Below, piece after piece: positions 1-64,000 of a stretch of DNA of 64,000 nucleotides. Each line of letters begins with the position of its first letter. Position 1 is the stretch's first letter. The stretch covers positions 114,171 to 178,170 of the forward strand of contig CAWBKA010000014.1 in the NCBI GenBank assembly GCA_963789065.1. The letters run 5' to 3'. The stretch is from an uncultured Verrucomicrobiae bacterium. GTDB lineage: Bacteria > Verrucomicrobiota > Verrucomicrobiia > Chthoniobacterales > JAFAMB01. A model generated the notes under the pieces. It worked only from the letters and a program-made list of their open reading frames with translations, did not search any database and had not been told where the DNA came from. The position numbers and the translations under genes were made by a program.

Positions 1-430
1 CGCGCTCGACAAAAGTCTCTGCCAAGCACGGCGCGATGGCGTATTTGCGCTGCCAGTCAGAGCGCAATCGGCGCAGGATAGTGCCAGAATGTGGCTGGCC
101 AGATGTGGCACGCGCACCTGGGGCAGAATGAGAAAGCGGCTATTGTTGACAATCAGCGAGAGTCGCTCCTGGCGTTGCTCAGCGCTCCAGCCGATGAAGG
201 CATCACGGGCTCTGACTTTCCAGGCCGCCGCGCTAAAGAGCAGGCAGGCCAAGTCCCGACCAGCACAATCCCGAATCAGGTAGCGCAGGTTCTGGCCCGC
301 GGCGCCGCCGTAGCCCAGGTAGTGATGCTGCGCCAGATGACCAACAAAGGCGTTGGCTAGAGCGGTGCGTGGCTGGACAGGAATCACCCCTAGAGGCTGC
401 AGAGCCCGCAGCGGACCCTCGATCGGCTCC
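1..430 (-). pseudogene. DUF4338 / Druantia DruA-like domain protein, partial (runs off the window edge; one frameshift near 85; N-terminus not recognisable)
   Basis: Manual minus-strand translation gives HHYLGYGGAAGQNLRYLIRD...ACLLFSAAAWKVRARDAFIGWSAEQRQERLSLIVNNSRFLILPQVRVPHLASHILA, then after a shift LRRLRSDWQRKYAIAPCLAETFVER. These are typical DUF4338 motifs. Not in the ORF track. Confidence 0.8.
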
Positions 431-943
431 CGTGCCCCGGCGCTCAGAGCAAAGAGTTCGGGCTCTGAGAGGCTTAGATTTGTCAGCGATGCAGGCTCTG
501 GCAGCGGAATTCTTCGGCTCCGTCTCAGCAAGATGCCGTCTCGCGAAGATGCCTTTGGCCTCAACCTGAACGACTACCCGGACTGCCCCACACAAAGGGC
601 ACGGAGGCCACGAAGCTTTTAGCTATTTATTTAGTTGTTGAACCGAAGCCTTTGCCGCTTTTTGAGCCGACCTCGCCAAAACCATCCAACAACGCAAACA
701 CCTTTCTCCTCAGGCGAGTGGCAGAATCCATCCGCCAAAAATTCGCGGTGTGCGGGATTCGAATGCGGGCCTTCCTCTTGCGTTTTTGACAGTCATAACT
801 AAAGCTACGCCGTGATTAATGAAATCCGGTCAGGCTATAAATATTATAAACCAGAGCATCCGAAGCATTCCAGACTCCTTCCGCGCGCACCTCGCGGTCG
901 CAAACGGGGAATAATTTCAACGATCTGACCAAAATCGAAAAGC

Positions 944-1804
944 GTGCACTATCTTCAAATTCTGATTCTCGGGCTGGTTCAGGGCGCGGCAGAGCTACTA
1001 CCGGTCTCCAGTTCGGCTCACGTGATTGTTGCCGAGAAACTCATGGGTCTTGATCCCTCGAGTCCGGAGATGACTTTCCTGCTGGTGATGCTTCACACCG
1101 GAACGATGTTTGCCGTGATCGTCTATTTTTGGAATGCCTGGCGAAGGCAATATTTCTCCAGTGTGGCCAGTTTTCGGAGCATCGCGATCAATGTGGTCGT
1201 GGCGACAATCATTACGGGCGTCGTCGGCTTGTCGTTGCAATTGCTGATCGAGAAAGTTTTTTTGAAGGGCGCCGAAAAGGCGGAGGTGGAAGTCCTTTTC
1301 TCGCAGCTTCCGCTGATTGGCGGCGCGTTATTGGCAGCCGGGTTGCTGATTATTTATTCCGGAATCCGGGAAGAGAAAAAGAACCGGCGTGGTGACGATG
1401 TAAACGCTTCGCGTGCGTGCTGGATTGGCGCTGTCCAGGGCCTCTGCTTACCGTTTCGCGGCTTCTCCCGTTCCGGCGCGACGATCTCGACAGGTTTACT
1501 GCTGGGCATTGGCAAGCGTCGCATGGAAGAATTCAGTTTCGCCCTGGCCGTGGTATTGACGCCCCCGGTCATCGCTAGAGAGTCGCTTCGCCTGCTTAAG
1601 GCTCATACTGAGGTGACTCAGCCTTCGCACCTGCTTCAGCTCGCCGTGCCGGGTTTACTTGGCATGGTCTGCAGTTTCGTGGCCGGTTTGATGGCGCTCT
1701 GGTTATTGTCACGATGGTTAGAGGCGGGACGCTGGAAGCTTTTCGGCTATTACTGTCTCGCTGCGGCGCTCGTGGTCTTTGGGCTGGCTTTTGCCGGCTA
1801 TTGA
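944..1804 (+). CDS. uppP: Undecaprenyl-diphosphate phosphatase (BacA/UppP)
   Basis: LGLVQGAAELLPVSSSAH and GFSRSGATIS motifs; multiple TM helices. Confidence 0.95.
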   Translation: MHYLQILILGLVQGAAELLPVSSSAHVIVAEKLMGLDPSSPEMTFLLVMLHTGTMFAVIVYFWNAWRRQYFSSVASFRSIAINVVVATIITGVVGLSLQLLIEKVFLKGAEKAEVEVLFSQLPLIGGALLAAGLLIIYSGIREEKKNRRGDDVNASRACWIGAVQGLCLPFRGFSRSGATISTGLLLGIGKRRMEEFSFALAVVLTPPVIARESLRLLKAHTEVTQPSHLLQLAVPGLLGMVCSFVAGLMALWLLSRWLEAGRWKLFGYYCLAAALVVFGLAFAGY

Positions 1805-1948
1805 ATCTCGCCTCGACTCCGAGTCGAGTGGATTAAGAAACTGTGCAGTTGTGGAAATTAGGGATGCGTACGCTATAAGACCACCGAAAGCTGGAAGCTT
1901 GATACGCCGCTACGCGGCCAAACGCCGACACGCCGATCCATTCTCCCT

Positions 1949-3865
1949 ATGTCCTCTGACTCTACCTTATTGCACTTGCCTGAGGATCCGTTGAAGGACC
2001 TCATTAATGAGAACTTCCTTCAGTACGCCTCATACGTCATCAGGGACCGGGCGATTCCTCAGCTGGAAGATGGACTGAAACCTGTCCAGAGGAGGATCCT
2101 GCATGCTTTGTTCGAGAAGGATGACGGCCGATTCAACAAGGTCGCCAACATCGTCGGACACGCCATGCAGTATCACCCGCATGGTGATGCGTCGATTGAA
2201 GAAGCGTTAGTCAACCTGGTGAACAAAAGCTATCTGATCGAAGGCCAGGGCAATTTTGGCAATATCTATACCGGTGATCCGGCCGCCGCTTCTCGATATA
2301 TCGAATGTCGGCTGACCGATTTGGCGCGAAACGAAATTTTCAATCCCAAGCTAACCAATTACACTCCAAGTTACGATGGCAGGAATCAAGAGCCGCTGAT
2401 CCTTCCAAGCAAACTTCCTTTGCTGTTGATGCTAGGTTCTGAGGGAATCGCAGTCGGGTTGGCGACTCGCGTGTTGCCGCACAATTTCATCGAGTTGATC
2501 AAGGCACAAGTGGCCGTACTCCAGAATAAACGCTTTAAACTCCTCCCTGACTTTCCTCAGGGGGGACTGATGGACGCCAGCGAATACGACAAGGGCAAGG
2601 GCAAGATCAAGCTCCGCGCCAGAATCGAGAAAAAGGACCGCGACAAACTCATCATCCGGGAGATCCCATTCAGTACGACTACGGAATCGCTCATCGCCTC
2701 GATCGAAGAGGCGGCTCGCAAGCGCAAGATCAGGATTCGTTCAATCAGCGATTTCACGGCCGCCCAAGTGGAAATCGTGGTCATTCTCTCTCCCGGCGAG
2801 GACCAGGAAAAAGCCATTTCCGCATTCTACCATTTCACCCAGTGCGAAGTGACGATTCACTCAAACATTGTCGTGATCAAGGGAGAGCGTCCGGTGCAGA
2901 TGGATGTCGAAGAGGTCATCCGGTTTAACACAGAACAGTTAGTTTCATTGCTCAAGCAGGAACTCGAACTTCGGCGAAAGGAGCTCCAGGACGATTTACA
3001 TTGGAAGTCGCTCATCCAACTCTTCATCGAAAACCGTGTCTACAAACGGATCGAAGAGTGCCCGACGTATCAGGAGGTCCAGCATGCTGTCCTCGATGGG
3101 CTTCAGCCGTTCAGAAGCTTGCTGACTCGTGAAATTACGCAGGAAGACGTTGAAATGCTCTTGAGCCTTCAGATCAAGCGTATTTCCAGATTCGATTTGA
3201 AAAAGAATGAAGAAGATAAACTAAAAATTATTCAGGAGCTTAAGGAGGTTGAGCGTCATCTCAAAAGCCTCACCGATTTTGTCATCGATTATCTCCAACA
3301 ACTAATTAATAAGTACGGCAAGCGATACAAAAGAAAAACTCAGCTAACCACTGCAGAAGAAATCAACGTCCGGGAACTGACGGCGGATGAGTTGTCGATT
3401 GCCTATGATCAGGAAAAGGGGTTCCTCGGGTACCAGGTTAAGGGCGAAGCTGCTTTCCGTTGCTCCCCGCTCGACCGCTTACTTCTGGTCTGGGACAATG
3501 GGCGTTATCAGATGATCGCGCCGCCGGACAAATTGTTCGTCGACAAGAATCTTTTCCATTTCGCTATCTTCGATCGGGAAAGGATATTTACCCTGGTCTA
3601 CAGCACGCCCGATGCAACCTTCCTTAAGCGCTTCGCATTTGGCGGAGCGATTATGAACCGCGATTACCATTGCGCGCAGGAAAATGCCAGGGTTAGGTAT
3701 TTCACCGACCGGCCAGTCGCCGAACTCCGATTCAAGTATCGGCATGTCAAGGGCGCGCGTATCGACGAACAGACCTTTTCCGCCGGTGATTTCCCTGTAC
3801 GCGGCCCAAAGACCCGCGGCAATCAGGTGACGAAACGAACACTGACCAGTGTCACCGGGAAATGA
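1949..3865 (+). CDS. parC: DNA topoisomerase IV subunit A (short GyrA/ParC family)
   Basis: RAIP..EDGLKPVQRRIL, YHPHGD, QGNFG and AASRYIE (catalytic Tyr). At 638 aa it is shorter than GyrA and has no GyrA box. Confidence 0.9.
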   Translation: MSSDSTLLHLPEDPLKDLINENFLQYASYVIRDRAIPQLEDGLKPVQRRILHALFEKDDGRFNKVANIVGHAMQYHPHGDASIEEALVNLVNKSYLIEGQGNFGNIYTGDPAAASRYIECRLTDLARNEIFNPKLTNYTPSYDGRNQEPLILPSKLPLLLMLGSEGIAVGLATRVLPHNFIELIKAQVAVLQNKRFKLLPDFPQGGLMDASEYDKGKGKIKLRARIEKKDRDKLIIREIPFSTTTESLIASIEEAARKRKIRIRSISDFTAAQVEIVVILSPGEDQEKAISAFYHFTQCEVTIHSNIVVIKGERPVQMDVEEVIRFNTEQLVSLLKQELELRRKELQDDLHWKSLIQLFIENRVYKRIEECPTYQEVQHAVLDGLQPFRSLLTREITQEDVEMLLSLQIKRISRFDLKKNEEDKLKIIQELKEVERHLKSLTDFVIDYLQQLINKYGKRYKRKTQLTTAEEINVRELTADELSIAYDQEKGFLGYQVKGEAAFRCSPLDRLLLVWDNGRYQMIAPPDKLFVDKNLFHFAIFDRERIFTLVYSTPDATFLKRFAFGGAIMNRDYHCAQENARVRYFTDRPVAELRFKYRHVKGARIDEQTFSAGDFPVRGPKTRGNQVTKRTLTSVTGK

Positions 3866-4089
3866 TCTGAACCTCCGCGCCCACCGTGCCCTCCGTGCGA
3901 GCCATTCTCCTTCCGGCTAAGCCGTTTTTGGATCCGATCCCTTTTCGCGTCCGCCCGGCGCGGCCTTCTCAAAATGTCCAAACTCCAGGGACGCGCTCCC
4001 GCGCGTCCGCCATCCATTTGTACCAGACAAGTTCATAGACCTCTTTCGAGAGGCCGGCCGACTTCCAGATGGCTGATCCAGCAGGGGAA

Positions 4090-4860
4090 CAGCTTCGACG
4101 CTCAGGGTAATCTCGAAAAGGCGGTAGACCGTAATGGCCGGGCCACCTTGTACACCTACGAAGCTAATGGCTTACTTAAAAGCCAACAGTTCGCCGACGG
4201 GACCGTCACAACTTTTGGCTATGATGACCACGCTAACCTGACCTCGATCACCGATTCCCATGGCACGACTATTATGGAATACGATGGCGCCGATCGCCTC
4301 AGCAAGATCACCTACCCGAACGGTCGATTCCTTCGCTACGGATATGACGCCGGCGGTCGGCGAGCCCAGATCATGGATCAGAGCGGCTACTGCGGCGGTA
4401 AATTGATCGTCCAGTACACCTATGATGAGGCCGGCCAGCTGAGGCGCAAGGACGAAGGCAACGGCACCTTCACCACTTACGACTACGACGCCAAAGGCCA
4501 ACTGCGGCAGTCGGTCAATTTTTCGGCCGACAACACCGTCAACTCCCATTTCGACTACACCTACGACGTCCTGGGCCGGCGTGCCACTGAGACGACGCTC
4601 GAGGGAACGACTACTTACGGTTACGACGGCCGCGGCCGACTCTCCTCGGTTGCTCTGCCCAACGGTCGAACCATCACCTATGCCTATGATGCGGCTGGTA
4701 ATCGTCAAACGGTCACGGACAATAGCGTGACAACCGGTTACAGCATCAACAACCTCAACCAATACACCGCGTAAGGGGGAACCAATAGCACCTATGATCT
4801 CGCCGGCAATCTTCTAGCGACGACCGGGCCAGGTGGCAATGCGTCTTATACCTACGCTGG
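4090..4860 (+). pseudogene. RHS/YD-repeat protein fragment
   Basis: Repeated YxYD motifs (YTYDEAGQL, YTYDVLGRR, YAYDAAGNR). In-frame TAA at 4772-4774, after which YD-like sequence continues (STYDLAGNL). No good start and no RHS core end. Confidence 0.85.
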
Positions 4861-5077
4861 CGTCTCTCGGTCGTACTCTCACCGACACCGAATTCGAAAT
4901 GGTCGTGAATGAGTCCTGGCAAGGAGCGAACAATATTGTGACCACCTACGAGAGAACGCTGGTGCGCTCGGCACTTGGCGCCGAGGAGACGGAGACCGCA
5001 GCAGGATTGAGCCCGAGCCGCGAGCGATGTTTCGCGGATTGGAAAAGATTGAGGCACCCAACCTGTCAGAAAGCTGT

Positions 5078-5839
5078 TCAGGGGGATCCAGAATGAGGTC
5101 TGGATGGGTTCCAACCAAGCAGGTTGTAAATATAATACCGCACGATACCGATGTATTCGTGGGCCGCGAAGTCGGCGACGGCGAAATTGTACCCCACCGG
5201 TAAGACGGACAGGAGTGGGGTAATGCGGTCAGCAGTACAGGGCGTTGGATAAACTCCAAAGTGGGCGAAATACAAAAGGGCCCTTCTTAAATGCAATCCT
5301 GAGGTCACCAGAAACAGCTTGTCGAACGGTTGTCCTCGCAAGATTTCCTCGGTATATTCAGCGTTTTGAAAGGTATTCAAACTGCGCTCTTCGCGGACGA
5401 TATCGGAATCGTCGACTCCAAGCCGAAGCATCTCCGCGCGGTAGTCCTCGGCTTCGGTCACTCCGTTGTGGGAAGCGTCTCCACCGCTAATAACGATGCT
5501 GCAGGGACAGTGGTTTTTCTTCGCCAGGAAGTAGAGTCGGACTGCCTCAACAATCCGTGAATAGGCCAGAACGGTCGGACGGACGAAGGGTTGGCCCGGG
5601 AAGTGCACTGTGCCGTCCCCTAGAACGATGATCGCATTGCGTCTTCCCCAACTGGGATTGTCTTCCACGATGTATCTCGACTGCAGGTCTTCTACTAGAA
5701 GCAGCGGCACGAGACCGGATCCCACGGCTTCAAAATAAACCAACGCTGCCATCATGGCCGTTGTCGCTGTTTTTCGCATCTTTCCTAGTGCGAACCAGCA
5801 GCCTGCGAGGAGGAAAAAGAGGATGACGGCCGTAATCAT
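5078..5839 (-). CDS. YdcF/DUF218 family membrane-anchored protein
   Basis: AIIVLGDG, VISGG, EERSLNTFQNA, LVTSGLHLRRA and HEYIG motifs; N-terminal TM segments. Confidence 0.9.
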   Translation of the reverse strand: MITAVILFFLLAGCWFALGKMRKTATTAMMAALVYFEAVGSGLVPLLLVEDLQSRYIVEDNPSWGRRNAIIVLGDGTVHFPGQPFVRPTVLAYSRIVEAVRLYFLAKKNHCPCSIVISGGDASHNGVTEAEDYRAEMLRLGVDDSDIVREERSLNTFQNAEYTEEILRGQPFDKLFLVTSGLHLRRALLYFAHFGVYPTPCTADRITPLLSVLPVGYNFAVADFAAHEYIGIVRYYIYNLLGWNPSRPHSGSP

Positions 5840-6072
5840 CTGGTCGGTCGTTCATAGTTGTCCTTTGAAGCTGATGCAATGGCCTATTTTCGATAGGCCC
5901 TCTTTGTCCGGGAAGCGCAGGAGTGCTGCGCGTGACCGCAGTGTAGCATAGGCTGATAGCGTGTCTCTTGAGCGTGGCTTCGCTCCCTGCAAATTCGCCC
6001 GTTCGCCAGAAAGACAGGCAGGATGCCGATGCTACTTTTTACCGCATCTCCCTCGCGCATGCCGTTCGCTGG

Positions 6073-7872
6073 TTAGGTAGTGGCTACTAAATGTCCCATG
6101 ATGTATTCGCGGCGGACGGGGGTGTTCTTCCCCATGTAAAACTGGAGAAGGGGTTGGATCGCGTGCTGGTCGTCGACACTGACCTGGGCGAGTCGCATGT
6201 CGGGGCCGATGAAGGCCTTGAATTCTGCCGGCGAAATTTCCCCAAGCCCTTTAAACCGGGTCACCTCACTATTCCGAAGCTTCTTTATTGAATCGTCACG
6301 TTCCGCCTCGGAGTAGCAGTAAATCGTCGTTTTCTTGTCGCGGACCCGGAAAAGAGGGGTCTCGAGAATACGGACGAATCCACGGGTTATAATATCAGGA
6401 AAAAAACGCAGAAAGCAGGTGATCAAGAGATTGCGGATGTGCAATCCATCCACGTCGGCGTCGGTCGCCAGGATAACTCTCCCGTAGCGAAGTCCCTGCA
6501 CCGTCTCTTCGACGTTCAACGTCCGCATCAAGTTAAAGATCTCATCGTTCTTATAGACGATGGTGCGATTCAGATCCCAGACGTTCAGCGGCTTACCTTT
6601 GAGCGTGAATACGGCCTGAATGTTTGGGTCTCGGCAACTGGTGATCGAGCCCGCGGCGGACTGGCCTTCGGTGATAAAGATCATCGATTCGTGCCCCGCG
6701 TTTTTCTCGAGGCTCAAATGGACCTTGCAATCTTTCAGTTGCGGTATCCTGAGCGAGATGGCCGCAGTTCGCTCCCTGGCGAGTTTGCGGACATCCTGGA
6801 GTTCTTTGCGAAGCCGCTGAGTTTCGTGAACCTTGAGTAAAAGCTGTTCGGATATCTCGGGGTAGCGATGGAGTAGACTAATGACCGTCTCGCGCACCTT
6901 GTTGACAAGCTCCGTTCGGATGTCGGTGTTTCCGAGCTTATTTTTGGTCTGCGACTCGAAGACCGGGTCCTTCAGGCGGATCGCTATGGCTCCGACCAAA
7001 CCCTCGCGGACATCGTCCCCGTCAAACTTCGATTTGGAAAACTCGTTGATGGCCTTGAGCATTCCTTCGCGAAAGGCGCTCAAATGCGTTCCGCCGTCGG
7101 CGGTATATTGGCCATTGACAAATGAGTAGTGGTCTTCCGAAAGACGATTGGTGTGAGTAAACGCGATCTCGAGGGTTTTTTCCCGGTGATGGACGATCGG
7201 GTAGAGAGCGCCTTCCGCGACATCTTCGGCCAGTAAATCTTTCAACCCGTTCTCGGAAGAGTAGACTGTGCCGTTATAATCGATCTTCAAGCCGGCGTTG
7301 AGAAACGTATAGAGCCGAAGTCTTCGAATGATGTGCTCTTCGCGAAAGCGAAAATCGCGGAAAATCGTGCGATCGGGTTCGAAGACAACTTCAGTGCCGT
7401 TGGCTTCGGCTTTTTGCCCTCTTCGTTGGGACTTGAGTACACCTCGTTCGAAGCTGGCCCGGAAGAACTCTCCGTCGCGGTAACTTGAGACCGCAAAACT
7501 TGAAGAGAGGGCGTTTACTGCTTTCGTGCCGACGCCGTTCAATCCCACACTGAATTGGAAGACATCGTCGTTGTATTTAGCGCCTGTATTTATCCGTGAA
7601 ACACAGTCGATGACCTTGCCGAGCGGAATGCCGCGTCCGTAGTCTCGTACTCGGATGATATCGCCATCGATCGATACACTGATCTTGCGGCCATACCCCA
7701 TGATGAACTCGTCGATGCCATTGTCGACGACCTCTTTCAACAAGACATAAATGCCGTCGTCATAGTGGGTGCCGTCTCCCAAGCGACCAATGTACATACC
7801 CGTCCTCGTCCGGATATGTTCCAGGGAGGAGAGTGTCTTGATCTTGCTTTCGTCGTAATCGTGTTTCCCCAT
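6073..7872 (-). CDS. parE: DNA topoisomerase IV subunit B (GyrB/ParE family)
   Basis: HIRTRTGMYIG, EVVDNGIDE, GLNGVG, TEGQSA, ATDADVDGLHI and RFKGLGE motifs. Confidence 0.9.
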   Translation of the reverse strand: MGKHDYDESKIKTLSSLEHIRTRTGMYIGRLGDGTHYDDGIYVLLKEVVDNGIDEFIMGYGRKISVSIDGDIIRVRDYGRGIPLGKVIDCVSRINTGAKYNDDVFQFSVGLNGVGTKAVNALSSSFAVSSYRDGEFFRASFERGVLKSQRRGQKAEANGTEVVFEPDRTIFRDFRFREEHIIRRLRLYTFLNAGLKIDYNGTVYSSENGLKDLLAEDVAEGALYPIVHHREKTLEIAFTHTNRLSEDHYSFVNGQYTADGGTHLSAFREGMLKAINEFSKSKFDGDDVREGLVGAIAIRLKDPVFESQTKNKLGNTDIRTELVNKVRETVISLLHRYPEISEQLLLKVHETQRLRKELQDVRKLARERTAAISLRIPQLKDCKVHLSLEKNAGHESMIFITEGQSAAGSITSCRDPNIQAVFTLKGKPLNVWDLNRTIVYKNDEIFNLMRTLNVEETVQGLRYGRVILATDADVDGLHIRNLLITCFLRFFPDIITRGFVRILETPLFRVRDKKTTIYCYSEAERDDSIKKLRNSEVTRFKGLGEISPAEFKAFIGPDMRLAQVSVDDQHAIQPLLQFYMGKNTPVRREYIMGHLVATT

Positions 7873-8038
7873 GGGAGAGGCGTGTCGGCTCACACAAAGG
7901 ACACCAAAGTCACCAGGATTTTCAAAAGTTCAATAAAATAGCAGGAATTGGGAATCTTCGCGATATCCAGTCGGCGTTTGGCGTTCGTTCAGGCGTGCTG
8001 CTCGGACGCCGACACGCCCACACGCCGATACGTTCCGC

Positions 8039-8474
8039 TCACCTGTGCGGCAAATCCTGCATGCGTCGCCAAGCGGATACGACGGCAGGGTCGCTGATAT
8101 ATTTCACTAACAGGTCACCAAGTTTTTCCGCGAGATCCAGATCTTCCTTGGCGAAAAAATTGAAGCGCTCGATCGCTTTCTGGCATAACGGTGGCGCATT
8201 CTCGGGGTTTCCCTGGTCAATCTCGAATACAGCGCGATCCAGCGGAGCCATTTGGCGCCGCCAGTTTACCATTTCATCGACGTATTGGTTAATGACATCC
8301 ACCGCTTGTCTCGAATCTGCCACCCCATTCGCTCTTTTTCTCAATCACCCGCAGGATCGCGATGTGGGCATCAATCAATCGGGCGTAATCTTCACAAATG
8401 TCGGCAAAAATGCTGCTCGCGCCGAACACAAGTAACGTGAGGAGTAGTAACCGCGAAAGGGTTGAGGTCAGCAT
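8039..8474 (-). CDS. Hypothetical secreted protein (one apparent frameshift near 8340)
   Basis: ORF 8289-8474 has a signal peptide and joins ORF 8039-8344 at an A-tract. Confidence 0.55.
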
Positions 8475-8623
8475 TTGGATGGGGCGTGTTCAGTGCATCA
8501 TCGTTCGAGTTTCTAAGACCTCCATGAATAAATTTTTGCCTTCGCCGTCCTCGCTCGCGATATCTAAGTGCAAAGTGCAGGTAACTTCACGCCTTTTCCA
8601 GAATTACCTTTCCACTTGATTGT

Positions 8624-9793
8624 TTATTCGGAGCGCCATGCCATGATGGCCCCTGAAAGCGCCTCAATCTGCTCCGGCGTGTGAGACGCAGAGAGGGCGA
8701 TCCGAATTCGCGCGGAGCCTCGAGCGACCGTCGGATAACGGATTGCCGGAACAAGGAAACCGGATTCCAGAAGGGATTCTGCCAAGCGCACGGTTTGCTG
8801 CACCTCCCCTGTCACGACGGGAAAGATGGCGCTTGCCGGCTCGAAACCTTGGCGCAACTTCGTTGCCAGACCTTTAGCCAAAAGGAAGACGTTGTTCCAA
8901 AGCCGTGAGCGTAGCAGATCGCCCTCCCGGGTGCCCAAAATCTCCAGCGCGGCGGATCCCGCTGCAGCGCAAGCCGATGGCAAGGCGGTCGAATAAATGA
9001 AACTGCGGGCGGTATTGACCAGAAGCTGGATCAAGGTTTGAGAACCACATATAAATCCGCCGCTCACGCCCAGCGCCTTACTCAAAGTTCCCATCTGAAC
9101 CTCTACCTGTTGCGTAAGACCGAGCGCGTTGACGAGGCCGGAGCCCTGCGGACCGATAACGCCCGTGGCGTGCGCCTCATCGACCAGAAGGACGGCTCGA
9201 AATTCGTTCTTCAGTTCAACTATCGCGGCGAGATCTCCGCAGTCGCCGTCCATGCTGAAAACGGATTCGGTCGCAATAAGCACTTTGCCTTGCGGTCGCA
9301 TTCGCTGAGCCCAGTCGAGGAGCTGTTTAAGCTTTTTTAGGTTATTGTGGGGAAACACGCGTAAGAGAGCTCCCGAGAGTTTCGCGCCGTCGATGAGACA
9401 GGCATGACAGAGCTTGTCCAGGATGATGACATCACCCGGACCGATCACGCTGCAAATTGTGCCGACTGCCGCTGCGTATCCTGAGCCGAATAAAAGAGCG
9501 CTCTCGGTGCCCTTGAAGGCGGCGATTTCCTTTTCCAATCCTGCATGCGGAGATTGCGTCCCGGTGACCAGCCGGGAAGCGCCTGATCCAACGCCGTAGC
9601 GATCGATTGCCGCCTTGGCCGCAGCCTTGACCGATGGATGTTGAGAGAGTCCGAGATAATCGTTTGAGGCAAAATTTACCAGGCGGCGGTTGGCCACTAC
9701 GACAATTGGCCCCTCGATCTCCTCGATGGTCCTGAGTTCGCGAAAAAGCGATTGCTGCCGAAGCCGGCTCAGAAATTGGTCATAAGAGAGCAT
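8624..9793 (-). CDS. bioF: 8-amino-7-oxononanoate synthase
   Basis: NFASNDYLGL, GSGASRL, VFSMDGD, VDEAHATG and GTLSKALG (PLP lysine). Confidence 0.95.
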   Translation of the reverse strand: MLSYDQFLSRLRQQSLFRELRTIEEIEGPIVVVANRRLVNFASNDYLGLSQHPSVKAAAKAAIDRYGVGSGASRLVTGTQSPHAGLEKEIAAFKGTESALLFGSGYAAAVGTICSVIGPGDVIILDKLCHACLIDGAKLSGALLRVFPHNNLKKLKQLLDWAQRMRPQGKVLIATESVFSMDGDCGDLAAIVELKNEFRAVLLVDEAHATGVIGPQGSGLVNALGLTQQVEVQMGTLSKALGVSGGFICGSQTLIQLLVNTARSFIYSTALPSACAAAGSAALEILGTREGDLLRSRLWNNVFLLAKGLATKLRQGFEPASAIFPVVTGEVQQTVRLAESLLESGFLVPAIRYPTVARGSARIRIALSASHTPEQIEALSGAIMAWRSE

Positions 9794-9917
9794 GGTAAAA
9801 GCCAAAGATGAGAAGTGAACCGCAGATCCCACAGCGCCGCGCAGCCTCGGCAGGAGATTTTTAACCACAGATTACGCGATTACACAGATTATTTAGGTCC
9901 GGATTGATGATGACAGA

Positions 9918-10025
9918 AGGTGAGAGGTGAGAGGTGAGAGGTGAGAGGTGAGAGGTGAGAGGTGAGAGGTGAGAGGTGAGAGGTGAGAGGTGAGAGGTGA
10001 TAGGTGAGAGGTGAGAGGTGAGAGG
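9918..10025 (+). repeat. Heptamer tandem array (GGTGAGA), about 15 copies
   Basis: Read directly from the sequence. Confidence 0.98.
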
Positions 10026-10049
10026 TATAGACCCCGTTACCCCTCTGCG

Positions 10050-10370
10050 CCGCCAAACGCCGAACGCTGAACGCCGAACGCCGAACGCCAAACGCCAAAC
10101 GCCAAACGCCAAACGCCGAACGCCGAACGCCGAACGCCGAACGCCGAACGCCGAACGCCGAACGCCGAACGCCGAACGCCGAACGCCGAACGCCGAACGC
10201 CGAACGCTGAACGCTGAACGCCGAACGCCGAACGCCGAACGCCGAACGCCGAACGCCGAACGCCGAACGCCGAACGCCGAACGCCGAACGCTGAACGCTG
10301 AACGCCGAACGCCGAACGCCGAACGCCGAACGCCGAACGCCGAACGCCGAACGCCGAACGCCGAACGCCG
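10050..10370 (-). repeat. Heptamer tandem array (GGCGTTC on minus; GAACGCC on plus), about 45 copies
   Basis: Read directly; variants AAACGCC and GAACGCT. Confidence 0.98.
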
Positions 10371-10373
10371 TCC

Positions 10374-11153
10374 TCATCTCTCACCAGATGGCCCGGCTTC
10401 CGTTGCCGCATCTGGCTTTCTCAAGGCGCGATCAAGCTCGGAATCGGGTTCAGCGCCGAGTTTTAAAGCGCGGTAATAATGGCGTCGGGCTAGTTCAATA
10501 GCGGGCGGTTGACGTTCGAGGTAGAGGACAGCGAGATTAAAATGGGCCTCAGCGTATTGCTCGTCCAGTTCGATGGCCTTTCGCATTTCGTCTTCCGCAG
10601 CTGCCAACCAACCCCGTTTGCGAATCAGGATGCCCAGGTAAAGGTGGCTTTTGGGATCGCGCGGATCTAGATAGACTGCTTGGCTGAGCGCTGCCAGTCC
10701 AGCATCCAACGCGTCTTTTTGGTAGTCGATTATACCCAGCGTTAGCCACGCCTGCTGGGCCGTAGGGTCGAGGCGAACGGCCTTTTTTAGATGCTCCTCA
10801 GCCTGGTCAATCTCCCCAAGCCGAAATTCCGCCGAACCAAGGTTGGCCCATCCCATCGGATGGTCCGGAGCGAGGTCGGTCATCTTTTGAAATTCGGCTT
10901 TCGCCTCTTTGAATTGTTGATTTCGAAAGTAAGCAACCCCCTTTGCCGCGTCAGTCCTGGCCTCGTCCGAAAGCTTTGGAAGCGTGGTTTCAGGGGCGTC
11001 CGCCGCCAGGAGAAGAGTTCCAAACGCGCAGACAGAGGAGCAGATAGCAAGTATTAGAGGCGAAATGGCCGGTCGCGAAGAACCGACCTGAAATCGGATG
11101 GCCGGTCGTGTCCTCGCCAATCTGTAAAATAAGTCCTCGGACGGACGAAGCAT
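10374..11153 (-). CDS. Tetratricopeptide repeat protein
   Basis: Several TPR units (GWANLGSAEFRLG, AWLTLGII, AHFNLAVLY). Start codon uncertain. Confidence 0.85.
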   Translation of the reverse strand: MLRPSEDLFYRLARTRPAIRFQVGSSRPAISPLILAICSSVCAFGTLLLAADAPETTLPKLSDEARTDAAKGVAYFRNQQFKEAKAEFQKMTDLAPDHPMGWANLGSAEFRLGEIDQAEEHLKKAVRLDPTAQQAWLTLGIIDYQKDALDAGLAALSQAVYLDPRDPKSHLYLGILIRKRGWLAAAEDEMRKAIELDEQYAEAHFNLAVLYLERQPPAIELARRHYYRALKLGAEPDSELDRALRKPDAATEAGPSGER

Positions 11154-11251
11154 AGGCCAAAATCGATTCAGACCGATCGGAATTTCCAACCCGGACCCCA
11201 AACCCCACACGCAAAACTCAAAACTCAAAACCCAACGCGCAGCGCGCAGCC

Positions 11252-12058
11252 TCAGCCCTGGCCACGCCCCAACTCCCGAGCACGCTCAGAAGCCGCTCTG
11301 ACTGCCGACATAATGGTGTAGCGTAAACGGTGCGATTCCAGAATCTCAATGCCAGCCATGGTTGTGCCCCCGGGGCTCGCGACCATTTCTCTCAGTTGTG
11401 CTGGGTGGAGCTTCGTCTCCCGAATCATCTGGGCTGAACCGAGCACCGTCTGGATCGCCAATTCGGCTGCAATCTCCCTTGGCAACCCCATCATCACGCC
11501 TCCATCAGCGAGCGCTTCAATAAAAGTGAAGACATAAGCCGGACCACTCCCGCTGACCCCGGTAACCGCGTCCAGGATAGTTTCGCGCACTCGAAAGACC
11601 AGCCCTACAGCTCCAAACATCTTGTCCGCTATTTCGGCGTCGCTGACCGTCGCGTGATCGCCCAAGGCGTAGGCAGTCGCCCCTTTCTTGACCAGAGAAG
11701 GAGTGTTCGGCATCGCACGAATGACTCGGGTGCGGTGCCCGGCGGCTTCCTGCAGCGTTTGCAGGGTGATGCCGGCTGCAACAGAAATTAAGAGCTTGCC
11801 TTCCAGGAATTGGCGAACATCACGGAGAACTTGGACTGAATCGGCCGGCTTGGTGCCGAGCACGATAGCGTCGGACTGCTGCACCAGCGCTTTCTGCGAG
11901 GCGGCGAGCTGAAGTCCATATCGTTGAGCCTCGTCCTTAATTTGATCCGGGTGCCGGTTTACAACCAGGATCTGTTCGGGTTTGCAGGCCTCTGCCTGCA
12001 ACATCCCCTGAACCAACGCAGAGGCCATTTTGCCATATCCTAAAAAGCCGAAAATCAT
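11252..12058 (-). CDS. proC: Pyrroline-5-carboxylate reductase
   Basis: GFLGYGKM Rossmann motif, RAMPNTP, VSGSGPAY and VASPGGTT. Confidence 0.96.
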   Translation of the reverse strand: MIFGFLGYGKMASALVQGMLQAEACKPEQILVVNRHPDQIKDEAQRYGLQLAASQKALVQQSDAIVLGTKPADSVQVLRDVRQFLEGKLLISVAAGITLQTLQEAAGHRTRVIRAMPNTPSLVKKGATAYALGDHATVSDAEIADKMFGAVGLVFRVRETILDAVTGVSGSGPAYVFTFIEALADGGVMMGLPREIAAELAIQTVLGSAQMIRETKLHPAQLREMVASPGGTTMAGIEILESHRLRYTIMSAVRAASERARELGRGQG

Positions 12059-12522
12059 GGTAAGCAAAGACTTCGTTTCACTAACTGTTCCGCGAACACT
12101 CTGCAAGCCTTTGGCGAATCTACAGAAGAGAGCAAAGGGAAACAGAAGGGAGCGAAGAGATTTTGAACAGAAGGCCGCAAAGGAAACGAAGATTGATCGG
12201 GAATTGGGCTTTGGGCCGTTTATCCCGAGCTGGGTTCTCCACGAGCTTGTATCCTCAGCTCATTTCGCTGTCCCAAATAATGGCTCAAATTCGAACTATC
12301 CCCAGAGGACAGCGAAGGATCCCTGATTGCGGCGCACTCGTGGACTATACTCCCTGGGTTCGACCGACTTTCTCTGGCGGATGCGAAGCGCCCGTTGTCG
12401 GGACGAAAGCCGGGAACCGACACGCCGATACGCCGATACGCCGATACGCCGATACGTTCCCCGCCCGCTCGCGTTCGAGATGAATGGCCGCTATACTTGG
12501 TCTGCGACGTCAGAAAAAATAT

Positions 12523-13830
12523 ATGCATCAGCGGGCTGCATCTCTCAGTAAGGCTACGAGAAAACGCCCGAAATGGGGGCCTTGGCTGTTGTTCGTTTCT
12601 CTGGTGATCGTTGTTGGCGGCGGTGTTTATTGGGTGCGACGCGGCCCCGATCCGATTGCCATCACCACGGAGCGGGCGGCCATACGGGATATCACCGAGC
12701 TCGTGTCGGCTACTGGGAAGATCCGGCCAGAGTTGGAAGTGAAGATTTCCCCCGAGGTAGCAGGCGAAATCATTGAGATGCCAGTAATCGTCGGACAGCC
12801 GGTGAAAAAGGGGGATCTCCTGGTGAAGGTTAAACCAGACAATTATATCGCCAGAGTGAAGCAAGCGGAGGCTTCCTTGAGCGCCGCTCAGGCAGACAGT
12901 CTGCAGCGGAAAGTGCAAATGTTGAACGACCAACTTGACCTCCGCCGGGCTCAGGACTTGTTTGCCAAAAAGCTCATTTCTGAGACCGACTACAAGGCAG
13001 CTGAGACGAAAACCCAGATTTCGCAGGCGTCATACGATTCCTCGTTGCACCAGATCGATATGGCCAAAAGCAACCTCGACCAAAACCAGGATTTACTGAA
13101 CAAATGCGTGATTTTTTCGCCGATCGATGGCGCGATCAGCGTGTTGGCCAGCGAAATCGGTGAGCGGGTGGTTGCCACCGGTGATTTCGCCGGAACTGAG
13201 GTGATGCGGGTAGCGAATTTTGCCTCGATGGAAGTCAGGGTCGACGTCAATGAGAACGACGTGGTGAAAGTCGGAATAGGTGACCCCGTGCGGATCAAGG
13301 TGGACGCCTATCCGGCAAAATCAATAAAGGGTACCGTCAAGCAGATCGCCAGTACGGCGACGGTTAAGAACGAAGGGACGCAACAGGAAGTCACGAATTT
13401 TGAAGTCAGAGTTCAAGTTGTAGATCCCGAAATACAACTTCGGCCGGGAATGAGTGCCAGCGTCGATATCGAGACTAAAACCGTCGATCACGTTACCGCG
13501 GTACCGATCCAATCGGTGACGGTCCGGAGCAGAGAGGGTGGGAGAACGGCGGACCAACTAAAACAAAATCGTGAAAAGCAGACGGGTTTGAATTCGAGCG
13601 AATTAGAAAAGCAAGCCAGAAAGGAGCTTCAACGAGTCGTGTTCCTGAAAGAGAGGGATAAGGTGAACCTGGTCCCAGTGCAAACCGGCATTTCGGACAA
13701 CAGTTTTATCGAGATCCAATCAGGTGTGAGAGAGGGAGACGAAGTTGTGTCGGGATCTTACACGGCGATCAGCAAGGACCTGAAGGACCAGTCCAAAATC
13801 AAAATCGAGCAGCCCAAAGATGCAAAGTGA
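12523..13830 (+). CDS. MacA-like efflux periplasmic adaptor subunit
   Basis: N-terminal TM, lipoyl-like [11 protein letters not shown], coiled coil, SPIDG and LRPGMSA. Confidence 0.92.
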
Positions 13831-14557
13831 TTTTGAGGTCGTCTCGGACGACCGGCTTATCCGGCCAAAGGGTAAGGTGGTGATTCGAATCCATCAGATT
13901 ACCAAGGAGTACGAGATGGGATACACGTTAATCCGGGCGCTCAAGGGTGTAGACCTTTTAATTCATTCCAACGAGTACGCAGCGATTATGGGTCCCTCAG
14001 GGAGCGGGAAATCGACCTTGATGAACATGCTCGGCTGCCTCGATACACCGACAGCCGGGCGTTATGAATTTAATGGAATAAACGTTGGCTCAATGGAGGA
14101 CGATGAGCTTGCCGAGATTCGCAATAAAAAGATCGGGTTTGTTTTTCAGACCTTTAATCTGCTTCCGCGTTCCACCAGTCTGCAGAATGTTGAGCTTCCG
14201 CTAATCTACGCCGGGCTAAGAGCGGAAGAACGCCGCCGGCGCGCCGAACATGCGCTGGAAACCGTGGGGTTGGGGGACCGTATGCAGCATAAACCGAACG
14301 AACTCTCCGGCGGTCAGCGCCAACGGGTCGCAATAGCGCGCGCTCTGGTAAACAATCCCGCGATCATCCTGGCAGACGAACCGACGGGGAATCTGGATTC
14401 CAGAACCGGCGAAGAGATTATGGTGCTGTTCGAGAATCTGTATGCCACTGGTCACACGATTGTCGTGGTGACCCACGAGCAAAATGTCGCACGTCGTGCC
14501 AGAAGGATCGTGCGAATGCGAGATGGCCTCATTGAGAGTGACGAGGAATTGGGCTGA
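13820..14557 (+). CDS. ABC transporter ATP-binding protein (MacB/LolD-like)
   Basis: [17 protein letters not shown] and ADEPTGNLD. Confidence 0.95.
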
Positions 14558-14679
14558 GGCGTATCGGCGTCGGGGCGTATCGGCGCGGTAGGGTCGCGCT
14601 CCCGCGCGACCGGCGTGGTACGACAAACGAACGTGTCCGCTTCCTCTTTAAATAAGCCGTTTGCGGAAAGAGTTCTCGC

Positions 14680-15999
14680 ATGAAAGACACGCCGATACGC
14701 CCAAACGCCGATATGCCGATACGTCTCCCCCGAACCGCCGTTGCGCCGATACGTCTCCCCACCGTGCTGATTGAGAGCTTCCGCATCGCCGCTCAGCAGG
14801 TCGCGGCTAACCGGAGCAGATCGATACTTACTGCTCTGGGGGTCATTATCGGAATCGTCGCTGTCACTCTCATGGGTACGGCGATTCGTGGCATTGACAT
14901 CGGGTTTGATCGCAGCATGTCCGGCTTTGGCGACGATGTCCTGTACGTTGAGCAGTGGCCTTGGAATACGGGCGACGACTATTGGCACTTTCGAAATCGT
15001 CCAGACATTAAGTTATCCTTTGCGGATCGCCTGAACCATATCATCGAGGAAAGTCCGGACTCTCTCCTGGATCTGGCCGTTGCTGCGCCGGCGTCCATTC
15101 AGACGGTCTCCTATGGTAAACGGCAGATTTCGAATGTTTATACCATGGGCACGACTCATGAGTATGCCTACCTATCCCGGACGGATTGTGAAAAAGGTCG
15201 ATTTCTTGACGAGGCCGAAAGCCGAGGAGGAAGAAACGTTTGTGTGATCGGTCGGGATGTTGCGAGCGGGCTGTTCAGCGGAGAAGATCCGATGGATAAG
15301 GTGATTCGGGTTCGCGAACAAGAGTACCGAGTCATCGGAGTTTTCGCTAAGCAGGGTTCGTTTCTAGGAATTTTCAGCTGGGATTCGCAGGTCGTGATTC
15401 CTCTTGCGTCCTACACTAAATACTTCAAGTCGAATGAGGAAAACGCTTCGATTCGGGTGAAGATCAGAGACAAAATTCGAATAGCTGAAGCAAAGGAAGA
15501 ACTCAGAGGCGATTTCCGGCGTATTCGAGGACTATTACCGGAGCAGGAAGATAATTTTGCCATTAACGAACAAAAGGTACTTCGATCGTCGCTCGAGCCG
15601 GCAAAGACAGGTTTGGCAATCGCCGGGCTATTTGTTACCGGTCTTGCGCTCTTTGTCGGCGCTATCGGAATAATGAATATCACGTTTGTCAGCGTGAAAG
15701 AGCGAACTCGGGAAATTGGGACGCGGAAAGCGTTGGGGGCAAGGCGGGGAACGATTCTAATCCAATTTCTGATTGAGGCAGTCTCAATCTGTCTGATCGG
15801 CGGAATCATCGGCCTCGGCCTGGCGTTTGGATTGTTTGTTCTGATTGCCGCTGTATTCCCAAATTTTCCCATGCAATTTTCGCCGATCCTGGTCGTGATT
15901 GCTCTATTCGTCTCGGTAACGACAGGGATCATCTCCGGTTTTGCTCCAGCCTGGCAGGCATCCCGCTTAAATCCGGTGGAAGCTTTGCGCTACGAGTAG
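14680..15999 (+). CDS. ABC transporter permease (MacB/FtsX family); the start may instead be GTG at 14764
   Basis: RSILTALGVIIG, GIMNITFVSVKERTREIG and LNPVEALRYE. Confidence 0.93.
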   Translation: MKDTPIRPNADMPIRLPRTAVAPIRLPTVLIESFRIAAQQVAANRSRSILTALGVIIGIVAVTLMGTAIRGIDIGFDRSMSGFGDDVLYVEQWPWNTGDDYWHFRNRPDIKLSFADRLNHIIEESPDSLLDLAVAAPASIQTVSYGKRQISNVYTMGTTHEYAYLSRTDCEKGRFLDEAESRGGRNVCVIGRDVASGLFSGEDPMDKVIRVREQEYRVIGVFAKQGSFLGIFSWDSQVVIPLASYTKYFKSNEENASIRVKIRDKIRIAEAKEELRGDFRRIRGLLPEQEDNFAINEQKVLRSSLEPAKTGLAIAGLFVTGLALFVGAIGIMNITFVSVKERTREIGTRKALGARRGTILIQFLIEAVSICLIGGIIGLGLAFGLFVLIAAVFPNFPMQFSPILVVIALFVSVTTGIISGFAPAWQASRLNPVEALRYE

Positions 16000-16001
16000 C
16001 C

Positions 16002-17225
16002 ATGAAGATGTGGGAAATCGCTAAAATGGCTTGGCAGGCATTGCGGGTAAACAAGCTGCGTTCCGCGCTGACCACCTCAGGAATCGCGATCGGGATATTT
16101 TCGATCATCAGCGTCATGACAGCGATCTCCGCTCTGCAAACCTCGATTGAAACCGGGCTAAGCTTTCTGGGATCGAACATCTTTCAGTTCTCCAAGTCTC
16201 CGGTTGGGATCAAGGTCTGGGGAGACGAGAAGTACCGGAATCGGAGGAAGATCGATTACCAGACTTACTTGAATTTTGTTCGGATATTCGGAGACGAGGT
16301 GGAAGTAATCTGTCCCAAGGTTTGGGATGACAGCACGCAAGCGGCCTTTGAGAACAAGAAGACGAACCCAAACGTTGAACTTTGTGGTACTAACCAAGGT
16401 TTCCTGGCCGCCAATAACTTCAGAATTGCTGATGGACGGAATCTTTCGCCGGAAGATATCGCTTTCTCACGCAGCGTTTGCGTGGTTGGCCAGCAACTTG
16501 TCCGGCGGCTCTTCCCGCAAGGGAACGCCTTGGGAAGTGTCATCAAGCTGAACGCGAAGAACTACACAGTGCTCGGGACTCTCGCGGAGAAAGGCAGCAG
16601 CTTTGGTGGAAACGAAGACAATATCGCCCTGATTCCGATCACCAAGTTCTTTGAAAACTACGGATCTCGCGAGCGATCATTGAACATTGCGATCGAGGCT
16701 AAGAACCAGATTGTTTACGAACGAACGATGGGGAAAGCGATTGGTGCTTTTCGAATCTCGCGCGGTCTCCGTCCGGAAGAGGCGGATGACTTTGAGATCT
16801 ACAGTAACGATTCGCTCGCTGATGTCTTTCGCAGCATCGCGGCCACGATTCGAATCGGGGCATTCGTTATCAGTGCGATTGCCCTCTTGGCGGCGGGGGT
16901 CGGCATTATGAACATCATGCTGGTCAGTGTTGCTGAGCGCACCAAGGAGATCGGAATACGCAAGTCGCTCGGAGCGCGCCAGCGTGACATCCGGACGCAG
17001 TTCCTTCTCGAGGCCCTCTTTTTATCTTTGTTCGGCTCGGCGGGAGGTATCATTCTTGGGGTGTTAGCTGGAAACGGGCTAGCAATCTGGCTAAAAGCTG
17101 CGCTGGTCTTCCCCTGGGGTTGGGCCGTCGCCGGGGTTTTGGTCTGCTCCGCGATTGGAGTCGGATTCGGGCTCTACCCGGCCCACAAGGCTGCGCGCCT
17201 CGACCCGATCGAGGCGCTGAGGTGA
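16002..17225 (+). CDS. ABC transporter permease (MacB/FtsX family)
   Basis: NKLRSALT, GIMNIMLVSVAERTKEIG and LDPIEALR. Confidence 0.93.
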   Translation: MKMWEIAKMAWQALRVNKLRSALTTSGIAIGIFSIISVMTAISALQTSIETGLSFLGSNIFQFSKSPVGIKVWGDEKYRNRRKIDYQTYLNFVRIFGDEVEVICPKVWDDSTQAAFENKKTNPNVELCGTNQGFLAANNFRIADGRNLSPEDIAFSRSVCVVGQQLVRRLFPQGNALGSVIKLNAKNYTVLGTLAEKGSSFGGNEDNIALIPITKFFENYGSRERSLNIAIEAKNQIVYERTMGKAIGAFRISRGLRPEEADDFEIYSNDSLADVFRSIAATIRIGAFVISAIALLAAGVGIMNIMLVSVAERTKEIGIRKSLGARQRDIRTQFLLEALFLSLFGSAGGIILGVLAGNGLAIWLKAALVFPWGWAVAGVLVCSAIGVGFGLYPAHKAARLDPIEALR

Positions 17226-17248
17226 AGGGAAGGAGCCGAAGGGAAGGA

Positions 17249-17495
17249 GCCGAGTAGCCAGTAGCCAGTAGTCGGTAGGCAGTAGCCGAGTAGCCGAGTA
17301 GCCGAGTAGCCGAGTAGCCGAGTAGCCGAGTAGCCGAGTAGCCGAGTAGCCGAGTAGCCGAGTAGCCGAGTAGCCGAGTAGCCGAGTAGCCGAGTAGCCG
17401 AGTAGCCGAGTAGCCGAGTAGCCGAGTAGCCGAGTAGCCGAGTAGCCGTAGCCGTAGCCGGGAGCCAGTAGCCGAGGAGCCGGTACCAGGTAGCC
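17249..17495 (+). repeat. Octamer tandem array (AGTAGCCG), about 21 perfect copies plus degenerate flanks
   Basis: Read directly. Confidence 0.97.
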
Positions 17496-17859
17496 GATGA
17501 AGCTTTGACCGCGGCACGTGCTGCGCAGGGGGGGTCCGCTTGGCATTACCATGAGCGCGGTAAGATTCAAGCGAAGCGTGGTAGGCGACCGCGGCCGGCG
17601 CGGCACCCCCAAAGAGGATCGGTTCGGCGCGTCGCGCGGAACGGCGCTTTTTTACTCTCGACATCTCAACCCTCCGTGAACCCGTGGCCTCCGTGTGAGA
17701 ACTCGGGCAGCTACGTCACGCGGTCACACGCCGACGCGGCCCATACGGTCTTCTTTTGGACTGCCACGCCGGACGCGCGGGAGCGCGTCCCACGCCATGC
17801 GGGCAGCTACAGTCACGCGTTGAACGATTGTGGGTGTGCACGTGTTGGCGTCCTCGGTA

Positions 17860-17940
17860 TTCGCCTACTCGGCTACTGACTACTGACTACTGACTACTGA
17901 CTACTCGGCTACTCGGCTACTCGGCTACTCGGCTACTCAA
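17860..17940 (-). repeat. Inverted partner array (CTACTGA / CTACTCGG on plus) overlapping the recO stop codon
   Basis: Read directly. Confidence 0.95.
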
Positions 17941-18471
17941 TTGCCCCATCAGATTCGATCGGGTTCTCGGGAGCCGTCCGTATGTTTCTACGAGTTTTTC
18001 AGCGGCCGAATGCAAGTCCGGGGTGTGCAGTCCGAGGCATTTGCAGAGCTCGGACTCAAAGAAGAGAACGCCCCTCGCCTCGGGTGTCTTTGTGTCGAGA
18101 TAACCCAGAGCGCGCAATAGCAGCTGGTAGATTTCCGGTACGGAATGATCCGACTCGGTGACCTCATCGATGAGTTCGACAAAATAAGAAGCCACCAATG
18201 TTTTCAAATAATCCTTCCGGATACGCTCGAACGCTGTCCGGAGAGAAACTTCCCGTAGAGTATGAAGGTCAGATTTGCGAGAGAAAGACAACGACAGGTC
18301 GCAGTGGAAGAATAGATCCAGCTTACCGGATAACGCGCTCTTTTGCCTGAGCGCGCCCTTGGCGATGGTTCTGAGTTTCCCCCGGCGGTCCGTAAACCAA
18401 ATGATGATCAGGCTCGTCTCAGAATACTTGGTGCGCCGGAGCAGAATCCCGTTCAATAGTTCAGACATCAT
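17917..18471 (-). CDS. recO: DNA repair protein RecO
   Basis: GILLRRTKYSETSLII.WFT..RGKL..IAKGA N-terminal OB fold and FFESEL. Confidence 0.9.
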   Translation of the reverse strand: MMSELLNGILLRRTKYSETSLIIIWFTDRRGKLRTIAKGALRQKSALSGKLDLFFHCDLSLSFSRKSDLHTLREVSLRTAFERIRKDYLKTLVASYFVELIDEVTESDHSVPEIYQLLLRALGYLDTKTPEARGVLFFESELCKCLGLHTPDLHSAAEKLVETYGRLPRTRSNLMGQLSSRVAE

Positions 18472-18567
18472 GAAAATGCCGGGAGCGACCCCTGGCCTGT
18501 CCCCGAAAGGGTGAATGGTGAGTGGTAGTTCACCGTTCACTGGCGTATCGGCGCCACCTCTCACCTC

Positions 18568-19995
18568 TCACCTCTCACCTCCCCTCGGTCTGGGCGGGAT
18601 CGAGAAGGCCTGATTGTTCACCGCCAAAGCCGCTTCCTTGACTGCCTCACTCATGGTCGGATGGGCATGAACCGTCTTGCCAAGATCCTCAGCGCTGCCA
18701 CCGAACTCCAGAATCGTGACGGCCTCTGGAATCAGTTCCGAGGCACCGAATCCGATAATCTGCGCCCCCAACAATTTGTCAGTTTTAGGATCGGCCAGGA
18801 TCTTTGCGAACCCTTGAGTTTGGTCATTGGCCAGTGCCCGGCCGTTAGCGACGAACGGGAATTTGCCGACTTTGACAGCGATCCCCTTTTGTTGGGCAAG
18901 ATCTTCAGTGAGGCCAACACCAGCGACTTCAGGGTTAGTATAGACGACGTTCGGGATCGCGTCATAGTTGACATGCCCGGCTTTCCCGGCAATGCGTTCG
19001 ACACACGCAACACCCTCGTCTTCTCCCTTATGCGCGAGCATCGGCCCTTCGATCACATCGCCTATGGCGTAGAGTCCAGGAATATTCGTACGGTAATATT
19101 CGTCGACTGCGACCCGGCCGCGCGGAGTCAATTTGAGTCCGAGATCCTTTGCCACGGCTCCGTCCAGGTACGGTTTCCGGCCAACTGCAACGAGCACCTT
19201 CTCCGCGCGGAACTGCAGTTCTTGCTTTCCCTTGTCAACGGCATCAATGGTGGCGGCGCCATCCTGAACGACAACCGAAGTTACCGTTGTTTCGAGATGA
19301 AATTTGAGGCCTTCGGATTCCAGTGATTTTTGGAGAACCTGAGTGACATCCGGATCAAAGAAAGCCGCGATTCTTGGGAGAAACTCAATCACGGTGACCT
19401 TCGCGCCAAGCCTGGCCCAGACCGAACCGAGTTCCAGGCCAATCGCACCGGCGCCAATCACGACCAACTCCTTCGGTACTTGATCGAAAGAAAGGGCTTC
19501 ATCGCTCGTGACCACCGTTCGCCGGTCGATACTGATATTCGGCAACTCCGCCGGAACGCTGCCGGTCGCGAGCACGACGTGCCTGCCTTGCAATTCTTCC
19601 TGTTTTCCATCCTTCGTCGTCAAAACGACTTTGCCTGGCGCGACCACCTCGCCGACTCCAAAAAGGCGGGTGATCTTATTTTTCTTCATTAGGAATTCCA
19701 GCCCCTGAGTGAGCTGTCGAACGACGTCTTGTTTTCGCTTCATCATTTGCGCCAGGTCAAAACTGACCTTTTCGAACTTCAGCCCGTGTCGAGCGGCCTG
19801 GTGCTGAGCAAAATGAAAATGGTCCGACGACAACAGCAGCGCTTTGCTCGGGATACAACCGATGTTAAGGCAAGTGCCGCCCAAAACCTCTCCTTTGTCG
19901 ATAATCGCCGTATTTAGACCGAGTTGAGCAGCCCGAATAGCTCCGGTGTACCCGGCCGGGCCGCCGCCGAGTACGATGAGATCGAAAGACGCCAT
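18568..19995 (-). CDS. lpdA: Dihydrolipoamide dehydrogenase
   Basis: [28 protein letters not shown] and HAHPTMSE. Confidence 0.97.
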
Positions 19996-20028
19996 GGATC
20001 TATGGTTGACTGAAAGTCCAGTCGGATC

Positions 20029-20253
20029 AAGGTGAGAGGTGAACGGAGGTGAGAGGTGAGAGGTGAGAGGTGAGAGGTGAGAGGTGAGAGGTGAGAGGTG
20101 AGAGGTGAGAGGTGAGAGGTGAGAGGTGAGAGGTGAGAGGTGAGAGGTGAGAGGTGAAAGGTGAGAGGTATCCCTCGCGCCCGCCGAACGCCGAACGCCG
20201 AACGCCGAACGCCGAACGCCGAACGCCGAACGCCGAACGCCGAACGCCGAACG
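20029..20253. repeat. Head-to-head heptamer arrays: (GGTGAGA) about 19 copies, then (GAACGCC) about 10 copies
   Basis: Same two units in the same order as at 9918-10370. Confidence 0.97.
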
Positions 20254-20263
20254 TCTTGTTTCT

Positions 20264-21043
20264 ATGCGGAGTATCATACCTTGGATGGCCTTCGTGCTCT
20301 GCCTGTCGCTGGTTTCGTGTGCCTCTCCGCCAGCGATGGAACGAAGAATCGTCGCGGCAGATGCGAACGAACAATTCTGGGGCGCAGTCGAAAAGGCGGA
20401 TGTAGTCTACGTCGGCGAAACGCATGATGACCCGGCCCACCACGAGTACGAAAGGCGACTGATCCGCGACTTGTTGAGGCGAAAGGTGAAATTCGCGGTG
20501 GGCTGGGAGATGTTTGATGAAACCCAGCAAGAATGGATTGATGCCTGGGCCTCACATAAAATCTCTCTCGGACAACTGCTGACCAAGACTGACTTTCAGA
20601 AGCGCTGGGGAATTTACTCACCGGTGTATGAGGAGATTCTGCGAACAACGGGGAAGGCGAACGTTCGCAACCTCGCTCTCAACGCGCCGGGCCAGCTGGC
20701 TCGAAAGATTGCTCGGGCGGAGCCGTTGACCGCGGATGAAAGGGCGATGTTGCCGTCCGGGTTTGTCGCGGATGGGGGAGCGTACAAGAATTTCGTTAAA
20801 CTCATTGGCGAGCATCCGGGTGTCAATGAGACCGATCGACGGCGTTACTTTGATGCGCAGAATCTCTGGGACCAGACGATGGCCAGCCGGATTCTGGAGT
20901 TCGAACGTCGCAATCCGGGCGTGAAGCTGATTGTGTTGACCGGTCGCGATCACGTATCTGGTGGCTACGGGATTCCCTTTTATTTGAGACAGAAAGCGGA
21001 TTTGAAACAGCTGGTGCTGCTGCTCAATGGCGGAAGCCATTGA
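20264..21043 (+). CDS. ChaN family (DUF399) lipoprotein
   Basis: Lipobox LVSC; VVYVGETHDDPAHH, EMFD, AQNLWDQTMA and GRDH..GYGIP. Confidence 0.88.
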   Translation: MRSIIPWMAFVLCLSLVSCASPPAMERRIVAADANEQFWGAVEKADVVYVGETHDDPAHHEYERRLIRDLLRRKVKFAVGWEMFDETQQEWIDAWASHKISLGQLLTKTDFQKRWGIYSPVYEEILRTTGKANVRNLALNAPGQLARKIARAEPLTADERAMLPSGFVADGGAYKNFVKLIGEHPGVNETDRRRYFDAQNLWDQTMASRILEFERRNPGVKLIVLTGRDHVSGGYGIPFYLRQKADLKQLVLLLNGGSH

Positions 21044-21055
21044 GCAGCGTACGGC

Positions 21056-21152
21056 GTAGCCAGTAGCCAGTAGCCAGTAGCCAGTAGCCAGTAGCCAGTA
21101 GCCAGTAGCCAGTAGCCAGTAGCCAGTAGCCAGTAGCCAGTAGCCAGTAGCC
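21056..21152 (+). repeat. Heptamer array (AGTAGCC), about 13 copies
   Basis: Read directly. Confidence 0.97.
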
Positions 21153-21318
21153 GAGTACCGAAGACGCCGACACGCGTAAGGCACGAGCGATTGACCAACA
21201 ACGGAAGGGCCTTCCGTGATCCCCCGTGACCTCCCTGCGAGCCTTCCCTCTTCCGGCGCTTGAGCCATGAAGGTCAGATCCCTTGATTCCATGGAATCCG
21301 CGTGAGCCGTCGGGCTCG

Positions 21319-21386
21319 CATTGTGACATGGGCGTCCCGCCCCGTGCTCGCACGAAGATCACGGGCGGGACGCCCATGCCACAATG
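21319..21386. repeat. REPIN-like inverted doublet of a second REP family (GTGAC/GTGGC-ATGGGCGTCCCGCCCGTG)
   Basis: 27-bp inverted repeats with one mismatch. Single copies near 46912, 47142, 50126 and, more diverged, 6014. Confidence 0.85.
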
Positions 21387-21621
21387 AGTCGCCGCAAGAA
21401 AAACGTATCATCTGATTTCCCCAACGCCCCAATGTCGTCTAGTACGCATCAGGAGATCTGAAGGTAGAGAGTTCTCGCACGGAGGCGACGGGGGGTGAGA
21501 TGTTGAGAGAGAAAGAGCGTTGTTTCGCGCGACGCGCCGATTCCGACCCTCCCTGGAGGTGACACGCCGGATCGCGTCCAGGATCGCGTCCCTACCATGT
21601 CTTGCGGGCTGCCATGCCGAA

Positions 21622-21821
21622 TCTACTCGGCTGGCTCCTGACTCCTGACTCCTGACTACTGACTACTGACTACTGACTACTGACTACTGACTACTGACTA
21701 CTGACTACTGACTACTGACTACTGACTACTGACTACTGACTACTGACTACTGACTACTGACTACTGACTACTGACTACTGACTACTGACTACTGACTACT
21801 GACTACTGACTACTGACTACT
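21622..21821 (-). repeat. Heptamer array (CTACTGA on plus), about 27 copies, overlapping the stop codon of the adjacent gene
   Basis: Read directly. Confidence 0.97.
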
Positions 21822-23552
21822 CGACTCCTTGACTACTTGCCTTAAATCATAAATGCGCCCCCAGGATCCCTCGGCGACCAAAGGACAACCTTCTTCCCAT
21901 TTTTTTGCGGAGTCGGGATAATTTGTTTCTTCGAGCGGCCCCCAGAAGAGGTAATCGGCGCCGAGGTCCTTTGCGTTTTGTTCCCAGCCCGGCTCTGAAT
22001 TCATCAGAGAGACAAGCTTGATTTCCACCGGTCGATAGTTGAGCCCGTGGCTCCACATATGGCCGGGGTAACCCATGACAACCCGATGCCCGTTAACTAA
22101 GACCGGATGATTATAGGTTGGGTATCCGGCGAATACGACGCTCGGCGGCAAGGAGCGGGTAGCATTCGCCACCTGCTGCCATTCGCTTTCGTGGCCGATC
22201 TCATAACCCTCCGGATTTGCCCAAAGCCCGCCTGCGAGACTAACAAAGCCCGAGAAAAAGAGCCCAAAAATGACCGGGGCGCGTAAGAGAACGTGCCATT
22301 TTGCCAAGAGTCCGTCCCAAAGGCAGAACATCATGACCAGATAGGCCCAGAAAAAGAGCTTCGTATTGTCCCACTCCCAGGGAGCAAATTTAATGAAGGA
22401 ACAGGCGGCGAAGACCGTTGCTGCCGGGAAGAACAACAGTCGCAATTTTTGCTTCGCATCGCGCATGAAAGGCTTGGCAGGGATCAAGAGGTAGATCAAA
22501 AGTCCGAGGCAGGCTGGCAGGAACAGGCCGAAATTCTGAAGCCAGAACCACCAGGCAGCTTCTTTTGGATCAGCCATCCAGCCTGGTTTCCAGCCGATCG
22601 CTTCGGTCTTGGCAAATCCGGTCACTGCGTACACGCAGAGAGTGGCCGGGATGGAGGAGAAGAGAACGAGCCGAAGAAGGTGACCTCGCCAGTTTGGGTC
22701 GCCAAACAAAAACCACCAGAGAAGAAGGAAAGACAAGAATATAAAGGTGTGCAGATGAAAGAGCGGCATGGTGCAGTACAGCAGGTATTCCGCCCAGAGC
22801 GGAAGGCGTCCCTCCGGTCGGCGCTCGAGCAACAAGGTTCGCCAGTGATAAAGGAGTAACAATCCTGCCGGGACGGCGTAGAGCAATCCCCGCTGAGTGA
22901 CGAACATCGCGAGCGGGATCGATTTCCATGGCAGATCCGCCTGATAATCTTTGAGGGCAAAGGATTGAAAGAAAAGAAAACCAGCCAGTCCGCCATTAAA
23001 AAGAAAGGCGGCAACTCCAAACGCGCCGTTAAAGAGGAAAAGGGCCCGCAGAGTGAGGAGCGATCCCAAAAACCCGACCAGAATGATGCCTGCCTTGGGT
23101 TCAACGCCAACCAGTTTCAGCTCGGCATTGAAAAGATTCAATCCGATTGGATATCGAAGTTTGTCGAAAGCAAAAATCGGATTCTCCGGCCAGAAGTGGG
23201 GATTGCTCGCCAGATAATTGATATGCGTAAGATGAAGGCAGATATCTCCAATATTGTTTGGTGAGATGACTCGAATCTGGTCATTCCACACGAAGATGAC
23301 CTGGCTGAACTCCCTTATCGCAAAAACAAGAAAAAGAAGGCAAACGACATAGGCGAAGATCCCGTGGCGCGGCGCCGTCTCGCCTGGTCTTTTTTTCAGG
23401 TGCCTTATCATCGGGACGCCAGCGAGAACCAACCCGAGGAGCAAGGCAATCAAAGAGGTCGACGTTGTCAGTCCCAGGGGTGAGTAACTAAAGAGAATCC
23501 CGAGGAGGGTGGAAATGGCTATCCAGCAAAGAACCAGGACTGAGAGATTCAT
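21810..23552 (-). CDS. Polytopic membrane protein, probable GT-C-type glycosyltransferase
   Basis: About 12 TM segments, GDICLH loop, PWEWDNTK and a C-terminal soluble domain; overlaps the upstream gene by 4 nt. Confidence 0.6.
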   Translation of the reverse strand: MNLSVLVLCWIAISTLLGILFSYSPLGLTTSTSLIALLLGLVLAGVPMIRHLKKRPGETAPRHGIFAYVVCLLFLVFAIREFSQVIFVWNDQIRVISPNNIGDICLHLTHINYLASNPHFWPENPIFAFDKLRYPIGLNLFNAELKLVGVEPKAGIILVGFLGSLLTLRALFLFNGAFGVAAFLFNGGLAGFLFFQSFALKDYQADLPWKSIPLAMFVTQRGLLYAVPAGLLLLYHWRTLLLERRPEGRLPLWAEYLLYCTMPLFHLHTFIFLSFLLLWWFLFGDPNWRGHLLRLVLFSSIPATLCVYAVTGFAKTEAIGWKPGWMADPKEAAWWFWLQNFGLFLPACLGLLIYLLIPAKPFMRDAKQKLRLLFFPAATVFAACSFIKFAPWEWDNTKLFFWAYLVMMFCLWDGLLAKWHVLLRAPVIFGLFFSGFVSLAGGLWANPEGYEIGHESEWQQVANATRSLPPSVVFAGYPTYNHPVLVNGHRVVMGYPGHMWSHGLNYRPVEIKLVSLMNSEPGWEQNAKDLGADYLFWGPLEETNYPDSAKKWEEGCPLVAEGSWGRIYDLRQVVKESSSQ

Positions 23553-25138
23553 TCGTTCGATCGTCCCGGCTCGAACTCTGGTTTACGATCTGGAAAGATT
23601 TCCCTGAATGTTTCGTAACGAAAATACGCGCGGCATTCGTCCATGCCGTCACGAAGTCGAAAATCATCGGTAAAATATCGATCTTTGAGGCTCTTTTCCA
23701 ATTTATCGGCCTTTTGTCCGTCCACGACGATGAAGTCAGCGTCGAGATTCGGGGGCCAGGCACTCTCCGTACTGTAGTAGTCGATTTTGGGAAAATCCCC
23801 CAGAACCCAGGGAATGGGAAAGTAACTGGACAACAGCACGAGACCCTTGAGTTTGATCTTCGACTCCGGGTCCTTCGCTCCTTTTTCCAGGATTGGATCC
23901 ACGAAGGTCCGATATTCACGAAAGGTCTGTACGTACACGTAGCGCTCTTTTGCGTGGTCGAACTTGACGAAATTCAGATCGTAAGACTTCCACGCAGCGT
24001 GAGCGAACAATGGCAACGCCGCGATTACGGCTACCACTCGATTGAGTCGCTTGGCGATAAATTCGAGGAGAGCGGCGCCAAGGAACAAAAAAGGCCAGGC
24101 GATTGATATAATACACCACGGAGTTTTGTACGGAACGATGCTGTAGATCAGGAGTACGCCCAGGCCGTAAAACGCCAGGAATCGAAGCGCTGGATGGCCG
24201 CCCGCGAAGAACCGAAATGAAAACACTAAGCCGGCCAAAGCGAACCACTCGTAGTCCAGGAGCAGACGTATCCAGTACCAATTCAGTTTGAAATTCCCGA
24301 ATGCCCCGAGGACCGGCACATGGGCAAGAAATGGCGGGACCAAGGGCACCAGGTCAAACTCGGACTTGCCGTGCCCGGCCGCGTCGATCGCTGTCTTGGT
24401 CCACGGAAGAAATGTCTGGTAGAGTCCTGCTAACCCCCTCCAGTAGAGAAAATTGCCGGAATAGAAGAAAACGATCAGTGTCACTCCGAGCAAAGTCGCC
24501 CCAATAATATGTCGAAAAGGGAGTCGTCCGCTTGCTCGATGCAACCCCGGGTCCGACGGCAAGAGCTTATTCAGGATCGAAACGAGAAGGCCCGCAGCGG
24601 CAAACGCGGTCAGATGAATGATATAAGTCTCTTTGGTCAGAATCATTCCGGTCACACCCAGAATGAACCCCCAAAAATACTTCGGTTCCCGGCAGGTCGA
24701 GATTCCAAGGATACCCCAGAAGGTGACGATGAGGAACAAGACCAGCCAAGACTCGTGAATGGAGTAGCGATTATAAAAAATGAAGCCGGGAGAAATGGCC
24801 ATCCCGAGTGCAGCCAGATAACAGACAGTTCGGCTGAGAAATGGCCGGAACAGGAAGATCCAGAACATGGCCAGCAGGCTTGCCAGGACCACCGGCAGTC
24901 TCAGCGCCCAAAGGTTTCGCCCGAATAGCTTGAGCGAAACAAAAAGAACATAAAAGTGAAATGGTCCGTGATAATTGGTCGGGTCGTATGCGTAATAGCC
25001 GTTTTTGGCCATCTGGTCACAGAACCAGCCGTTAATTCCTTCGTCAAAATGCGGCGGCTTGATGTCCAGGAACGCCACCCGAATAAGTGCTCCAAGCAGC
25101 AGAATCAGCGCTGGAAATAGGAGTTGACGTTTCACCAT
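23549..25138 (-). CDS. TIGR03663 / Agl23-like GT-C (PMT-like) membrane glycosyltransferase
   Basis: PPHFDEGIN, YDPTNYHGP, YNRYSIHE, TKETY, YKTPW and YVYVQT motifs. Confidence 0.8.
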   Translation of the reverse strand: MVKRQLLFPALILLLGALIRVAFLDIKPPHFDEGINGWFCDQMAKNGYYAYDPTNYHGPFHFYVLFVSLKLFGRNLWALRLPVVLASLLAMFWIFLFRPFLSRTVCYLAALGMAISPGFIFYNRYSIHESWLVLFLIVTFWGILGISTCREPKYFWGFILGVTGMILTKETYIIHLTAFAAAGLLVSILNKLLPSDPGLHRASGRLPFRHIIGATLLGVTLIVFFYSGNFLYWRGLAGLYQTFLPWTKTAIDAAGHGKSEFDLVPLVPPFLAHVPVLGAFGNFKLNWYWIRLLLDYEWFALAGLVFSFRFFAGGHPALRFLAFYGLGVLLIYSIVPYKTPWCIISIAWPFLFLGAALLEFIAKRLNRVVAVIAALPLFAHAAWKSYDLNFVKFDHAKERYVYVQTFREYRTFVDPILEKGAKDPESKIKLKGLVLLSSYFPIPWVLGDFPKIDYYSTESAWPPNLDADFIVVDGQKADKLEKSLKDRYFTDDFRLRDGMDECRAYFRYETFREIFPDRKPEFEPGRSNE

Positions 25139-25186
25139 TCTAAGCATTTAGGAAGGAGGCGCAGATATATATGCGAAGACCGGGAC

Positions 25187-25942
25187 ATGTCCAAACAGAT
25201 TCGACCTCTACTTTCACTGATCATTCCTGCGTTCAATGAGGCGAACCGGTTGCCTGACTCGATCCGACGTATCCAAGAACATCGCCGTTCTTGGAACTTC
25301 TCTGTCGAGGTAATCATTGTCGTCGAACCGAGTGAAGATCGGACGCTCGACTTAGCGGAAAATGCGGTCAAATCCTGGTCCGACCTGAGAGTGCTGACCC
25401 ATCACGAAAAGCGTGGAAAAGGCTTTGCGGTGCGTAGTGGCATGCTTCGTGCCAGAGGCGATTTGATTTTTTTCACGGATGCTGATTTAAGTACCCCGTT
25501 GGAAGACTTGGACGCCGCGCTCGCATTGTTCAAACGTGACCGATCGATTGATTTGGTTGTCGGGAATCGGATGCATCCTGAGAGTCAAATTCTGCAGCGG
25601 CAGAATGTGGGGAGAGAGTGGATGGGAAAAGTCTTCAATCGGATCGTGCAAACGTTAACCGGTTTGCGCATCCGGGATACCCAGTGTGGTTTCAAAGGCT
25701 TTCGAAACCGTGCGGCGAAGGAGATCTTCGGTCGCCAGAGGATTGATGGTTTTTCATTTGACGTTGAGGCTTTACTATTGGCTCGAGCGATGGGTTTCGC
25801 GGTCGCTGAACTACCGGTTCACTGGACAAATTCTCCGGCTTCGCAGGTCCACCCTGTACGCGACAGTTCGCGGATGCTCGTTGATGCGATCCGCGTCGGC
25901 AGGCTGGTGAAACGGACGATGTACGAGTTTCCTTACAGGTAG
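25187..25942 (+). CDS. GT2 polyprenyl-phosphate glycosyltransferase (Dol-P-Glc/Man synthase-like)
   Basis: LSLIIPAFNE, GKGFAVRSG, FTDADLSTP, DTQCGFK and FSFDVE. Confidence 0.92.
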   Translation: MSKQIRPLLSLIIPAFNEANRLPDSIRRIQEHRRSWNFSVEVIIVVEPSEDRTLDLAENAVKSWSDLRVLTHHEKRGKGFAVRSGMLRARGDLIFFTDADLSTPLEDLDAALALFKRDRSIDLVVGNRMHPESQILQRQNVGREWMGKVFNRIVQTLTGLRIRDTQCGFKGFRNRAAKEIFGRQRIDGFSFDVEALLLARAMGFAVAELPVHWTNSPASQVHPVRDSSRMLVDAIRVGRLVKRTMYEFPYR

Positions 25943-25963
25943 AGCAGGCGAATCAATCTCGCG

Positions 25964-26349
25964 AAAGGGTCCACGCTCCCGCGTGACCGGCGTGGAATTT
26001 TACCCAAAGCTCGGTAGGGTCCACGCTCCCGCATGACCGACGCGGAATTTACCCAAAGCTCGGTAGGGTCACGCTCCCGCGTGACCGACGTGGAATTTAT
26101 CCCAAGCTCGGTAGGGTCACGCTCCCGCGTGACCGACGTGGAATTTATCCCAAGCTCGGTAGGGTCACGCTCCCGCGTGACCGACGTGGAATTTACCCCA
26201 AGCTCGGTAGGGTCACGCTCCCGCGTGACCGGCGTGGAACTACCCCAAAGCACGGTAGGGTCACACTCCCGCGTGACCGACGTGGAATTTACCCCAGAGC
26301 TCGGTAGGGTTACGCTCCCGCGTGACCGGCGTTGAGCTACCCCAAGCTC
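25964..26349 (+). repeat. REP array: 8 x ~48-bp units, each GTAG + GGTCACGC-TCCC-GCGTGACC hairpin
   Basis: Units start near 25966, 26016, 26065, 26113, 26161, 26209, 26257 and 26306. Confidence 0.95.
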
Positions 26350-26421
26350 TCAGAGACCTAACATTGCCTCCTGCAAATATTTGACTTCAATCGAAATATA
26401 AATACAACATATATTTAAGTT

Positions 26422-26892
26422 GTGAATATCGATCCATTTCCACAACGGATTCGGCCTGACAAGGGTGTGCTGAGCAAAGAGCATCAGCCCACATTGGTTT
26501 TTGCTACCATCTGCACAAAAAGCCGTACCCGGTGGCTGGCGACGGACGAAAACCATCATCTTCTGCGGACTATCTGGACGGAAGCCACCTTCTGGAAAAT
26601 CGGGCCGTATATCATTATGCCTAATCATTTGCATTTTTTCGCATGGCCTGGGCAGCTCCACGCCGACCTGGATAATTGGATTCAATATTGGAAGTCTGTG
26701 GCCACAAAGCGCCTGGGCAAGCCGGACTGTCGATGGCAACGTGCTTCGTTTCATCATCGTGTCCGCTCTTATGAAGACGCTGACAAGTGGCGTACCTATA
26801 TGTACGAGAACCCTGTCCGAGCGGGTCTTGTTGTAAAGGCATGCGACTGGCAATATGGCGGAGAGTTGTTCAAAACGGATTTTTGGTGGTAG
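26422..26892 (+). CDS. REP-associated tyrosine transposase (RAYT / TnpA-REP, Y1 HUH family)
   Basis: FATICT, YIIMPNHLHFF (HuH), WQRASFHHRVRS and YMYENPVRAGLV (catalytic Tyr); flanked by inverted REP arrays. Confidence 0.92.
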   Translation: MNIDPFPQRIRPDKGVLSKEHQPTLVFATICTKSRTRWLATDENHHLLRTIWTEATFWKIGPYIIMPNHLHFFAWPGQLHADLDNWIQYWKSVATKRLGKPDCRWQRASFHHRVRSYEDADKWRTYMYENPVRAGLVVKACDWQYGGELFKTDFWW

Positions 26893-26905
26893 GTCTCGGG
26901 GAAAT

Positions 26906-27138
26906 GCCACGCCGGATGCGCGGGAGCGCATCCCTACCGGCGCCGTTCGAGAACGGGAGCTTCGAGACGTGCCACGCCGGACGCGCAGGAGCGCATCCCT
27001 ACCGGCGCGGTTCGAGAACGGGAGCTTCGAGACGTGCCACGCCGGACGCGCGGGAGCGCATCCCTACCGGCGCGGTTCGAGAACGGGAGCTTCGAGACGC
27101 GCCATGCCGGACGCGCGGGAGCGCATCCCTACCGCGCC
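26906..27138 (-). repeat. REP array: about 3.5 x 65-bp units, each (minus strand) GTAG + GGATGCGC-TCCC-GCGCGTCC hairpin
   Basis: Units start at 26906, 26971, 27036 and 27101. Confidence 0.95.
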
Positions 27139-27216
27139 ACATGCGCGGCCTACGTCACGCGTCCAAGCGCCGACACGTCGATACGCCGATACGCCGATAC
27201 GCCCCCACGCCTCCCT

Positions 27217-28815
27217 TCACATCGCTGGAGTCAAGAGTGCGAACACCTTTTTATTATTTACCGACGCGACCAGGCGGTAGTGGCTTTCGATAAATTTAGT
27301 CATCTGTGTCGCCCAATGGGAGAAACGAGACTCTTCGGTGCCGTTGATCGTCCAGTCATCGATTACGATGACTGCCGGGCGAAGTTTTTGAATTTTGGCG
27401 ATCTCGACTTCCTGCCAGTCCGGTGATTGAGTCACGTTGTCAATGTAGAGGAGATATTGGAATGTCGGGCGCGCAGTGATGAAATTTACCCCTGGCAGGT
27501 AAGGATAAGATACGACGTAATCCTTTTTTGTGCTGTTCCAGACAATCGCCGAAAAAAGAGCGTTTACTTCTTCGTGCTCAGCCTTGGTGAGAAATACGTC
27601 GACTCCGTTGGCGCCGCGGAAGTTGGTGTGTCGACCCACCCGGATCGCCAGGGTGCCTCCATATTGATTCGGAAGGGTCAGCATAAGATAGCAGACGCCG
27701 ACCAGAGCAATCGCGATGAGGAACGCCATCGAGAGCCGACCTCGGCCCAGGCTTGACCAAAGCAGCCAGCCGGCGCAGGTCAAAGCGACCAAGGCTCCAC
27801 TCATGAATTCAATCAAGTGAGGCAAGTCGGGGCGAAAGAAGAAGAATTGGGGAAAAGCCGCCAAACAGCCGCCCAGCAAGGCCGAGAAGATCAGCCAGCG
27901 ATCGACCGCCATTTTTTTGGACAGACAAAGGTAAAGGCCGGCGAAGAACAACCCACAAATCAGGAGCAGCGGGAGGTAAGTCAGCAAAGCCAGGAGACGA
28001 TATTCAATTCTCGTCGATTTCGAGAATATTTGCTGGAAAGGGCGACGACGAAGGTGAGTCGGCGGTTTGGCAACCGGTCCTGGGTGATTTTCCACCACGG
28101 CGGCGGGAGTGGCTGGGCCATGCGCGACATTGGTCTGATCCGGATTCTTGGCGAGTGTCTGGGTAAAATGCGGCAGGATAGGCTGGAAGATAACGCTCGC
28201 GACGTTGGAGTATTGGTCGGCGAACGGCTCAAAGAAATGCCGATGACGCGCGTCGTAGATAAAGGGCAGGTGCATGACCGAGATACCGATGAGAAAATTG
28301 CCCGCGACGATCATATTCAAGCGGAGTTGCCGATGCAGCAGAAGAGCGTGCAATAAAATGACGCCAAGCCAGATCGCCGTTAGAAAAATCCCGATATCGA
28401 TGCGGATCAGATAAGTAGTTCCGAGCAGAAGCCCCGCGCCGATGCTTAGCAGAGCCTTTCGTTGGCTCGTTAAGAAGAGGGTGATCGCGAACAGATTCGA
28501 AAGGACAAGGAACGGTATGTAGGCCTTAAAATATTGGCCGGTCACCGAAATCACCGCCAAACCTTGGACCAGCGAGAGCCAGAGAGGAGCATCCAACCGC
28601 CGAAGGAGCACAAAGGCGATCAGGCCGGAGGCAGTCGATATACTATAAAAATAGGTCCGCATCAGGAGCAGACTGGTGCCGAAAACCCGGAAGAGGGTGC
28701 TGATGGGGTAGAACCAGAGAACGTTGTACCCGGGAGACACGTCCAAAAAAGGGCGTTCGCCGTGCATCAGTCGTTGGCTGATGAGCGCCACATTTCCTTC
28801 ATCGGCGAGATTCAA
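27217..28815 (-). CDS. Polytopic membrane protein, probable GT-C-type glycosyltransferase (true start probably near 28912, behind a frameshift)
   Basis: LADEG...GERPFLD loop after TM1, many TM segments, RPDLPH and a C-terminal soluble domain. Confidence 0.65.
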   Translation of the reverse strand: MNLADEGNVALISQRLMHGERPFLDVSPGYNVLWFYPISTLFRVFGTSLLLMRTYFYSISTASGLIAFVLLRRLDAPLWLSLVQGLAVISVTGQYFKAYIPFLVLSNLFAITLFLTSQRKALLSIGAGLLLGTTYLIRIDIGIFLTAIWLGVILLHALLLHRQLRLNMIVAGNFLIGISVMHLPFIYDARHRHFFEPFADQYSNVASVIFQPILPHFTQTLAKNPDQTNVAHGPATPAAVVENHPGPVAKPPTHLRRRPFQQIFSKSTRIEYRLLALLTYLPLLLICGLFFAGLYLCLSKKMAVDRWLIFSALLGGCLAAFPQFFFFRPDLPHLIEFMSGALVALTCAGWLLWSSLGRGRLSMAFLIAIALVGVCYLMLTLPNQYGGTLAIRVGRHTNFRGANGVDVFLTKAEHEEVNALFSAIVWNSTKKDYVVSYPYLPGVNFITARPTFQYLLYIDNVTQSPDWQEVEIAKIQKLRPAVIVIDDWTINGTEESRFSHWATQMTKFIESHYRLVASVNNKKVFALLTPAM

Positions 28816-29006
28816 GCCATATCGATAAATCAGGCTATAGTAGACGAACGCAAACAGGACCAGAGCCGCACCCGCGACGAGGATCGTTTCTTCGTCGATT
28901 TAGTGCGTCCATCTCAAAATACGGAGCCGTTATGCGGTGGCAGTCGGGCCTGTGACCGGTCCCTTTGATTTTCCGACGAAATGATGTAACGCTGAATACC
29001 GTGACT

Positions 29007-29554
29007 ATGACGAGAACAATCGACCCCTACATGACGATGGAAGAGCTTCTGCAGGAGTATCCTGGTGCTCAGCGAGCTCTTTTCCGGGCCTACCACATCG
29101 GGGGCTGCGCGAGCTGCGGCTTCAGCCCGAGCGAAACTTTGGCCGGGATTTGTCCGCGGAACGACAATCTCCCAGTCGAGGAAGTGATCGGTACGATCCT
29201 GGCCGGGCATGAAGCAGATCAAAAGATGCAGATTTCGGCCACGAGAGGTTGGGAGCAGGCTGCAGGCAGGTGAAGCCGCTTCCATTGATCGATGTTCGCA
29301 GCCGGGAGGAATGGGATACCGTTCACATCGAGGGTTCCATATTTTTCACTCAGGAACTGATGCAGGAAATCATCTCCGAATCTGCGAAAGACCGGGAATT
29401 CGTCTTTGTTTGCCATCACGGCATCCGGAGCCTGGACGCGGCCTCTTTCTTCGCGGGTCACGGCTTTGAACATGTTCGGTCGATGACAGGTGGCATTGAT
29501 GCCTGGAGCATCGAAGTTGATCCGGATTTGCCCCGGTACATTTGGAGTAAATGA
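29007..29554 (+). CDS. Rhodanese-domain protein with an N-terminal Cys-motif (YHIGGCASC) domain; frameshift near 29250
   Basis: LIDVRSREEW and CHHGIRS..AA..F rhodanese motifs, joined from two ORFs. Confidence 0.8.
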
Positions 29555-30037
29555 ATGAATGCAACAGAGGATTTTAGCAACAGGATTGAGGAAGCGATCA
29601 AAAATCCAAAAAACCTGGGGGAACTTGACGGGGCCGATGCGGTAGGAACAGTTGGGAGCGAAGATTGCGGCGATATGCTTCGCATGTGGGTGAAATTCAA
29701 AGAGATCGACGGAAAACGGGTGATTGATAGGGCGACCTTCCAAACGTTTGGCTGCGAAACGGCGATCGCGGTTGCCAGTGTTGCGACGGAGCTGATATCC
29801 GGTAAAACGGTTGAAGAAGCTCTCACGATGAACGGCGCGGACCTGTCAGCTCCGTTAGGCTCATTGCCGCCAGCTCAAAATTCATTGTGCACAACTTGTC
29901 GAGGAAGCGCTCAGGTCCGCATTAGCGCCGGATGCGCAGGTACCCGAGACGGAAGAATGTTGCGCCGACATTGTTGCAGCGGATGCAATCGCCGGCCCGG
30001 AAGCAAAGAAAATAGTTTTAGGCCTTCAAATGAGTGA
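29555..30037 (+). CDS. IscU/NifU-N-type Fe-S scaffold (C-terminal frameshift)
   Basis: NPKNLGE, CGDML and FQTFGCETAIA; the third Cys (KIHC) is read in a shifted frame. Confidence 0.85.
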   Translation: MNATEDFSNRIEEAIKNPKNLGELDGADAVGTVGSEDCGDMLRMWVKFKEIDGKRVIDRATFQTFGCETAIAVASVATELISGKTVEEALTMNGADLSAPLGSLPPAQNSLCTTCRGSAQVRISAGCAGTRDGRMLRRHCCSGCNRRPGSKENSFRPSNE

Positions 30038-30574
30038 CAATCACGAAATCGAATTAGAAAGGGATTGCGAGGCGATCCAGATCCCGGCTGGATTAAAAAC
30101 GACGATTCCGGCAGGAACAAAGGTCATCATCACGCAAAGTCTCGGCGGAAGCTACACGATAGCTTGCGATTACGGTTTGTTTCGGATCAGCGAAGAAAAT
30201 GCCGGCGCCCTTGGCCTCGAACCACGGAGTTCGCTGGAAAAGGGTGAAAAGGCGGGGAAGAGGTCGATGAGAAGGAAGTCTGGGACCGGCTCCGAACCGT
30301 GTACGATCCCGAGATTCCGGTTAACATTGTGGATCTTGGTCTGGTTTACGATTGCCAAGTCGTGGCTTCGCAGGATTCCGGGACCAGGGTGGAAGTCAAG
30401 ATGACGCTGACGGCTCCCGGTTGCGGGATGGGTCCGGCGATCGCTCAGGACGCGAGAGTCGAAGATATTGACCATTCCCGGAGTCGATGAAGCTGACGTC
30501 GAATTGGTGTGGGATCCGCCATGGAACCAGCACATGATCAGCGAAGCCGGCAAGATGAAGCTGGGCTGGTTTAA
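30030..30574 (+). CDS. sufT: Putative Fe-S assembly protein SufT (DUF59), frameshifted
   Basis: [37 protein letters not shown] and VWDPPWN across frames. Confidence 0.85.
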
Positions 30575-30758
30575 GGGGAGATTCCGGGAAGAGAAGGTTT
30601 TAACCGCAGATTACGCCGATTTCACAGATTGATTTTATTGGGCAATGAGAATCGGCTCGGAAAGGCTCTTCGCGTTACAGCGGTGGTAAAGCCTTTTGCG
30701 CAACGGTTGATTTTTTTTCGCGGCCCACTATAGTCCGCCCTTCATCTCAGGAGAATTT

Positions 30759-30914
30759 ATGTCACAGCATCGCAGTTTAAAAGGCGCAAGCACCATCGCG
30801 GCGAAACGAAACGTTTTCAAGCGATTTGAGCGGGTGGAGTTGCTTAAGAAGCGGGGAATGTTTAAACCGGGTGACAAAGTCATCGGCTTGCCGAAGACCA
30901 AGCCGGACGCGTGA
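30759..30914 (+). CDS. PVC-superphylum small basic signature protein (51 aa)
   Basis: MSQHRSLKGASTIAAKRNVFKRFERVELLKKRGMFKPGDKVIGLPKTKPDA, with RBS CAGGAGAA. Too short for the ORF track. Confidence 0.88.
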   Translation: MSQHRSLKGASTIAAKRNVFKRFERVELLKKRGMFKPGDKVIGLPKTKPDA

Positions 30915-31636
30915 ATGCGACTGAATCGATTTCTTGCGCTTGCGGGAATCGCCTCACGCCGGGGTGCCGAGACATTTATTCGCGACGGCCGGGTGAGCGT
31001 GAATGGGAAGGTATGCACCGATTTCTCGACCCAAATCGCCGCCTCTGACCACGTTAAAGGTCGAAGGTCGCCCTGTCCGGGCCAAGGAATTCGTCTATCT
31101 CCTCCTGAATAAACCTCGCGGATTACCTGACCACGCGAGCCGACGAGAGATCCCGAAAGACGATCTACGACTTGCTCCCGGAAAGATGCCAAAGCTGGCT
31201 CATGTCGGCCGACTTGACAAGGAGTCGGAGGGTTTGCTTTTGCTGACCAACGATGGCGAGTTAGCGCTTCGGATGACCCATCCGAGGTTCAAGCTGGAGA
31301 AGGAATATCTTGTGACGCTCGATCAGGAGTTCCAGATGGCAGATTTACCGAAGGTTCTAAAGGGCGTCTACCTGGCCGAGGGCCGAGCTAAATTCGATGC
31401 CGCTGTTTAAGGTGAACCCTCAGCAGGTCAGAGTGATTCTCACCCAAGGGATCAAACGCCAGGTTCGGCGCGTATTTGCCGCTTTGGACTACAAGGTGAA
31501 TCCGCCTGCAGCGGATCCGAATCGGCACGATGACAGACAGGGACTTCGCTCGGGTGCGATCCGGTTCCTGAGCCGCGAGGAAGTGCTCGTCCTCAAGGGT
31601 GTTTCGAGGCCTCGAGGCGCCTCCAGGAGCCGTTGA
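30915..31636 (+). CDS. RsuA/RluB-family pseudouridine synthase with S4 domain (frameshifts)
   Basis: MRLNRFLALAGIASRR, LNKPRG and VGRLDKESEGLLLLTNDG. Confidence 0.9.
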
Positions 31637-32503
31637 AAAAGGCGGATCGCTCGCTTAGCCCCGGATTCCGCCGAAGCAATTTCGTAGGGCTGACGCCGGA
31701 ACCAGGTCATTTGGCGTTTCGCATAATTGTGGGTCTGTTGCTTAATTGCCTCCCTACAACTATCCGCTTCGATGGTTCCGGCGATCAATGAACGGATCAG
31801 TTTAAAACCAATGGCTTGAGAAGCGGTCGGTCCGATGGCTTCGACAGCGGCAACTTCTGCGACGACCCCCTGTTCAAACATCCGATCGACCCGTTGGCTG
31901 ATTCTCTCAAACAGGATCGCGCGAGGGCGCTCGAGGAATAGCCGGGGAATTGAAGGATCAGGAGTCGATTCTTCCAGAAAACTGGAGAATGGCTTTCCCG
32001 ACAGAATGCACACTTCCAGATGCCCGAATAATGCGCCGCCGGTTCTGCCGGTCGATTCGAGTCGAGGTCGGCGCATCCAGAGCATCCAGTTCGTTGAGAA
32101 GGTCCGCAGTGGAACGTTGATCCAGCTCTGCGCGGAGAGAAAAGTCTGCCGACGGCAGATCGGGAAGCGAGATTTCCAAGGCCCGGAGGTAGAATCCGGA
32201 ACCACCCACAACCAGCGGAACGATTCCTCGCTGATTCAGCCAGGCAATCGTTTGCCGGGCCATGACCGCGTATTTCTGTGCGTCGCAGGCCTCGGTTAAC
32301 GGCAGACTGCTCACCAGGTGGTGACGGATCGTGAGTAACTGCGAAGGGGTAGGCTTGCAGCTCAGGATGTCCAAACCCTGATAGATCTGGAAGGCGTCCG
32401 CTCCGACGATTTCGGTCGGTACGGTTTGTGCCACCTGGATGGCGACATCAGTCTTGCCAACGCCTGTTGCTCCGGCCAGGACCATATAGCTCAATCCTTC
32501 CAT
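31489..32503 (-). CDS. miaA: tRNA dimethylallyltransferase (frameshift near 32020; 3' end uncertain)
   Basis: GATGVGKT, DAFQIYQGLDI, VGGSGFY, QAIG and YAKRQMTWFR. Confidence 0.92.
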
Positions 32504-32572
32504 GGAATGCAAAAGACCCGCGCTCCACTGAAGAGAGCGCGGGTCATAGAAACTTCAGAGACTTTGATCGAA

Positions 32573-33072
32573 TCAGGCTGCCCGCTCCATATCCGGAGTC
32601 TTAGCACCGCTTACGACCAATTTTCGGCCGAGGAATTCTTTATCATGAAGTTCCTGAACAGCGCGGCGAGCTTCTTCGATGGTTGTCATCTGAACGAACG
32701 CAAAGCCCTTGGAGCGTTGTGTATACTTGTGACATACAACCTCAGCATTCCGAACTTGGCCTACACCGTTAAACAGTTCGAAAAGGTCACTTTCCGCAGC
32801 ATCGAACGATAAGTTGCCTACATACAGCTTAGGCGAGGTGACCTCTACAAGTTCAGGTTTCCGGCTGATTTTCTCTTTAGTCGTCGCGCTCGGCACTGGT
32901 TTCTCTCCAATTTCCGGAGCTGGCGGAGGCCGAACCCTTAAAAAACGCGACAATTCGCTGCCAAAAAGAGAGCTTAGGTTTGGGAGTCATTGAGAGTAGC
33001 TCCTCGACTTGGACGTCTGCGGCGTCCTCGACGAGATCGTCGTCCTGAGTAATGCATTGATTGGGATTTCAT
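32573..33072 (-). CDS. RRM RNA-binding protein with Arg-rich N-terminus (frameshifts in the N-terminal part)
   Basis: RNP2 KLYVGNL and RNP1 KGFAFVQM. Confidence 0.85.
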
Positions 33073-33464
33073 TTGAACACATTTCTGAAGTTCACCGGGT
33101 GAAGGGCATGCACTACGCACACTGAGAAAGAACAGTTTGGGCGGAAGTTAACCCTTAAAACCCAAGGCCTTCACCGCAACTTCCGGGAGCGCTCGAGCAC
33201 CTCGGAAGGTGAGCACAAATTTGGCCATCCCATGAACAGTCTACCGAAGTGTACTGGCCATTAAGGAAGAGCCTGAGACGATGCAGTGAATCTTGAACTG
33301 ATTCAGGGCCCACAACATCCTCAAGCCCGGGATCTCCCGTGTTACAAAGGAATATATAATCGACCTCCTCGAATCCGGCAACCATTTTGAATTTTGAGTT
33401 TTGCGTTTTGGGTCTTGCGTTTTGCGTTTTGATTTGCGGTAAGCCTCCGGCGGAAGCGCGAAGA

Positions 33465-33664
33465 AGCGAAATCTCGCACGGAGGACACGGTGATCACGGA
33501 GGGTATCAGAGAATTTATTTAGAGTTTGTTAGGGTTGTTCGGATGGATTGTGGCGAGGCACGGCTTAAAAGCGGCGTCAGAAGGATCGGTCAACAATTGC
33601 CAGTAACCTCCGTGATCTCCGTGTCCTCCGTGCGAGAATTTCCTATCTTCGCCTTTCTATTCGA
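33465..33664. repeat. MITE-like element with CTCGCACGGAGGACACGGnGATCACGGAGG inverted ends
   Basis: Inverted arms at about 33473-33503 and 33605-33636; related copies elsewhere in the window. Confidence 0.8.
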
Positions 33665-33762
33665 CTTATGGCGGCGCTAAACGCATACGTTCAGGAGAGC
33701 TTCGCGGCGCAAGATACCGGCGCACCGCTGAGCGAACACGCCGATAGGCCGACACGTTTCCC

Positions 33763-36700
33763 CTAAGCCTGCCTGCCGCAGCAGTTTTTATATTTCTTGC
33801 CGCTCCCGCACGGGCAAGGGTCGTTCCGACCCACTTTTGGAGATTCTCGCCGCACCGCGGGTATCACCAGTTCGAGTTCCTCGCCGTTGGTTTCGCTTCG
33901 ATCCTCGCGACCCAATCCGAGATTCTCTCGGCGCGGTAGCGGACCTGTTGGGGACTCGGTCTGGCTTTGACCCCTCAGGACGCTGAACGGTGTTGAAGGG
34001 AAGCGAAGAGAGGAACTGCTCGAACGCCATCAAATTCGTCGTGCTTCGGAACAGATTGGAAAGAACCTCGTTTTTGATGTTTGCCATCAAATGGCTGAAC
34101 ATGTCGTAAGCCTCAGCCTTATATTCCACCAGCGGGTCTTTCTGGCCGTAGCTTCGCAAATAGATGCCTTCCCGCAGACCGTCCATAGCATACAGGTGCT
34201 CCTGCCAGAGCCGATCGATCGCGTTCAGAATGATGTAGCGCTCCAGCCCGGCCACCGCCTCGGATTCCTCGTGACTGACCTTCTGCTGATAAGACTGCTT
34301 TATCCGGTCAACCAGAAACCGCGAATTTTCTTCTGCCGGCCGGGTTTCGAACTGGGCTGAAGTCTGGTTTAGACCCAAAGGGAATGTGGTGTTAACCCAT
34401 TGAAGTAGACCATCGTAGTCGGGTTCGCCGCCATCGGTCGGTTGCAGATACTCCATGGCCCTGAGAGGGACCACCTCGTCTACTATCTCGAAGATCAGCT
34501 TTCGCGGCTCGCTGGTTTCAAGGGTTTCATTGCGCAGGGTATAGACAACCTCGCGCTGCTTGTTCATAACGTCGTCAAAATCCAGCGTCCGCTTGCGGAT
34601 CAGATAATTTCGCTGCTCAACCCGCTTTTGAGCTGTTTCGACGCTTTTGTTCAGCCAGGGATGTTCGAGCTCCTCGCCGTCTTTTAGCCCGAATCTCTCC
34701 ATCATCGAGGTCATCTTTTCAGACGCGCCGAAATTTCGCATTAAATCATCTTCGAAGCTGACATAAAAGCGGGAGGAACCCGGGTCGCCTTGACGCGCGC
34801 AGCGGCCACGGAGTTGTCGATCAACGCGCCGCGATTCGTGACGCTCGGTGCCGAGGACATGAAGTCCGCCGAGATCGGGAACACCTTCGCCAAGTTTAAT
34901 GTCCGTCCCACGGCCAGCCATGTTCGTGGAAATCGTGACCGTACCACGCTGCCCCGCACGGGCCACGATCTCGGCTTCCTGCCGGTGATACTTCGCGTTG
35001 AGGACATTGTGCGGAATCTTTTCCCGCTTCAACATCCGGCTTAACAGTTCAGACGCCTCGACGCTGGCAGTGCCGACCAGAGCCGGTTGGCCCTTGGCGT
35101 AGCAAGCCTTGATTTCATCGACCGCCGCGCTGTATTTCTCCCGTCGGGTCTTGTAGATGCGGTCGTTGTTGTCATCGCGAATAACCGGACGATTCGTCGG
35201 GATGACGACAACGTCGAGCTTGTAGATGTCGTGGAACTCGTTGGCCTCGGTTTCGGCAGTGCCAGTCATGCCCGCCAACTTATGGTAGAGGCGGAAGTAA
35301 TTTTGAATAGTGATCGTGGCCAGCGTTTGAGTTTCGCGGTCGATCTGAACTCCTTCCTTCGCTTCGACAGCCTGATGCAATCCATCGCTCCAGCGCCGTC
35401 CCGGCATCTTCCGTCCAGTGTGCTCATCGACGATGAGGACTTTATTTTCCTCGACGACATAATCGACATCTTTCTCGAACAGACAGTAAGCACGAAGGAG
35501 TTGTGAAATATTGTGAATGCGTTCGGCCTGACTGTCACAGTGCTGCTGGCGAACCCTTTTGGCTTCATCCTTGCCCGACTGATCCAGGTGCGGATCCAAG
35601 TCGATTTCGGTGAATTCGGTGATCAGGTCGGGCAAAACGAAGGCGTTCAGGTCATCCGGATTCAGGAACGAGCGGCCCAGTTCGGAGAGATCTGAATCCT
35701 GATGTCTTTCATCGATGGTGAAATAGAGCTCCTCTTTCAAGGCTACCAGCTCTTCCTTTCTCGAATCCTGGTAAAATGAAAGTTCAGATTTGTCGATGGC
35801 CTTGCGATTCTCGGGATCTTCCATCAGCCGTAACAGACCTTTGTTCCGAGGCTGACCGAGCTTAACCTTGAAAAGCAGTCTTCCCGATTCCTCGGCCTGG
35901 CCCTTTTCCAACAATTCTTTCGCCTCCGAAACCAATCGATTGCACAACATCGTTTGCTTTCGGACCAGCTGCTCGACCAGCGGCTTAAACTTGTCGTATT
36001 GGTGGGAAGAGACCGTTGCTGGCCCGCTGATGATCAGCGGTGTCCGAGCTTCGTCGATCAGGATGGAGTCAACTTCGTCAACGATCGCGTAGTAATGGCC
36101 TCGCTGAACTTGCTGGTCCTTGGTGGTCGCCATCCCGTTATCACGAAGGTAATCGAACCCGAATTCACTGTTCGTTCCGTACGTGACATCGCAATCGTAT
36201 TGCTCCTTTCGCACCGACGGTGACTGGTCGTGCTGGATGCATCCAACAGTGAGCCCGAGAAGTTTGTAGATCTCACCCATCCATTCGGCGTCACGGCGAG
36301 CCAGATAATCGTTCACGGTCACCAGGTGGACACCGCGGCCGGTCAAAGCGTTGAGATAAATCGGGCAGGTCGCGACGAGCGTTTTGCCCTCGCCGGTTGC
36401 CATCTCGGCAATCTTGCCTTCGTGCAGCACAGCCCCGCCGATGAGCTGGACGTCGAAGTGAATCATATTCCAGTCGATCGGCTGATCACAAACTACGATA
36501 GTCTTGCCACAGAGCCGACGAGCCGCGTTCTTTACCACGGCGAATGCCTCGGGCAGGATCTCGCTCAGACGACGCTTCAGCTCGTCCGGATCATCGATCT
36601 TCGCCAGATCCTTTTTCCACTGGGCTGTCTTTTCTCGCAGTTGATCTTCCGTGAGGGACTGAAATTGCTGTTCCAACAGGTTGATCTTTTCGATTAGCGG

Positions 36701-36766
36701 CCGGATCCGTCTGACCTCCCGCTGGTTCTTAGAACCCAGAACCTTTCTTAAAATCCAACTAACCAT
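33763..36766 (-). CDS. secA: Preprotein translocase SecA (frameshift near the C-terminus; SEC-C motif in a shifted frame)
   Basis: [38 protein letters not shown] and [19 protein letters not shown]. Confidence 0.98.
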
Positions 36767-36778
36767 ACAAATTTCCTT

Positions 36779-37345
36779 CTATTTGCTTCCAGGTCGCTGC
36801 GCCGGGATCGCCGCGAGGTCAGGAGGAAGCATGTCAGGCTCGAATGTCTCCACGCGGAGCTTAGCAAGACTCACGAATTTGCATCCAAAATCCGGCGATC
36901 GATTGCCGCTCCGATCCAGCAGGCAGCCCACCGCGACAGCTTTTCCACCAAAACTATTGACGATATCGATTGTCTCCAGAACTTTCGTGCCGCGGGTAAC
37001 GACATCTTCGGCCACGATGAATCGCTCGCCCGGCAAAATTTTGAATCCCCGTCGCAAAGTTAATTTCCCATCCTGCTTCTCGGCGAAAATGTGGCGCTTA
37101 CCGAGCGTCCGGCCAACTTCTTGTCCAACGATTATCCCGCCCATGGCCGGCGAAATGACGGCATCGCATTCTACGTCCGCGAGTTTTCCCGCCAGATCGC
37201 GGCAGATCTCCGTCGCGATATCGGTGTATTGCAGGACCATAGCGCACTGGAAGTACTGCCGGCTGTGCAGACCTGAGCTGAGAACGAAATGCCCATTTAA
37301 TAATGCACCCGTTTTCTCGAACGTTTCTAAAATCGATTGAGCCAC
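36779..37345 (-). CDS. pyrE: Orotate phosphoribosyltransferase
   Basis: GHFVLSSGLHS and the VAEDVVTRG PRPP motif. Confidence 0.93.
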   Translation of the reverse strand: MAQSILETFEKTGALLNGHFVLSSGLHSRQYFQCAMVLQYTDIATEICRDLAGKLADVECDAVISPAMGGIIVGQEVGRTLGKRHIFAEKQDGKLTLRRGFKILPGERFIVAEDVVTRGTKVLETIDIVNSFGGKAVAVGCLLDRSGNRSPDFGCKFVSLAKLRVETFEPDMLPPDLAAIPAQRPGSK

Positions 37346-37351
37346 GTCTGT

Positions 37352-37735
37352 CTAAGAAGGTTTTACGGCAATTGCCTCGATTTCTACGTTAGCACCCTTC
37401 GGCAGAGCCGCGACCTGGATTGTTGAGCGGGCGGGGGATTGGCGCGGGAAATACCGCCCGTACACCAGGTTCATCTCATCAAATTTTGCCAGATCGGTCA
37501 TAAATACGGTTGTCTTAACCACATTCTCCAATCCGATCCCCTCCGCGCCAAGAACCGCGGCGATGTTTTGCAGGACGCGCTCCGTCTGTCGAGAAATGTC
37601 GTCGCCAGCTAATTTACCTGTCGCAGGATCCAGCGGAATCTGACCGGAACAAAATACAAGGGAACCGACCGCAATGCCTTGAGAGTACGGGCCGATCGCG
37701 GCGGGTGCTTCGGCTGTCGAAATCACCTTCTTCAT
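37352..37735 (-). CDS. ridA: RidA/YjgF family enamine deaminase
   Basis: APAAIGPYSQG, SGQIP, PARS and VEIEAIA. Confidence 0.93.
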   Translation of the reverse strand: MKKVISTAEAPAAIGPYSQGIAVGSLVFCSGQIPLDPATGKLAGDDISRQTERVLQNIAAVLGAEGIGLENVVKTTVFMTDLAKFDEMNLVYGRYFPRQSPARSTIQVAALPKGANVEIEAIAVKPS

Positions 37736-37798
37736 GAGAAGCGTTGAAGGGTACCCAGCCCGACGGACATGTCAACTCCCCTTGACCGTCGTGGGAAA

Positions 37799-37899
37799 GG
37801 TTTTGAGTTTTGAGTCTTGGGTTTTGAGTTTTGCGTTGTGAGTGGTCCTTAGCGGCTAGCCGCACTCAAACGCAAAACCCAAAACTCAAAACGCAAAAC
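37799..37899. repeat. Inverted pair of degenerate heptamer tracts (GTTTTGA)n ... (CAAAACN)n
   Basis: Read directly. Same family at 11196-11236, 33385-33435, 46958-46983 and 47178-47213. Confidence 0.9.
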
Positions 37900-37911
37900 C
37901 TTCCCCCTCTA

Positions 37912-39003
37912 CTACTGCCGGGAGTTTAACTTTTCGGTCAGGATCGCAACTTGTTGTTTCAAATCCTTTAACTCTTTGATGACTTTCGGGAGACGTTTAA
38001 TGTTCAACTGTTGCACGAGGAAATCTCGTTTTGTTTCTGCAGGAGAACCGATAACGATCGCTCGCGCCGGCACATGATTGGTGATCCCGGCCTGGCCTTG
38101 AATGATCGCGTCATCTCCAATGGTCAATTGGTCGGGTAAGCCGGCCTGACCGCCGACGACCGCGCGATGGCCAACTTTTGAGCTGCCCCCAAGGCCGACC
38201 TGCGCAACAATCAGACAGTTTGTACCGATCGTCACGTTGTGGCCGACCTGGACCAGATTGTCCAGCTTGGAGCCTCGGCCCACGCGGGTCTCTCCCAGCG
38301 TGCCCCGGTCGACGCAGGTACCCGCACCGATCTCGACGTCGTCCTCGATTACCACAAATCCGATCGAGTTGATTCTGACCAGTTCGTTATTGAAGCTTCT
38401 GACCTCTCCAGTTGCCCGGGCTGACTCGATGCTGCCTGGCTCGGGCGTCACGTAGGCGAAACCATCTCCGCCGATGGTCGCGTTCGGTTGGATGATGACC
38501 CGGTTCCCGATCCGAGAGCGATCGCCGATGCAAACGCCCGCGTGCAAAAGGGTGTTTTCACCGATTTCCACCTCGGCACCGATACTTATATGGGATACGA
38601 GTCTGGAATGATCGCCAATTCGAGTTTCAGGACCGATCCAGCAGAACGGTCCAATTGAGACCTGGCGGCCGATCTTCGCGGTCGGATCAATTACAGCGCT
38701 CGGATGCACCCCGGGAAACACATGGACCGGCCGTTCAAAGAGCTCCAATAACCTGGCCAGAACCAACCTCGGCCGGCTGACAATGATTTGATTCGCCGTT
38801 AGACCGGTTTCGATTCCCTCGGGCAGCACTGCGTTCTTAATCTTGCCTGAGGCGAGAAGCGGGGCGATTTTCGGGGAAAGCACCAGAGCCAGATCGAAGT
38901 CGTCCTGAGCCAGGGCAGGGTGTATGAGGCGCTTTATCGGTATCGAGGCGTCGCCTCTTAATTGGCCCCCCACGTAAGTGGCGATCTCACCCAAGGTCTT
39001 CAT
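37912..39003 (-). CDS. lpxD: UDP-3-O-acyl-glucosamine N-acyltransferase
   Basis: Hexapeptide repeats, IGGDGFAY, DDVEIGAGTCVDRG and KLDNLVQVGHNV. Confidence 0.94.
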   Translation of the reverse strand: MKTLGEIATYVGGQLRGDASIPIKRLIHPALAQDDFDLALVLSPKIAPLLASGKIKNAVLPEGIETGLTANQIIVSRPRLVLARLLELFERPVHVFPGVHPSAVIDPTAKIGRQVSIGPFCWIGPETRIGDHSRLVSHISIGAEVEIGENTLLHAGVCIGDRSRIGNRVIIQPNATIGGDGFAYVTPEPGSIESARATGEVRSFNNELVRINSIGFVVIEDDVEIGAGTCVDRGTLGETRVGRGSKLDNLVQVGHNVTIGTNCLIVAQVGLGGSSKVGHRAVVGGQAGLPDQLTIGDDAIIQGQAGITNHVPARAIVIGSPAETKRDFLVQQLNIKRLPKVIKELKDLKQQVAILTEKLNSRQ

Positions 39004-39416
39004 CGGGTGGCCTTTCCGAGCTCGAGTATCGTCTCGAATTCGTCCTTTGTAAGTTTCATGACAGATAACCTCGAATTCCTCAGCAAGGGAATGTTGACCA
39101 GCCGCGCCTCGCTTTTGATCTGGTCAACTTTTACGGCCGGTTGAAGCGCTTTCACCGGTTTGAGTTCGACCGCGGACCAGTCACCTTCGGCAGCAGTAGG
39201 GTCGCGGAAAGCTTCCTTTGTGACCTTCGCAATTCCGACAACGGCTTTCCCGTTGACGCTGTGGTAATAGAGGACCGGATCGTCAACTTTCATCGAACGC
39301 AAATTGTTCCTTGCCTGAAAATTTCGGACGCCGGTCCAATCCGTCTTTCCGTCTGCCACGAATTGGTCCCAGGAATAGGCGGTAGGTTCCTGCTTAACTA
39401 GCCAGTATTGCGACAT
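39000..39416 (-). CDS. EVE domain protein
   Basis: YWLVKQEP, WTGVRNFQARN, LYYHS and SRLSV. Confidence 0.92.
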   Translation of the reverse strand: MSQYWLVKQEPTAYSWDQFVADGKTDWTGVRNFQARNNLRSMKVDDPVLYYHSVNGKAVVGIAKVTKEAFRDPTAAEGDWSAVELKPVKALQPAVKVDQIKSEARLVNIPLLRNSRLSVMKLTKDEFETILELGKATR

Positions 39417-39460
39417 GACGCAGCGATAACACGTAGAATAGAAAATGAGAAGAGAGAAGA

Positions 39461-39742
39461 AAGTAGTCAGTAGCCGGTAGCCAGTAGCCAGTAGCCAGTA
39501 GCCGGTAGCCGGTAGCCGGTAGCCAGTAGCCAGTAGCCAGTAGCCAGTAGCCGGTAGCCGGTAGCCGGTAGCCAGTAGCCAGTAGCCAGTAGCCAGTAGC
39601 CAGTAGCCAGTAGCCAGTGAGTCGCCAGTAGCCAGTAGCCAGTAGCCAGTAGCCAGTAGCCAGTAGCCAGTAGCCAGTAGCCAGTAGCCAGTAGCCAGTA
39701 GCCAGTAGCCAGTAGCCAGTAGCCAGTAGCCAAGTAGCCAAG
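39461..39742 (+). repeat. Heptamer array (AGTAGCC/GGTAGCC), about 38 copies; inverted partner tract at 40137-40189
   Basis: Read directly. Confidence 0.97.
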
Positions 39743-40128
39743 TAGGAGGTAGCCGAGCGGCCCCGACCTCGAGTGGCAAGCGACGCGCTGCGGCGTGGAA
39801 CGTCTGATAAGCTTCCTTTCGCTGGTTTTGCCACTGGCAACCATCTAACCTCGATCCCTTTTCGCGCGTGGACGCGCGAGAGCGCGTCCCGTACCGCACC
39901 AAACGCGCAACCATGCCAGAAGAAGTAGTCAGTAGCCAGTAACCAAGTAGGAGGTAGCCGAGAGGACCCGACCTTGAGTGGCAAGCGACGCGCTGCGGCG
40001 TGGAACGTCTGATAAGCTTCCTTTCGCTGATTTTGCCACTGGCAACCTTCTAAGCTCGATCCACTTTTCGCGCGCGGACTTGCGGGAGCGCGTCCCGTAC
40101 CGCACCAAACGCGCAATCATGCCAGAAG
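39736..40128 (+). repeat. Two direct copies of a ~187-bp non-coding module, each ending in a REP-like hairpin
   Basis: 39736-39921 versus 39941-40128, highly similar. Confidence 0.93.
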
Positions 40129-40220
40129 CTTGGACCACTACTGGCTACTGGCTACTTGGCCACTTGACTACTTGACTACTTGACTACTCGCCTTCTTGCC
40201 TTCTGATTTACCGCCTAGTC

Positions 40221-40853
40221 ATGCCCGGCCTGTTTATCACTTTCGAAGGAGGCGAAGCGTCTGGAAAATCGACCCAGGTAAAGCGTTTGGAGCGTCGGTT
40301 GGAATTAAGCGGCCGCAAGGTACTAACCGTGCACGAACCGGGCTACACGCAGATTGGATCGGCCATCCGGCAACTCCTCCTGCACGCGAATGAGGGTAGC
40401 TTCATGCGGGCTGAAACGGAATTGTTGCTATTCGCGGCCAGTCGCGCTCAACTGGTTGGCGAAGTAATCCGGCCCGCCCTGGAGAAAGGCTCAGTTGTCG
40501 TATCGGACCGCTTCTACGATTCAACCACGGTTTACCAGGGAATTGGCCGAGGGTTGGATATGGCATTTATCAAGTCGTTGAACGAATTCGCGGTTCGAGC
40601 GTGTCATCCTGACCGTACATTCCTGCTAGACCTTGAGGTCGATGACTCACGCGTGCGCCAGATGCGCAGGGTACGTCCCGTCGGCCAGGATAGAATGGAG
40701 CGGCTCACGAAGGATTTTTACGAACGGGTTCGCTCAGGCTATCTGGAAATAGCGCGCGAGGAACCGGATCGAGTAAAAGTAATTGACGCTTCGCAAAGCG
40801 AAGATGAAGTGGAGGAAGCGATTTGGAGCGCATTGGATGGCCTTCACACTTGA
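40221..40853 (+). CDS. tmk: Thymidylate kinase
   Basis: FITFEGGEASGKSTQ, HEPG and SDRFYDSTTVYQG. Confidence 0.96.
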   Translation: MPGLFITFEGGEASGKSTQVKRLERRLELSGRKVLTVHEPGYTQIGSAIRQLLLHANEGSFMRAETELLLFAASRAQLVGEVIRPALEKGSVVVSDRFYDSTTVYQGIGRGLDMAFIKSLNEFAVRACHPDRTFLLDLEVDDSRVRQMRRVRPVGQDRMERLTKDFYERVRSGYLEIAREEPDRVKVIDASQSEDEVEEAIWSALDGLHT

Positions 40854-41843
40854 CCAGGCTCTAGGCTATCTCAGGGATGCGAATTCCCATGGCAGACTTG
40901 CTCACGCTTTTTTGTTCTCGGGGCCGGACGGGAGCGGCAAACGGCAGCTCGTCTCCGATTTTTTTTCGCTGAGATAAACGCGGAGAAATCCGATAAGGCT
41001 GACATTCACGAGATCGAGCCAGAATCCAAATCCCGGAAGATTCTTGTCGAACAGATTCGGGCTTTGGAAAGCTCTCTCCGGATGCGCGCAACTCGGGCCA
41101 AGACGAAGTTTGGAGTGATTTATGAGGCTGATCGACTGATGCCTCAAGCCGCGAACGCTTTTTTGAAAACGCTGGAGGAGCCGCCGGATCATTCGGTGCT
41201 CATTCTAGTGTCTGCGCTTCCGGAGGCATTATTGGACACAATTCGTTCTCGCTGTATCGAGGTTCAACTGCGCGCTGCCGGCCAGAAAACACTGACGGCA
41301 GAGGAAGCGGAACTGCTGGCGGAATTGTCCGAGATCGTCGGAGCCGAGGGATTTTCGGTCTTTACAGCGCTGAAATTGGCGCGGGTATTCCGGGAGGCAT
41401 TGGGAAAAGTGCGAGACAGGATCGAAACTGAGCACGGCGACCTGCTGACCAAGCGATCGAATCGGCTTACAAGCAGACGACGGATGGCGCATGGCTCGAT
41501 CAGCGAGAGGATCGTCTGTCCGCTTTAACGGAGAGCAGATATGTGAAGGCGCGAGGAGAATCTGGTTCTGAGAATGATCGAGTGGTTTGGTGACGCGTTG
41601 CGCGTCAAACACGAAAGTCCGTTTTTGGATCTGATGGACTATCGAGCGGCTGTCACCGCTCTCGCGGGAAAGATTTCTACTTTTGAGCTGTTGAAAGGAC
41701 TTGGCGCCCTCCAGTCCCTCTTAATGCCCTTTCGAAAAACGTACATGAAGCGCTGGCTGTGGAGGCCGTCTTCCTGGTGGCGTTCGGGCCGGTCGACAAA
41801 GAAACCCAACGGAGACCTTGCCATAGGCCGAATCGCTCGGTAA
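40837..41843 (+). CDS. holB: DNA polymerase III delta-prime subunit (several frameshifts)
   Basis: RLAHAFLFSGPDGSGK, AANAFLKTLEEPP and TIRSRC; follows tmk. Confidence 0.9.
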
Positions 41844-41858
41844 AAAGGGGTTCCCGTT

Positions 41859-42359
41859 ATGCAGCTCTTCCTGTTACGTCACGCCGAGGCTGAACCCTAC
41901 GCAGCCAGCGATGAGAAGCGGACTCTAACCGAAAAAGGCTCGAAGCAAGCCGAGAGCGTCGGCAAGTTTTGTCTCGAGAAGATTTCATTCCGGAGATGAT
42001 TATATCGAGTCCGCTTGTCAGAGCGGAAGAAACAGCGCGACTCGTTGCCCGCGAACTCAATCTGCCGAAGATCGTCAAGATCGCGGACTTTTTGCGGGCT
42101 GGTATGACCTCAGATCGAGCTTTCTCGGGCATTCGTGAGTTGTTGATCGATCTACATGAAGCGGGAGAAATACTCAGATAAGGTCGAGCGTTATGTTGGT
42201 GGGTCACGAACCAGATTTCAGCAATCTGGCTGGGGCGTTGATCGGGGCCGCGCCGGGAATGTCCATTTTCGAAAAGCGACGCTGATGGGATTGACTCTCC
42301 AGGAGTTGAAACCGGGTACTGGGACGATTGAGTTTCTCATACCGGTCAAATGCTTGTGA
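41859..42359 (+). CDS. sixA: SixA-like phosphohistidine phosphatase (frameshifts)
   Basis: LFLLRHAEA, SSPLVRAEETA and VGHEPD across frames. Confidence 0.85.
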
Positions 42360-42771
42360 GGCATTTGGCGTTTAAGTTCACCGTTCACCGTTTGGCGTTT
42401 GGCGATTCATCTCTCGCTCTTTCGGTATGCGCGGTAGGGTTGCGCTCCCGCGCGACCGGTGTGGCAAGTCTCGACGCCTCCGAAACCCTACTTCCCGCGT
42501 TCTTGCCCGTTTGGATGTTTTATTTTATAGACGTGCCACGCCGGACGCGCGCGCATCCCTCCAGTCAAGCGCCGGCGCCCGTCAAACCCCGCGCCCGCCG
42601 AACGCCGAACGCCGAACGCCAAACGCCAAACGCCAAACGCCAAACGCCAAACGCCAAACGCCGAACGCCAACGCCAAACGCCAAAACGCTCCGACGCTGA
42701 CACGCGGGTCAAGTCGTGGTACGGTCGCCGAATGGGAATGTCACCTGCAGGTTTCGCGCTGAGCGAGCTAA

Positions 42772-43319
42772 GTGAAGTTGTTCGGACGATGTAATCCGAA
42801 CTTCGAAGCTATGCGGGCGATCTCGTGGCAAGTCGAAGGTCCGGTGGGTGAAAGTTGGCGACAGTGGTTGGAAGATCTGTTTGAACCGGTGCTGCTGCCA
42901 CACCTTTGGAGAGTAATCGATTTGTCGGCTCGTCAATCTGCCAGAGAGATCATCGTGCTGGATGCGGAGCTGGACCGGAGCATGAAGCCTTGGTCGCGGC
43001 AGCGGCAGCGTTGACGCAGGCCAGCCTCTTATTGCAGGAAAGCACACCGCGCGGTGAGCGGCTGATGGCCAAGCTGCAGGAGGCGATTCACGCCGGCGTG
43101 GCCTATGGGCATTTCGCGACTTTGTACGGCGTCAGGTGTGCCGCATTTTCAATTCCGGTCAGGGCCGCGATCCTTGGTTATTTGCTGCAGGAACTTGTCA
43201 TCGGAGCGCCTAATGAGACTGGACAGGTAAAATTGCTTGAATCGTCCGTGGAATCGGTAAACGAGTTCTTGCGTATATCCTCCAATGGACTGAATGAGGG
43301 TTTACGCTTCCATGGCTGA
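42772..43319 (+). CDS. UreF-like helical protein (frameshift near 43010)
   Basis: ...LDAELD... and GHFATLYGV.CAAF segments resemble the UreF family; no urease genes nearby. Confidence 0.45.
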
Positions 43320-43587
43320 AACAGTTGCTGAACCGAAGGTTGAGATCTCACTCGGAATTCCGTGGAACGTTGTGGTGCACAACGACCCGGTGAATCTGAT
43401 GAGCTACGTCACGATGGTTTTTCAGAGGGTCTTTGGGTTCTCTAAGGCGAAGGCGCAGCAGCATATGCTGGAAGTCCACTATAAGGGCCGATCAATCGTT
43501 TGGACCGGCACGCGGGAACGCGCAGAGTTTTACGTCCAGCAGCTTCATGGCTATTTGTTGCTGGCAACCTTGGAGAAAACAGAGTGA
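43312..43587 (+). CDS. clpS: ATP-dependent Clp protease adaptor ClpS
   Basis: VVVHNDPVNLMSYV and MLEVHYKGRSIV. Confidence 0.93.
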   Translation: MAETVAEPKVEISLGIPWNVVVHNDPVNLMSYVTMVFQRVFGFSKAKAQQHMLEVHYKGRSIVWTGTRERAEFYVQQLHGYLLLATLEKTE

Positions 43588-43588
43588 A

Positions 43589-44108
43589 ATGTTGATTCGC
43601 CGATTGAAAGAGAACTCGATCGAGCTCGCGGAAATCGAACCAATCGAAGCCGAATTGCTTCGGAAGGTTCCGAGCGTTTGTGATACCAGGCGGGGACAAT
43701 CGGGCGGAGGCGCGTCTTTTCAGCAGCCCCGCGGAGACCAGCGAGCGCCAGTTTCTGAGCGATTGGGACGAGTACGTGCGGCCAGAGCTTCGTCACCTGT
43801 TTCTTTCGGCCAGGAAAACCGTCGAGGCGGATCTGGAAAGACTGTCGGATCGCCCGGGCCATCTCAGCCGTCTCGTTGTCCCTCAAGCGCACGGCGATGC
43901 ATGGCTAAACACTCTCAACCAGGCCCGATTGATCCTCGCCAGCAAGTTCGACTTCTCCGACGAAGAACTGTCGATGCACGAAGTGCCTAAGTCGTTTTCA
44001 CGTCGCGACCTGGCTCTGCTGCAGATCAACTTTTATGCCGCGATTCAAGAGCGCATCATCGATGCGATAGACCTTGAAGCGGCAGTCGAAGAACCGAGTA
44101 GCCAGTAG
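43589..44108 (+). CDS. DUF2017-like protein (frameshift near 43690)
   Basis: ARLF, W..YV.PEL and AWLNTLNQARLIL; sits directly after clpS. Confidence 0.75.
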
Positions 44109-44411
44109 CTGTCGCCGTAGCCAGTACGACATCCACGGCTCTAAGATGGCGTCGACTAACAGGGTGTAACGAGTTAAAAATTACAGCGCCGAATTCTTTT
44201 GACCCGCACTGCATCCGCTCCTTCCGGTTAGAGGCGCCTCACTTGACTCTTGACTCCTTGGCTATTGGCTACGGCTGCTGGCGCCTGGCTCCTGGCGCCC
44301 TGGCTCCTGGCTCCTGGCTCCTGCTCCTGGCTCCACCGACTCCAAAAAAGTTTCGGCACTCTTAAACAATTCGGATCTTGAAGCCTATAGGCGAGTGGTT
44401 AGGCTGACGGT

Positions 44412-44885
44412 ATGAGTAAGCCTGTTGTCGAAGTGCAGGTTCGCGCTGTCATTCCCACGAGCGGTGGCTGCGCAGTATTTCTTGGCAACGAGGAAAAGGT
44501 TTTCGTGATCTACGTTGATCAGAGCGTGGGTGCCGCAATCACGATGTTCATGCGAGGAACGCAAAAGGAACGGCCGCTCACCCACGATCTGCTGGCGCAC
44601 ATTTTGAGGGCGCTTGGAGCCAGGGTTGAGCGAGTGATCATCAACGATCTTAAGCGAGGCACTTATTTTGCCAGGCTCATTCTCAATGCGGAAAACGAAT
44701 TGCAACAAAAGAAAATTGTCGAGATCGATGCGCGCCCTAGTGACTGTATCGCGATGGCAACGCAGCAAACGGCGCCGATCTACGTAAGTCGCGAGGTCTG
44801 GGACGAAGTTGAGGACATGAGCGACGTACTTCGGAAGATGGAAGAGGAAAGCTCTCAATCCGAGGAAACGGACGAGGAAGAATAA
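44412..44885 (+). CDS. Bifunctional nuclease family protein (DUF151)
   Basis: RPLTHDL and IDARPSDCIA. Confidence 0.92.
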   Translation: MSKPVVEVQVRAVIPTSGGCAVFLGNEEKVFVIYVDQSVGAAITMFMRGTQKERPLTHDLLAHILRALGARVERVIINDLKRGTYFARLILNAENELQQKKIVEIDARPSDCIAMATQQTAPIYVSREVWDEVEDMSDVLRKMEEESSQSEETDEEE

Positions 44886-44979
44886 GGAGAAGTTCGGCCG
44901 GCAGAAAAAGCGCTTTTCCGACCCGATTTTCGCAGCTCTTGATTGAATTTGAAACCTTGTCACTTAGTGTGGCCTCGAA

Positions 44980-46949
44980 ATGACTGAAACGTGGGATATT
45001 CCGTCCGCCATAGCCCTTTACAATATCGATCGCTGGGGTACTGGCTACTTCACTATCAACGGCGCCGGGAACGTTCAGGTGATGCCGACGCAAGCCTACG
45101 GTCAGGCGATCGACCTGATGGACGTGATTGGCGAGGCCCGCGACCGCGGAATGGCTTTTCCGCTCGTAGTTCGGTTCCAGGATCTTCTCAGGCATCGCGT
45201 CGAGACGATCAACCGCGCCTTCCAATCGGCGATCGCCGAGGCGAATTTTCAAAACGTCTACAAAGGGGTCTTCCCGATCAAGGTCAATCAGCTGCGAGAA
45301 GTCGTCGAAGAAATCATGGACGCCGGTCGGCCATTCCACTTCGGCCTTGAAGCCGGTAGCAAACCGGAATTGATCGCTGCGCTTGCGGTACACCGTGATC
45401 CGGACAGTCTGATCATTTGTAACGGTTACAAAGATCCGACTTTCATTCAGAATGCGTTGCTGGGCCGCAAACTCGGCAAGCAGGTGATCATGGTGGTGGA
45501 GAAGCTCGAAGAAATCCGGCAGATCCTCCAGGTTTCCAAGAGAGATGAACGTGATGCCTTTGATCGGGCTTCGGGTGCGAGTCCAATCCAAAGGTTCGGG
45601 CAAATGGGCTACCAGTGGCGGAGAGAACGCGAAGTTCGGATTGTCCACCGCCGACCTGGTTGCCGCGAGTAACTACCTCAAGAGCCAGGGAATGGCCGAA
45701 TCTCTGGTCCTGGTTCATTTCCACGTTGGTTCGCAGAGTTACGGACATCGGCGTGATCAAGCGAGCCGTGAGAGAGGCGGCCCGCTTCTATGCGAAGCTC
45801 TCCAAGATGGGTCATCCGATGCAGTTTGTCGATGTGGGCGGGGGCTCTGGGCGTCGACTACGACGGTTCGCGTACCGCGTTCGACAGCTCGATGAATTAC
45901 ACGCTCCAGGAGTACGCCAGAGACGTTGTTTACAACATCATTGACGTCTGCGAGTCCGAGAAAGTGCCGCACCCGACCATCGTCAGTGAAAGCGGTCGGG
46001 CGATCGTCGCGCATCATTCAGTGCTAGTGGTGGAGGCTTTCGGTTCAATTGAGAAGGGTTCCGCCGATCTGGCCCTGGAAATCAGGGAGTCGGACCCGAA
46101 ACTTTTGCATGAGATGGTCGAAACGCAGAAGGCTCTGTCGAAGCAGAACCGGATGGAAGTGCTTGCACGACGCGCTCCAGATCAAGGAGCAATGCCAATC
46201 GATGTTTGAACTCGGAATGCTCGAACTGGAGAGCAAAGCCAAGATCGAGATCATTTATTGGCAGATCGCACAGTCGGTTGTCGAGCTCTGCCGCGGGATG
46301 CGGTATGTCCCGGAAGAAGTCAAAGAGTTGGAGACCTCGCTCGGAGATCAATACCTCTGTAATTTCTCGGTCTTTCAGTCGTTGCTCGATCATTGGGCGC
46401 TCGGCCAGTTGTTTCCGATTATGCCCGTCCACCATTTGGAACAGCCGCCAGATCGCAACGGTACGTTGGTGGATATCACGTGCGATTCGGATGGAAAGGT
46501 GAGCGAAGTTTATCGACTTGCAAGATGTGAAGGAGACTTTGCCGCTCCATCGGATTCGTCCCGGGGAATCTTACTACCTTGGTTTCTTTCTGATGGGTGC
46601 GTACCAGGATATCATGGGTGACCTGCATAACCTTTTTGGCCGAGTCAACGAAGTACACGTTTTTCTCGATGAAGACGAGGATTCGGGGTGGTACATCGAG
46701 GAAGTCATCGAAGGTAGCACCGTCGGAAGTGTCCTCTCATTGACTCAGTGGGATGAGAATGAGCTTATTCGACTGCTAAAGGCGCAGATTGATGCCGCCA
46801 TTAAGTCAGATCGCCTCAAGCCGAATGAGGCGATGCGTCTCCTGAGCGAATACGAACGTGGCCTGAAGGGTTATACCTATCTGAACTTCCAAAGCGGTGC
46901 GCTCGCCAAGCGTGACACGGGCGTCCCGCCCGTGATTTTGGCGACGTAA
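44980..46949 (+). CDS. speA: Biosynthetic arginine decarboxylase (several frameshifts)
   Basis: YNIDRWG, FPIKVNQ, GLEAGSKPEL, HFHVGSQ, ESGRA, NFSVFQSL.D.W, DITCDSDG and GAYQDIMGDLHNLFG. Confidence 0.96.
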
Positions 46950-47214
46950 GGAGGGAGGGTTTTGGGTTTTGAGTTTTGCGTTGTGTTAAGTCGCCCGCGT
47001 TATTGGCAACCGATCCCCAATGACAACGCGGACTCGCGGGGTACAACAAAAATCAAAGCGCGTGGCGGTAGGGTTGCGCTCCCGCGCGACCGGCGTGGTA
47101 TGTCTGGAGCGCGTCCGCTAAGAGGGACGCTTTGGCTAGATGTGACACGGGCGTCCCCGCCTCAGCAGCTTGCCGCCACTCAAAACGCAAAACCCAAAAC
47201 GCAAAACGCAAAAG

Positions 47215-49326
47215 CTAGCCTCCGAAAAGGTGACGCAACGATCGGAACAATCGGTTCGAGAAACCCTTATCGCCATTCGGCTGCTCTCCGGAGTCGCCGA
47301 GTTGCCGACCCTGATGGACCGAACAGGAATGGGGCGGAACTATGGATTGAGGGAGCATAATCTCGTAAGAGGTCCCTGCCGCGACGCAAGCGTCCGTCGC
47401 CAAACGATTTGACACCGAACAAAGTTGGACTCGCACCAACGGTTCTGGGGCGGGAAAAGGTCCATCCGGGTATTTTTGCCGAGACGCTTTCTCCATTACC
47501 CGGACCCATATTGGAAGCGCTAGCGTTCCCCCGTAACCGCGTTCCTGGATTGTTTGCGGCTGATCAAACCCAACCCAGACACCGCAAGTCAGCGAATTGG
47601 TGAAACCGACGAACCAGGCGTCCTTATAATCGTCGGTAGTCCCCGTCTTTCCCGCTGCGTAGCGCGTGAGACCGAGCGTTTTTGCGGACGCGGCAGTGCC
47701 GCGTTCAATAACGCCGCGAAGGGTTTGACCAATCATCCAAGCGACCGCCGGTGATATCGCCGGATTCCCGGCTGAACGGGCCTGATAAATGATCTTGCCG
47801 TCCGCGTCATCGATGCGTTCGATCAAATCCGGTTCCTTGTGTTGACCTTGCGATGGAAAGACCGAATAGGCGGCGGTCACATCCTTTAAATTCGACTCGA
47901 ACGCGCCAAGATAGGTTGCCGGAAGGTGGGGAATATTGCGCGCGAATCCGGCCGATTGTCCGATGGCGATCACGCGATCGAGCGTCGCCAGCTCACCAAC
48001 TCGAATCGTCATCAGGTTTCTTGAGAAAATCAGACCGTTACGAGCCGGTAGAAATCCACGATTTTCCCGGTCGGAGTCGCTCGGATGCCAATTCGGGACT
48101 GCTGGTATTTCTCCGCCTCGCAGCGGCCCGTCGTCGATACCGGTGCCGGGCATCATACCCCGCGCGTACGCTGCCGCGTAGACAAACGGTTTGAACGTTG
48201 AACCTACCGGTCGGTAGGCCTGGAGAGCGCGATTGTACTTGCTGTCACGATAGTCTCGCCCGCCCACCAGTGCACGAATTGCTCCGGTCCGATTATCGAT
48301 CACGACCACGGCGCCTTGAAGGTAAGTGGTCTGTTCTGCCGCCGCCCGGGATTGATTGCTAAAGTCGCTTTTCTTCGGATGTTTGTAATTCGGTTTGTTT
48401 TCCACCTGAAGTAAACAATTGTCGACAGCCTGTTCAGCCGTCCGCTGGAGGTCCGGATCCAGTGAGGTATAGATCCGTAGTCCGCCGTCGTCGATGTCAT
48501 CCTGGCTGACGAGGCCCTGCAACTCCCGGTAGAGCGCGTCCATTGCATAGTTCTCCTGCGGCGTCGAGGCACGCCGGCTCGCGACCCGCACCGACGATTT
48601 CTTCGCAGCGTCCGCTTCCGAAGAAGAGATCATTTTCAAATTTGCCATGCGATCGAGTACCTCATCGCGTTGCTCGAGCGCCCCTTTGACGTTGGTAAAC
48701 GGAGAGTAACGGTTCGGACTGCGAATCAGACCCGCGAGCAATGCCGCTTCCGAGAGAGTCAAATCGGCTGCGGACTTTCCGAAATAGGCTTGGCTGGCAG
48801 TCTCAAGCCCGTATAAGCCCGAGCCGAAGTAGATCCTGTCTGCGTAAAACCCTAGAATCTGTTCCTTGGAATAGGAAGATTCGATGCGACAGGCGACAAA
48901 GGCTTCCAAAATCTTCCGGCTCAAATCGCGTCCACCGAGTTTAAAGCTGTTGCGAGCCAGTTGTTGAGTGATCGTACTGCCCCCTTCTCGAACGCCGAGA
49001 TGGACAAGGTTACGCACCAGCGCTCGGACGATTCCCACGGGATCAATTCCGTGGTGCTGGTAGAAACGCGAATCTTCGCGCGCCAGCAGGGCCTTTTTGA
49101 ACAGCGGCGACAACTTTTCGGCCAGTATCCTATTCTCTCCGAAGAGCCGGCTATACACCTTTCCGTCCATGTCGTACACCCATGATCGTTCCGGTATCTT
49201 GCCAATGTCCTTAAGATCGAAAGTCAGTGACCACAAAAAATAAAAGCTTCCGAGGATAAAGGAGCAGATTGCGGCTGAGAGTCCTAAACCAATGCCAAGC
49301 CGGACCCAAAAGTGGCTCTTTTTCAT
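47215..49326 (-). CDS. Class A penicillin-binding protein (PBP1A family)
   Basis: Transglycosylase motifs EDSRFYQHHG and GGSTITQQL; transpeptidase motifs STFK, SRN and KTG. Confidence 0.95.
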   Translation of the reverse strand: MKKSHFWVRLGIGLGLSAAICSFILGSFYFLWSLTFDLKDIGKIPERSWVYDMDGKVYSRLFGENRILAEKLSPLFKKALLAREDSRFYQHHGIDPVGIVRALVRNLVHLGVREGGSTITQQLARNSFKLGGRDLSRKILEAFVACRIESSYSKEQILGFYADRIYFGSGLYGLETASQAYFGKSAADLTLSEAALLAGLIRSPNRYSPFTNVKGALEQRDEVLDRMANLKMISSSEADAAKKSSVRVASRRASTPQENYAMDALYRELQGLVSQDDIDDGGLRIYTSLDPDLQRTAEQAVDNCLLQVENKPNYKHPKKSDFSNQSRAAAEQTTYLQGAVVVIDNRTGAIRALVGGRDYRDSKYNRALQAYRPVGSTFKPFVYAAAYARGMMPGTGIDDGPLRGGEIPAVPNWHPSDSDRENRGFLPARNGLIFSRNLMTIRVGELATLDRVIAIGQSAGFARNIPHLPATYLGAFESNLKDVTAAYSVFPSQGQHKEPDLIERIDDADGKIIYQARSAGNPAISPAVAWMIGQTLRGVIERGTAASAKTLGLTRYAAGKTGTTDDYKDAWFVGFTNSLTCGVWVGFDQPQTIQERGYGGTLALPIWVRVMEKASRQKYPDGPFPAPEPLVRVQLCSVSNRLATDACVAAGTSYEIMLPQSIVPPHSCSVHQGRQLGDSGEQPNGDKGFSNRLFRSLRHLFGG

Positions 49327-49357
49327 CAGGAATTGAGGCGACGCCGACGCATAATTA

Positions 49358-50032
49358 TTAACCTTCCAGCAGATCCGGCCTTCGTTCCTGGGTTTTCTGG
49401 AGGGCTTGAGCTTCTCGCCAGTCGCGAATCGCTCGATGATTTCCAGAGAGCAAGACTTCCGGCACTTTCCAACTTCGGAATACGGACGGTCGTGTATACT
49501 GCGGGTACTCCAATAACCCAGAGGAAAACGATTCGTCCATGACGGATTCTTCCTCCCCGAGCACGCCGGGAATCAGCCGAGCGACCGCATCGACAATCAC
49601 CGCGGCGCCGATCGCGCCATTGGACAAAACGTAGTCACCAATCGAGAGCTCATCGTCTACCAGGTGCTCGCTCACTCGGTGATCAATGCCTTCGTAGTGG
49701 CCACAAACGAAAATGAGATGTTCTTTCCGGCTTAGTTCCCAGGCGATCTCTTGAGTGAACCGGCGACCACCGGGCGCCATCAGTATCACGTGCGATCGCT
49801 CCGTCCTGATGGATTCCACAGCGGCAAAGATTGGTTCCGGTTTCATTACCATTCCAGGACCACCTCCGTAGGGTGGTTCATCGGTTACATGATGTTTGTC
49901 GATCGCCCAGTCCCGTATATTCATGCACCGGACCTGAATCAGGAGATTTTCCTGAGCCTTCTTTAGAATGCTATCGGCGAACGCCCCTGCGCAGAGCTTC
50001 GGAAAGAGCGTTAGGATGTCAAAAGAGGTCAT
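49358..50032 (-). CDS. trmD: tRNA (guanine37-N1)-methyltransferase
   Basis: FDILTLFP, PYGGGPGMVM, CGHYEGID, SIGDYVLS and YPQYTRP. Confidence 0.97.
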   Translation of the reverse strand: MTSFDILTLFPKLCAGAFADSILKKAQENLLIQVRCMNIRDWAIDKHHVTDEPPYGGGPGMVMKPEPIFAAVESIRTERSHVILMAPGGRRFTQEIAWELSRKEHLIFVCGHYEGIDHRVSEHLVDDELSIGDYVLSNGAIGAAVIVDAVARLIPGVLGEEESVMDESFSSGLLEYPQYTRPSVFRSWKVPEVLLSGNHRAIRDWREAQALQKTQERRPDLLEG

Positions 50033-50602
50033 GCACCCTATTCGTCCCTGGTTTCTCGTTTCTTGGCAACCACGGGAGAATCCTCGGATGGATGGCTTCG
50101 TTGCGCAAATAGACAAGAATCCGGAGTGACATGGCGTCCCGCCCGTGATCCCTGGCGAGTGCCGGCGAAGCGTCCCTATCTCTTTAACGCCATGGCATTG
50201 CGCCGGAAGGGGAATGGCTCGCACGGAGGTGACGGTGGGCACGGAGGATTTTGGAGGATATTAGAGTTCATTCATCAACGAGTTACCGTCCCAGCTTACC
50301 CTGATGGATTGTGGCGAGGCGGTGTCAAAAGGATGGTCAACAATTGCCAGTAACCTCCGTGATCTCCGTATCCTCCGTGCGAGAATTTCCTATCTTCGCC
50401 TTTCTATTCGTGTTCAATTCGTGCTCAAAGGCCGTTCCCCTGCGAACCCCTTGTGCTTCCTTTTGTGCCACCGCCGGACGGGCGTCCTGGGAACACCCCG
50501 TTTCCCATACCCCAAAGTGAGAGGCGTCGGCGGTATAAAAGTATAGGAGGTAGCCGATGGATCCGTGCGACAAGTTGTGAAGGTGACAATCGAGCCAGAC
50601 AA

Positions 50603-50836
50603 ATGCATCTAAGTATCCTCAAAGAAGTAGAACTCATCAGACTTGGGCGCCGCATCCGGCGCGCTCGGAACTCCTGGGGCCTTAGCGTGGGAGCTTTAGC
50701 GGCGGAATGCGACTTGGATAAAGATTACTTCTCCCAGTTGGAGTGCGGCGGGCGCGACGTGCTCTTTTCTGAGCTATGCAAAATCTGCGAAGTTCTTCGC
50801 TGTGATATTGCGGCGGTAACGCAAGGCATTCCGTAG
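50603..50836 (+). CDS. XRE-family HTH protein
   Basis: LGRRIRRAR..GLSV.ALA......YFSQLECG. Confidence 0.8.
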   Translation: MHLSILKEVELIRLGRRIRRARNSWGLSVGALAAECDLDKDYFSQLECGGRDVLFSELCKICEVLRCDIAAVTQGIP

Positions 50837-51496
50837 CCAGCTTCGTCTTCCAGCAGGGGGAGCGAAATCGGCATCGCTGAATAGGTCGGTGCGCATTCGG
50901 GAAATGGCTAGGAATTGCATAATGGCCTTTCGTTCTGTGACGCGTCTGAACGCAGACGCATGTGTTTAGCGCCGGCACGGGTCGAATAGGAACAGCCTTT
51001 GACCGCGAATTGACACGAGTAGAAAGGCGAAGATAGGAAATTCTCGCACGGAGGACACGGAGATCACGGAGGTTTATTGTCATTGTTGATCAATCGTTGA
51101 TGCCGTTGTGCGAGGCATTCCCCTTCCCGCGCTTAAGGCGCTTTTGAATCCGATCTCCTTCGCGTCCATTCACGGTTTTTCCAACCTTCAAGGCCCCAAC
51201 GCTAAGCAGATACAAGCAGATGCCTTTTCTGCCTTCCGAAAGTTGCTTCATACCCCTCCAATCGTATGCCTCCGGGGGAATAGGCAAAAAGGCTTCTTAT
51301 CAGACACGAGGGCAAAGGGCAATTCAAGAAAACCCCCGTTTGTCCACGTTGTGAATCGGCAGGCCGGCTGCCTCATTGTCTGACCGCCTCAAAGTGGGCG
51401 ATCACCCGAACTCACTTTCCGACCTCGTTCCTCGCGAAAGACCCGGTGGCAATAGTTGACCCAGGGGTTCATCTCAAGCTGATCGCCCGACAAGAA

Positions 51497-51991
51497 TCAT
51501 GGAATCGTTCCTGTTCCGGGAACTCCGGAATAAAGCCCTTGTAGCCGGATATCGATGTTGATCGGCACCGGGGTCCCAATCTCTGCCTTGTTCATGTCTG
51601 GGTGCGCCGGATTGAGGAGATAATTATCTTCCAGTGGAAGCACCGCGCTGGGCGCTTTGAGTACGAGAGATCGCCCAGAATTAACCCACTGATCTCCGAT
51701 GGTTGCTGTCGAAAGAGGAGCAGGAAAGGAGTTCCAGTCAGATGGTAACAGGCCATCGTCAGTTATTAGCGAGTCTTCAAAGTCGACCGGAATCAGGACG
51801 TATTCCAAAGCTGCTAGAACCGATAAGTTTGGAACATGGACCAGTACTTCGAGCACCGAAATTGAGGGTGTGCCGCCGAGATAAACAAGACGCACGCCTG
51901 CCGAGTTCCAACGGCCACCATACAAAAACGCTCCTTTCCCGGAGAAGGCGTCTGCTACGTGGTCTTTGTTGCATATCCTCCAGGCCTTCAA
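51497..51991 (-). CDS. RES-domain toxin
   Basis: AWRI, GGRWNS.G...VY, LEVLVH, PSAV and NYLLNPAHPD. Confidence 0.93.
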   Translation of the reverse strand: MKAWRICNKDHVADAFSGKGAFLYGGRWNSAGVRLVYLGGTPSISVLEVLVHVPNLSVLAALEYVLIPVDFEDSLITDDGLLPSDWNSFPAPLSTATIGDQWVNSGRSLVLKAPSAVLPLEDNYLLNPAHPDMNKAEIGTPVPINIDIRLQGLYSGVPGTGTIP

Positions 51992-52410
51992 GAAAAGACG
52001 CCCTCTGAAATTCTCCCCAAGATGCTTTCAACCAAGCGAGCACCCGGTTCGGTCTTCGCGAACTCCATAGGGGTTTTATCTCCAAGAGCTTTGAGTTCCG
52101 TTTGAAACCAATTAAGGGCGGCTTCTCTAGTCTTGAAGACCGAAACCGCCTTGCGGTAAAGGCGGAGGAAGCGCAGAACCCTCTCGGATTCTTCCTGATT
52201 GAGGAGTTGGCGTCTAGCGGTGCGCCGGAGGAGCGTACTCTTTGAGATGGCGACAAGGTCGGCTATTCCTTGTACAGAGAGACCAAATATTTCCCTTAAT
52301 TGGAACAAGGATTCGGGATGGATCCCTCGAATGACGAGGTTCGCCATTTCAGCGTGATCATCGAGCTCGGCTTCGGTTAATAACGAAAGCAGAACAGTGC
52401 TCGTTCTCAT
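51988..52410 (-). CDS. Xre/MbcA/ParS-type antitoxin
   Basis: HTH, ESERVLR, W......ALG..TP and G.RLVE.ILGRI..GVFS; overlaps the toxin by 4 nt. Confidence 0.93.
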   Translation of the reverse strand: MRTSTVLLSLLTEAELDDHAEMANLVIRGIHPESLFQLREIFGLSVQGIADLVAISKSTLLRRTARRQLLNQEESERVLRFLRLYRKAVSVFKTREAALNWFQTELKALGDKTPMEFAKTEPGARLVESILGRISEGVFS

Positions 52411-52813
52411 ATGACACACAATATTGATTCATTTGAGATGGCGCAACGTTTCCCTTGTGGGTAGCAGGCACACTTCGTCCGCTTTCTTCTGGGCCGAATA
52501 AATCCGGCAGGGCGAGCAGGAACGAAGGTTTTTTGGGTGGCGCCGGAGGACGGGAACTCTCTACGGAAGCTTCGTTCGGAAGGTGGCCTCAGCGCGCTCG
52601 GTCCGTTGTCGATAAAGTCACCGGATCTAGATGCAGACCTTATCCGCTGGCAAGGCTGAAACTTCAAATACCGTGACTGAGTTGCACCCGGTCAAAGCAA
52701 TCAGCCAGTAGTTTCGGAATCTTAGGGTGACTTTTTTGTGACTGACCAGTTTGAGACTCAATTCTCTAGATACTGGATTGCTCGCGAAATAGCCACCAGA
52801 CTTGTTTGGCGGG

Positions 52814-52890
<77 letters not shown>

Positions 52891-53051
52891 TCTTCCGCAG
52901 AGTCGTCATCATACCGCACCACGTTAAAAAACCTAATGGTTTTTTGCTCTTTGATCCGGCGCGTTTAAGTCTGGGCTTTGATTTCCATTTTCTGTGGCTC
53001 CTGTAAATCCCGCTGGCGAAAGTCCGACGTCTGCGCTTGAATCTCCGGTCA

Positions 53052-53585
53052 ATGGAGTCGTCGGCTGAGTACCTTATCGTTTCTGCGTCTCTGCGGTCGA
53101 ATAGTCGCAGTCGGGTGATGGCACAATATCTGGCCGACTGTTACCGGGCGGAGGGTGTGAAGATACGGCTCGTCGATTTGCGGGAGTGCCCTTTACCCTT
53201 TTGCGACGGAGAGGCTGCCTACGGCCATCCGGATGTTCTCAATCTTTCGAAAGCGATCTCCGAAGCGCGCGTAATTATCCTCGCCACTCCGATTTATAAC
53301 TTCGACGCTAGTGCAACGTTGAAAAATCTGATCGAACTGACCGGCGAGTCCTGGGATGACAAGATCGTCGGATTTTTGTGTGCTGCTGGCGGTTCGCGCA
53401 GCTACATGTCCGTCGTGAGTCTGGCCAATAGTCTCATGCTTGACTTTCGCTGTCTGATTATCCCGCGCTTTGTTTTTGCCACCGGAGACGACTTTGAGGA
53501 TTGGCAGCTGAGTTCCGCCGAATTGCGGGAGCGGATCCAGCGGCTGGCTGCGGCTTCGACCAGGATTCGCAACGACGAAGGCTGA
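53052..53585 (+). CDS. NADPH-dependent FMN reductase (flavodoxin-like)
   Basis: SLRSNSRS and ATPIYNFDASATLKNLIE. Confidence 0.9.
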   Translation: MESSAEYLIVSASLRSNSRSRVMAQYLADCYRAEGVKIRLVDLRECPLPFCDGEAAYGHPDVLNLSKAISEARVIILATPIYNFDASATLKNLIELTGESWDDKIVGFLCAAGGSRSYMSVVSLANSLMLDFRCLIIPRFVFATGDDFEDWQLSSAELRERIQRLAAASTRIRNDEG

Positions 53586-53642
53586 GGCGCTTTCCTGCTT
53601 GAAAATACCAGATCAACGTCGCATCTTGCGATTCTTCAACGT

Positions 53643-53719
53643 CGGGCCGTAGCACAGCTTGGTAGTGCGCTTGAATGGGGTTCAAGAGGTCGTGGGTTCG
53701 AATCCCGCCGGCCCGACCA
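53643..53719 (+). tRNA. tRNA-Pro(GGG)
   Basis: Cloverleaf; anticodon arm CTTGA-ATGGGGT-TCAAG; GTTCGAATC; CCA end. Confidence 0.97.
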
Positions 53720-53730
53720 GTGGATTCGCC

Positions 53731-53856
53731 ATGAGATTGCTGAAATTGTCGTTGTCTAACCTGCTATTCATTGTTGCTGCCGCTACGGCGCAAAATGCTC
53801 AACCGAGTCCAACTCAATCGCCGGCGCCGATAGATTTTCCAAACGATGCGCCTTGA
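53731..53856 (+). pseudogene. Truncated 5' copy of the secreted-protein gene at 58282
   Basis: [30 protein letters not shown] versus [29 protein letters not shown]. Confidence 0.85.
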
Positions 53857-54123
53857 TACTAATAACACTTTCATCATCTCCCTCCCCGGTAAGTAATCAA
53901 AACGTCCGCCAACGCCCGTGGAGGCTCCTGGGAAAGGCGGTCTAGCATTGGGCTTGAGGACGCCCTCTCTCTGTGTGCGAAAGGCCGCGACCCCACTAAG
54001 TGTCGCCCCGAAGACGAAGCACCCAGATACGGTCGCGGCCAGATTGTCGCTTGGCTACGCGCTGCCTAAAAAGCTGGCTACCTTTCTTTCAGCGTGAGGC
54101 GATTCCGATCGTCTCGATCATGT

Positions 54124-55227
54124 CTATTTTACTGGAGCCAGCAGGAAAGCGTGCGGCTGCCCGTTGAATGTACCGTTACCACAAATCAGGCCAGCGTCAT
54201 TGATGCCAGTGGCATTGGACAATGTCCAACCCGTGGCAGAGTCTAGGAGGTTGTTGAGATCCAACATTTTTCCGTCATCGTAGAGAAAAGCGTGTTCCGT
54301 CGTGGTGCCGACGGTAAAGGAATAACCGACTATCTGGCCTCTATTGTTAATGCTATCAGCGACGCTGCAGGCACCGCCTAAAGTGCCAAGATCCTGCGTG
54401 TGTCCGCCACTGTACAAAAAAGCGTGATATGGGAAGATGCCCGTGGTAGCGAACTGACCGACGATCTTGCCGTGGTCGTTAATGGCATTAGCTTGGCTGA
54501 ACTGACCACTGAGGGAGCCAATATCGCGCATCTGGCGGTCTTGGTAGAAAAAGGCGTGTCTAATTCCGGAAACCGTGTCGGAAACGCCCACGATTTCGCC
54601 TCGGTTGTTGATACCCGTGGCTTCGCTGAAGTTACCGTAGATCCCGGCGAGGGTGCCAAGATCTTGCATTACGCCATTACTGTAGAGAAAGGCGTGTTGT
54701 TGCGGGAAATAGTACGTCAAGGAGGAGTAGCCGACGACTTGGCTCCGGTTGTTAATGGCCATCGCATAGCTGGTGGCATCCGAGGTGAGGACGGGCCTTC
54801 CCTGAAAAGGTTGGTTTGGGTCACCGACGAGGATGCCAAGATCTTGCATTAGGCCATCGCTATAGAGAAATGCGCGTGTCTCGAAAGGGTTCCAGGATGT
54901 GCCGGCGACTTGGCCATGGTTGTTGATGGCCTGAGCATAGCTGCCAGAATCGATGACGCGTAAAATACCAAGGTCCTCCATCTGGCCATCGGTGTAGATG
55001 AAGGCGTGGCGGCCGAAGGGGAAGAATTGAGACACGCCGACGACTTGACCGCGCTCGTTGAGGCCATTCGCTACACTAGAGCCAAGATCGGTGACGGTGA
55101 AACGGCTCCGCGCCTGTGCCGCGTTCAATAACGATTGACAGGCGAATGTTAACGTGAGCACTAAGGCCAATATCCTGGATGAAGTGTATAGACCAGTCCA
55201 GGTCAGTGTTAGTTGGTATTTGAGCAT
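54124..55227 (-). CDS. Secreted HAF-repeat (DUF3466-like beta-propeller) protein
   Basis: Repeated A.AINN.GQ.VG ... HAFLYS.G.MQDLG units; signal peptide. Confidence 0.92.
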   Translation of the reverse strand: MLKYQLTLTWTGLYTSSRILALVLTLTFACQSLLNAAQARSRFTVTDLGSSVANGLNERGQVVGVSQFFPFGRHAFIYTDGQMEDLGILRVIDSGSYAQAINNHGQVAGTSWNPFETRAFLYSDGLMQDLGILVGDPNQPFQGRPVLTSDATSYAMAINNRSQVVGYSSLTYYFPQQHAFLYSNGVMQDLGTLAGIYGNFSEATGINNRGEIVGVSDTVSGIRHAFFYQDRQMRDIGSLSGQFSQANAINDHGKIVGQFATTGIFPYHAFLYSGGHTQDLGTLGGACSVADSINNRGQIVGYSFTVGTTTEHAFLYDDGKMLDLNNLLDSATGWTLSNATGINDAGLICGNGTFNGQPHAFLLAPVK

Positions 55228-55654
55228 AATCTGCCTCTTTCAAGAATGCATATGATGTTGAATTTAAATTCTTTCTTGCCTTCCCTGGAAAACGCAGTCC
55301 TGCCCGAGCGAGAACCCTTCAAACTATTGGACGGTTCTTCTCAAGCGGGGTTTAGCCCTTAAGTAACGAGACTCATAATCTCCATATCCACGATACGTTT
55401 ACCTAAATAATGTTGCCAACGTCGAGAATGCGTGCGAATCCCTTACGTGCTATTTCAGACGCATTTGAGGCAATGCTTCCCAAGAGCGATGTCCTCTGGT
55501 AGTCGACTCTGGTCTGTAGCAGCGCTAGACAGGAACCGAGGCGCGTCTAGCCTAAACTTCGTTGGGCCACCGTGAGGATGGGCGAAGAGACGCCGAAAGT
55601 TGCGGGAAAGTTTCCCCGGCAATCCGGGATTTCTGGAATAGGTGTTGAGTTGAA

Positions 55655-55804
55655 CTAATAGCTCACAGCGCCTGATCCGGGGACTTTCGAGTAGTGGGAT
55701 TCATGGGATGGCCCTTGCCCTTGGTCAACGTCGGAGCACGAACAGAGTAGCAGGGAGGCGATGGTCAGGAAAATTACTGCAGAAAATATTGCCATTTTTC
55801 TCAT
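55655..55804 (-). CDS. Small putative lipoprotein (49 aa)
   Basis: Basic N-terminus, hydrophobic stretch and LLCSC lipobox-like motif. Confidence 0.45.
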   Translation of the reverse strand: MRKMAIFSAVIFLTIASLLLCSCSDVDQGQGPSHESHYSKVPGSGAVSY

Positions 55805-55947
55805 AGGGGGTCTTTGCCGGTCACTTCCCAGATTTACAGACGTAGCATAAGTTTTCAACAAAGTGATTCTCTCCGGAGTTTGGCGTTAATGTACGAGCGG
55901 ACCGACTGTGGCAGTGACCTTGGGCTGAAGCACGCTCAGGTGCAACT

Positions 55948-55992
55948 TGCACCCGGCAGGGCTCGAACCTGCAACCCAGTGATCCGAAGTCA
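55948..55992 (-). other. 3' half of a tRNA (Arg-TCG-like), probable att-site remnant
   Basis: Minus strand TGA-CTTCGGA-TCA..GCAGG-TTCGAGC-CCTGC-CGGGTGC-A gives anticodon loop, T arm and acceptor 3' strand; no 5' half. Confidence 0.65.
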
Positions 55993-56097
55993 TTGGGAGA
56001 GGCAGATTAATACAGCCCAAGCCGGAAGGTGACAAAATAGATCACAGATTCCTGGCGCCAATGCGGGAGTTTTCCTCTGTGGATTGTCGATGGGACT

Positions 56098-56850
56098 TCA
56101 GTAATCGTATTCGGTGAGGAGTTTGCCGTTGGCGTCGGTCACGTCTCTGAGCGACCCCAGATGGTCCGTGCCAAGATAGTAGTGGCTGGTGCCTGTGGTC
56201 TGCCCGAAAGACCAATAATTGTCGGTCCCGTCAGAGACGATTTTGCCGCCCAGCCACAATAGCTTGTTATCCGCAATCACGGTTCCCGAAGCATTCTTGA
56301 GAACCTCCTCCTTCCTGAGACCAAGAGGGTCGTAAGAAATCGACAGGGTTGATCCATCAGGCCAAGTCACGGTACTCAGGCGATCCAGTGGATCGTAGGT
56401 GTAGGTATGCCCTGGATCGGTAAGGGTGTTTCCATCGGCATCGTAGGAGAGCTTCGTTGTCCCTCCGGAGGGAATAGTGACGGTCCAGCGCTGGGTGCCA
56501 ACGTTACCGTCACCGTCCTTTGCGGTCACGCTGATGGGGTTTTGACCTGAGCGGACGGGGATTTGTGCGGAAAAGGAATTGTTCGGGAGGTTTTTGGCGC
56601 TGACGCCGTTTACGGAGACCGTACTTGGCCTGGTGTTCCCGAACACGGTGAGTGGTCCCTGGCCAGTGGTGATCTGGGTCAGTTGATTGAGCCAGTTTGC
56701 CTGAGCGCTGGCGACGGTCAAGTCTGACTGAAAGCCGGTCCTGTTCCCGGCCTTATCGTAACTGTATCCGTACCGGTTCTGGGTACCAGACGAACCTTTG
56801 GTGATTTGGACCAAAGAACTGACCATCTCGTGATCTCTGACATCGGCAGT
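56098..56850 (-). pseudogene. RHS-repeat protein fragment with an inserted Ig-like segment
   Basis: YSYDKAGNR, YDADGN, YTYDPLDRL and YYLGTDHLGSLRDVTD...YDY; ends before the PxG-DPxG core end. Confidence 0.85.
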
Positions 56851-57274
56851 CTGGAGTTTGGCCATATGGTTCCTTGCGTCCCGCATTTCCTCCATCTTTC
56901 ATCTTTCACAGGTTGGCCTGCAGAAAGGAAGATAGGAAATTCTGGACACGGAGATCACGGAGGAAATTTAAGTTGTAGATCAAAGGCGTGAGTTGGTTTT
57001 CAGCCGTGCCTGGCCATAAATCACTCGAACAACCCAAAACAAACTCTAATAACTAACTCTAATAAAACCCTCTGAACCTCCGTGCCCACCGTGCCCTCCG
57101 TGCGAGCCATTCCCCTTCCGGCTAAGCCGTTTTTGGATCCGATCTCTTTTCGTGTCCGCCCGGCGCGGCCTTCTCAAAAATGTCCAAACTCCAGTGCTCT
57201 GCTCTTGCAGAGCCCAAAGCGGCGTTTGTTTCCGAGATCATTGTCTGCCCAGCCAAAAAGAGTGAACCCTAATT

Positions 57275-57379
57275 AGTTCCTCAGAACGCCTGCGGGTTCT
57301 TTTTGCGACAAGAAACCATTTGGTTCCTTAGGAGTTCCCCAGAACGCCTGCGGGTTCTCAATGCGACAAGAAACCATTT
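57275..57379 (+). repeat. Two 47-bp direct repeats (58-bp period), each with an AGAAC..GTTCT hairpin
   Basis: 57275-57321 and 57333-57379. Confidence 0.9.
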
Positions 57380-57552
57380 CCTCTCTTCCGCAGGCCATTT
57401 ATGGTTTAGTGACGGCTTACTTTCTTAGGCCAACCTGATCTGGTTTCTTAAGAGCTAGCTAGCTTAGCTTAGCTAGCTAGTTGATGCCGTCGGCCTCAAA
57501 GCTGCCTGAAATCAAACGAGAATAAAATTCCCCTCACGCTTCGCATAGCGGG

Positions 57553-57960
57553 CTAACGCGGAGAAGTAAGAGCTCGGTCTCGCGCAGTTCTCAAGAGATT
57601 TTGACCTGCATCACGACCAGCCATTCGAAACGCCCTCGGACTCGAATCGACCTCATGTTCTTCCAAGCCAATCACAATCACCCGAATGTCGATCAATGGC
57701 GAAGACTCAGCCAATAATATAACGTCAAGCAGTCCCATAATTGCAGCATCCAAATAAGTTGACTGTTTGGTGCTCATGTTTTGTGAGATCTCGAATCGGA
57801 CATCAAATCCGTCGGATGGTTCGATACGCATTCTCACTTTGGCATATTCCCAACGCGGACCCAGGTGCGCATCACGCAATCCATCCACCTCAACTGGCTC
57901 CTTTAGTTTAGCGGAAGGTTTTTTGATAATGGAGGTCGCCCATTCTTCCAAGTAATTCAT
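57553..57960 (-). CDS. Stand-alone EF-G domain IV-like (ribosomal S5 domain 2-type) protein
   Basis: YAKVRMRIEP..., PLIDIRVIV and HEVDSSPRAFRMAGRDA resemble EF-G domain IV (PVVDVKV..., HDVDSSEMAFK.AA). Confidence 0.75.
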   Translation of the reverse strand: MNYLEEWATSIIKKPSAKLKEPVEVDGLRDAHLGPRWEYAKVRMRIEPSDGFDVRFEISQNMSTKQSTYLDAAIMGLLDVILLAESSPLIDIRVIVIGLEEHEVDSSPRAFRMAGRDAGQNLLRTARDRALTSPR

Positions 57961-58281
57961 AGACAAGCTCAGTATCCTGGGTTGAACAGCTTGATTGCTT
58001 CGGGACTGCAGATGAACCCTCGGCAGATTGGACTGGACAAACAACCTGAGGCGGTAGGCGACCTTTTTCGAAAGAGCCAGGCCCGAGAATGTGCTTTATT
58101 CCCTGCGGCACACGCGGCAAGACGCGGCAATGCCAGAGTTGATAAATGAAAGCTTGGATATGGTGAGCCACGATGCGAAATGAGTTTTCCGGATTGATCT
58201 TTGAAAAGAAGCGAACCAATACTGTTCCCTTCTTTTTGTGTCCGCTGGCCATCCAAGATCGAACCCATTGAGTTAAAGGCC

Positions 58282-58887
58282 ATGAGATTGCTGAAATTGT
58301 CATTGTTCAACCTGCTCTTCGTGGTTGCCGCTTCGGCCCAGAATGCTCAACCGAGTCCAACTCGATCGCTGGCGCAACCAACGCCAACGCCTCAGGAACA
58401 AGGGTCGTCGGTACCGGGCGCCTCGCCGGTCCCGGAGGCTCAGGGCCTGCCGGAGATTTTGCCCGAATCGACTCTTCCCGCGCAACCGGTCCTGAGTCCA
58501 CTTCCATTTGATCTGATACCGCAAGGGACCAAACCAGTGCTCCCAGGGCTTCCCGCCCTCAACCCTGCTTCCGCTGAGCAGCAAGAGAAGGACAAAGTGC
58601 GTTTTCGCCAACTTCGGACGATTGCCCAGCGCAACCCGTTTGCGATATACCTGCTGCGCCGGGCCAGGCTTGAAAGGACCGACGAGGGCGAACGCGAGTT
58701 TTTGCGCCTTTACTACATCACCATGTGTGACGAAATGCGGAAATTGGAGCCTCGGCTCAAAGCAATGATCGATGGCTTCCAAAATGCCAAGGTCTCGCTG
58801 GTCTCGCAATGGAACATACGGACCACGATACCTTTAAGAGACATTCGCCGCTTTGACGCCGCGCAGGCGGCTAAAAGCGGCCAATGA
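58282..58887 (+). CDS. Hypothetical secreted protein with Pro-rich linker
   Basis: Signal peptide, Pro-rich region and helical C-terminal domain. Confidence 0.75.
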   Translation: MRLLKLSLFNLLFVVAASAQNAQPSPTRSLAQPTPTPQEQGSSVPGASPVPEAQGLPEILPESTLPAQPVLSPLPFDLIPQGTKPVLPGLPALNPASAEQQEKDKVRFRQLRTIAQRNPFAIYLLRRARLERTDEGEREFLRLYYITMCDEMRKLEPRLKAMIDGFQNAKVSLVSQWNIRTTIPLRDIRRFDAAQAAKSGQ

Positions 58888-58940
58888 CTCTTATCCAGCT
58901 TGAGTTCGGTCTCAGCAGTTGTAGTCTGTCGTCCTAGTTT

Positions 58941-59016
58941 GGCGCGTTCGTCTAGTCGGTTAGGACACGGCCCTCTCAAGGCCGGTGCACGGGTTCGAGT
59001 CCCGTACGCGCTGCCA
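58941..59016 (+). tRNA. tRNA-Glu(CTC)
   Basis: Anticodon arm CGGCC-CTCTCAA-GGCCG; GTTCGAGTC; CCA end. Confidence 0.96.
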
Positions 59017-59204
59017 GTCGCTTAGCGGGTGTCGAGAGCGGCACACTTCCCCTCGGGAAACAGCTCCCAGAGCGGTTTGGTGCGTAATAAAAGTCCGAGA
59101 GACTAGGGCCAAAACAAGCCGAAAAACCTATCCAGCGTAGAGGCCAAAAAGAGACGAAAAGGCCACGAAAACCTTGAAAAAGAGCAACAGAGAGCAACAT
59201 ACTG

Positions 59205-60425
59205 TTGCTTGTGGAAGCACATTGGTATGAGCCAAGAAAATGTTATCGTGTGTGGATACCCGTGAGATTATCGGAAAGCGGGAAACGCTACCGACGATTT
59301 TTTGAAACGAAAGAGCAGGCGCAGAAGTTCATATTTGAGACGAAGCGAAACGGTTCTATTGAACTTGCGGACCTAGCGGTCGAGGAAAAGCATGTCCTAG
59401 GCGTGATCCGGCAATCTCAGAAGTATGAACCTAGACTCCTCCTGGAAGCGTGGAGGCGCTTTGAAAGCGAAGGATCGGGCAATGGGGCAAATCTCACGGT
59501 GCAGCAGCTCTGCGAGAAGTTTTTCGCTCGACAAATAGCCGAGCGCCGCTCTGCCCAGACGCTTGCAGATGATCGCTGGCGACTCAATACATTTTCCAGA
59601 AAGGCGGGCCAGGAAAAAGCGGAAGCCGTTGCTGGCGACTGAATGCGTTTTCCAGAGAGGTGGGCCGAGCAAGAGCCGCAGCCGTGAAGCGCTCGGATAT
59701 CCTGGGGTATCTTGAAGCGATTCCGCCAGGCACGAATCGGCGATCGCATTATAAGACCTTGAGGAAGCTGTGGCGCTGGGCTTTCGATCTCGGGCATGTC
59801 GAACATGATCCCATGGCCCGGCTGAAGCCGCTCGACGCCTGGGGAGTCAACAACGAAGTGCTGAGCGTAGAATTGTTCCAACGCTTCTTGCGAGTGACAC
59901 GAGGCCTAGAAGGACCCAGGGAAGGTGTAGAGGTGAGCGGCAAATATAAACCCCTGCTGCCGTATTTCGTCTTGGGAGGCCTCCAAGGGTTACGAACCTG
60001 CGAGATGGTGAGAGAACGCGCAGATTATCCGGTCATTGAGTGGCGGGATTTTTTGTGGAACAAGAAACTGCTGGTCGTCCGCGACGAAGTGGCTAAGCAG
60101 ACACGGGCGCGTGACAGGCTAAGGTATGTCCCGCTGGAACCGGCCTCCGTCAAGCTGTTGCGGTCCCTTACTGGTGACGGCCCAGTGATTCAGATTGCCA
60201 GGCGTGCTGTTCCAGAGCCTCCGTCGCGAGCTCTGCAAGGAGATGAGAGTCCGGTGGCCTGAAAACTGTTTGCGGAACAGCTACGCCACCTACGCGCAAA
60301 CATTTCGAAGTTCCGGAGACGTGGCAAGGGCAATGGGTGATTCGGAAGGGACCGTGAAACGGTTTTATGTGCAGACACTGGAGCCCGGGGTCGGAAAGAA
60401 TTGGTTCAACCTTCTGGGGGACTAG
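59205..60425 (+). pseudogene. Tyrosine recombinase/integrase next to tRNA-Glu; disrupted by a 56-bp duplication and a second shift near 60205
   Basis: Arm-binding RRFFETKEQA, GLRTCE (Arg), AKQ, CLRNSYATY, MGDS and KRFY (Tyr). Confidence 0.88.
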
Positions 60426-60499
60426 CGAAAGGGAGGTATCGATAAACCGCGTTCCGAGATGACATCGCCTCGCGCGGCCCACTCCTCGATCTCCGCAGG

Positions 60500-60825
60500 C
60501 AGGCCGATCATTTCATGGATCAGTTGCTTCTCTTTGCCAGGAGCACTCTTGGGTATTTTATCCAATTTTATCCAGGATATTGGCGGTCTTATGAACCCAG
60601 CAACGCTGCTAGACTGGGCCATATTTTCTCCTGCAACTGCAAAGCGATCCATCACCGACGGCCAGTTTGGGCACGGCCGATAGGCCCAGGCGTTTGAGCT
60701 GCCCAAGCAGTTCACGCCAGTATTGGGTGTTTTCGCTATAGCCGTCGACCACCGCTAACAATTCTTTGGTGCCATCTTCAGTGGCTCCGATCAAGACCAG
60801 CACACGGGTTCGCTCTTCGTCATTT
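60500..60825 (-). mobile_element. IS256 (Mutator-family) transposase remnant
   Basis: VLVLIGATEDGTKELLAVVDGYSE..W..LL..LK..GL...PKLAVGDG, then QRCWVHKTANILDK in another frame. Confidence 0.85.
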
Positions 60826-61022
60826 TTTTTTGGCACAGGTCTCCGACGCTAGCAAGGAAAGCTGTATCGGATATCTAAAATTTTGCTTATTTTTCCTTCT
60901 TCCGAGGCAACGTGCGGTCACGCCTTTTCCGGAATTCGTCCAGATCAAATTCCTTTTGAAGTATTTGTTTCCGCAAGAGTTCGACCCCGTAGATCAAGCC
61001 AGGGCTCGGAGACTCACTTCCC

Positions 61023-61439
61023 TCAGCTCGATTGAGCGTTTGTGCATGCACACCGAGAAAGCACCGCTAAATCCTTTTGCCACAGCCCCACTGACCGTCG
61101 CCAACGGCGTATATCCGCGCCTGTGCTCATCTTCCCATGCCAATCGATGACATACTCTGCCCCAGGTTCCTCCACTACTAGGCTCCGTTTCACCTTAGGC
61201 GGCCGACCCATACGCGGAGCAGCCTCCAGACTCGATGGAAGGTCAATTTCACCGTGTTGTAAGCGGGTCAACAACAACTCCATTGCCAGGGAAATCTTGA
61301 CTCCTAAATTCCCGGTCTGCTCGGCTCGATGAATGCTTCGCTCAGCAACTCCGATTAACTTCGCCAATTGCCGTGCGGAAATCGTCATCCGAGTCCTCCA
61401 TGCCAGTAAGTCCTTCCCTGTTTTAACGCGCCGAATCAT
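61023..61439 (-). CDS. Protein with tandem XRE-like HTH modules (second one truncated or frameshifted)
   Basis: TGKDLLAWRTRMTISARQLA and TGADIRRWRRSVGLWQKDLA repeats. Confidence 0.65.
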   Translation of the reverse strand: MIRRVKTGKDLLAWRTRMTISARQLAKLIGVAERSIHRAEQTGNLGVKISLAMELLLTRLQHGEIDLPSSLEAAPRMGRPPKVKRSLVVEEPGAEYVIDWHGKMSTGADIRRWRRSVGLWQKDLAVLSRCACTNAQSS

Positions 61440-61747
61440 TCCACGCCGGTATTGTCACGAAAAGCCAAAAGTGAAGATCCAAGATTGCGTGGGGCGTGAC
61501 TGTGTAATGTGAAAGACTCCATAAAATACGAGCCGGACATTATAAATGACCTGGTTGTCTGTGGTTTCTGCCGGAACGCCTTTGCGGCGCTTCGGTCCCA
61601 GTGCTGAATCTAATGCTTTTAGTTTCAGCGAGCACAAGCCAAAATCCTCCTTTTCTATAGCTTATTCATCGTAAATTGTTTTGACCAATAAGGAACCCCA
61701 TCCCGCAAAGGTGAGCGGGTGTTTCCTCGGGTCCAGCCCAAGGCGTC

Positions 61748-62915
61748 TAGTCTGCTGTCTCTTAAATAATAGTGACACTTTCGCTTTCTCCAAGGGCTAC
61801 TTTCCAGGCTCGTTCGATCTTCGCCAGAATCTCCTCTCCTTTGGCTTTCCAGACGTAACGCTTGGGATTGAGGTTGTGCTGAGCGAGGTATTGCATAATA
61901 GCGTCAACCAGTTGGCGCACGCTGCCGAAACTGCCGGGTAGGATCGCCTGCTGGCTCAAGTCTCGGAAGAAGCGTTCGACTAGGTTCATCCAGGATGAGC
62001 CCGTGGGCGTAAAATGCAGTTCGAAGCGCGGATGACGCGCCAGCCAGCGCTTGACGACCGGATGCTTATGGGTGGAGTAATTATCCAGAATGATGTGGAT
62101 GCGCTGGCTCAAAGGAATTTCGCGGTCGATTTGCTTGAGAAATTCCAGCCACTGGCGGTGGGTGTGTTTCTGGGCGGTGTGAGCGATGACTTTGCCCTCC
62201 AAGTAATCCAGCGCGGCAAAGAGGGTGACGGTGCCGTTGCGATAGTAATCATGGGTTTGAGTGCGGATATGCCCTTTGCCCAGAGGCAGACCCGGTTGAC
62301 TGCGCTGCAGTGCCTGGATCTGGCTCTTCTCGTCGCAACAGAGCACCACTGCTTGCTCTGGAGGATTGAGGTAAAGACCGATGACATCCCAAAATTTCGC
62401 CTCAAAATCCGGATCGCTGGAAAGCTTAAAGACACGCGTCAGGTGTGGCTTGATTTCGTTTTCACTCCAGACTCGCTGCACGGTCGCTTTGGAGACACCC
62501 AACTCGCGAGCCATCGCGCGGCAAGTCCATCGTACCCGGCCTTGCGGTGGCCGGGTGGCTTGATCGACGATCTGGCGCGACACTTCCGTGCGGATATTGC
62601 CTTTGCGGCCCGAGCGGGGCGCGTCCTGCAGCGCCCCAATCCCCCCTCGGAGATAGCGCCGTCTCCACTTCGCGACCTGGTTATAGTGCATGCCGACGCG
62701 CCCTCCGATCGCCCGGACTCCCATACCTTGAGCCGCTAACTGTACGACTCGCGCTCTCTGCGCCAACCCCTGCGGGGTGCTCTGGGCGCGAATTAACTGC
62801 TGTAACTGCGATTCTTCAGCCGAACTCAGCACGAATTTTCCACCCTGGTTAGGCATTCGGACATGCCAACATATTTCGTTCGCAATGTCACTATTATTTA
62901 AGAGACACTAGACTA
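61748..62915 (-). mobile_element. IS630-family insertion sequence
   Basis: Perfect 22-bp inverted repeat core TGTCTCTTAAATAATAGTGACA (61756-61777 / 62886-62907), extending outwards to CTAG at both ends. Confidence 0.93.
61762..62856 (-). CDS. IS630 transposase (intact)
   Basis: HTH, CCDEKSQIQAL, ILDNYSTH and SSWMNLVERFF (DDE). Confidence 0.96.
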   Translation of the reverse strand: MPNQGGKFVLSSAEESQLQQLIRAQSTPQGLAQRARVVQLAAQGMGVRAIGGRVGMHYNQVAKWRRRYLRGGIGALQDAPRSGRKGNIRTEVSRQIVDQATRPPQGRVRWTCRAMARELGVSKATVQRVWSENEIKPHLTRVFKLSSDPDFEAKFWDVIGLYLNPPEQAVVLCCDEKSQIQALQRSQPGLPLGKGHIRTQTHDYYRNGTVTLFAALDYLEGKVIAHTAQKHTHRQWLEFLKQIDREIPLSQRIHIILDNYSTHKHPVVKRWLARHPRFELHFTPTGSSWMNLVERFFRDLSQQAILPGSFGSVRQLVDAIMQYLAQHNLNPKRYVWKAKGEEILAKIERAWKVALGESESVTII

Positions 62916-63241
62916 GGTCCAGGCTTTTCGGATCCTCAGGCGACCAATCCGGATGCTTGTGTCGCGCAGGCCCAATGAAGAAATCCCAGTCGCTTTCACT
63001 AGAGAGACAGACCAAAGACCGATGCGCTAAACAAACATCATGGTGAGGCCAGTGCCACGAAGAATGCCCCTGTTCTTGTTCGATGCGCGCGAGAGCCACC
63101 TTCGCGTGCACACCTCCTATGACTACAAAAAGCTCAGAGTAGGGCTCATACTTAGACCACCCAGAACGGAGGGCTGTGGATCCTCCGGCTGATGCGCTTC
63201 ACATCCTTCCATCGCGTTCTACGATACTTTTTCCAGTTCCG

Positions 63242-63595
63242 TTAATATTGGAGAAAGATATCATCGTAAGTGGTCGGCAATCTGTGGGAATTCCGCGTTG
63301 GCCGCACCTTGAAGGTGACGCCGTGATTTTCGATGACTTCCTTGATTGTGGTGGTTGCACAATTCGCCCGCCGCTCATTTGTCGTTCTTGGGTGTCTGAA
63401 GCATCTGCCATTCTTCCACCGGCTAACCCATGGAACTGGCTCCTGGCGATGCCGGTAGAATTGGACGGCTCCAGTTTTCGTGCCTTTTCGCAAGTCGATA
63501 AAGGCATCGTCACGATAGAGCCACAAACACTTCAAGACGATCAGCAGCTCGCCCCGTTTTAGAGCGTCGCTATTGGTCAGTTTTTTAATGTACAT
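63242..63595 (-). CDS. Hypothetical basic protein (island cargo)
   Basis: 117-aa ORF preceded by AAGGA RBS; no recognised motif. Confidence 0.45.
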   Translation of the reverse strand: MYIKKLTNSDALKRGELLIVLKCLWLYRDDAFIDLRKGTKTGAVQFYRHRQEPVPWVSRWKNGRCFRHPRTTNERRANCATTTIKEVIENHGVTFKVRPTRNSHRLPTTYDDIFLQY

Positions 63596-64000
63596 CGGTT
63601 TCCTTGAAAGGAAACCGCGAAGGGATCCGCGATTTCCTCACTGGAAACCGCAGATCTCGAAAATAATTCTCATGCGCTCAATTATTCACCGACAAGGCTC
63701 GTTCGTCCAGAGCCTTTAACCGCGGCTAGTTTCTCCAACCGATTCGTGTGAGAATTCTTATCACGACAGAACTTCACCTGCTATCGGCTTGGCCAACCTC
63801 CGAAAGTCTTTCAACGGCTCAACCGCTGTTTCCATGGTCGTTGGCTACTGCGGCACAGGCTCTGATAGAGCCGTTGCGAAGCATTAGCTGCACATGGTAC
63901 ATTTACCGCTTCTCTCGCGGCTGACCGACAAACGTGGCCGTAGGAAGCATCGATTTCGCGATCGCAGCTGCCGTCTGCGTGTTCGGCGCTTGCACGGCAG

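Follow-up and report, generated by a model that had tools for sequence, protein, structure and literature searches.

Analysis of a 64,000-nucleotide stretch of verrucomicrobial DNA (the window) and of its genome revealed that the facing runs of 7- and 8-base repeats in intergenic gaps are very probably cassette arms, their units matching the arms around the genome's own four-helix-bundle genes. Because each main repeat type brackets its own small four-helix-bundle gene, the runs probably belong to a selfish-looking cassette as its arms. We lean towards the whole account, in which cassette arms are recognised by the protein and copied into gaps; the mode of placement, copying with realignment, is proposed more tentatively.

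Head-to-head arrays in the window and the genome

The 4.78 Mb genome contained 432 arrays of period 7 and 106 of period 8, whereas a third-order Markov simulation of equal length gave none, so chance was excluded as their source. The original prediction named 11 gaps with such arrays, and the expected units were found in all 11 by TRF and by reading of the sequence. Its description of arrays in almost every gap was overstated, since arms occupied 13 of 24 window gaps of at least 40 nt in the part examined and 304 of 2585 genome-wide; the window was enriched in arms (18 vs 6.1 expected).

Left arms in the window were on the plus strand and right arms on the minus strand, and all were detected by TRF except the first, a family B left arm (GGCGTTY x2, 7973..7986) with two units only, recognised by eye alone. 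It was followed by a family E right arm (GGCGTRTC, 8005..8032), and the relatives' gap held E-type or other arms. A mixed element joined a family C left arm (GGTGAGA x15.6, 9918..10026) to a family B right arm (GGCGTTC x45.7, 10051..10370) across a 24-nt spacer. Another C left arm (x19.6, 20030..20169) was separated by 12 nt from a B right arm (x10.3, 20182..20253) and had its start at a host anchor that is conserved and that, on the minus strand, was read as a -35 box. A right-type family A arm (GVGTTTT, minus strand, 11195..11235) stood directly before a minus-strand stop codon, and a family E right arm (GGCGTATC x5) was located at 12417..12456. Two E arms formed the pair at 14558..14585, starting at a stop codon, and 14689..14723. 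Family D arms faced each other at 17248..17497 (GTAGCCGA, about 32 units) and 17853..17938 (GTAGTCA/GTAGCCGA), at 21056..21157 (GTAGCCA x14.4) and 21623..21837 (GTAGTCA x28), at 39462..39745 (GTAGCCA x40.7) and 40137..40198 (8-mer variants), and at 44097..44126 and 44242..44334 (GGAGCCA variants), where the left arm provided the TAG stop for the ORF ending at 44108. The compact recO/lpd gap (18510..18581) contained a degenerate C left arm, a short E piece and a C right arm (18555-18581). An E right arm (27168..27211) lay outside the REP array of a RAYT-like gene, and the mixed element at 33383..33762 consisted of an A left arm (33384-33432), a 9-mer element in the loop and an E right arm. Family A supplied both arms of the lpxD-ridA gap (37800..37843 and 37863..37899, the latter adjoining the lpxD stop codon) and of the pair at 46957..46982, with a stop codon 8 nt before it, and 47178..47213. 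Family B arms were found at 42364..42404 (with ACCGTTY variants) and 42596..42685 (GGCGTTT x13).

Among 124 adjacent arm pairs less than 600 bp apart, 93 were head-to-head, 4 tail-to-tail and 27 in the same direction, and the predicted polarity also held beyond the window (89 head-to-head vs 4 tail-to-tail, p=6e-22). The side rule, with the unit on the plus strand at the left edge of a gap and its reverse complement at the right edge, was followed by 355 of 448 intergenic arms and, where a gene end lay no more than 30 nt away, by 187 of 194. As claimed, it was independent of gene orientation, being followed in all four classes (88/120, 83/105, 73/91 and 111/132; the classes rest on crude in-house gene calls), and polarity showed no association with the local GC-skew sign (p=0.51). 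Inverted arms have two-fold symmetry, which accounts for the independence from gene direction. The breaking and rejoining of DNA that had been invoked is unneeded for the polarity, because inverted arms look alike from both strands. Solo arms close to gene ends were polarised in 113 of 117 cases, the median distance from arm to stop codon was 9-10 nt, and 112 of 225 single-arm gaps had no detectable partner arm. The view that the elements are not simple hairpins applied to the 29 of 96 facing pairs that were mixed; the other 67 were same-family inverted repeats, with long stems in the folding prediction. The mixed pairs were non-random (B-C 12 vs 3.1 expected, A-B 0 vs 13.3 expected).

A long-read artefact was excluded by a Logan contig of run X2, which spanned 33354-33562 including the arm with 2 differing letters and 3 gaps, and identical units were present in many other assemblies. 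As the assembly contains frameshifts, the lengths given for the longest arrays are provisional.

Four-helix-bundle genes bracketed by the same units

The original prediction pointed to four-helix-bundle TIGR02436 genes, and these proved to be the genes bracketed by the array units. All five proteins tested passed the TIGR02436 cut-off. The genome had seven PF05635 matches, all outside the window; six intact genes were each bracketed head-to-head, by families D, D8, E, C, A and B, and the seventh was broken and bracketed by a 6-mer. Arrays of period 6-8 in the genome were within one mismatch of the units of these cassette arms in 503 of 564 cases, compared with a mean of 162 and a maximum of 393 in 300 draws of relatives' units. 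At 116 PF05635 loci (the 7 own and 109 from 245 matches in relatives), at least one arm was found at 99 and both at 54, inverted in 50 of the 54, with a median of 4.5 units. The best 80 of 328 D-type loci, from many phyla, had an arm in 65 cases and both in 30 (28 inverted), with units almost all of the AG-R-A-N-N-C class; control small genes had any arm in 38 of 200 cases and both in 1 of 200.

In the protein tree, unit type tracked the starred clades across genera. Clade members were often at differing sites (13 E loci at 10 sites, 5 C loci at 5), and the B and S clades were mostly at common sites (3 and 2 sites, 9 loci each). Recognition of its own unit by the protein is likely; the clade-unit agreement is no proof of binding, since inheritance in cis predicts such agreement as well. 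In family f1, the unit array accompanied the B-like gene in 12 of 12 genomes and the E-like gene likewise in 12 of 12. Abundant arrays were also seen where no cognate gene was found, in 14 of 24 genomes for B and 18 of 24 for E; one of them, G025 (93% complete), had 276 B matches. The fold resembled Xcc0516 (TM 0.96) and Avd (TM 0.81 to 4DWL, E 0.047), and 3 of the 5 proteins gave weak, below-cut-off matches to NF033474. The aligned part had a median net charge of 0, whereas a highly positive charge is described for Avd (PMC6182149). No published link of such repeats to four-helix-bundle genes was found in the papers searched.

Unit variation, loops and orthologous gaps

Position 2 of the family A unit was nearly free in three bases (A151/C100/G183/T3 in 437 units) and the other positions were 91-99% fixed; T was found in 0 of 121 units from three relatives. 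Adjacent A units were identical at 0.37 against 0.34 by chance (120/367 in a second count), 179 arms carried 135 variant patterns, and facing arms were uncorrelated (0.32 vs 0.35). Simple slippage does not account for this unit-by-unit variation in the shortest arms. Neighbouring units in relatives alternated (22/110 identical), like the arms of the cassette itself, and the long B and E arrays had a neighbour identity of 0.90. Arms ended in preferred phases, and conserved sequence outside them was scant except in family E. More than five matches to family A occurred in 5 genomes of one genus only, and the C/B chimera in G000 alone among 61 genomes. The point that all listed units contain GT was overstated, as the minor units GGAGCCA and GAAGCCAA lack it.

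Loop sequences were singletons in 62 of 70 cases, and one of 67 non-cassette loops of at least 30 nt held a four-helix-bundle coding remnant, so the gene-free elements could not be regarded as plain shortened cassettes. A MITE with near-identical interiors was rejected on the same singletons and because just 26 of 451 arms had near-identical inner flanks, compared with 33 of 59 for 9-mer elements. No target-site duplication was detected in 96 pairs (longest direct flank match 4.41 vs 4.33±0.09 shuffled). Inner flanks resembled the flank of another arm in 221 of 451 cases, against 0 after shuffling and 57 for outer flanks, and a short inner tail recurred at 25 family A arms; copying thus includes more than the repeat.

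Comparison of orthologous gaps revealed swapped loops or single arms. The gap at 14557-14764 was absent in 4 of 5 relatives, with coupled stop and start codons in G007, G011, G006 and G010, so that here the element was inserted at a coupled junction. At 19995-20264, the left arm was common to G005 and G011, the right-arm family was different, and arm length was unequal between these two genomes. In congeners, different families occupied one and the same slot. The element at 33383 was missing in near relatives, and contigs of runs X1 and X4 skipped 33383..33762 (32 differing letters in X4); one empty allele was replaced rather than simply interrupted. An A arm with unrelated loops was present in both G000 and a relative at 4 of 6 orthologous sites by eye (2 by script).

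Origin of the arms and comparison with known systems

In the proposed mechanism, a four-helix-bundle pentamer would bind 4-5 units, as arm RNA or single-stranded DNA, and a borrowed polymerase would copy the arm with part of its inner tail into dispensable gaps, realigning from one unit to the next and so reshuffling the variants. Later, loops and single arms may be replaced through arm-to-arm exchange and through loops receiving REP, 9/10-mer and IS pieces, which would give mixed and solo arms. Such arms would lie hard against stop codons and promoter boxes, loss beyond these being selected against, and arrays above about 8 units were presumably lengthened afterwards through slippage. Counting against this account are the failure to find an enzyme among the neighbouring ORFs tested, the scarcity of coding remnants in the loops, the single-arm gaps with no detectable partner, the array-rich genomes in which no cognate gene was found and the zero median charge, in contrast to Avd.

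The idea of a repeat-writing system, put forward in the original prediction, fits some of the results and is unproven; it stays alive because of the unique loops, the solo and mixed arms, the preferred end phases and the independence of family A units. It is possible, if doubtful, that the four-helix-bundle pentamers are specificity subunits of an undescribed system of this kind, each clade directing a polymerase that adds its own 7/8-mer, one unit after another, at DNA ends. Telomerase-like writing, in which a four-helix-bundle-dependent polymerase adds units singly at the 3' ends of broken or incoming DNA and the ends are then joined around any intervening DNA, was judged unlikely; it is the model of the original prediction with a protein assigned to it. 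Position 2 and the many patterns of family A, the uncorrelated facing arms, the preferred end phases with scant conserved sequence outside, the mostly unique loops, the polarised solo arms and the replaced empty allele would suit it, and DRT10 provides a bacterial precedent (PMC12632851). Against it stand the common inner flanks and the A-arm tail, the excess of same-family pairs, the non-random mixed pairs and the alternating units of relatives, which are also seen in cassette arms. Furthermore, no reverse transcriptase, transposase or integrase was found among 69 neighbouring ORFs tested (of 219), nor was a reverse transcriptase partner, template repeat or ncRNA found beside the four-helix-bundle genes, which leaves the suggested reverse-transcriptase-type writer without a partner; a PF00078 search of the genome (MAG 73% complete) gave 4 matches, read as group II intron pieces.

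Old host-selected binding sites are a decidedly improbable source. Ancient arms would have kept most positions for protein binding or RNA processing, while loops and the free position saturated neutrally, which agrees with the A arms retained beside unrelated loops, the closeness of arms to stop codons and the conserved, mostly transcribed loci described for Xanthomonas repeats (PMC4692102). The confinement of family A to one genus, the chimera in one genome, the different families in one slot of congeners and the missing 33383 element argue against such age.

Mobilisation of degenerate REP derivatives by a REP-associated tyrosine transposase (RAYT/HUH) is very unlikely. The window has a RAYT-like ORF (26422-26892; NF047646, 62 bits, below the cut-off of 80), and its REP was six-fold enriched in arm-bearing gaps (58/274 vs 74/1753), but these REPs sat inside the arms (114 vs 15, partly geometric), and the RAYT-like gene and four Y1_Tnp matches were flanked by different, longer repeats of their own, so the predicted HUH/REP reading was unsupported. 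The REP feet GTAG/GTGA were present in families C and D only and missing in the other three of five, and with units that are not palindromes, membership of REP was rejected. REP/REPIN-RAYT systems likewise have one small gene per repeat family and many gene-free intergenic copies, but REP repeats are palindromes of 20-40 nt, unlike the tandem 7/8-mers of this genome; moreover, no catalytic domain is known in the four-helix-bundle partner, and the loops are unconserved.

Plain slippage microsatellites or assembly artefacts are scarcely credible: the neighbour identity of long B and E arrays, the arm length difference between G005 and G011 and the frameshifts would fit, but polarity, gene pairing, family A unit independence and the arrays in other assemblies and the Logan contig refute slippage as the origin, as predicted, and leave it a role in later lengthening only.

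Of known systems, the facing heptamer geometry was already published for Xanthomonas (Rehm et al. 2015, PMC4692102). The GGGAATC repeats of Xanthomonas and GGGGA(C/T)T repeats of Nostoc are presented there as one unit per genome studied and read as G-quadruplex formers, and the accessible part of that text describes neither a link to four-helix-bundle genes nor mixed arms; here at least five families coexist, most of them unable to form G4. The S23p intervening sequence of Coxiella and Leptospira contains the same protein family within terminal inverted repeats, with variable-number tandem heptamers upstream of the ORF, and is described as a single copy in rRNA excised by RNase III (Warrier et al. 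2016, PMC4990558). The genes here, in contrast, lie between protein genes and are accompanied by hundreds of dispersed gene-free arms; a 23S rRNA intervening sequence was rejected because genes and window arms adjoin protein genes, outside any 23S rRNA helix. TAACTGA repeats of Beggiatoaceae, Cyanobacteria and Bacteroidetes form intergenic heptamer sets of fixed orientation upstream of start codons and are described as regulatory direct repeats (MacGregor 2015, PMC4679880); 'S23' and 'intervening' were not found in the accessible part of that text. Avd of diversity-generating retroelements shares the fold and is a reverse transcriptase helper (Handa et al. 2018, PMC6182149), and DRT10 synthesises tandem repeats via template realignment, its products being described as protein-primed cDNA for defence and not as chromosomal insertions (Tang et al. 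2025, PMC12632851). Unlike these, no reverse transcriptase, template repeat or ncRNA adjoins the genes here. A diversity-generating retroelement was rejected since its reverse transcriptase with template and variable repeats was not found at the loci and adenine-specific variation was not general: relatives' arms varied at 9.0% of A, 9.3% of C, 6.2% of G and 4.7% of T, and the single A of the unit varied in families A and E only.

The unique loops, the lack of target duplication, the swapped loops and arms and the independence of family A units are additions to the known geometry. To our knowledge, the heptamer intergenic repeats of Xanthomonas, Nostoc and Beggiatoaceae have no agreed origin, and we know of no function for the S23p/four-helix-bundle protein, whose structures have been solved. 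As a single genome contains at least five protein-unit pairs, cross-binding could be compared directly. The family A result sets the origin of the arms apart from slippage and is a signature to be reproduced by any mechanism proposed. Where genes are coupled, the elements open new intergenic gaps, and they can provide stop codons. If the four-helix-bundle proteins were indeed specificity subunits, arbitrary DNA, their own gene included, would receive arms at its ends and then be joined into gaps between genes; this would explain where the heptamer repeats widespread in bacteria come from and give the Avd fold a free-standing role.

Inverted arrays and their polarity

The arrays named in the window were located where the original prediction had placed them. 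The window corresponds to G000:C14:114171-178170. In G000, the source genome (4.78 Mb in 53 contigs, 73% complete), 432 period-7 and 106 period-8 arrays were detected, compared with none in a simulated genome. Among these 538 arrays, 500 were reduced to 18 units, which were grouped into families A (unit GVGTTTT), B (GGCGTTY), C (GGTGAGA), D (GTAGCCA and variants), and E (GGCGTRTC) and merged to 456 arms. The claim that almost every gap carries arms was too broad, with arms in 13 of the 24 gaps in this part of the window and in 304 of 2585 genome-wide. The arm density was uneven: 11 of the 53 contigs had no arms, and contig C12 had 47 per 100 kb. Genes were called with a simple custom caller that gave approximate start positions, and the seven DNA sequencing runs contained just 6-12% of the words; no RNA run was listed as containing the sequence. 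ORFs at window 40837-42359 and 44980-46949, presumably housekeeping genes, were split by frameshifts that are probably assembly indels, and the presence of frameshifts suggests a long-read assembly as the source of G000.

The predicted polarity held outside the window, where 89 pairs were head-to-head and 4 tail-to-tail; this count was an independent test, since the orientation labels were taken from the window examples. It was also independent of gene direction, as had been proposed, being present across all gene-orientation classes, and the arms genome-wide showed no relation to GC skew. An inverted arrangement of the arms would account for the polarity. Both arms belonged to one family in 67 of 96 facing pairs, and mixed pairs were biased to B-C (12 vs 3.1 expected), with short and partly related spacers. 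The C/B chimera was found in G000 alone among 61 genomes. The 225 single-arm gaps contained a degenerate partner from the same family (74), one from another family (39), or none that could be detected (112).

On one strand, the predicted fold of the C/B pairs was a regular GGUG:CGCC ladder (-59 kcal/mol as RNA, -14 as DNA). RNA pairing as the cause of mixed arms was rejected: duplex energy did not predict enrichment across 10 mixed classes (rho -0.39, p 0.26), and strand bias was absent (5 vs 6). Both arms were long in 8 of 17 short-spacer mixed pairs vs 1 of 22 same-family pairs, but total arm length differed only marginally (p 0.055) and did not differ when family A was removed (p 0.69), so these data are no more than suggestive of palindrome avoidance. 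The idea that elements insert into hairpin loops of the host was also discarded, the complementarity of the outer flanks not being raised (4.71 vs 4.72).

Four-helix-bundle genes between the arms

Profile searches matched seven PF05635 genes in G000. Each of the six intact genes was bracketed head-to-head by one family (D, its 8-mer variant D8, E, C, A, and B), and the seventh, broken gene by 6-mer arrays. Among the small genes named as candidates for bracketing by window-type units, the four-helix-bundle genes were so bracketed, whereas the five GxxExxY genes of G000 had 9/10-mer arms instead. Most period 6-8 arrays (503 of 564) were within one mismatch of cassette-arm units, compared with a control mean of 162 and maximum of 393. 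Two further four-helix-bundle remnants were found by tblastn, at G000:C24:32497-32961, within a B-armed element, and in C16 near 65500. At L142 (G000:C52:60437-60754), the C arm extended to the ATG of the gene, and its unit included GAGGTGA, a Shine-Dalgarno core. Arms had a median of 4.5 units and a mode of 4-5, values that fit a rule of one unit per subunit (five units), but the rule was not retained because they are set partly by detection thresholds.

At least one arm was found at 99 of 116 four-helix-bundle loci, and 50 of 54 two-armed loci were inverted. Unit type tracked protein clades across genera in a tree of 115 proteins and 105 columns, with the broken G000 gene left out and many forks unresolved; the members of some clades were spread over many sites and those of others over few. 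One clade retained a single, D-type unit class in cyanobacteria, Acidobacteriota, Nitrospirota, and others; among the best 80 of its 328 matches, 65 loci had an arm, and 28 of 30 two-armed loci were inverted. In family genomes, which as kin are not independent and are often incompletely assembled, an array was present in 12 of 12 with a B-like gene (at least 65% identity) and 12 of 12 with an E-like gene, and arrays occurred without a cognate gene found in 14 of 24 (B) and 18 of 24 (E). The best named matches to one G000 protein were Chthoniobacterales records (81%). The predicted structure matched Xcc0516 (TM 0.96), BT_0352, and Avd (0.81). In A2, the alignment of the family, the polar residues Q33, S40, E47, and E70 (with N44 and R35/36) were near-invariant amid otherwise divergent sequences and may belong to a ligand-binding or catalytic site.

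Loops and insertion sites in relatives

Loops were singletons in 62 of 70 cases, gene remnants occurred in just 1 of 67 non-cassette loops, and 26 of 451 inner flanks were near-identical to that of another arm (33 of 59 in 9-mer elements), so the elements do not fit a plain shortened cassette. Weaker sharing was seen for 221 of 451 inner flanks. The interiors of 9-mer elements were conserved copies, unlike those of 7-mer elements. Arms of the 9-mer CACGGAGG type, at window 3872, 33606, 50221, 50354, and 51047 and at G000:C12:23032, resembled those around a GxxExxY (PF13366) gene. A 205-bp tandem duplication at window 39718-40128, within a D element, included a short arm and a REP.

The flanks of facing pairs in G000 showed no detectable target duplication. 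The lpxD-ridA gap carried family A in G000, carried other units in the relatives G015, G014, G005, G011, and G033, and was short and without arrays in about ten other genomes (30 loci, by eye); the inserts stopped directly before a conserved TTGACA. Four relatives had a coupled stop/start in place of gap 14557-14764, and G001 carried a related E element there. At 19995-20264, the inserts of seven genomes started from the same host anchor, and G005 and G011 had a common left arm and right arms from different families. Contigs of sequencing runs X1 and X4 skipped 33383-33762, and the X4 contig had 32 other letters there; this evidence comes from one study, with one contig each and 85% likeness permitted. 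Two-sided orthologs were found for 6 of 43 A-arm groups in relatives, and in 4 of the 6, by eye, G000 also had an A arm, with a different loop every time. In the G006 ortholog of gap 17225-17917 (L177/L170), D-type arms surrounded a fragment that we take to be an IS transposase piece. At L002, L005, and window 44097-44108, arms provided the stop codon of the gene upstream and changed its final codons.

Family A units and the origin of the arms

Position 2 of the A unit was A in 151, C in 100, G in 183, and T in 3 of 437 unselected middle units of G000, and T in 0 of 121 in three relatives. Neighbouring A units showed no above-chance excess of identity, facing arms were uncorrelated, and 179 arms had 135 patterns; the short A arms therefore arose neither by slippage from a single seed nor as intact copies of one master. 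The cassette's own A arms contained all three position-2 variants. Copying with realignment, conversion between arms, or saturation combined with selection for binding could each produce this signature. Adenine mutagenesis of the DGR type was rejected because adenine-specific variation was not general among arms.

We infer that the arrays are cassette arms recognised by the four-helix-bundle protein and would be placed through copying with realignment between units. Later exchange between arms and nested insertion may remodel the elements, as the loop and arm differences of orthologs and the REPs lying between arms suggest. Slippage would lengthen arrays afterwards, consistent with the neighbour identity of 0.90 in long B and E arrays, a mark of slippage. 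Among the alternatives, telomerase-like writing at breaks ranked first, and a true repeat-writing system behind the arms appears rather unlikely; no RT or transposase lay beside the four-helix-bundle genes among the 69 tested of 219 neighbouring ORFs, and the four RT matches of G000 look, from their sequences, like group II intron pieces. Old sites kept by selection ranked second. Mobilisation by a RAYT followed, and the Y1_Tnp genes of G000 were flanked by other repeats or by none. Pure slippage ranked last.

A RAYT-like ORF at window 26422-26892 (NF047646 62 bits, below the cut-off; absent from the PF01797 search) was flanked by tandem REP arrays (48 and 65 bp) with a GTAG foot (window 25966-27134), and its REP had 215 genome matches, often within arm-bounded gaps. 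The comparisons used generally known features of REP/RAYT, MITE, and STRR elements. Rehm 2015 (PMC4692102) already presents the facing heptamer geometry, and Warrier 2016 (PMC4990558) heptamers ahead of an S23p ORF for one rRNA element; MacGregor 2015 (PMC4679880), Handa 2018 (PMC6182149), and Tang 2025 (PMC12632851) were also compared. Literature searches of papers outside subscription found none linking the four-helix-bundle gene family to dispersed arrays. Any proposed mechanism has to account for the unit-level signature of family A. In G000, the arms are tied to a protein family of little-described function, in a testable layout of one protein and one unit.

Follow-up and report, generated by a model that had tools for sequence, protein, structure and literature searches.

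A RAYT gene between two foot-outward arrays of one REP family in a verrucomicrobial genome, with comparative evidence for changes of site and orientation in its genus

RAYT proteins (TnpA-REP) are called non-jumping in reviews (10.1101/2021.07.10.451892), and residence at a single site, stated for strains within a species, is typical of a RAYT without defining it. The spread of REPs and the way in which a RAYT exchanges one REP partner for another are described as open questions (PMC8266576), the mechanism of such "orthoswitches" being called speculative in PMC3686654. A 64,000-nt stretch of contig CAWBKA010000014.1 from an uncultured Verrucomicrobiae bacterium (hereafter the window; its assembly is denoted G000) contains a RAYT gene lying between two tandem arrays of GTAG-footed hairpins of unlike sequence. 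How did two kinds of array come to bracket one gene, how did they grow, and does the gene stay where it is?

The features of the locus are collected in Table 1. The original prediction described a compact 156-aa Y1 HUH protein with eight 48-bp units upstream and about 3.5 units of 65 bp downstream on the opposite strand; all three elements are there, the upstream units measuring 48 or 49 bp and the downstream array comprising four hairpins. In both arrays the GTAG foot is directed away from the RAYT gene. The right element reaches further than had been thought: the array is present as described and then continues to about 27211 through a leader and a run of CGCCGATA octamers. Similar leaders accompany genomic copies on contigs C4, C19, C21, C44 and C48, and the octamer run is also found at the orthologous site of the genome G001. 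The vestigial foot at the RAYT stop codon marks the position where full REPs start in several more distant relatives (e.g. L110, L120, L041). Three junctions (those between the gene end and the left array, the RAYT and the right array, and the right array and the membrane gene) are identical in contigs from public runs, which may include the source sample and in which no contig spans the locus. The predicted verrucomicrobial host is supported by a record titled Chthoniobacterales (L055), whose flanking genes are 83-97% identical to those of G000. Orthologues of the left-hand glycosyltransferase occur in 13 of 18 genomes of the genus.

Table 1. Features of the RAYT locus, from left to right neighbor (positions in the window).
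Feature	Position	Strand	Basis
Glycosyltransferase family-2 host gene, left neighbor	25124..25942	+	PF00535, E 1e-23
Left REP array, subtype A, 8 units of 48-49 bp	25964..26349	+	
Predicted sigma-70 promoter, TTGACT-16 nt-TACAAC, 13 nt 5' of start codon	26381..26408	+	
RAYT / TnpA-REP gene, 156 aa, GTG start	26422..26892	+	
Vestigial REP foot GGTAGG, overlapping RAYT stop codon	26888..26893	+	sequence
Gene-proximal right REP, subtype B stem with the clade's usual gene-proximal tail	26890..26937	-	comparison with 6 relatives
Three more right REP units, subtype B, period 65 bp	26938..27137	-	
5' leader and CGCCGATA/CGCCGACA octamer run, typical of dispersed B/C-type REPs	27138..27211	-	
Membrane protein host gene, 532 aa, right neighbor, convergent with glycosyltransferase	27217..28815	-	

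The protein is a RAYT and not a TnpA of the IS200/IS605 type, as predicted. Its HUH motif (H69-L70-H71) and Y126, which lies within YxxxNP (Y126-M-Y-E-N130-P131), are invariant in 20 aligned sequences; HUH plus YxxxNP is given as the RAYT signature in PMC6006769. Residues W105, Q106, H112 and R115 correspond to the E. coli guide contacts W94, Q95, H101 and R104. Four of the five guide residues are thus kept; the fifth position, E100 in E. coli, is H111 here, with His throughout the close clade and Asp or Glu in more distant rows. The HMM check proposed at the outset, with Pfam PF01797 (Y1_Tnp), gave no hit. NCBIfam NF047646 is the sole family match, at 62 bits and below its cut-off of 80, a value that less closely related members of the clade exceed (101 and 105 bits). 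E. coli TnpA-REP (4ER8) is the sole PDB sequence match; it is retrieved at E 2e-16 by a profile of 19 clade members, against 0.017 or worse for IS200/IS605 TnpAs, and is the best fold-search match of the predicted structure (pLDDT 84; TM 0.68, rmsd 2.4). The proposed phylogeny gave the same answer. In a 56-row tree whose class-1 side consists of six IS200-like proteins from related genomes, the protein falls on the RAYT side of a 100/98 branch, within a clade of nine close rows supported at 100/100. The sister pair carries B-like REP stems; E. coli RayT shares a 98/95 branch with the clade without being its supported sister, and Pseudomonas is represented by one row only.

The gene is under purifying selection (dN/dS 0.08-0.14 in 15 of 15 pairs) and occurs once in the assembly, which is 73% complete. 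A tblastn search with the protein found no match in plasmids; viral contigs gave 10 distant matches only (26-31% identity). The spacing of the predicted promoter recurs in three of seven relatives by regular-expression search, and most others show an AT-rich equivalent; a consensus sigma-70 scan did not call it. An allele 92% identical has TACAAT (T at 26408) and ATG where the window has TACAAC and GTG, which makes the present activity of the window allele uncertain. The description of the locus as active is not supported.

The left array is built of subtype A units, GTAG-GGTCACGC-TCCC-GCGTGACC (TRF period 48, 7.6 copies, 91% matches), and the right array of subtype B units, GTAG-GGATGCGC-TCCC-GCGCGTCC (period 65, 3.5 copies, 96%), with GTAG starting at 27132, 27067, 27002 and 26937 on the minus strand. 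The GTAG-footed form that had been ascribed to every unit applies to most: left unit 1 has the foot AAAG, and the stems of left units 1 and 2 are bulged (GGTCCACGC), a form common among relatives. The 8-bp stem with its TCCC loop is the minimum-energy fold in seven of nine single-unit strands folded. Folding z-scores are -2.3 to -2.5 for left units and about 0 for the GC-rich right units. The stem differences, originally presented as compensatory, comprise two fully compensated pairs (T-A to A-T and A-T to G-C) plus one G.T wobble. The short second inverted repeats (5 bp) claimed for the linkers are not convincing, being perfect in one unit per array only, with linker hairpins at chance level. 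CT sites lie outside the hairpin in every unit. A CRISPR array was ruled out, the linkers being near-identical within each array rather than variable spacers, and no Rfam match was found across 25000-28000.

Genome-wide, the family comprises 331 cores with at most 2 substitutions, against none in a Markov-3 control genome, and 160 of these have the exact GTAG foot. The count of both repeats, suggested as a check, assigns 206 cores to subtype B, 93 to C, 11 to A and 21 to other forms. Seven of the 11 A cores belong to the left array. This array thus carries a rare subtype, typical of the window RAYT's clade, and the right one carries the commonest subtype of the genome. Since the exact A, B and C patterns occur in largely the same 7-8 of 19 genomes of the genus, they are regarded as subtypes of one family. 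The cores form 229 clusters: 168 singlets, 24 simple inverted doublets (a count that would miss partners degenerate beyond 2 substitutions) and a remainder of mixed or tandem clusters. Neighbors within 300 bp are foot-outward in 34 cases, foot-inward in none and in the same direction in 68. As the original prediction held for the two arrays, the repeats of the family are not mainly the inverted doublets of REPINs and BIMEs. A second, distant RAYT in G000 (C24:49864-51222) shows the same layout with a different repeat, in inward arrays of 13 x 35 bp and 7 x 40 bp; a third RAYT-like gene (C1:12560-13809) has its own repeat family in alternating BIME-like doublets. Because the assembly is incomplete, another RAYT that serves subtype B may be missing from it.

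Several other repeats and Y1-type genes were recorded in G000. Tandem arrays of 7-8 bp are numerous and intergenic throughout the genome (in the window at 9918-10370, 17248-17938, 20030-20253, 21056-21837 and 39462-39745, for example). Those of GGCGT type lie within 150 bp of a REP in 63 of 156 cases, usually 5' of it and on its strand; for four other classes the share is 0-20%. GTAG occurs within several classes other than the GGCGT one. At 39718-40128 in the window there is a 205-bp tandem duplication, both copies of which include a REP core and short repeats. A long gene of Y1 type is present in two copies 95.6% identical (C25:44158-45253 and C42:116241-117338), and an IS200-like gene at C13:113832 is situated among repeated hairpins.

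Thirteen related RAYT loci of at least 70% identity collapse to about eight lineages. Long arrays stand on both sides of the gene in four of these (L007/L008, the G015 group, G016 and L053), with A-type stems on both arms. The remaining four have 1-3 REPs per side, and the gene is broken in three of them. In G045, a RAYT 50% identical lies between B-type arrays. With long arrays at the RAYTs of relatives, the layout is a trait of the clade and the mismatched arms of the window locus are the exception. The unit-number polymorphism proposed as a further check was found among near-identical strains with flanks 100% identical, which have 6, 8, 8 and 7 downstream units. Several relatives are short-read contigs, possibly mis-joined across arrays; the upstream region of L007/L008 conflicts with that of L021/L022, so that mis-assembly is possible at that site.

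Comparison of gene neighborhoods suggests that this supposedly stationary gene moves. In five of 13 relatives with the glycosyltransferase (G006, G007, G008, G010 and G016), the latter abuts the membrane gene at 10-175 bp with no REP between them. Two others have a different REP family there, four have other neighbors and one ends at a contig end. The last, G001, is the closest relative (84% aa) and has at this site a bulged-A plus C-type REP pair with octamers, the RAYT being absent. Close homologues of the gene occupy six other neighborhoods, making seven sites in one genus, and the site is constant within one near-identical strain group. At the ccsA/rbsK site the RAYT has opposite orientations in L053 and L010, and G000 keeps REPs there without a RAYT. 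At the thioredoxin/epimerase site the orientation in L055 is opposite to that in L021/L022, which retain only about 16 codons. Found at six other sites and flipped at two, the gene likely moves. RAYT identities track host ccsA identities for G000, L053 and L010, suggesting that the gene was inherited vertically and moved within the genome. A cross-phylum transfer via L053, labelled Acidobacteriota, was rejected, the rbsK of L053 being 93% identical to that of G001; its flanking genes are 79-93% identical to those of the genus, and the label is likely a mislabel or mis-bin.

Two of the six mappable landing sites of relatives hold the REP family in G000 (background 4.7%, P 0.03-0.10), which lends weak support to a targeting of REP pairs. 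No target duplication of 7 bp or more was found at the borders in G000, L053 and G045, and none that is convincing in G016 and G015, the latter having a 10-bp inverted match. Around L055, at the thioredoxin/epimerase site, 10 bp of host sequence are inverted at both outer edges, a possible trace of an inversion.

Why the arms differ can be read from the right-hand side of the gene. The REP nearest the stop codon combines a B stem with the tail found at the same position in six relatives; the DNA farther out resembles a dispersed B/C element of the kind that G001 carries at the matching place. These comparisons make the gene-proximal right REP the likely exchange point. The arms would then be mismatched because the gene likely landed in a REP pair already resident at this site. 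An exchange within the shared tail, between the incoming cassette and the resident REP, is the simplest reading, and conversion in place is its main rival. According to the latter, the gene is old at the site, its right arm has been converted to the dominant subtype in a half-finished orthoswitch, and G001 has lost the gene. In its favor, PMC3686654 describes orthoswitches, a bulged-A REP occupies the matching position in G001, and the sister RAYT clade (L064, L118) is flanked by subtype B stems. However, five relatives have no REP at the site at all, the sister gene (L053) and the outgroup (L010) are both found at another, common site, the host-type leader and octamers of the right arm are found in G001 too, and the other six sites are left unexplained. 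We consider conversion in place possible but doubtful. The REP pair of G001 could, rather than a landing pad, be what a lost RAYT left behind.

The growth of the arrays is a separate matter. The family forms 286 same-strand runs, of which five have at least 4 units, and two of these five are the left and right arms (P about 2.5e-4). The predicted link between amplification and the RAYT locus is thus upheld, and the enrichment of arrays beside RAYT genes speaks for an action of the enzyme in cis, an idea already put forward in PMC3686654. It seems unlikely that the arrays grow through host slippage or unequal recombination with the RAYT as a bystander. The abundance of tandem arrays with units of 7-8 bp (34 TRF rows in the window), the three long arrays that lie away from any RAYT, and the mosaic units and array ends devoid of a CT signature would all suit such a process; the rank of both arms among the five longest runs would not, nor would the recurrence of the layout around the unrelated C24 RAYT, with its different repeat, and that of G045.

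Rolling-circle-type bursts, which the original prediction favored, are improbable here, although a model of this kind is published for BIMEs (PMC3333891), the right units are 96% alike and each unit offers CT sites outside its hairpin. The eight left units comprise seven different sequences, only units 3 and 4 being identical; relatives show alternating two-unit patterns; and array ends have no CT preference (2 of 22 at 3' ends, 0 of 22 at 5' ends). In addition, promoter and start codon look weakened compared with the 92% allele. The diversity of the left units, the two-unit alternations and the lack of CT preference argue for stepwise change over single bursts. Altogether, local, stepwise, RAYT-linked growth fits the arrays better than single-burst rolling-circle amplification.

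A RAYT cassette can also travel as cargo. Genome G017 has about 17 dispersed copies (L156-L173) of a cassette with an internal deletion. The copies are 79-100% alike, share a junction and consist of a REP, the promoter, a short 5' end of the gene joined to about 78 nt of its 3' end, and a REP. This mini-cassette is a REPIN-like element with a RAYT remnant as spacer. Among 17 cassettes examined, 13 have the 17-bp end of a DDE element within 500 bp on at least one side (five on both), and three show target duplications of 18-23 bp; four have no end motif within 500 bp, and two of these, L165 and L173, are not explained by the DDE element. The latter (2,425 bp; L206 and L207, at G017:C28:16047-18471 and 181322-183746) carries a DDE_5 transposase and a DruA-like ORF between inverted ends of 17 bp. 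It inserts in hairpins and duplicates 20-27 bp, one target being a whole REP hairpin. The mini-cassettes were considered as proof of RAYT self-mobility, with ends at CT, and rejected as such since the end motif belongs to the DDE element. Having mostly been moved by a separate insertion sequence, they are evidence of carriage and not of self-mobility of the RAYT. At two other places in G017 (L067 and L157), a transposase is inserted in the loop of A-type REPs. We take the DDE elements to be IS701-like and IS1182-like, the IS1182-like one being the transposase of L067 and L157.

In G000 the end motif is found at about 40 sites, including window positions 3984 and 57190; in several cases it directly adjoins the foot of a REP hairpin, and these hairpins belong to different families. 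Its frequency, together with the G017 cassettes, would be in keeping with passive delivery of the window cassette as a composite transposon by this hairpin-targeting element. We hold this to be very improbable: the motif is absent from the window locus and from 12 related RAYT loci, and the borders in G000, L053 and G045 lack target duplications. Finally, there is next to no chance that the protein is an IS200/IS605-type TnpA with ordinary IS ends, for all its HUH-Y1 fold and its score under the NCBIfam RAYT cut-off: it has YxxxNP instead of YxxxQ and is single-copy, NF033573 does not match it in G000, fold comparison favors RAYT, and profile search and tree refute the assignment.

The reading that we prefer, with a probability of roughly 60%, is that of a REPtron in which the RAYT, set between foot-outward arrays of one family, likely nicks nearby single-stranded repeats, the arms likely grew stepwise, and the gene likely arrived in an existing REP pair. 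TnpA-REP is known to bind a GTAG-footed hairpin on single-stranded DNA and to cleave and rejoin at CT (PMC3333891, PMC8266576). At this locus its action would be biased to the repeats beside its own gene, and nick-primed strand displacement or repair would add or remove whole units over many rounds. The whole locus would amount to a foot-outward REP pair carrying the gene in its spacer, and exchange inside the shared REP stems and tails would shift the spacer to another pair, or flip it. In the window, the incoming piece may have supplied the promoter, the gene and clade-type tails, and the resident subtype B REP, with leader and octamers, would have become the right arm. The exchange might be catalyzed by either the RAYT or host recombination. 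A bolder version can be advanced only tentatively: in this Chthoniobacterales clade the RAYT would not be fully domesticated and would move its own gene by swapping the spacer between any foot-outward REP pairs. The REPtron would then be a giant REPIN, the 34 foot-outward pairs its landing pads and the inversions flips in place, and hybrid REPtrons would seed subtype switches.

One of the closest known systems is the E. coli REPtron (4ER8; PMC3333891), which has the same HUH-Y1 fold, YxxxNP motif and W/Q/H/R guide residues, GTAG-footed hairpins flanking the gene, two or more REP subtypes, a variable repeat number and a single gene copy. It differs in protein sequence (about 24% identity) and at the E100 position, occupied by His in the window RAYT, as well as in its flanks, which are tandem doublets rather than head-to-tail singlets with short 8-bp stems. 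In 74 of 110 genomes, moreover, the E. coli gene keeps one fixed site, whereas the window clade is at seven sites in one genus. The Group 3 / subclass 2.5 RAYT-REPIN systems of Pseudomonas and Stenotrophomonas (PMC3116915, PMC3686654, PMC8266576) resemble the window family in several respects. Their short near-perfect palindromes have 12 nt of foot plus stem, a genome has several RAYT-REP pairs, REP subtypes are switched, novel sites are occasionally occupied, and REPs can form tandem arrays. In contrast, the tree does not join the window RAYT to its one Pseudomonas sequence, same-direction neighbors outnumber inverted ones in its family (68 vs 34), 168 of 229 clusters are single, and the arrays bracket the gene. 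IS200/IS605 TnpAs (IS608, ISDra2) share the HUH-Y1 chemistry, hairpin ends with a 5' guide tetranucleotide and a gene mobile with its ends, but have YxxxQ, are multicopy, possess two distinct ends and lack a dispersed repeat family; the window protein matches them far more weakly.

Neither layout nor host is as unusual as first claimed. The GTAG REPs of Opitutus terrae and Planctomycetes (PMC3733652), compared here by description only, likewise include a verrucomicrobial host, several families and clusters of singletons, those of O. terrae being reiterated in tandem. Tandem REP arrays are described in PMC3116915, and according to PMC6006769 nearly half of REPtrons have two or more REP subfamilies. 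Earlier papers already cover GTAG REPs in Verrucomicrobiota, singlets in tandem, the mixing of subfamilies, orthoswitches, RAYTs at an occasional novel site and a rolling-circle model, and the singlet-array layout may itself stand in the REPtron list of PMC3733652 or the REP table of PMC6006769. In the main text of open-access papers, we found no paper on REPtron inversion, genus-wide relocation, RAYT-derived mini-elements or the window clade.

In conclusion, the locus is a genuine REPtron with a singlet-array layout, and genome comparison gives good evidence that its gene has changed site and orientation. If host recombination does everything, this is an ordinary REPtron in an under-studied phylum. 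A small RAYT with two juxtaposed REP subtypes, strain-level variation in unit number, empty sites and in-place inversions offers a direct test system: one enzyme would serve to assay both subtypes, and flipping or movement of a marked spacer could be scored. Should the RAYT prove to move itself, it would represent a living intermediate between IS200/IS605 elements and non-jumping RAYTs.
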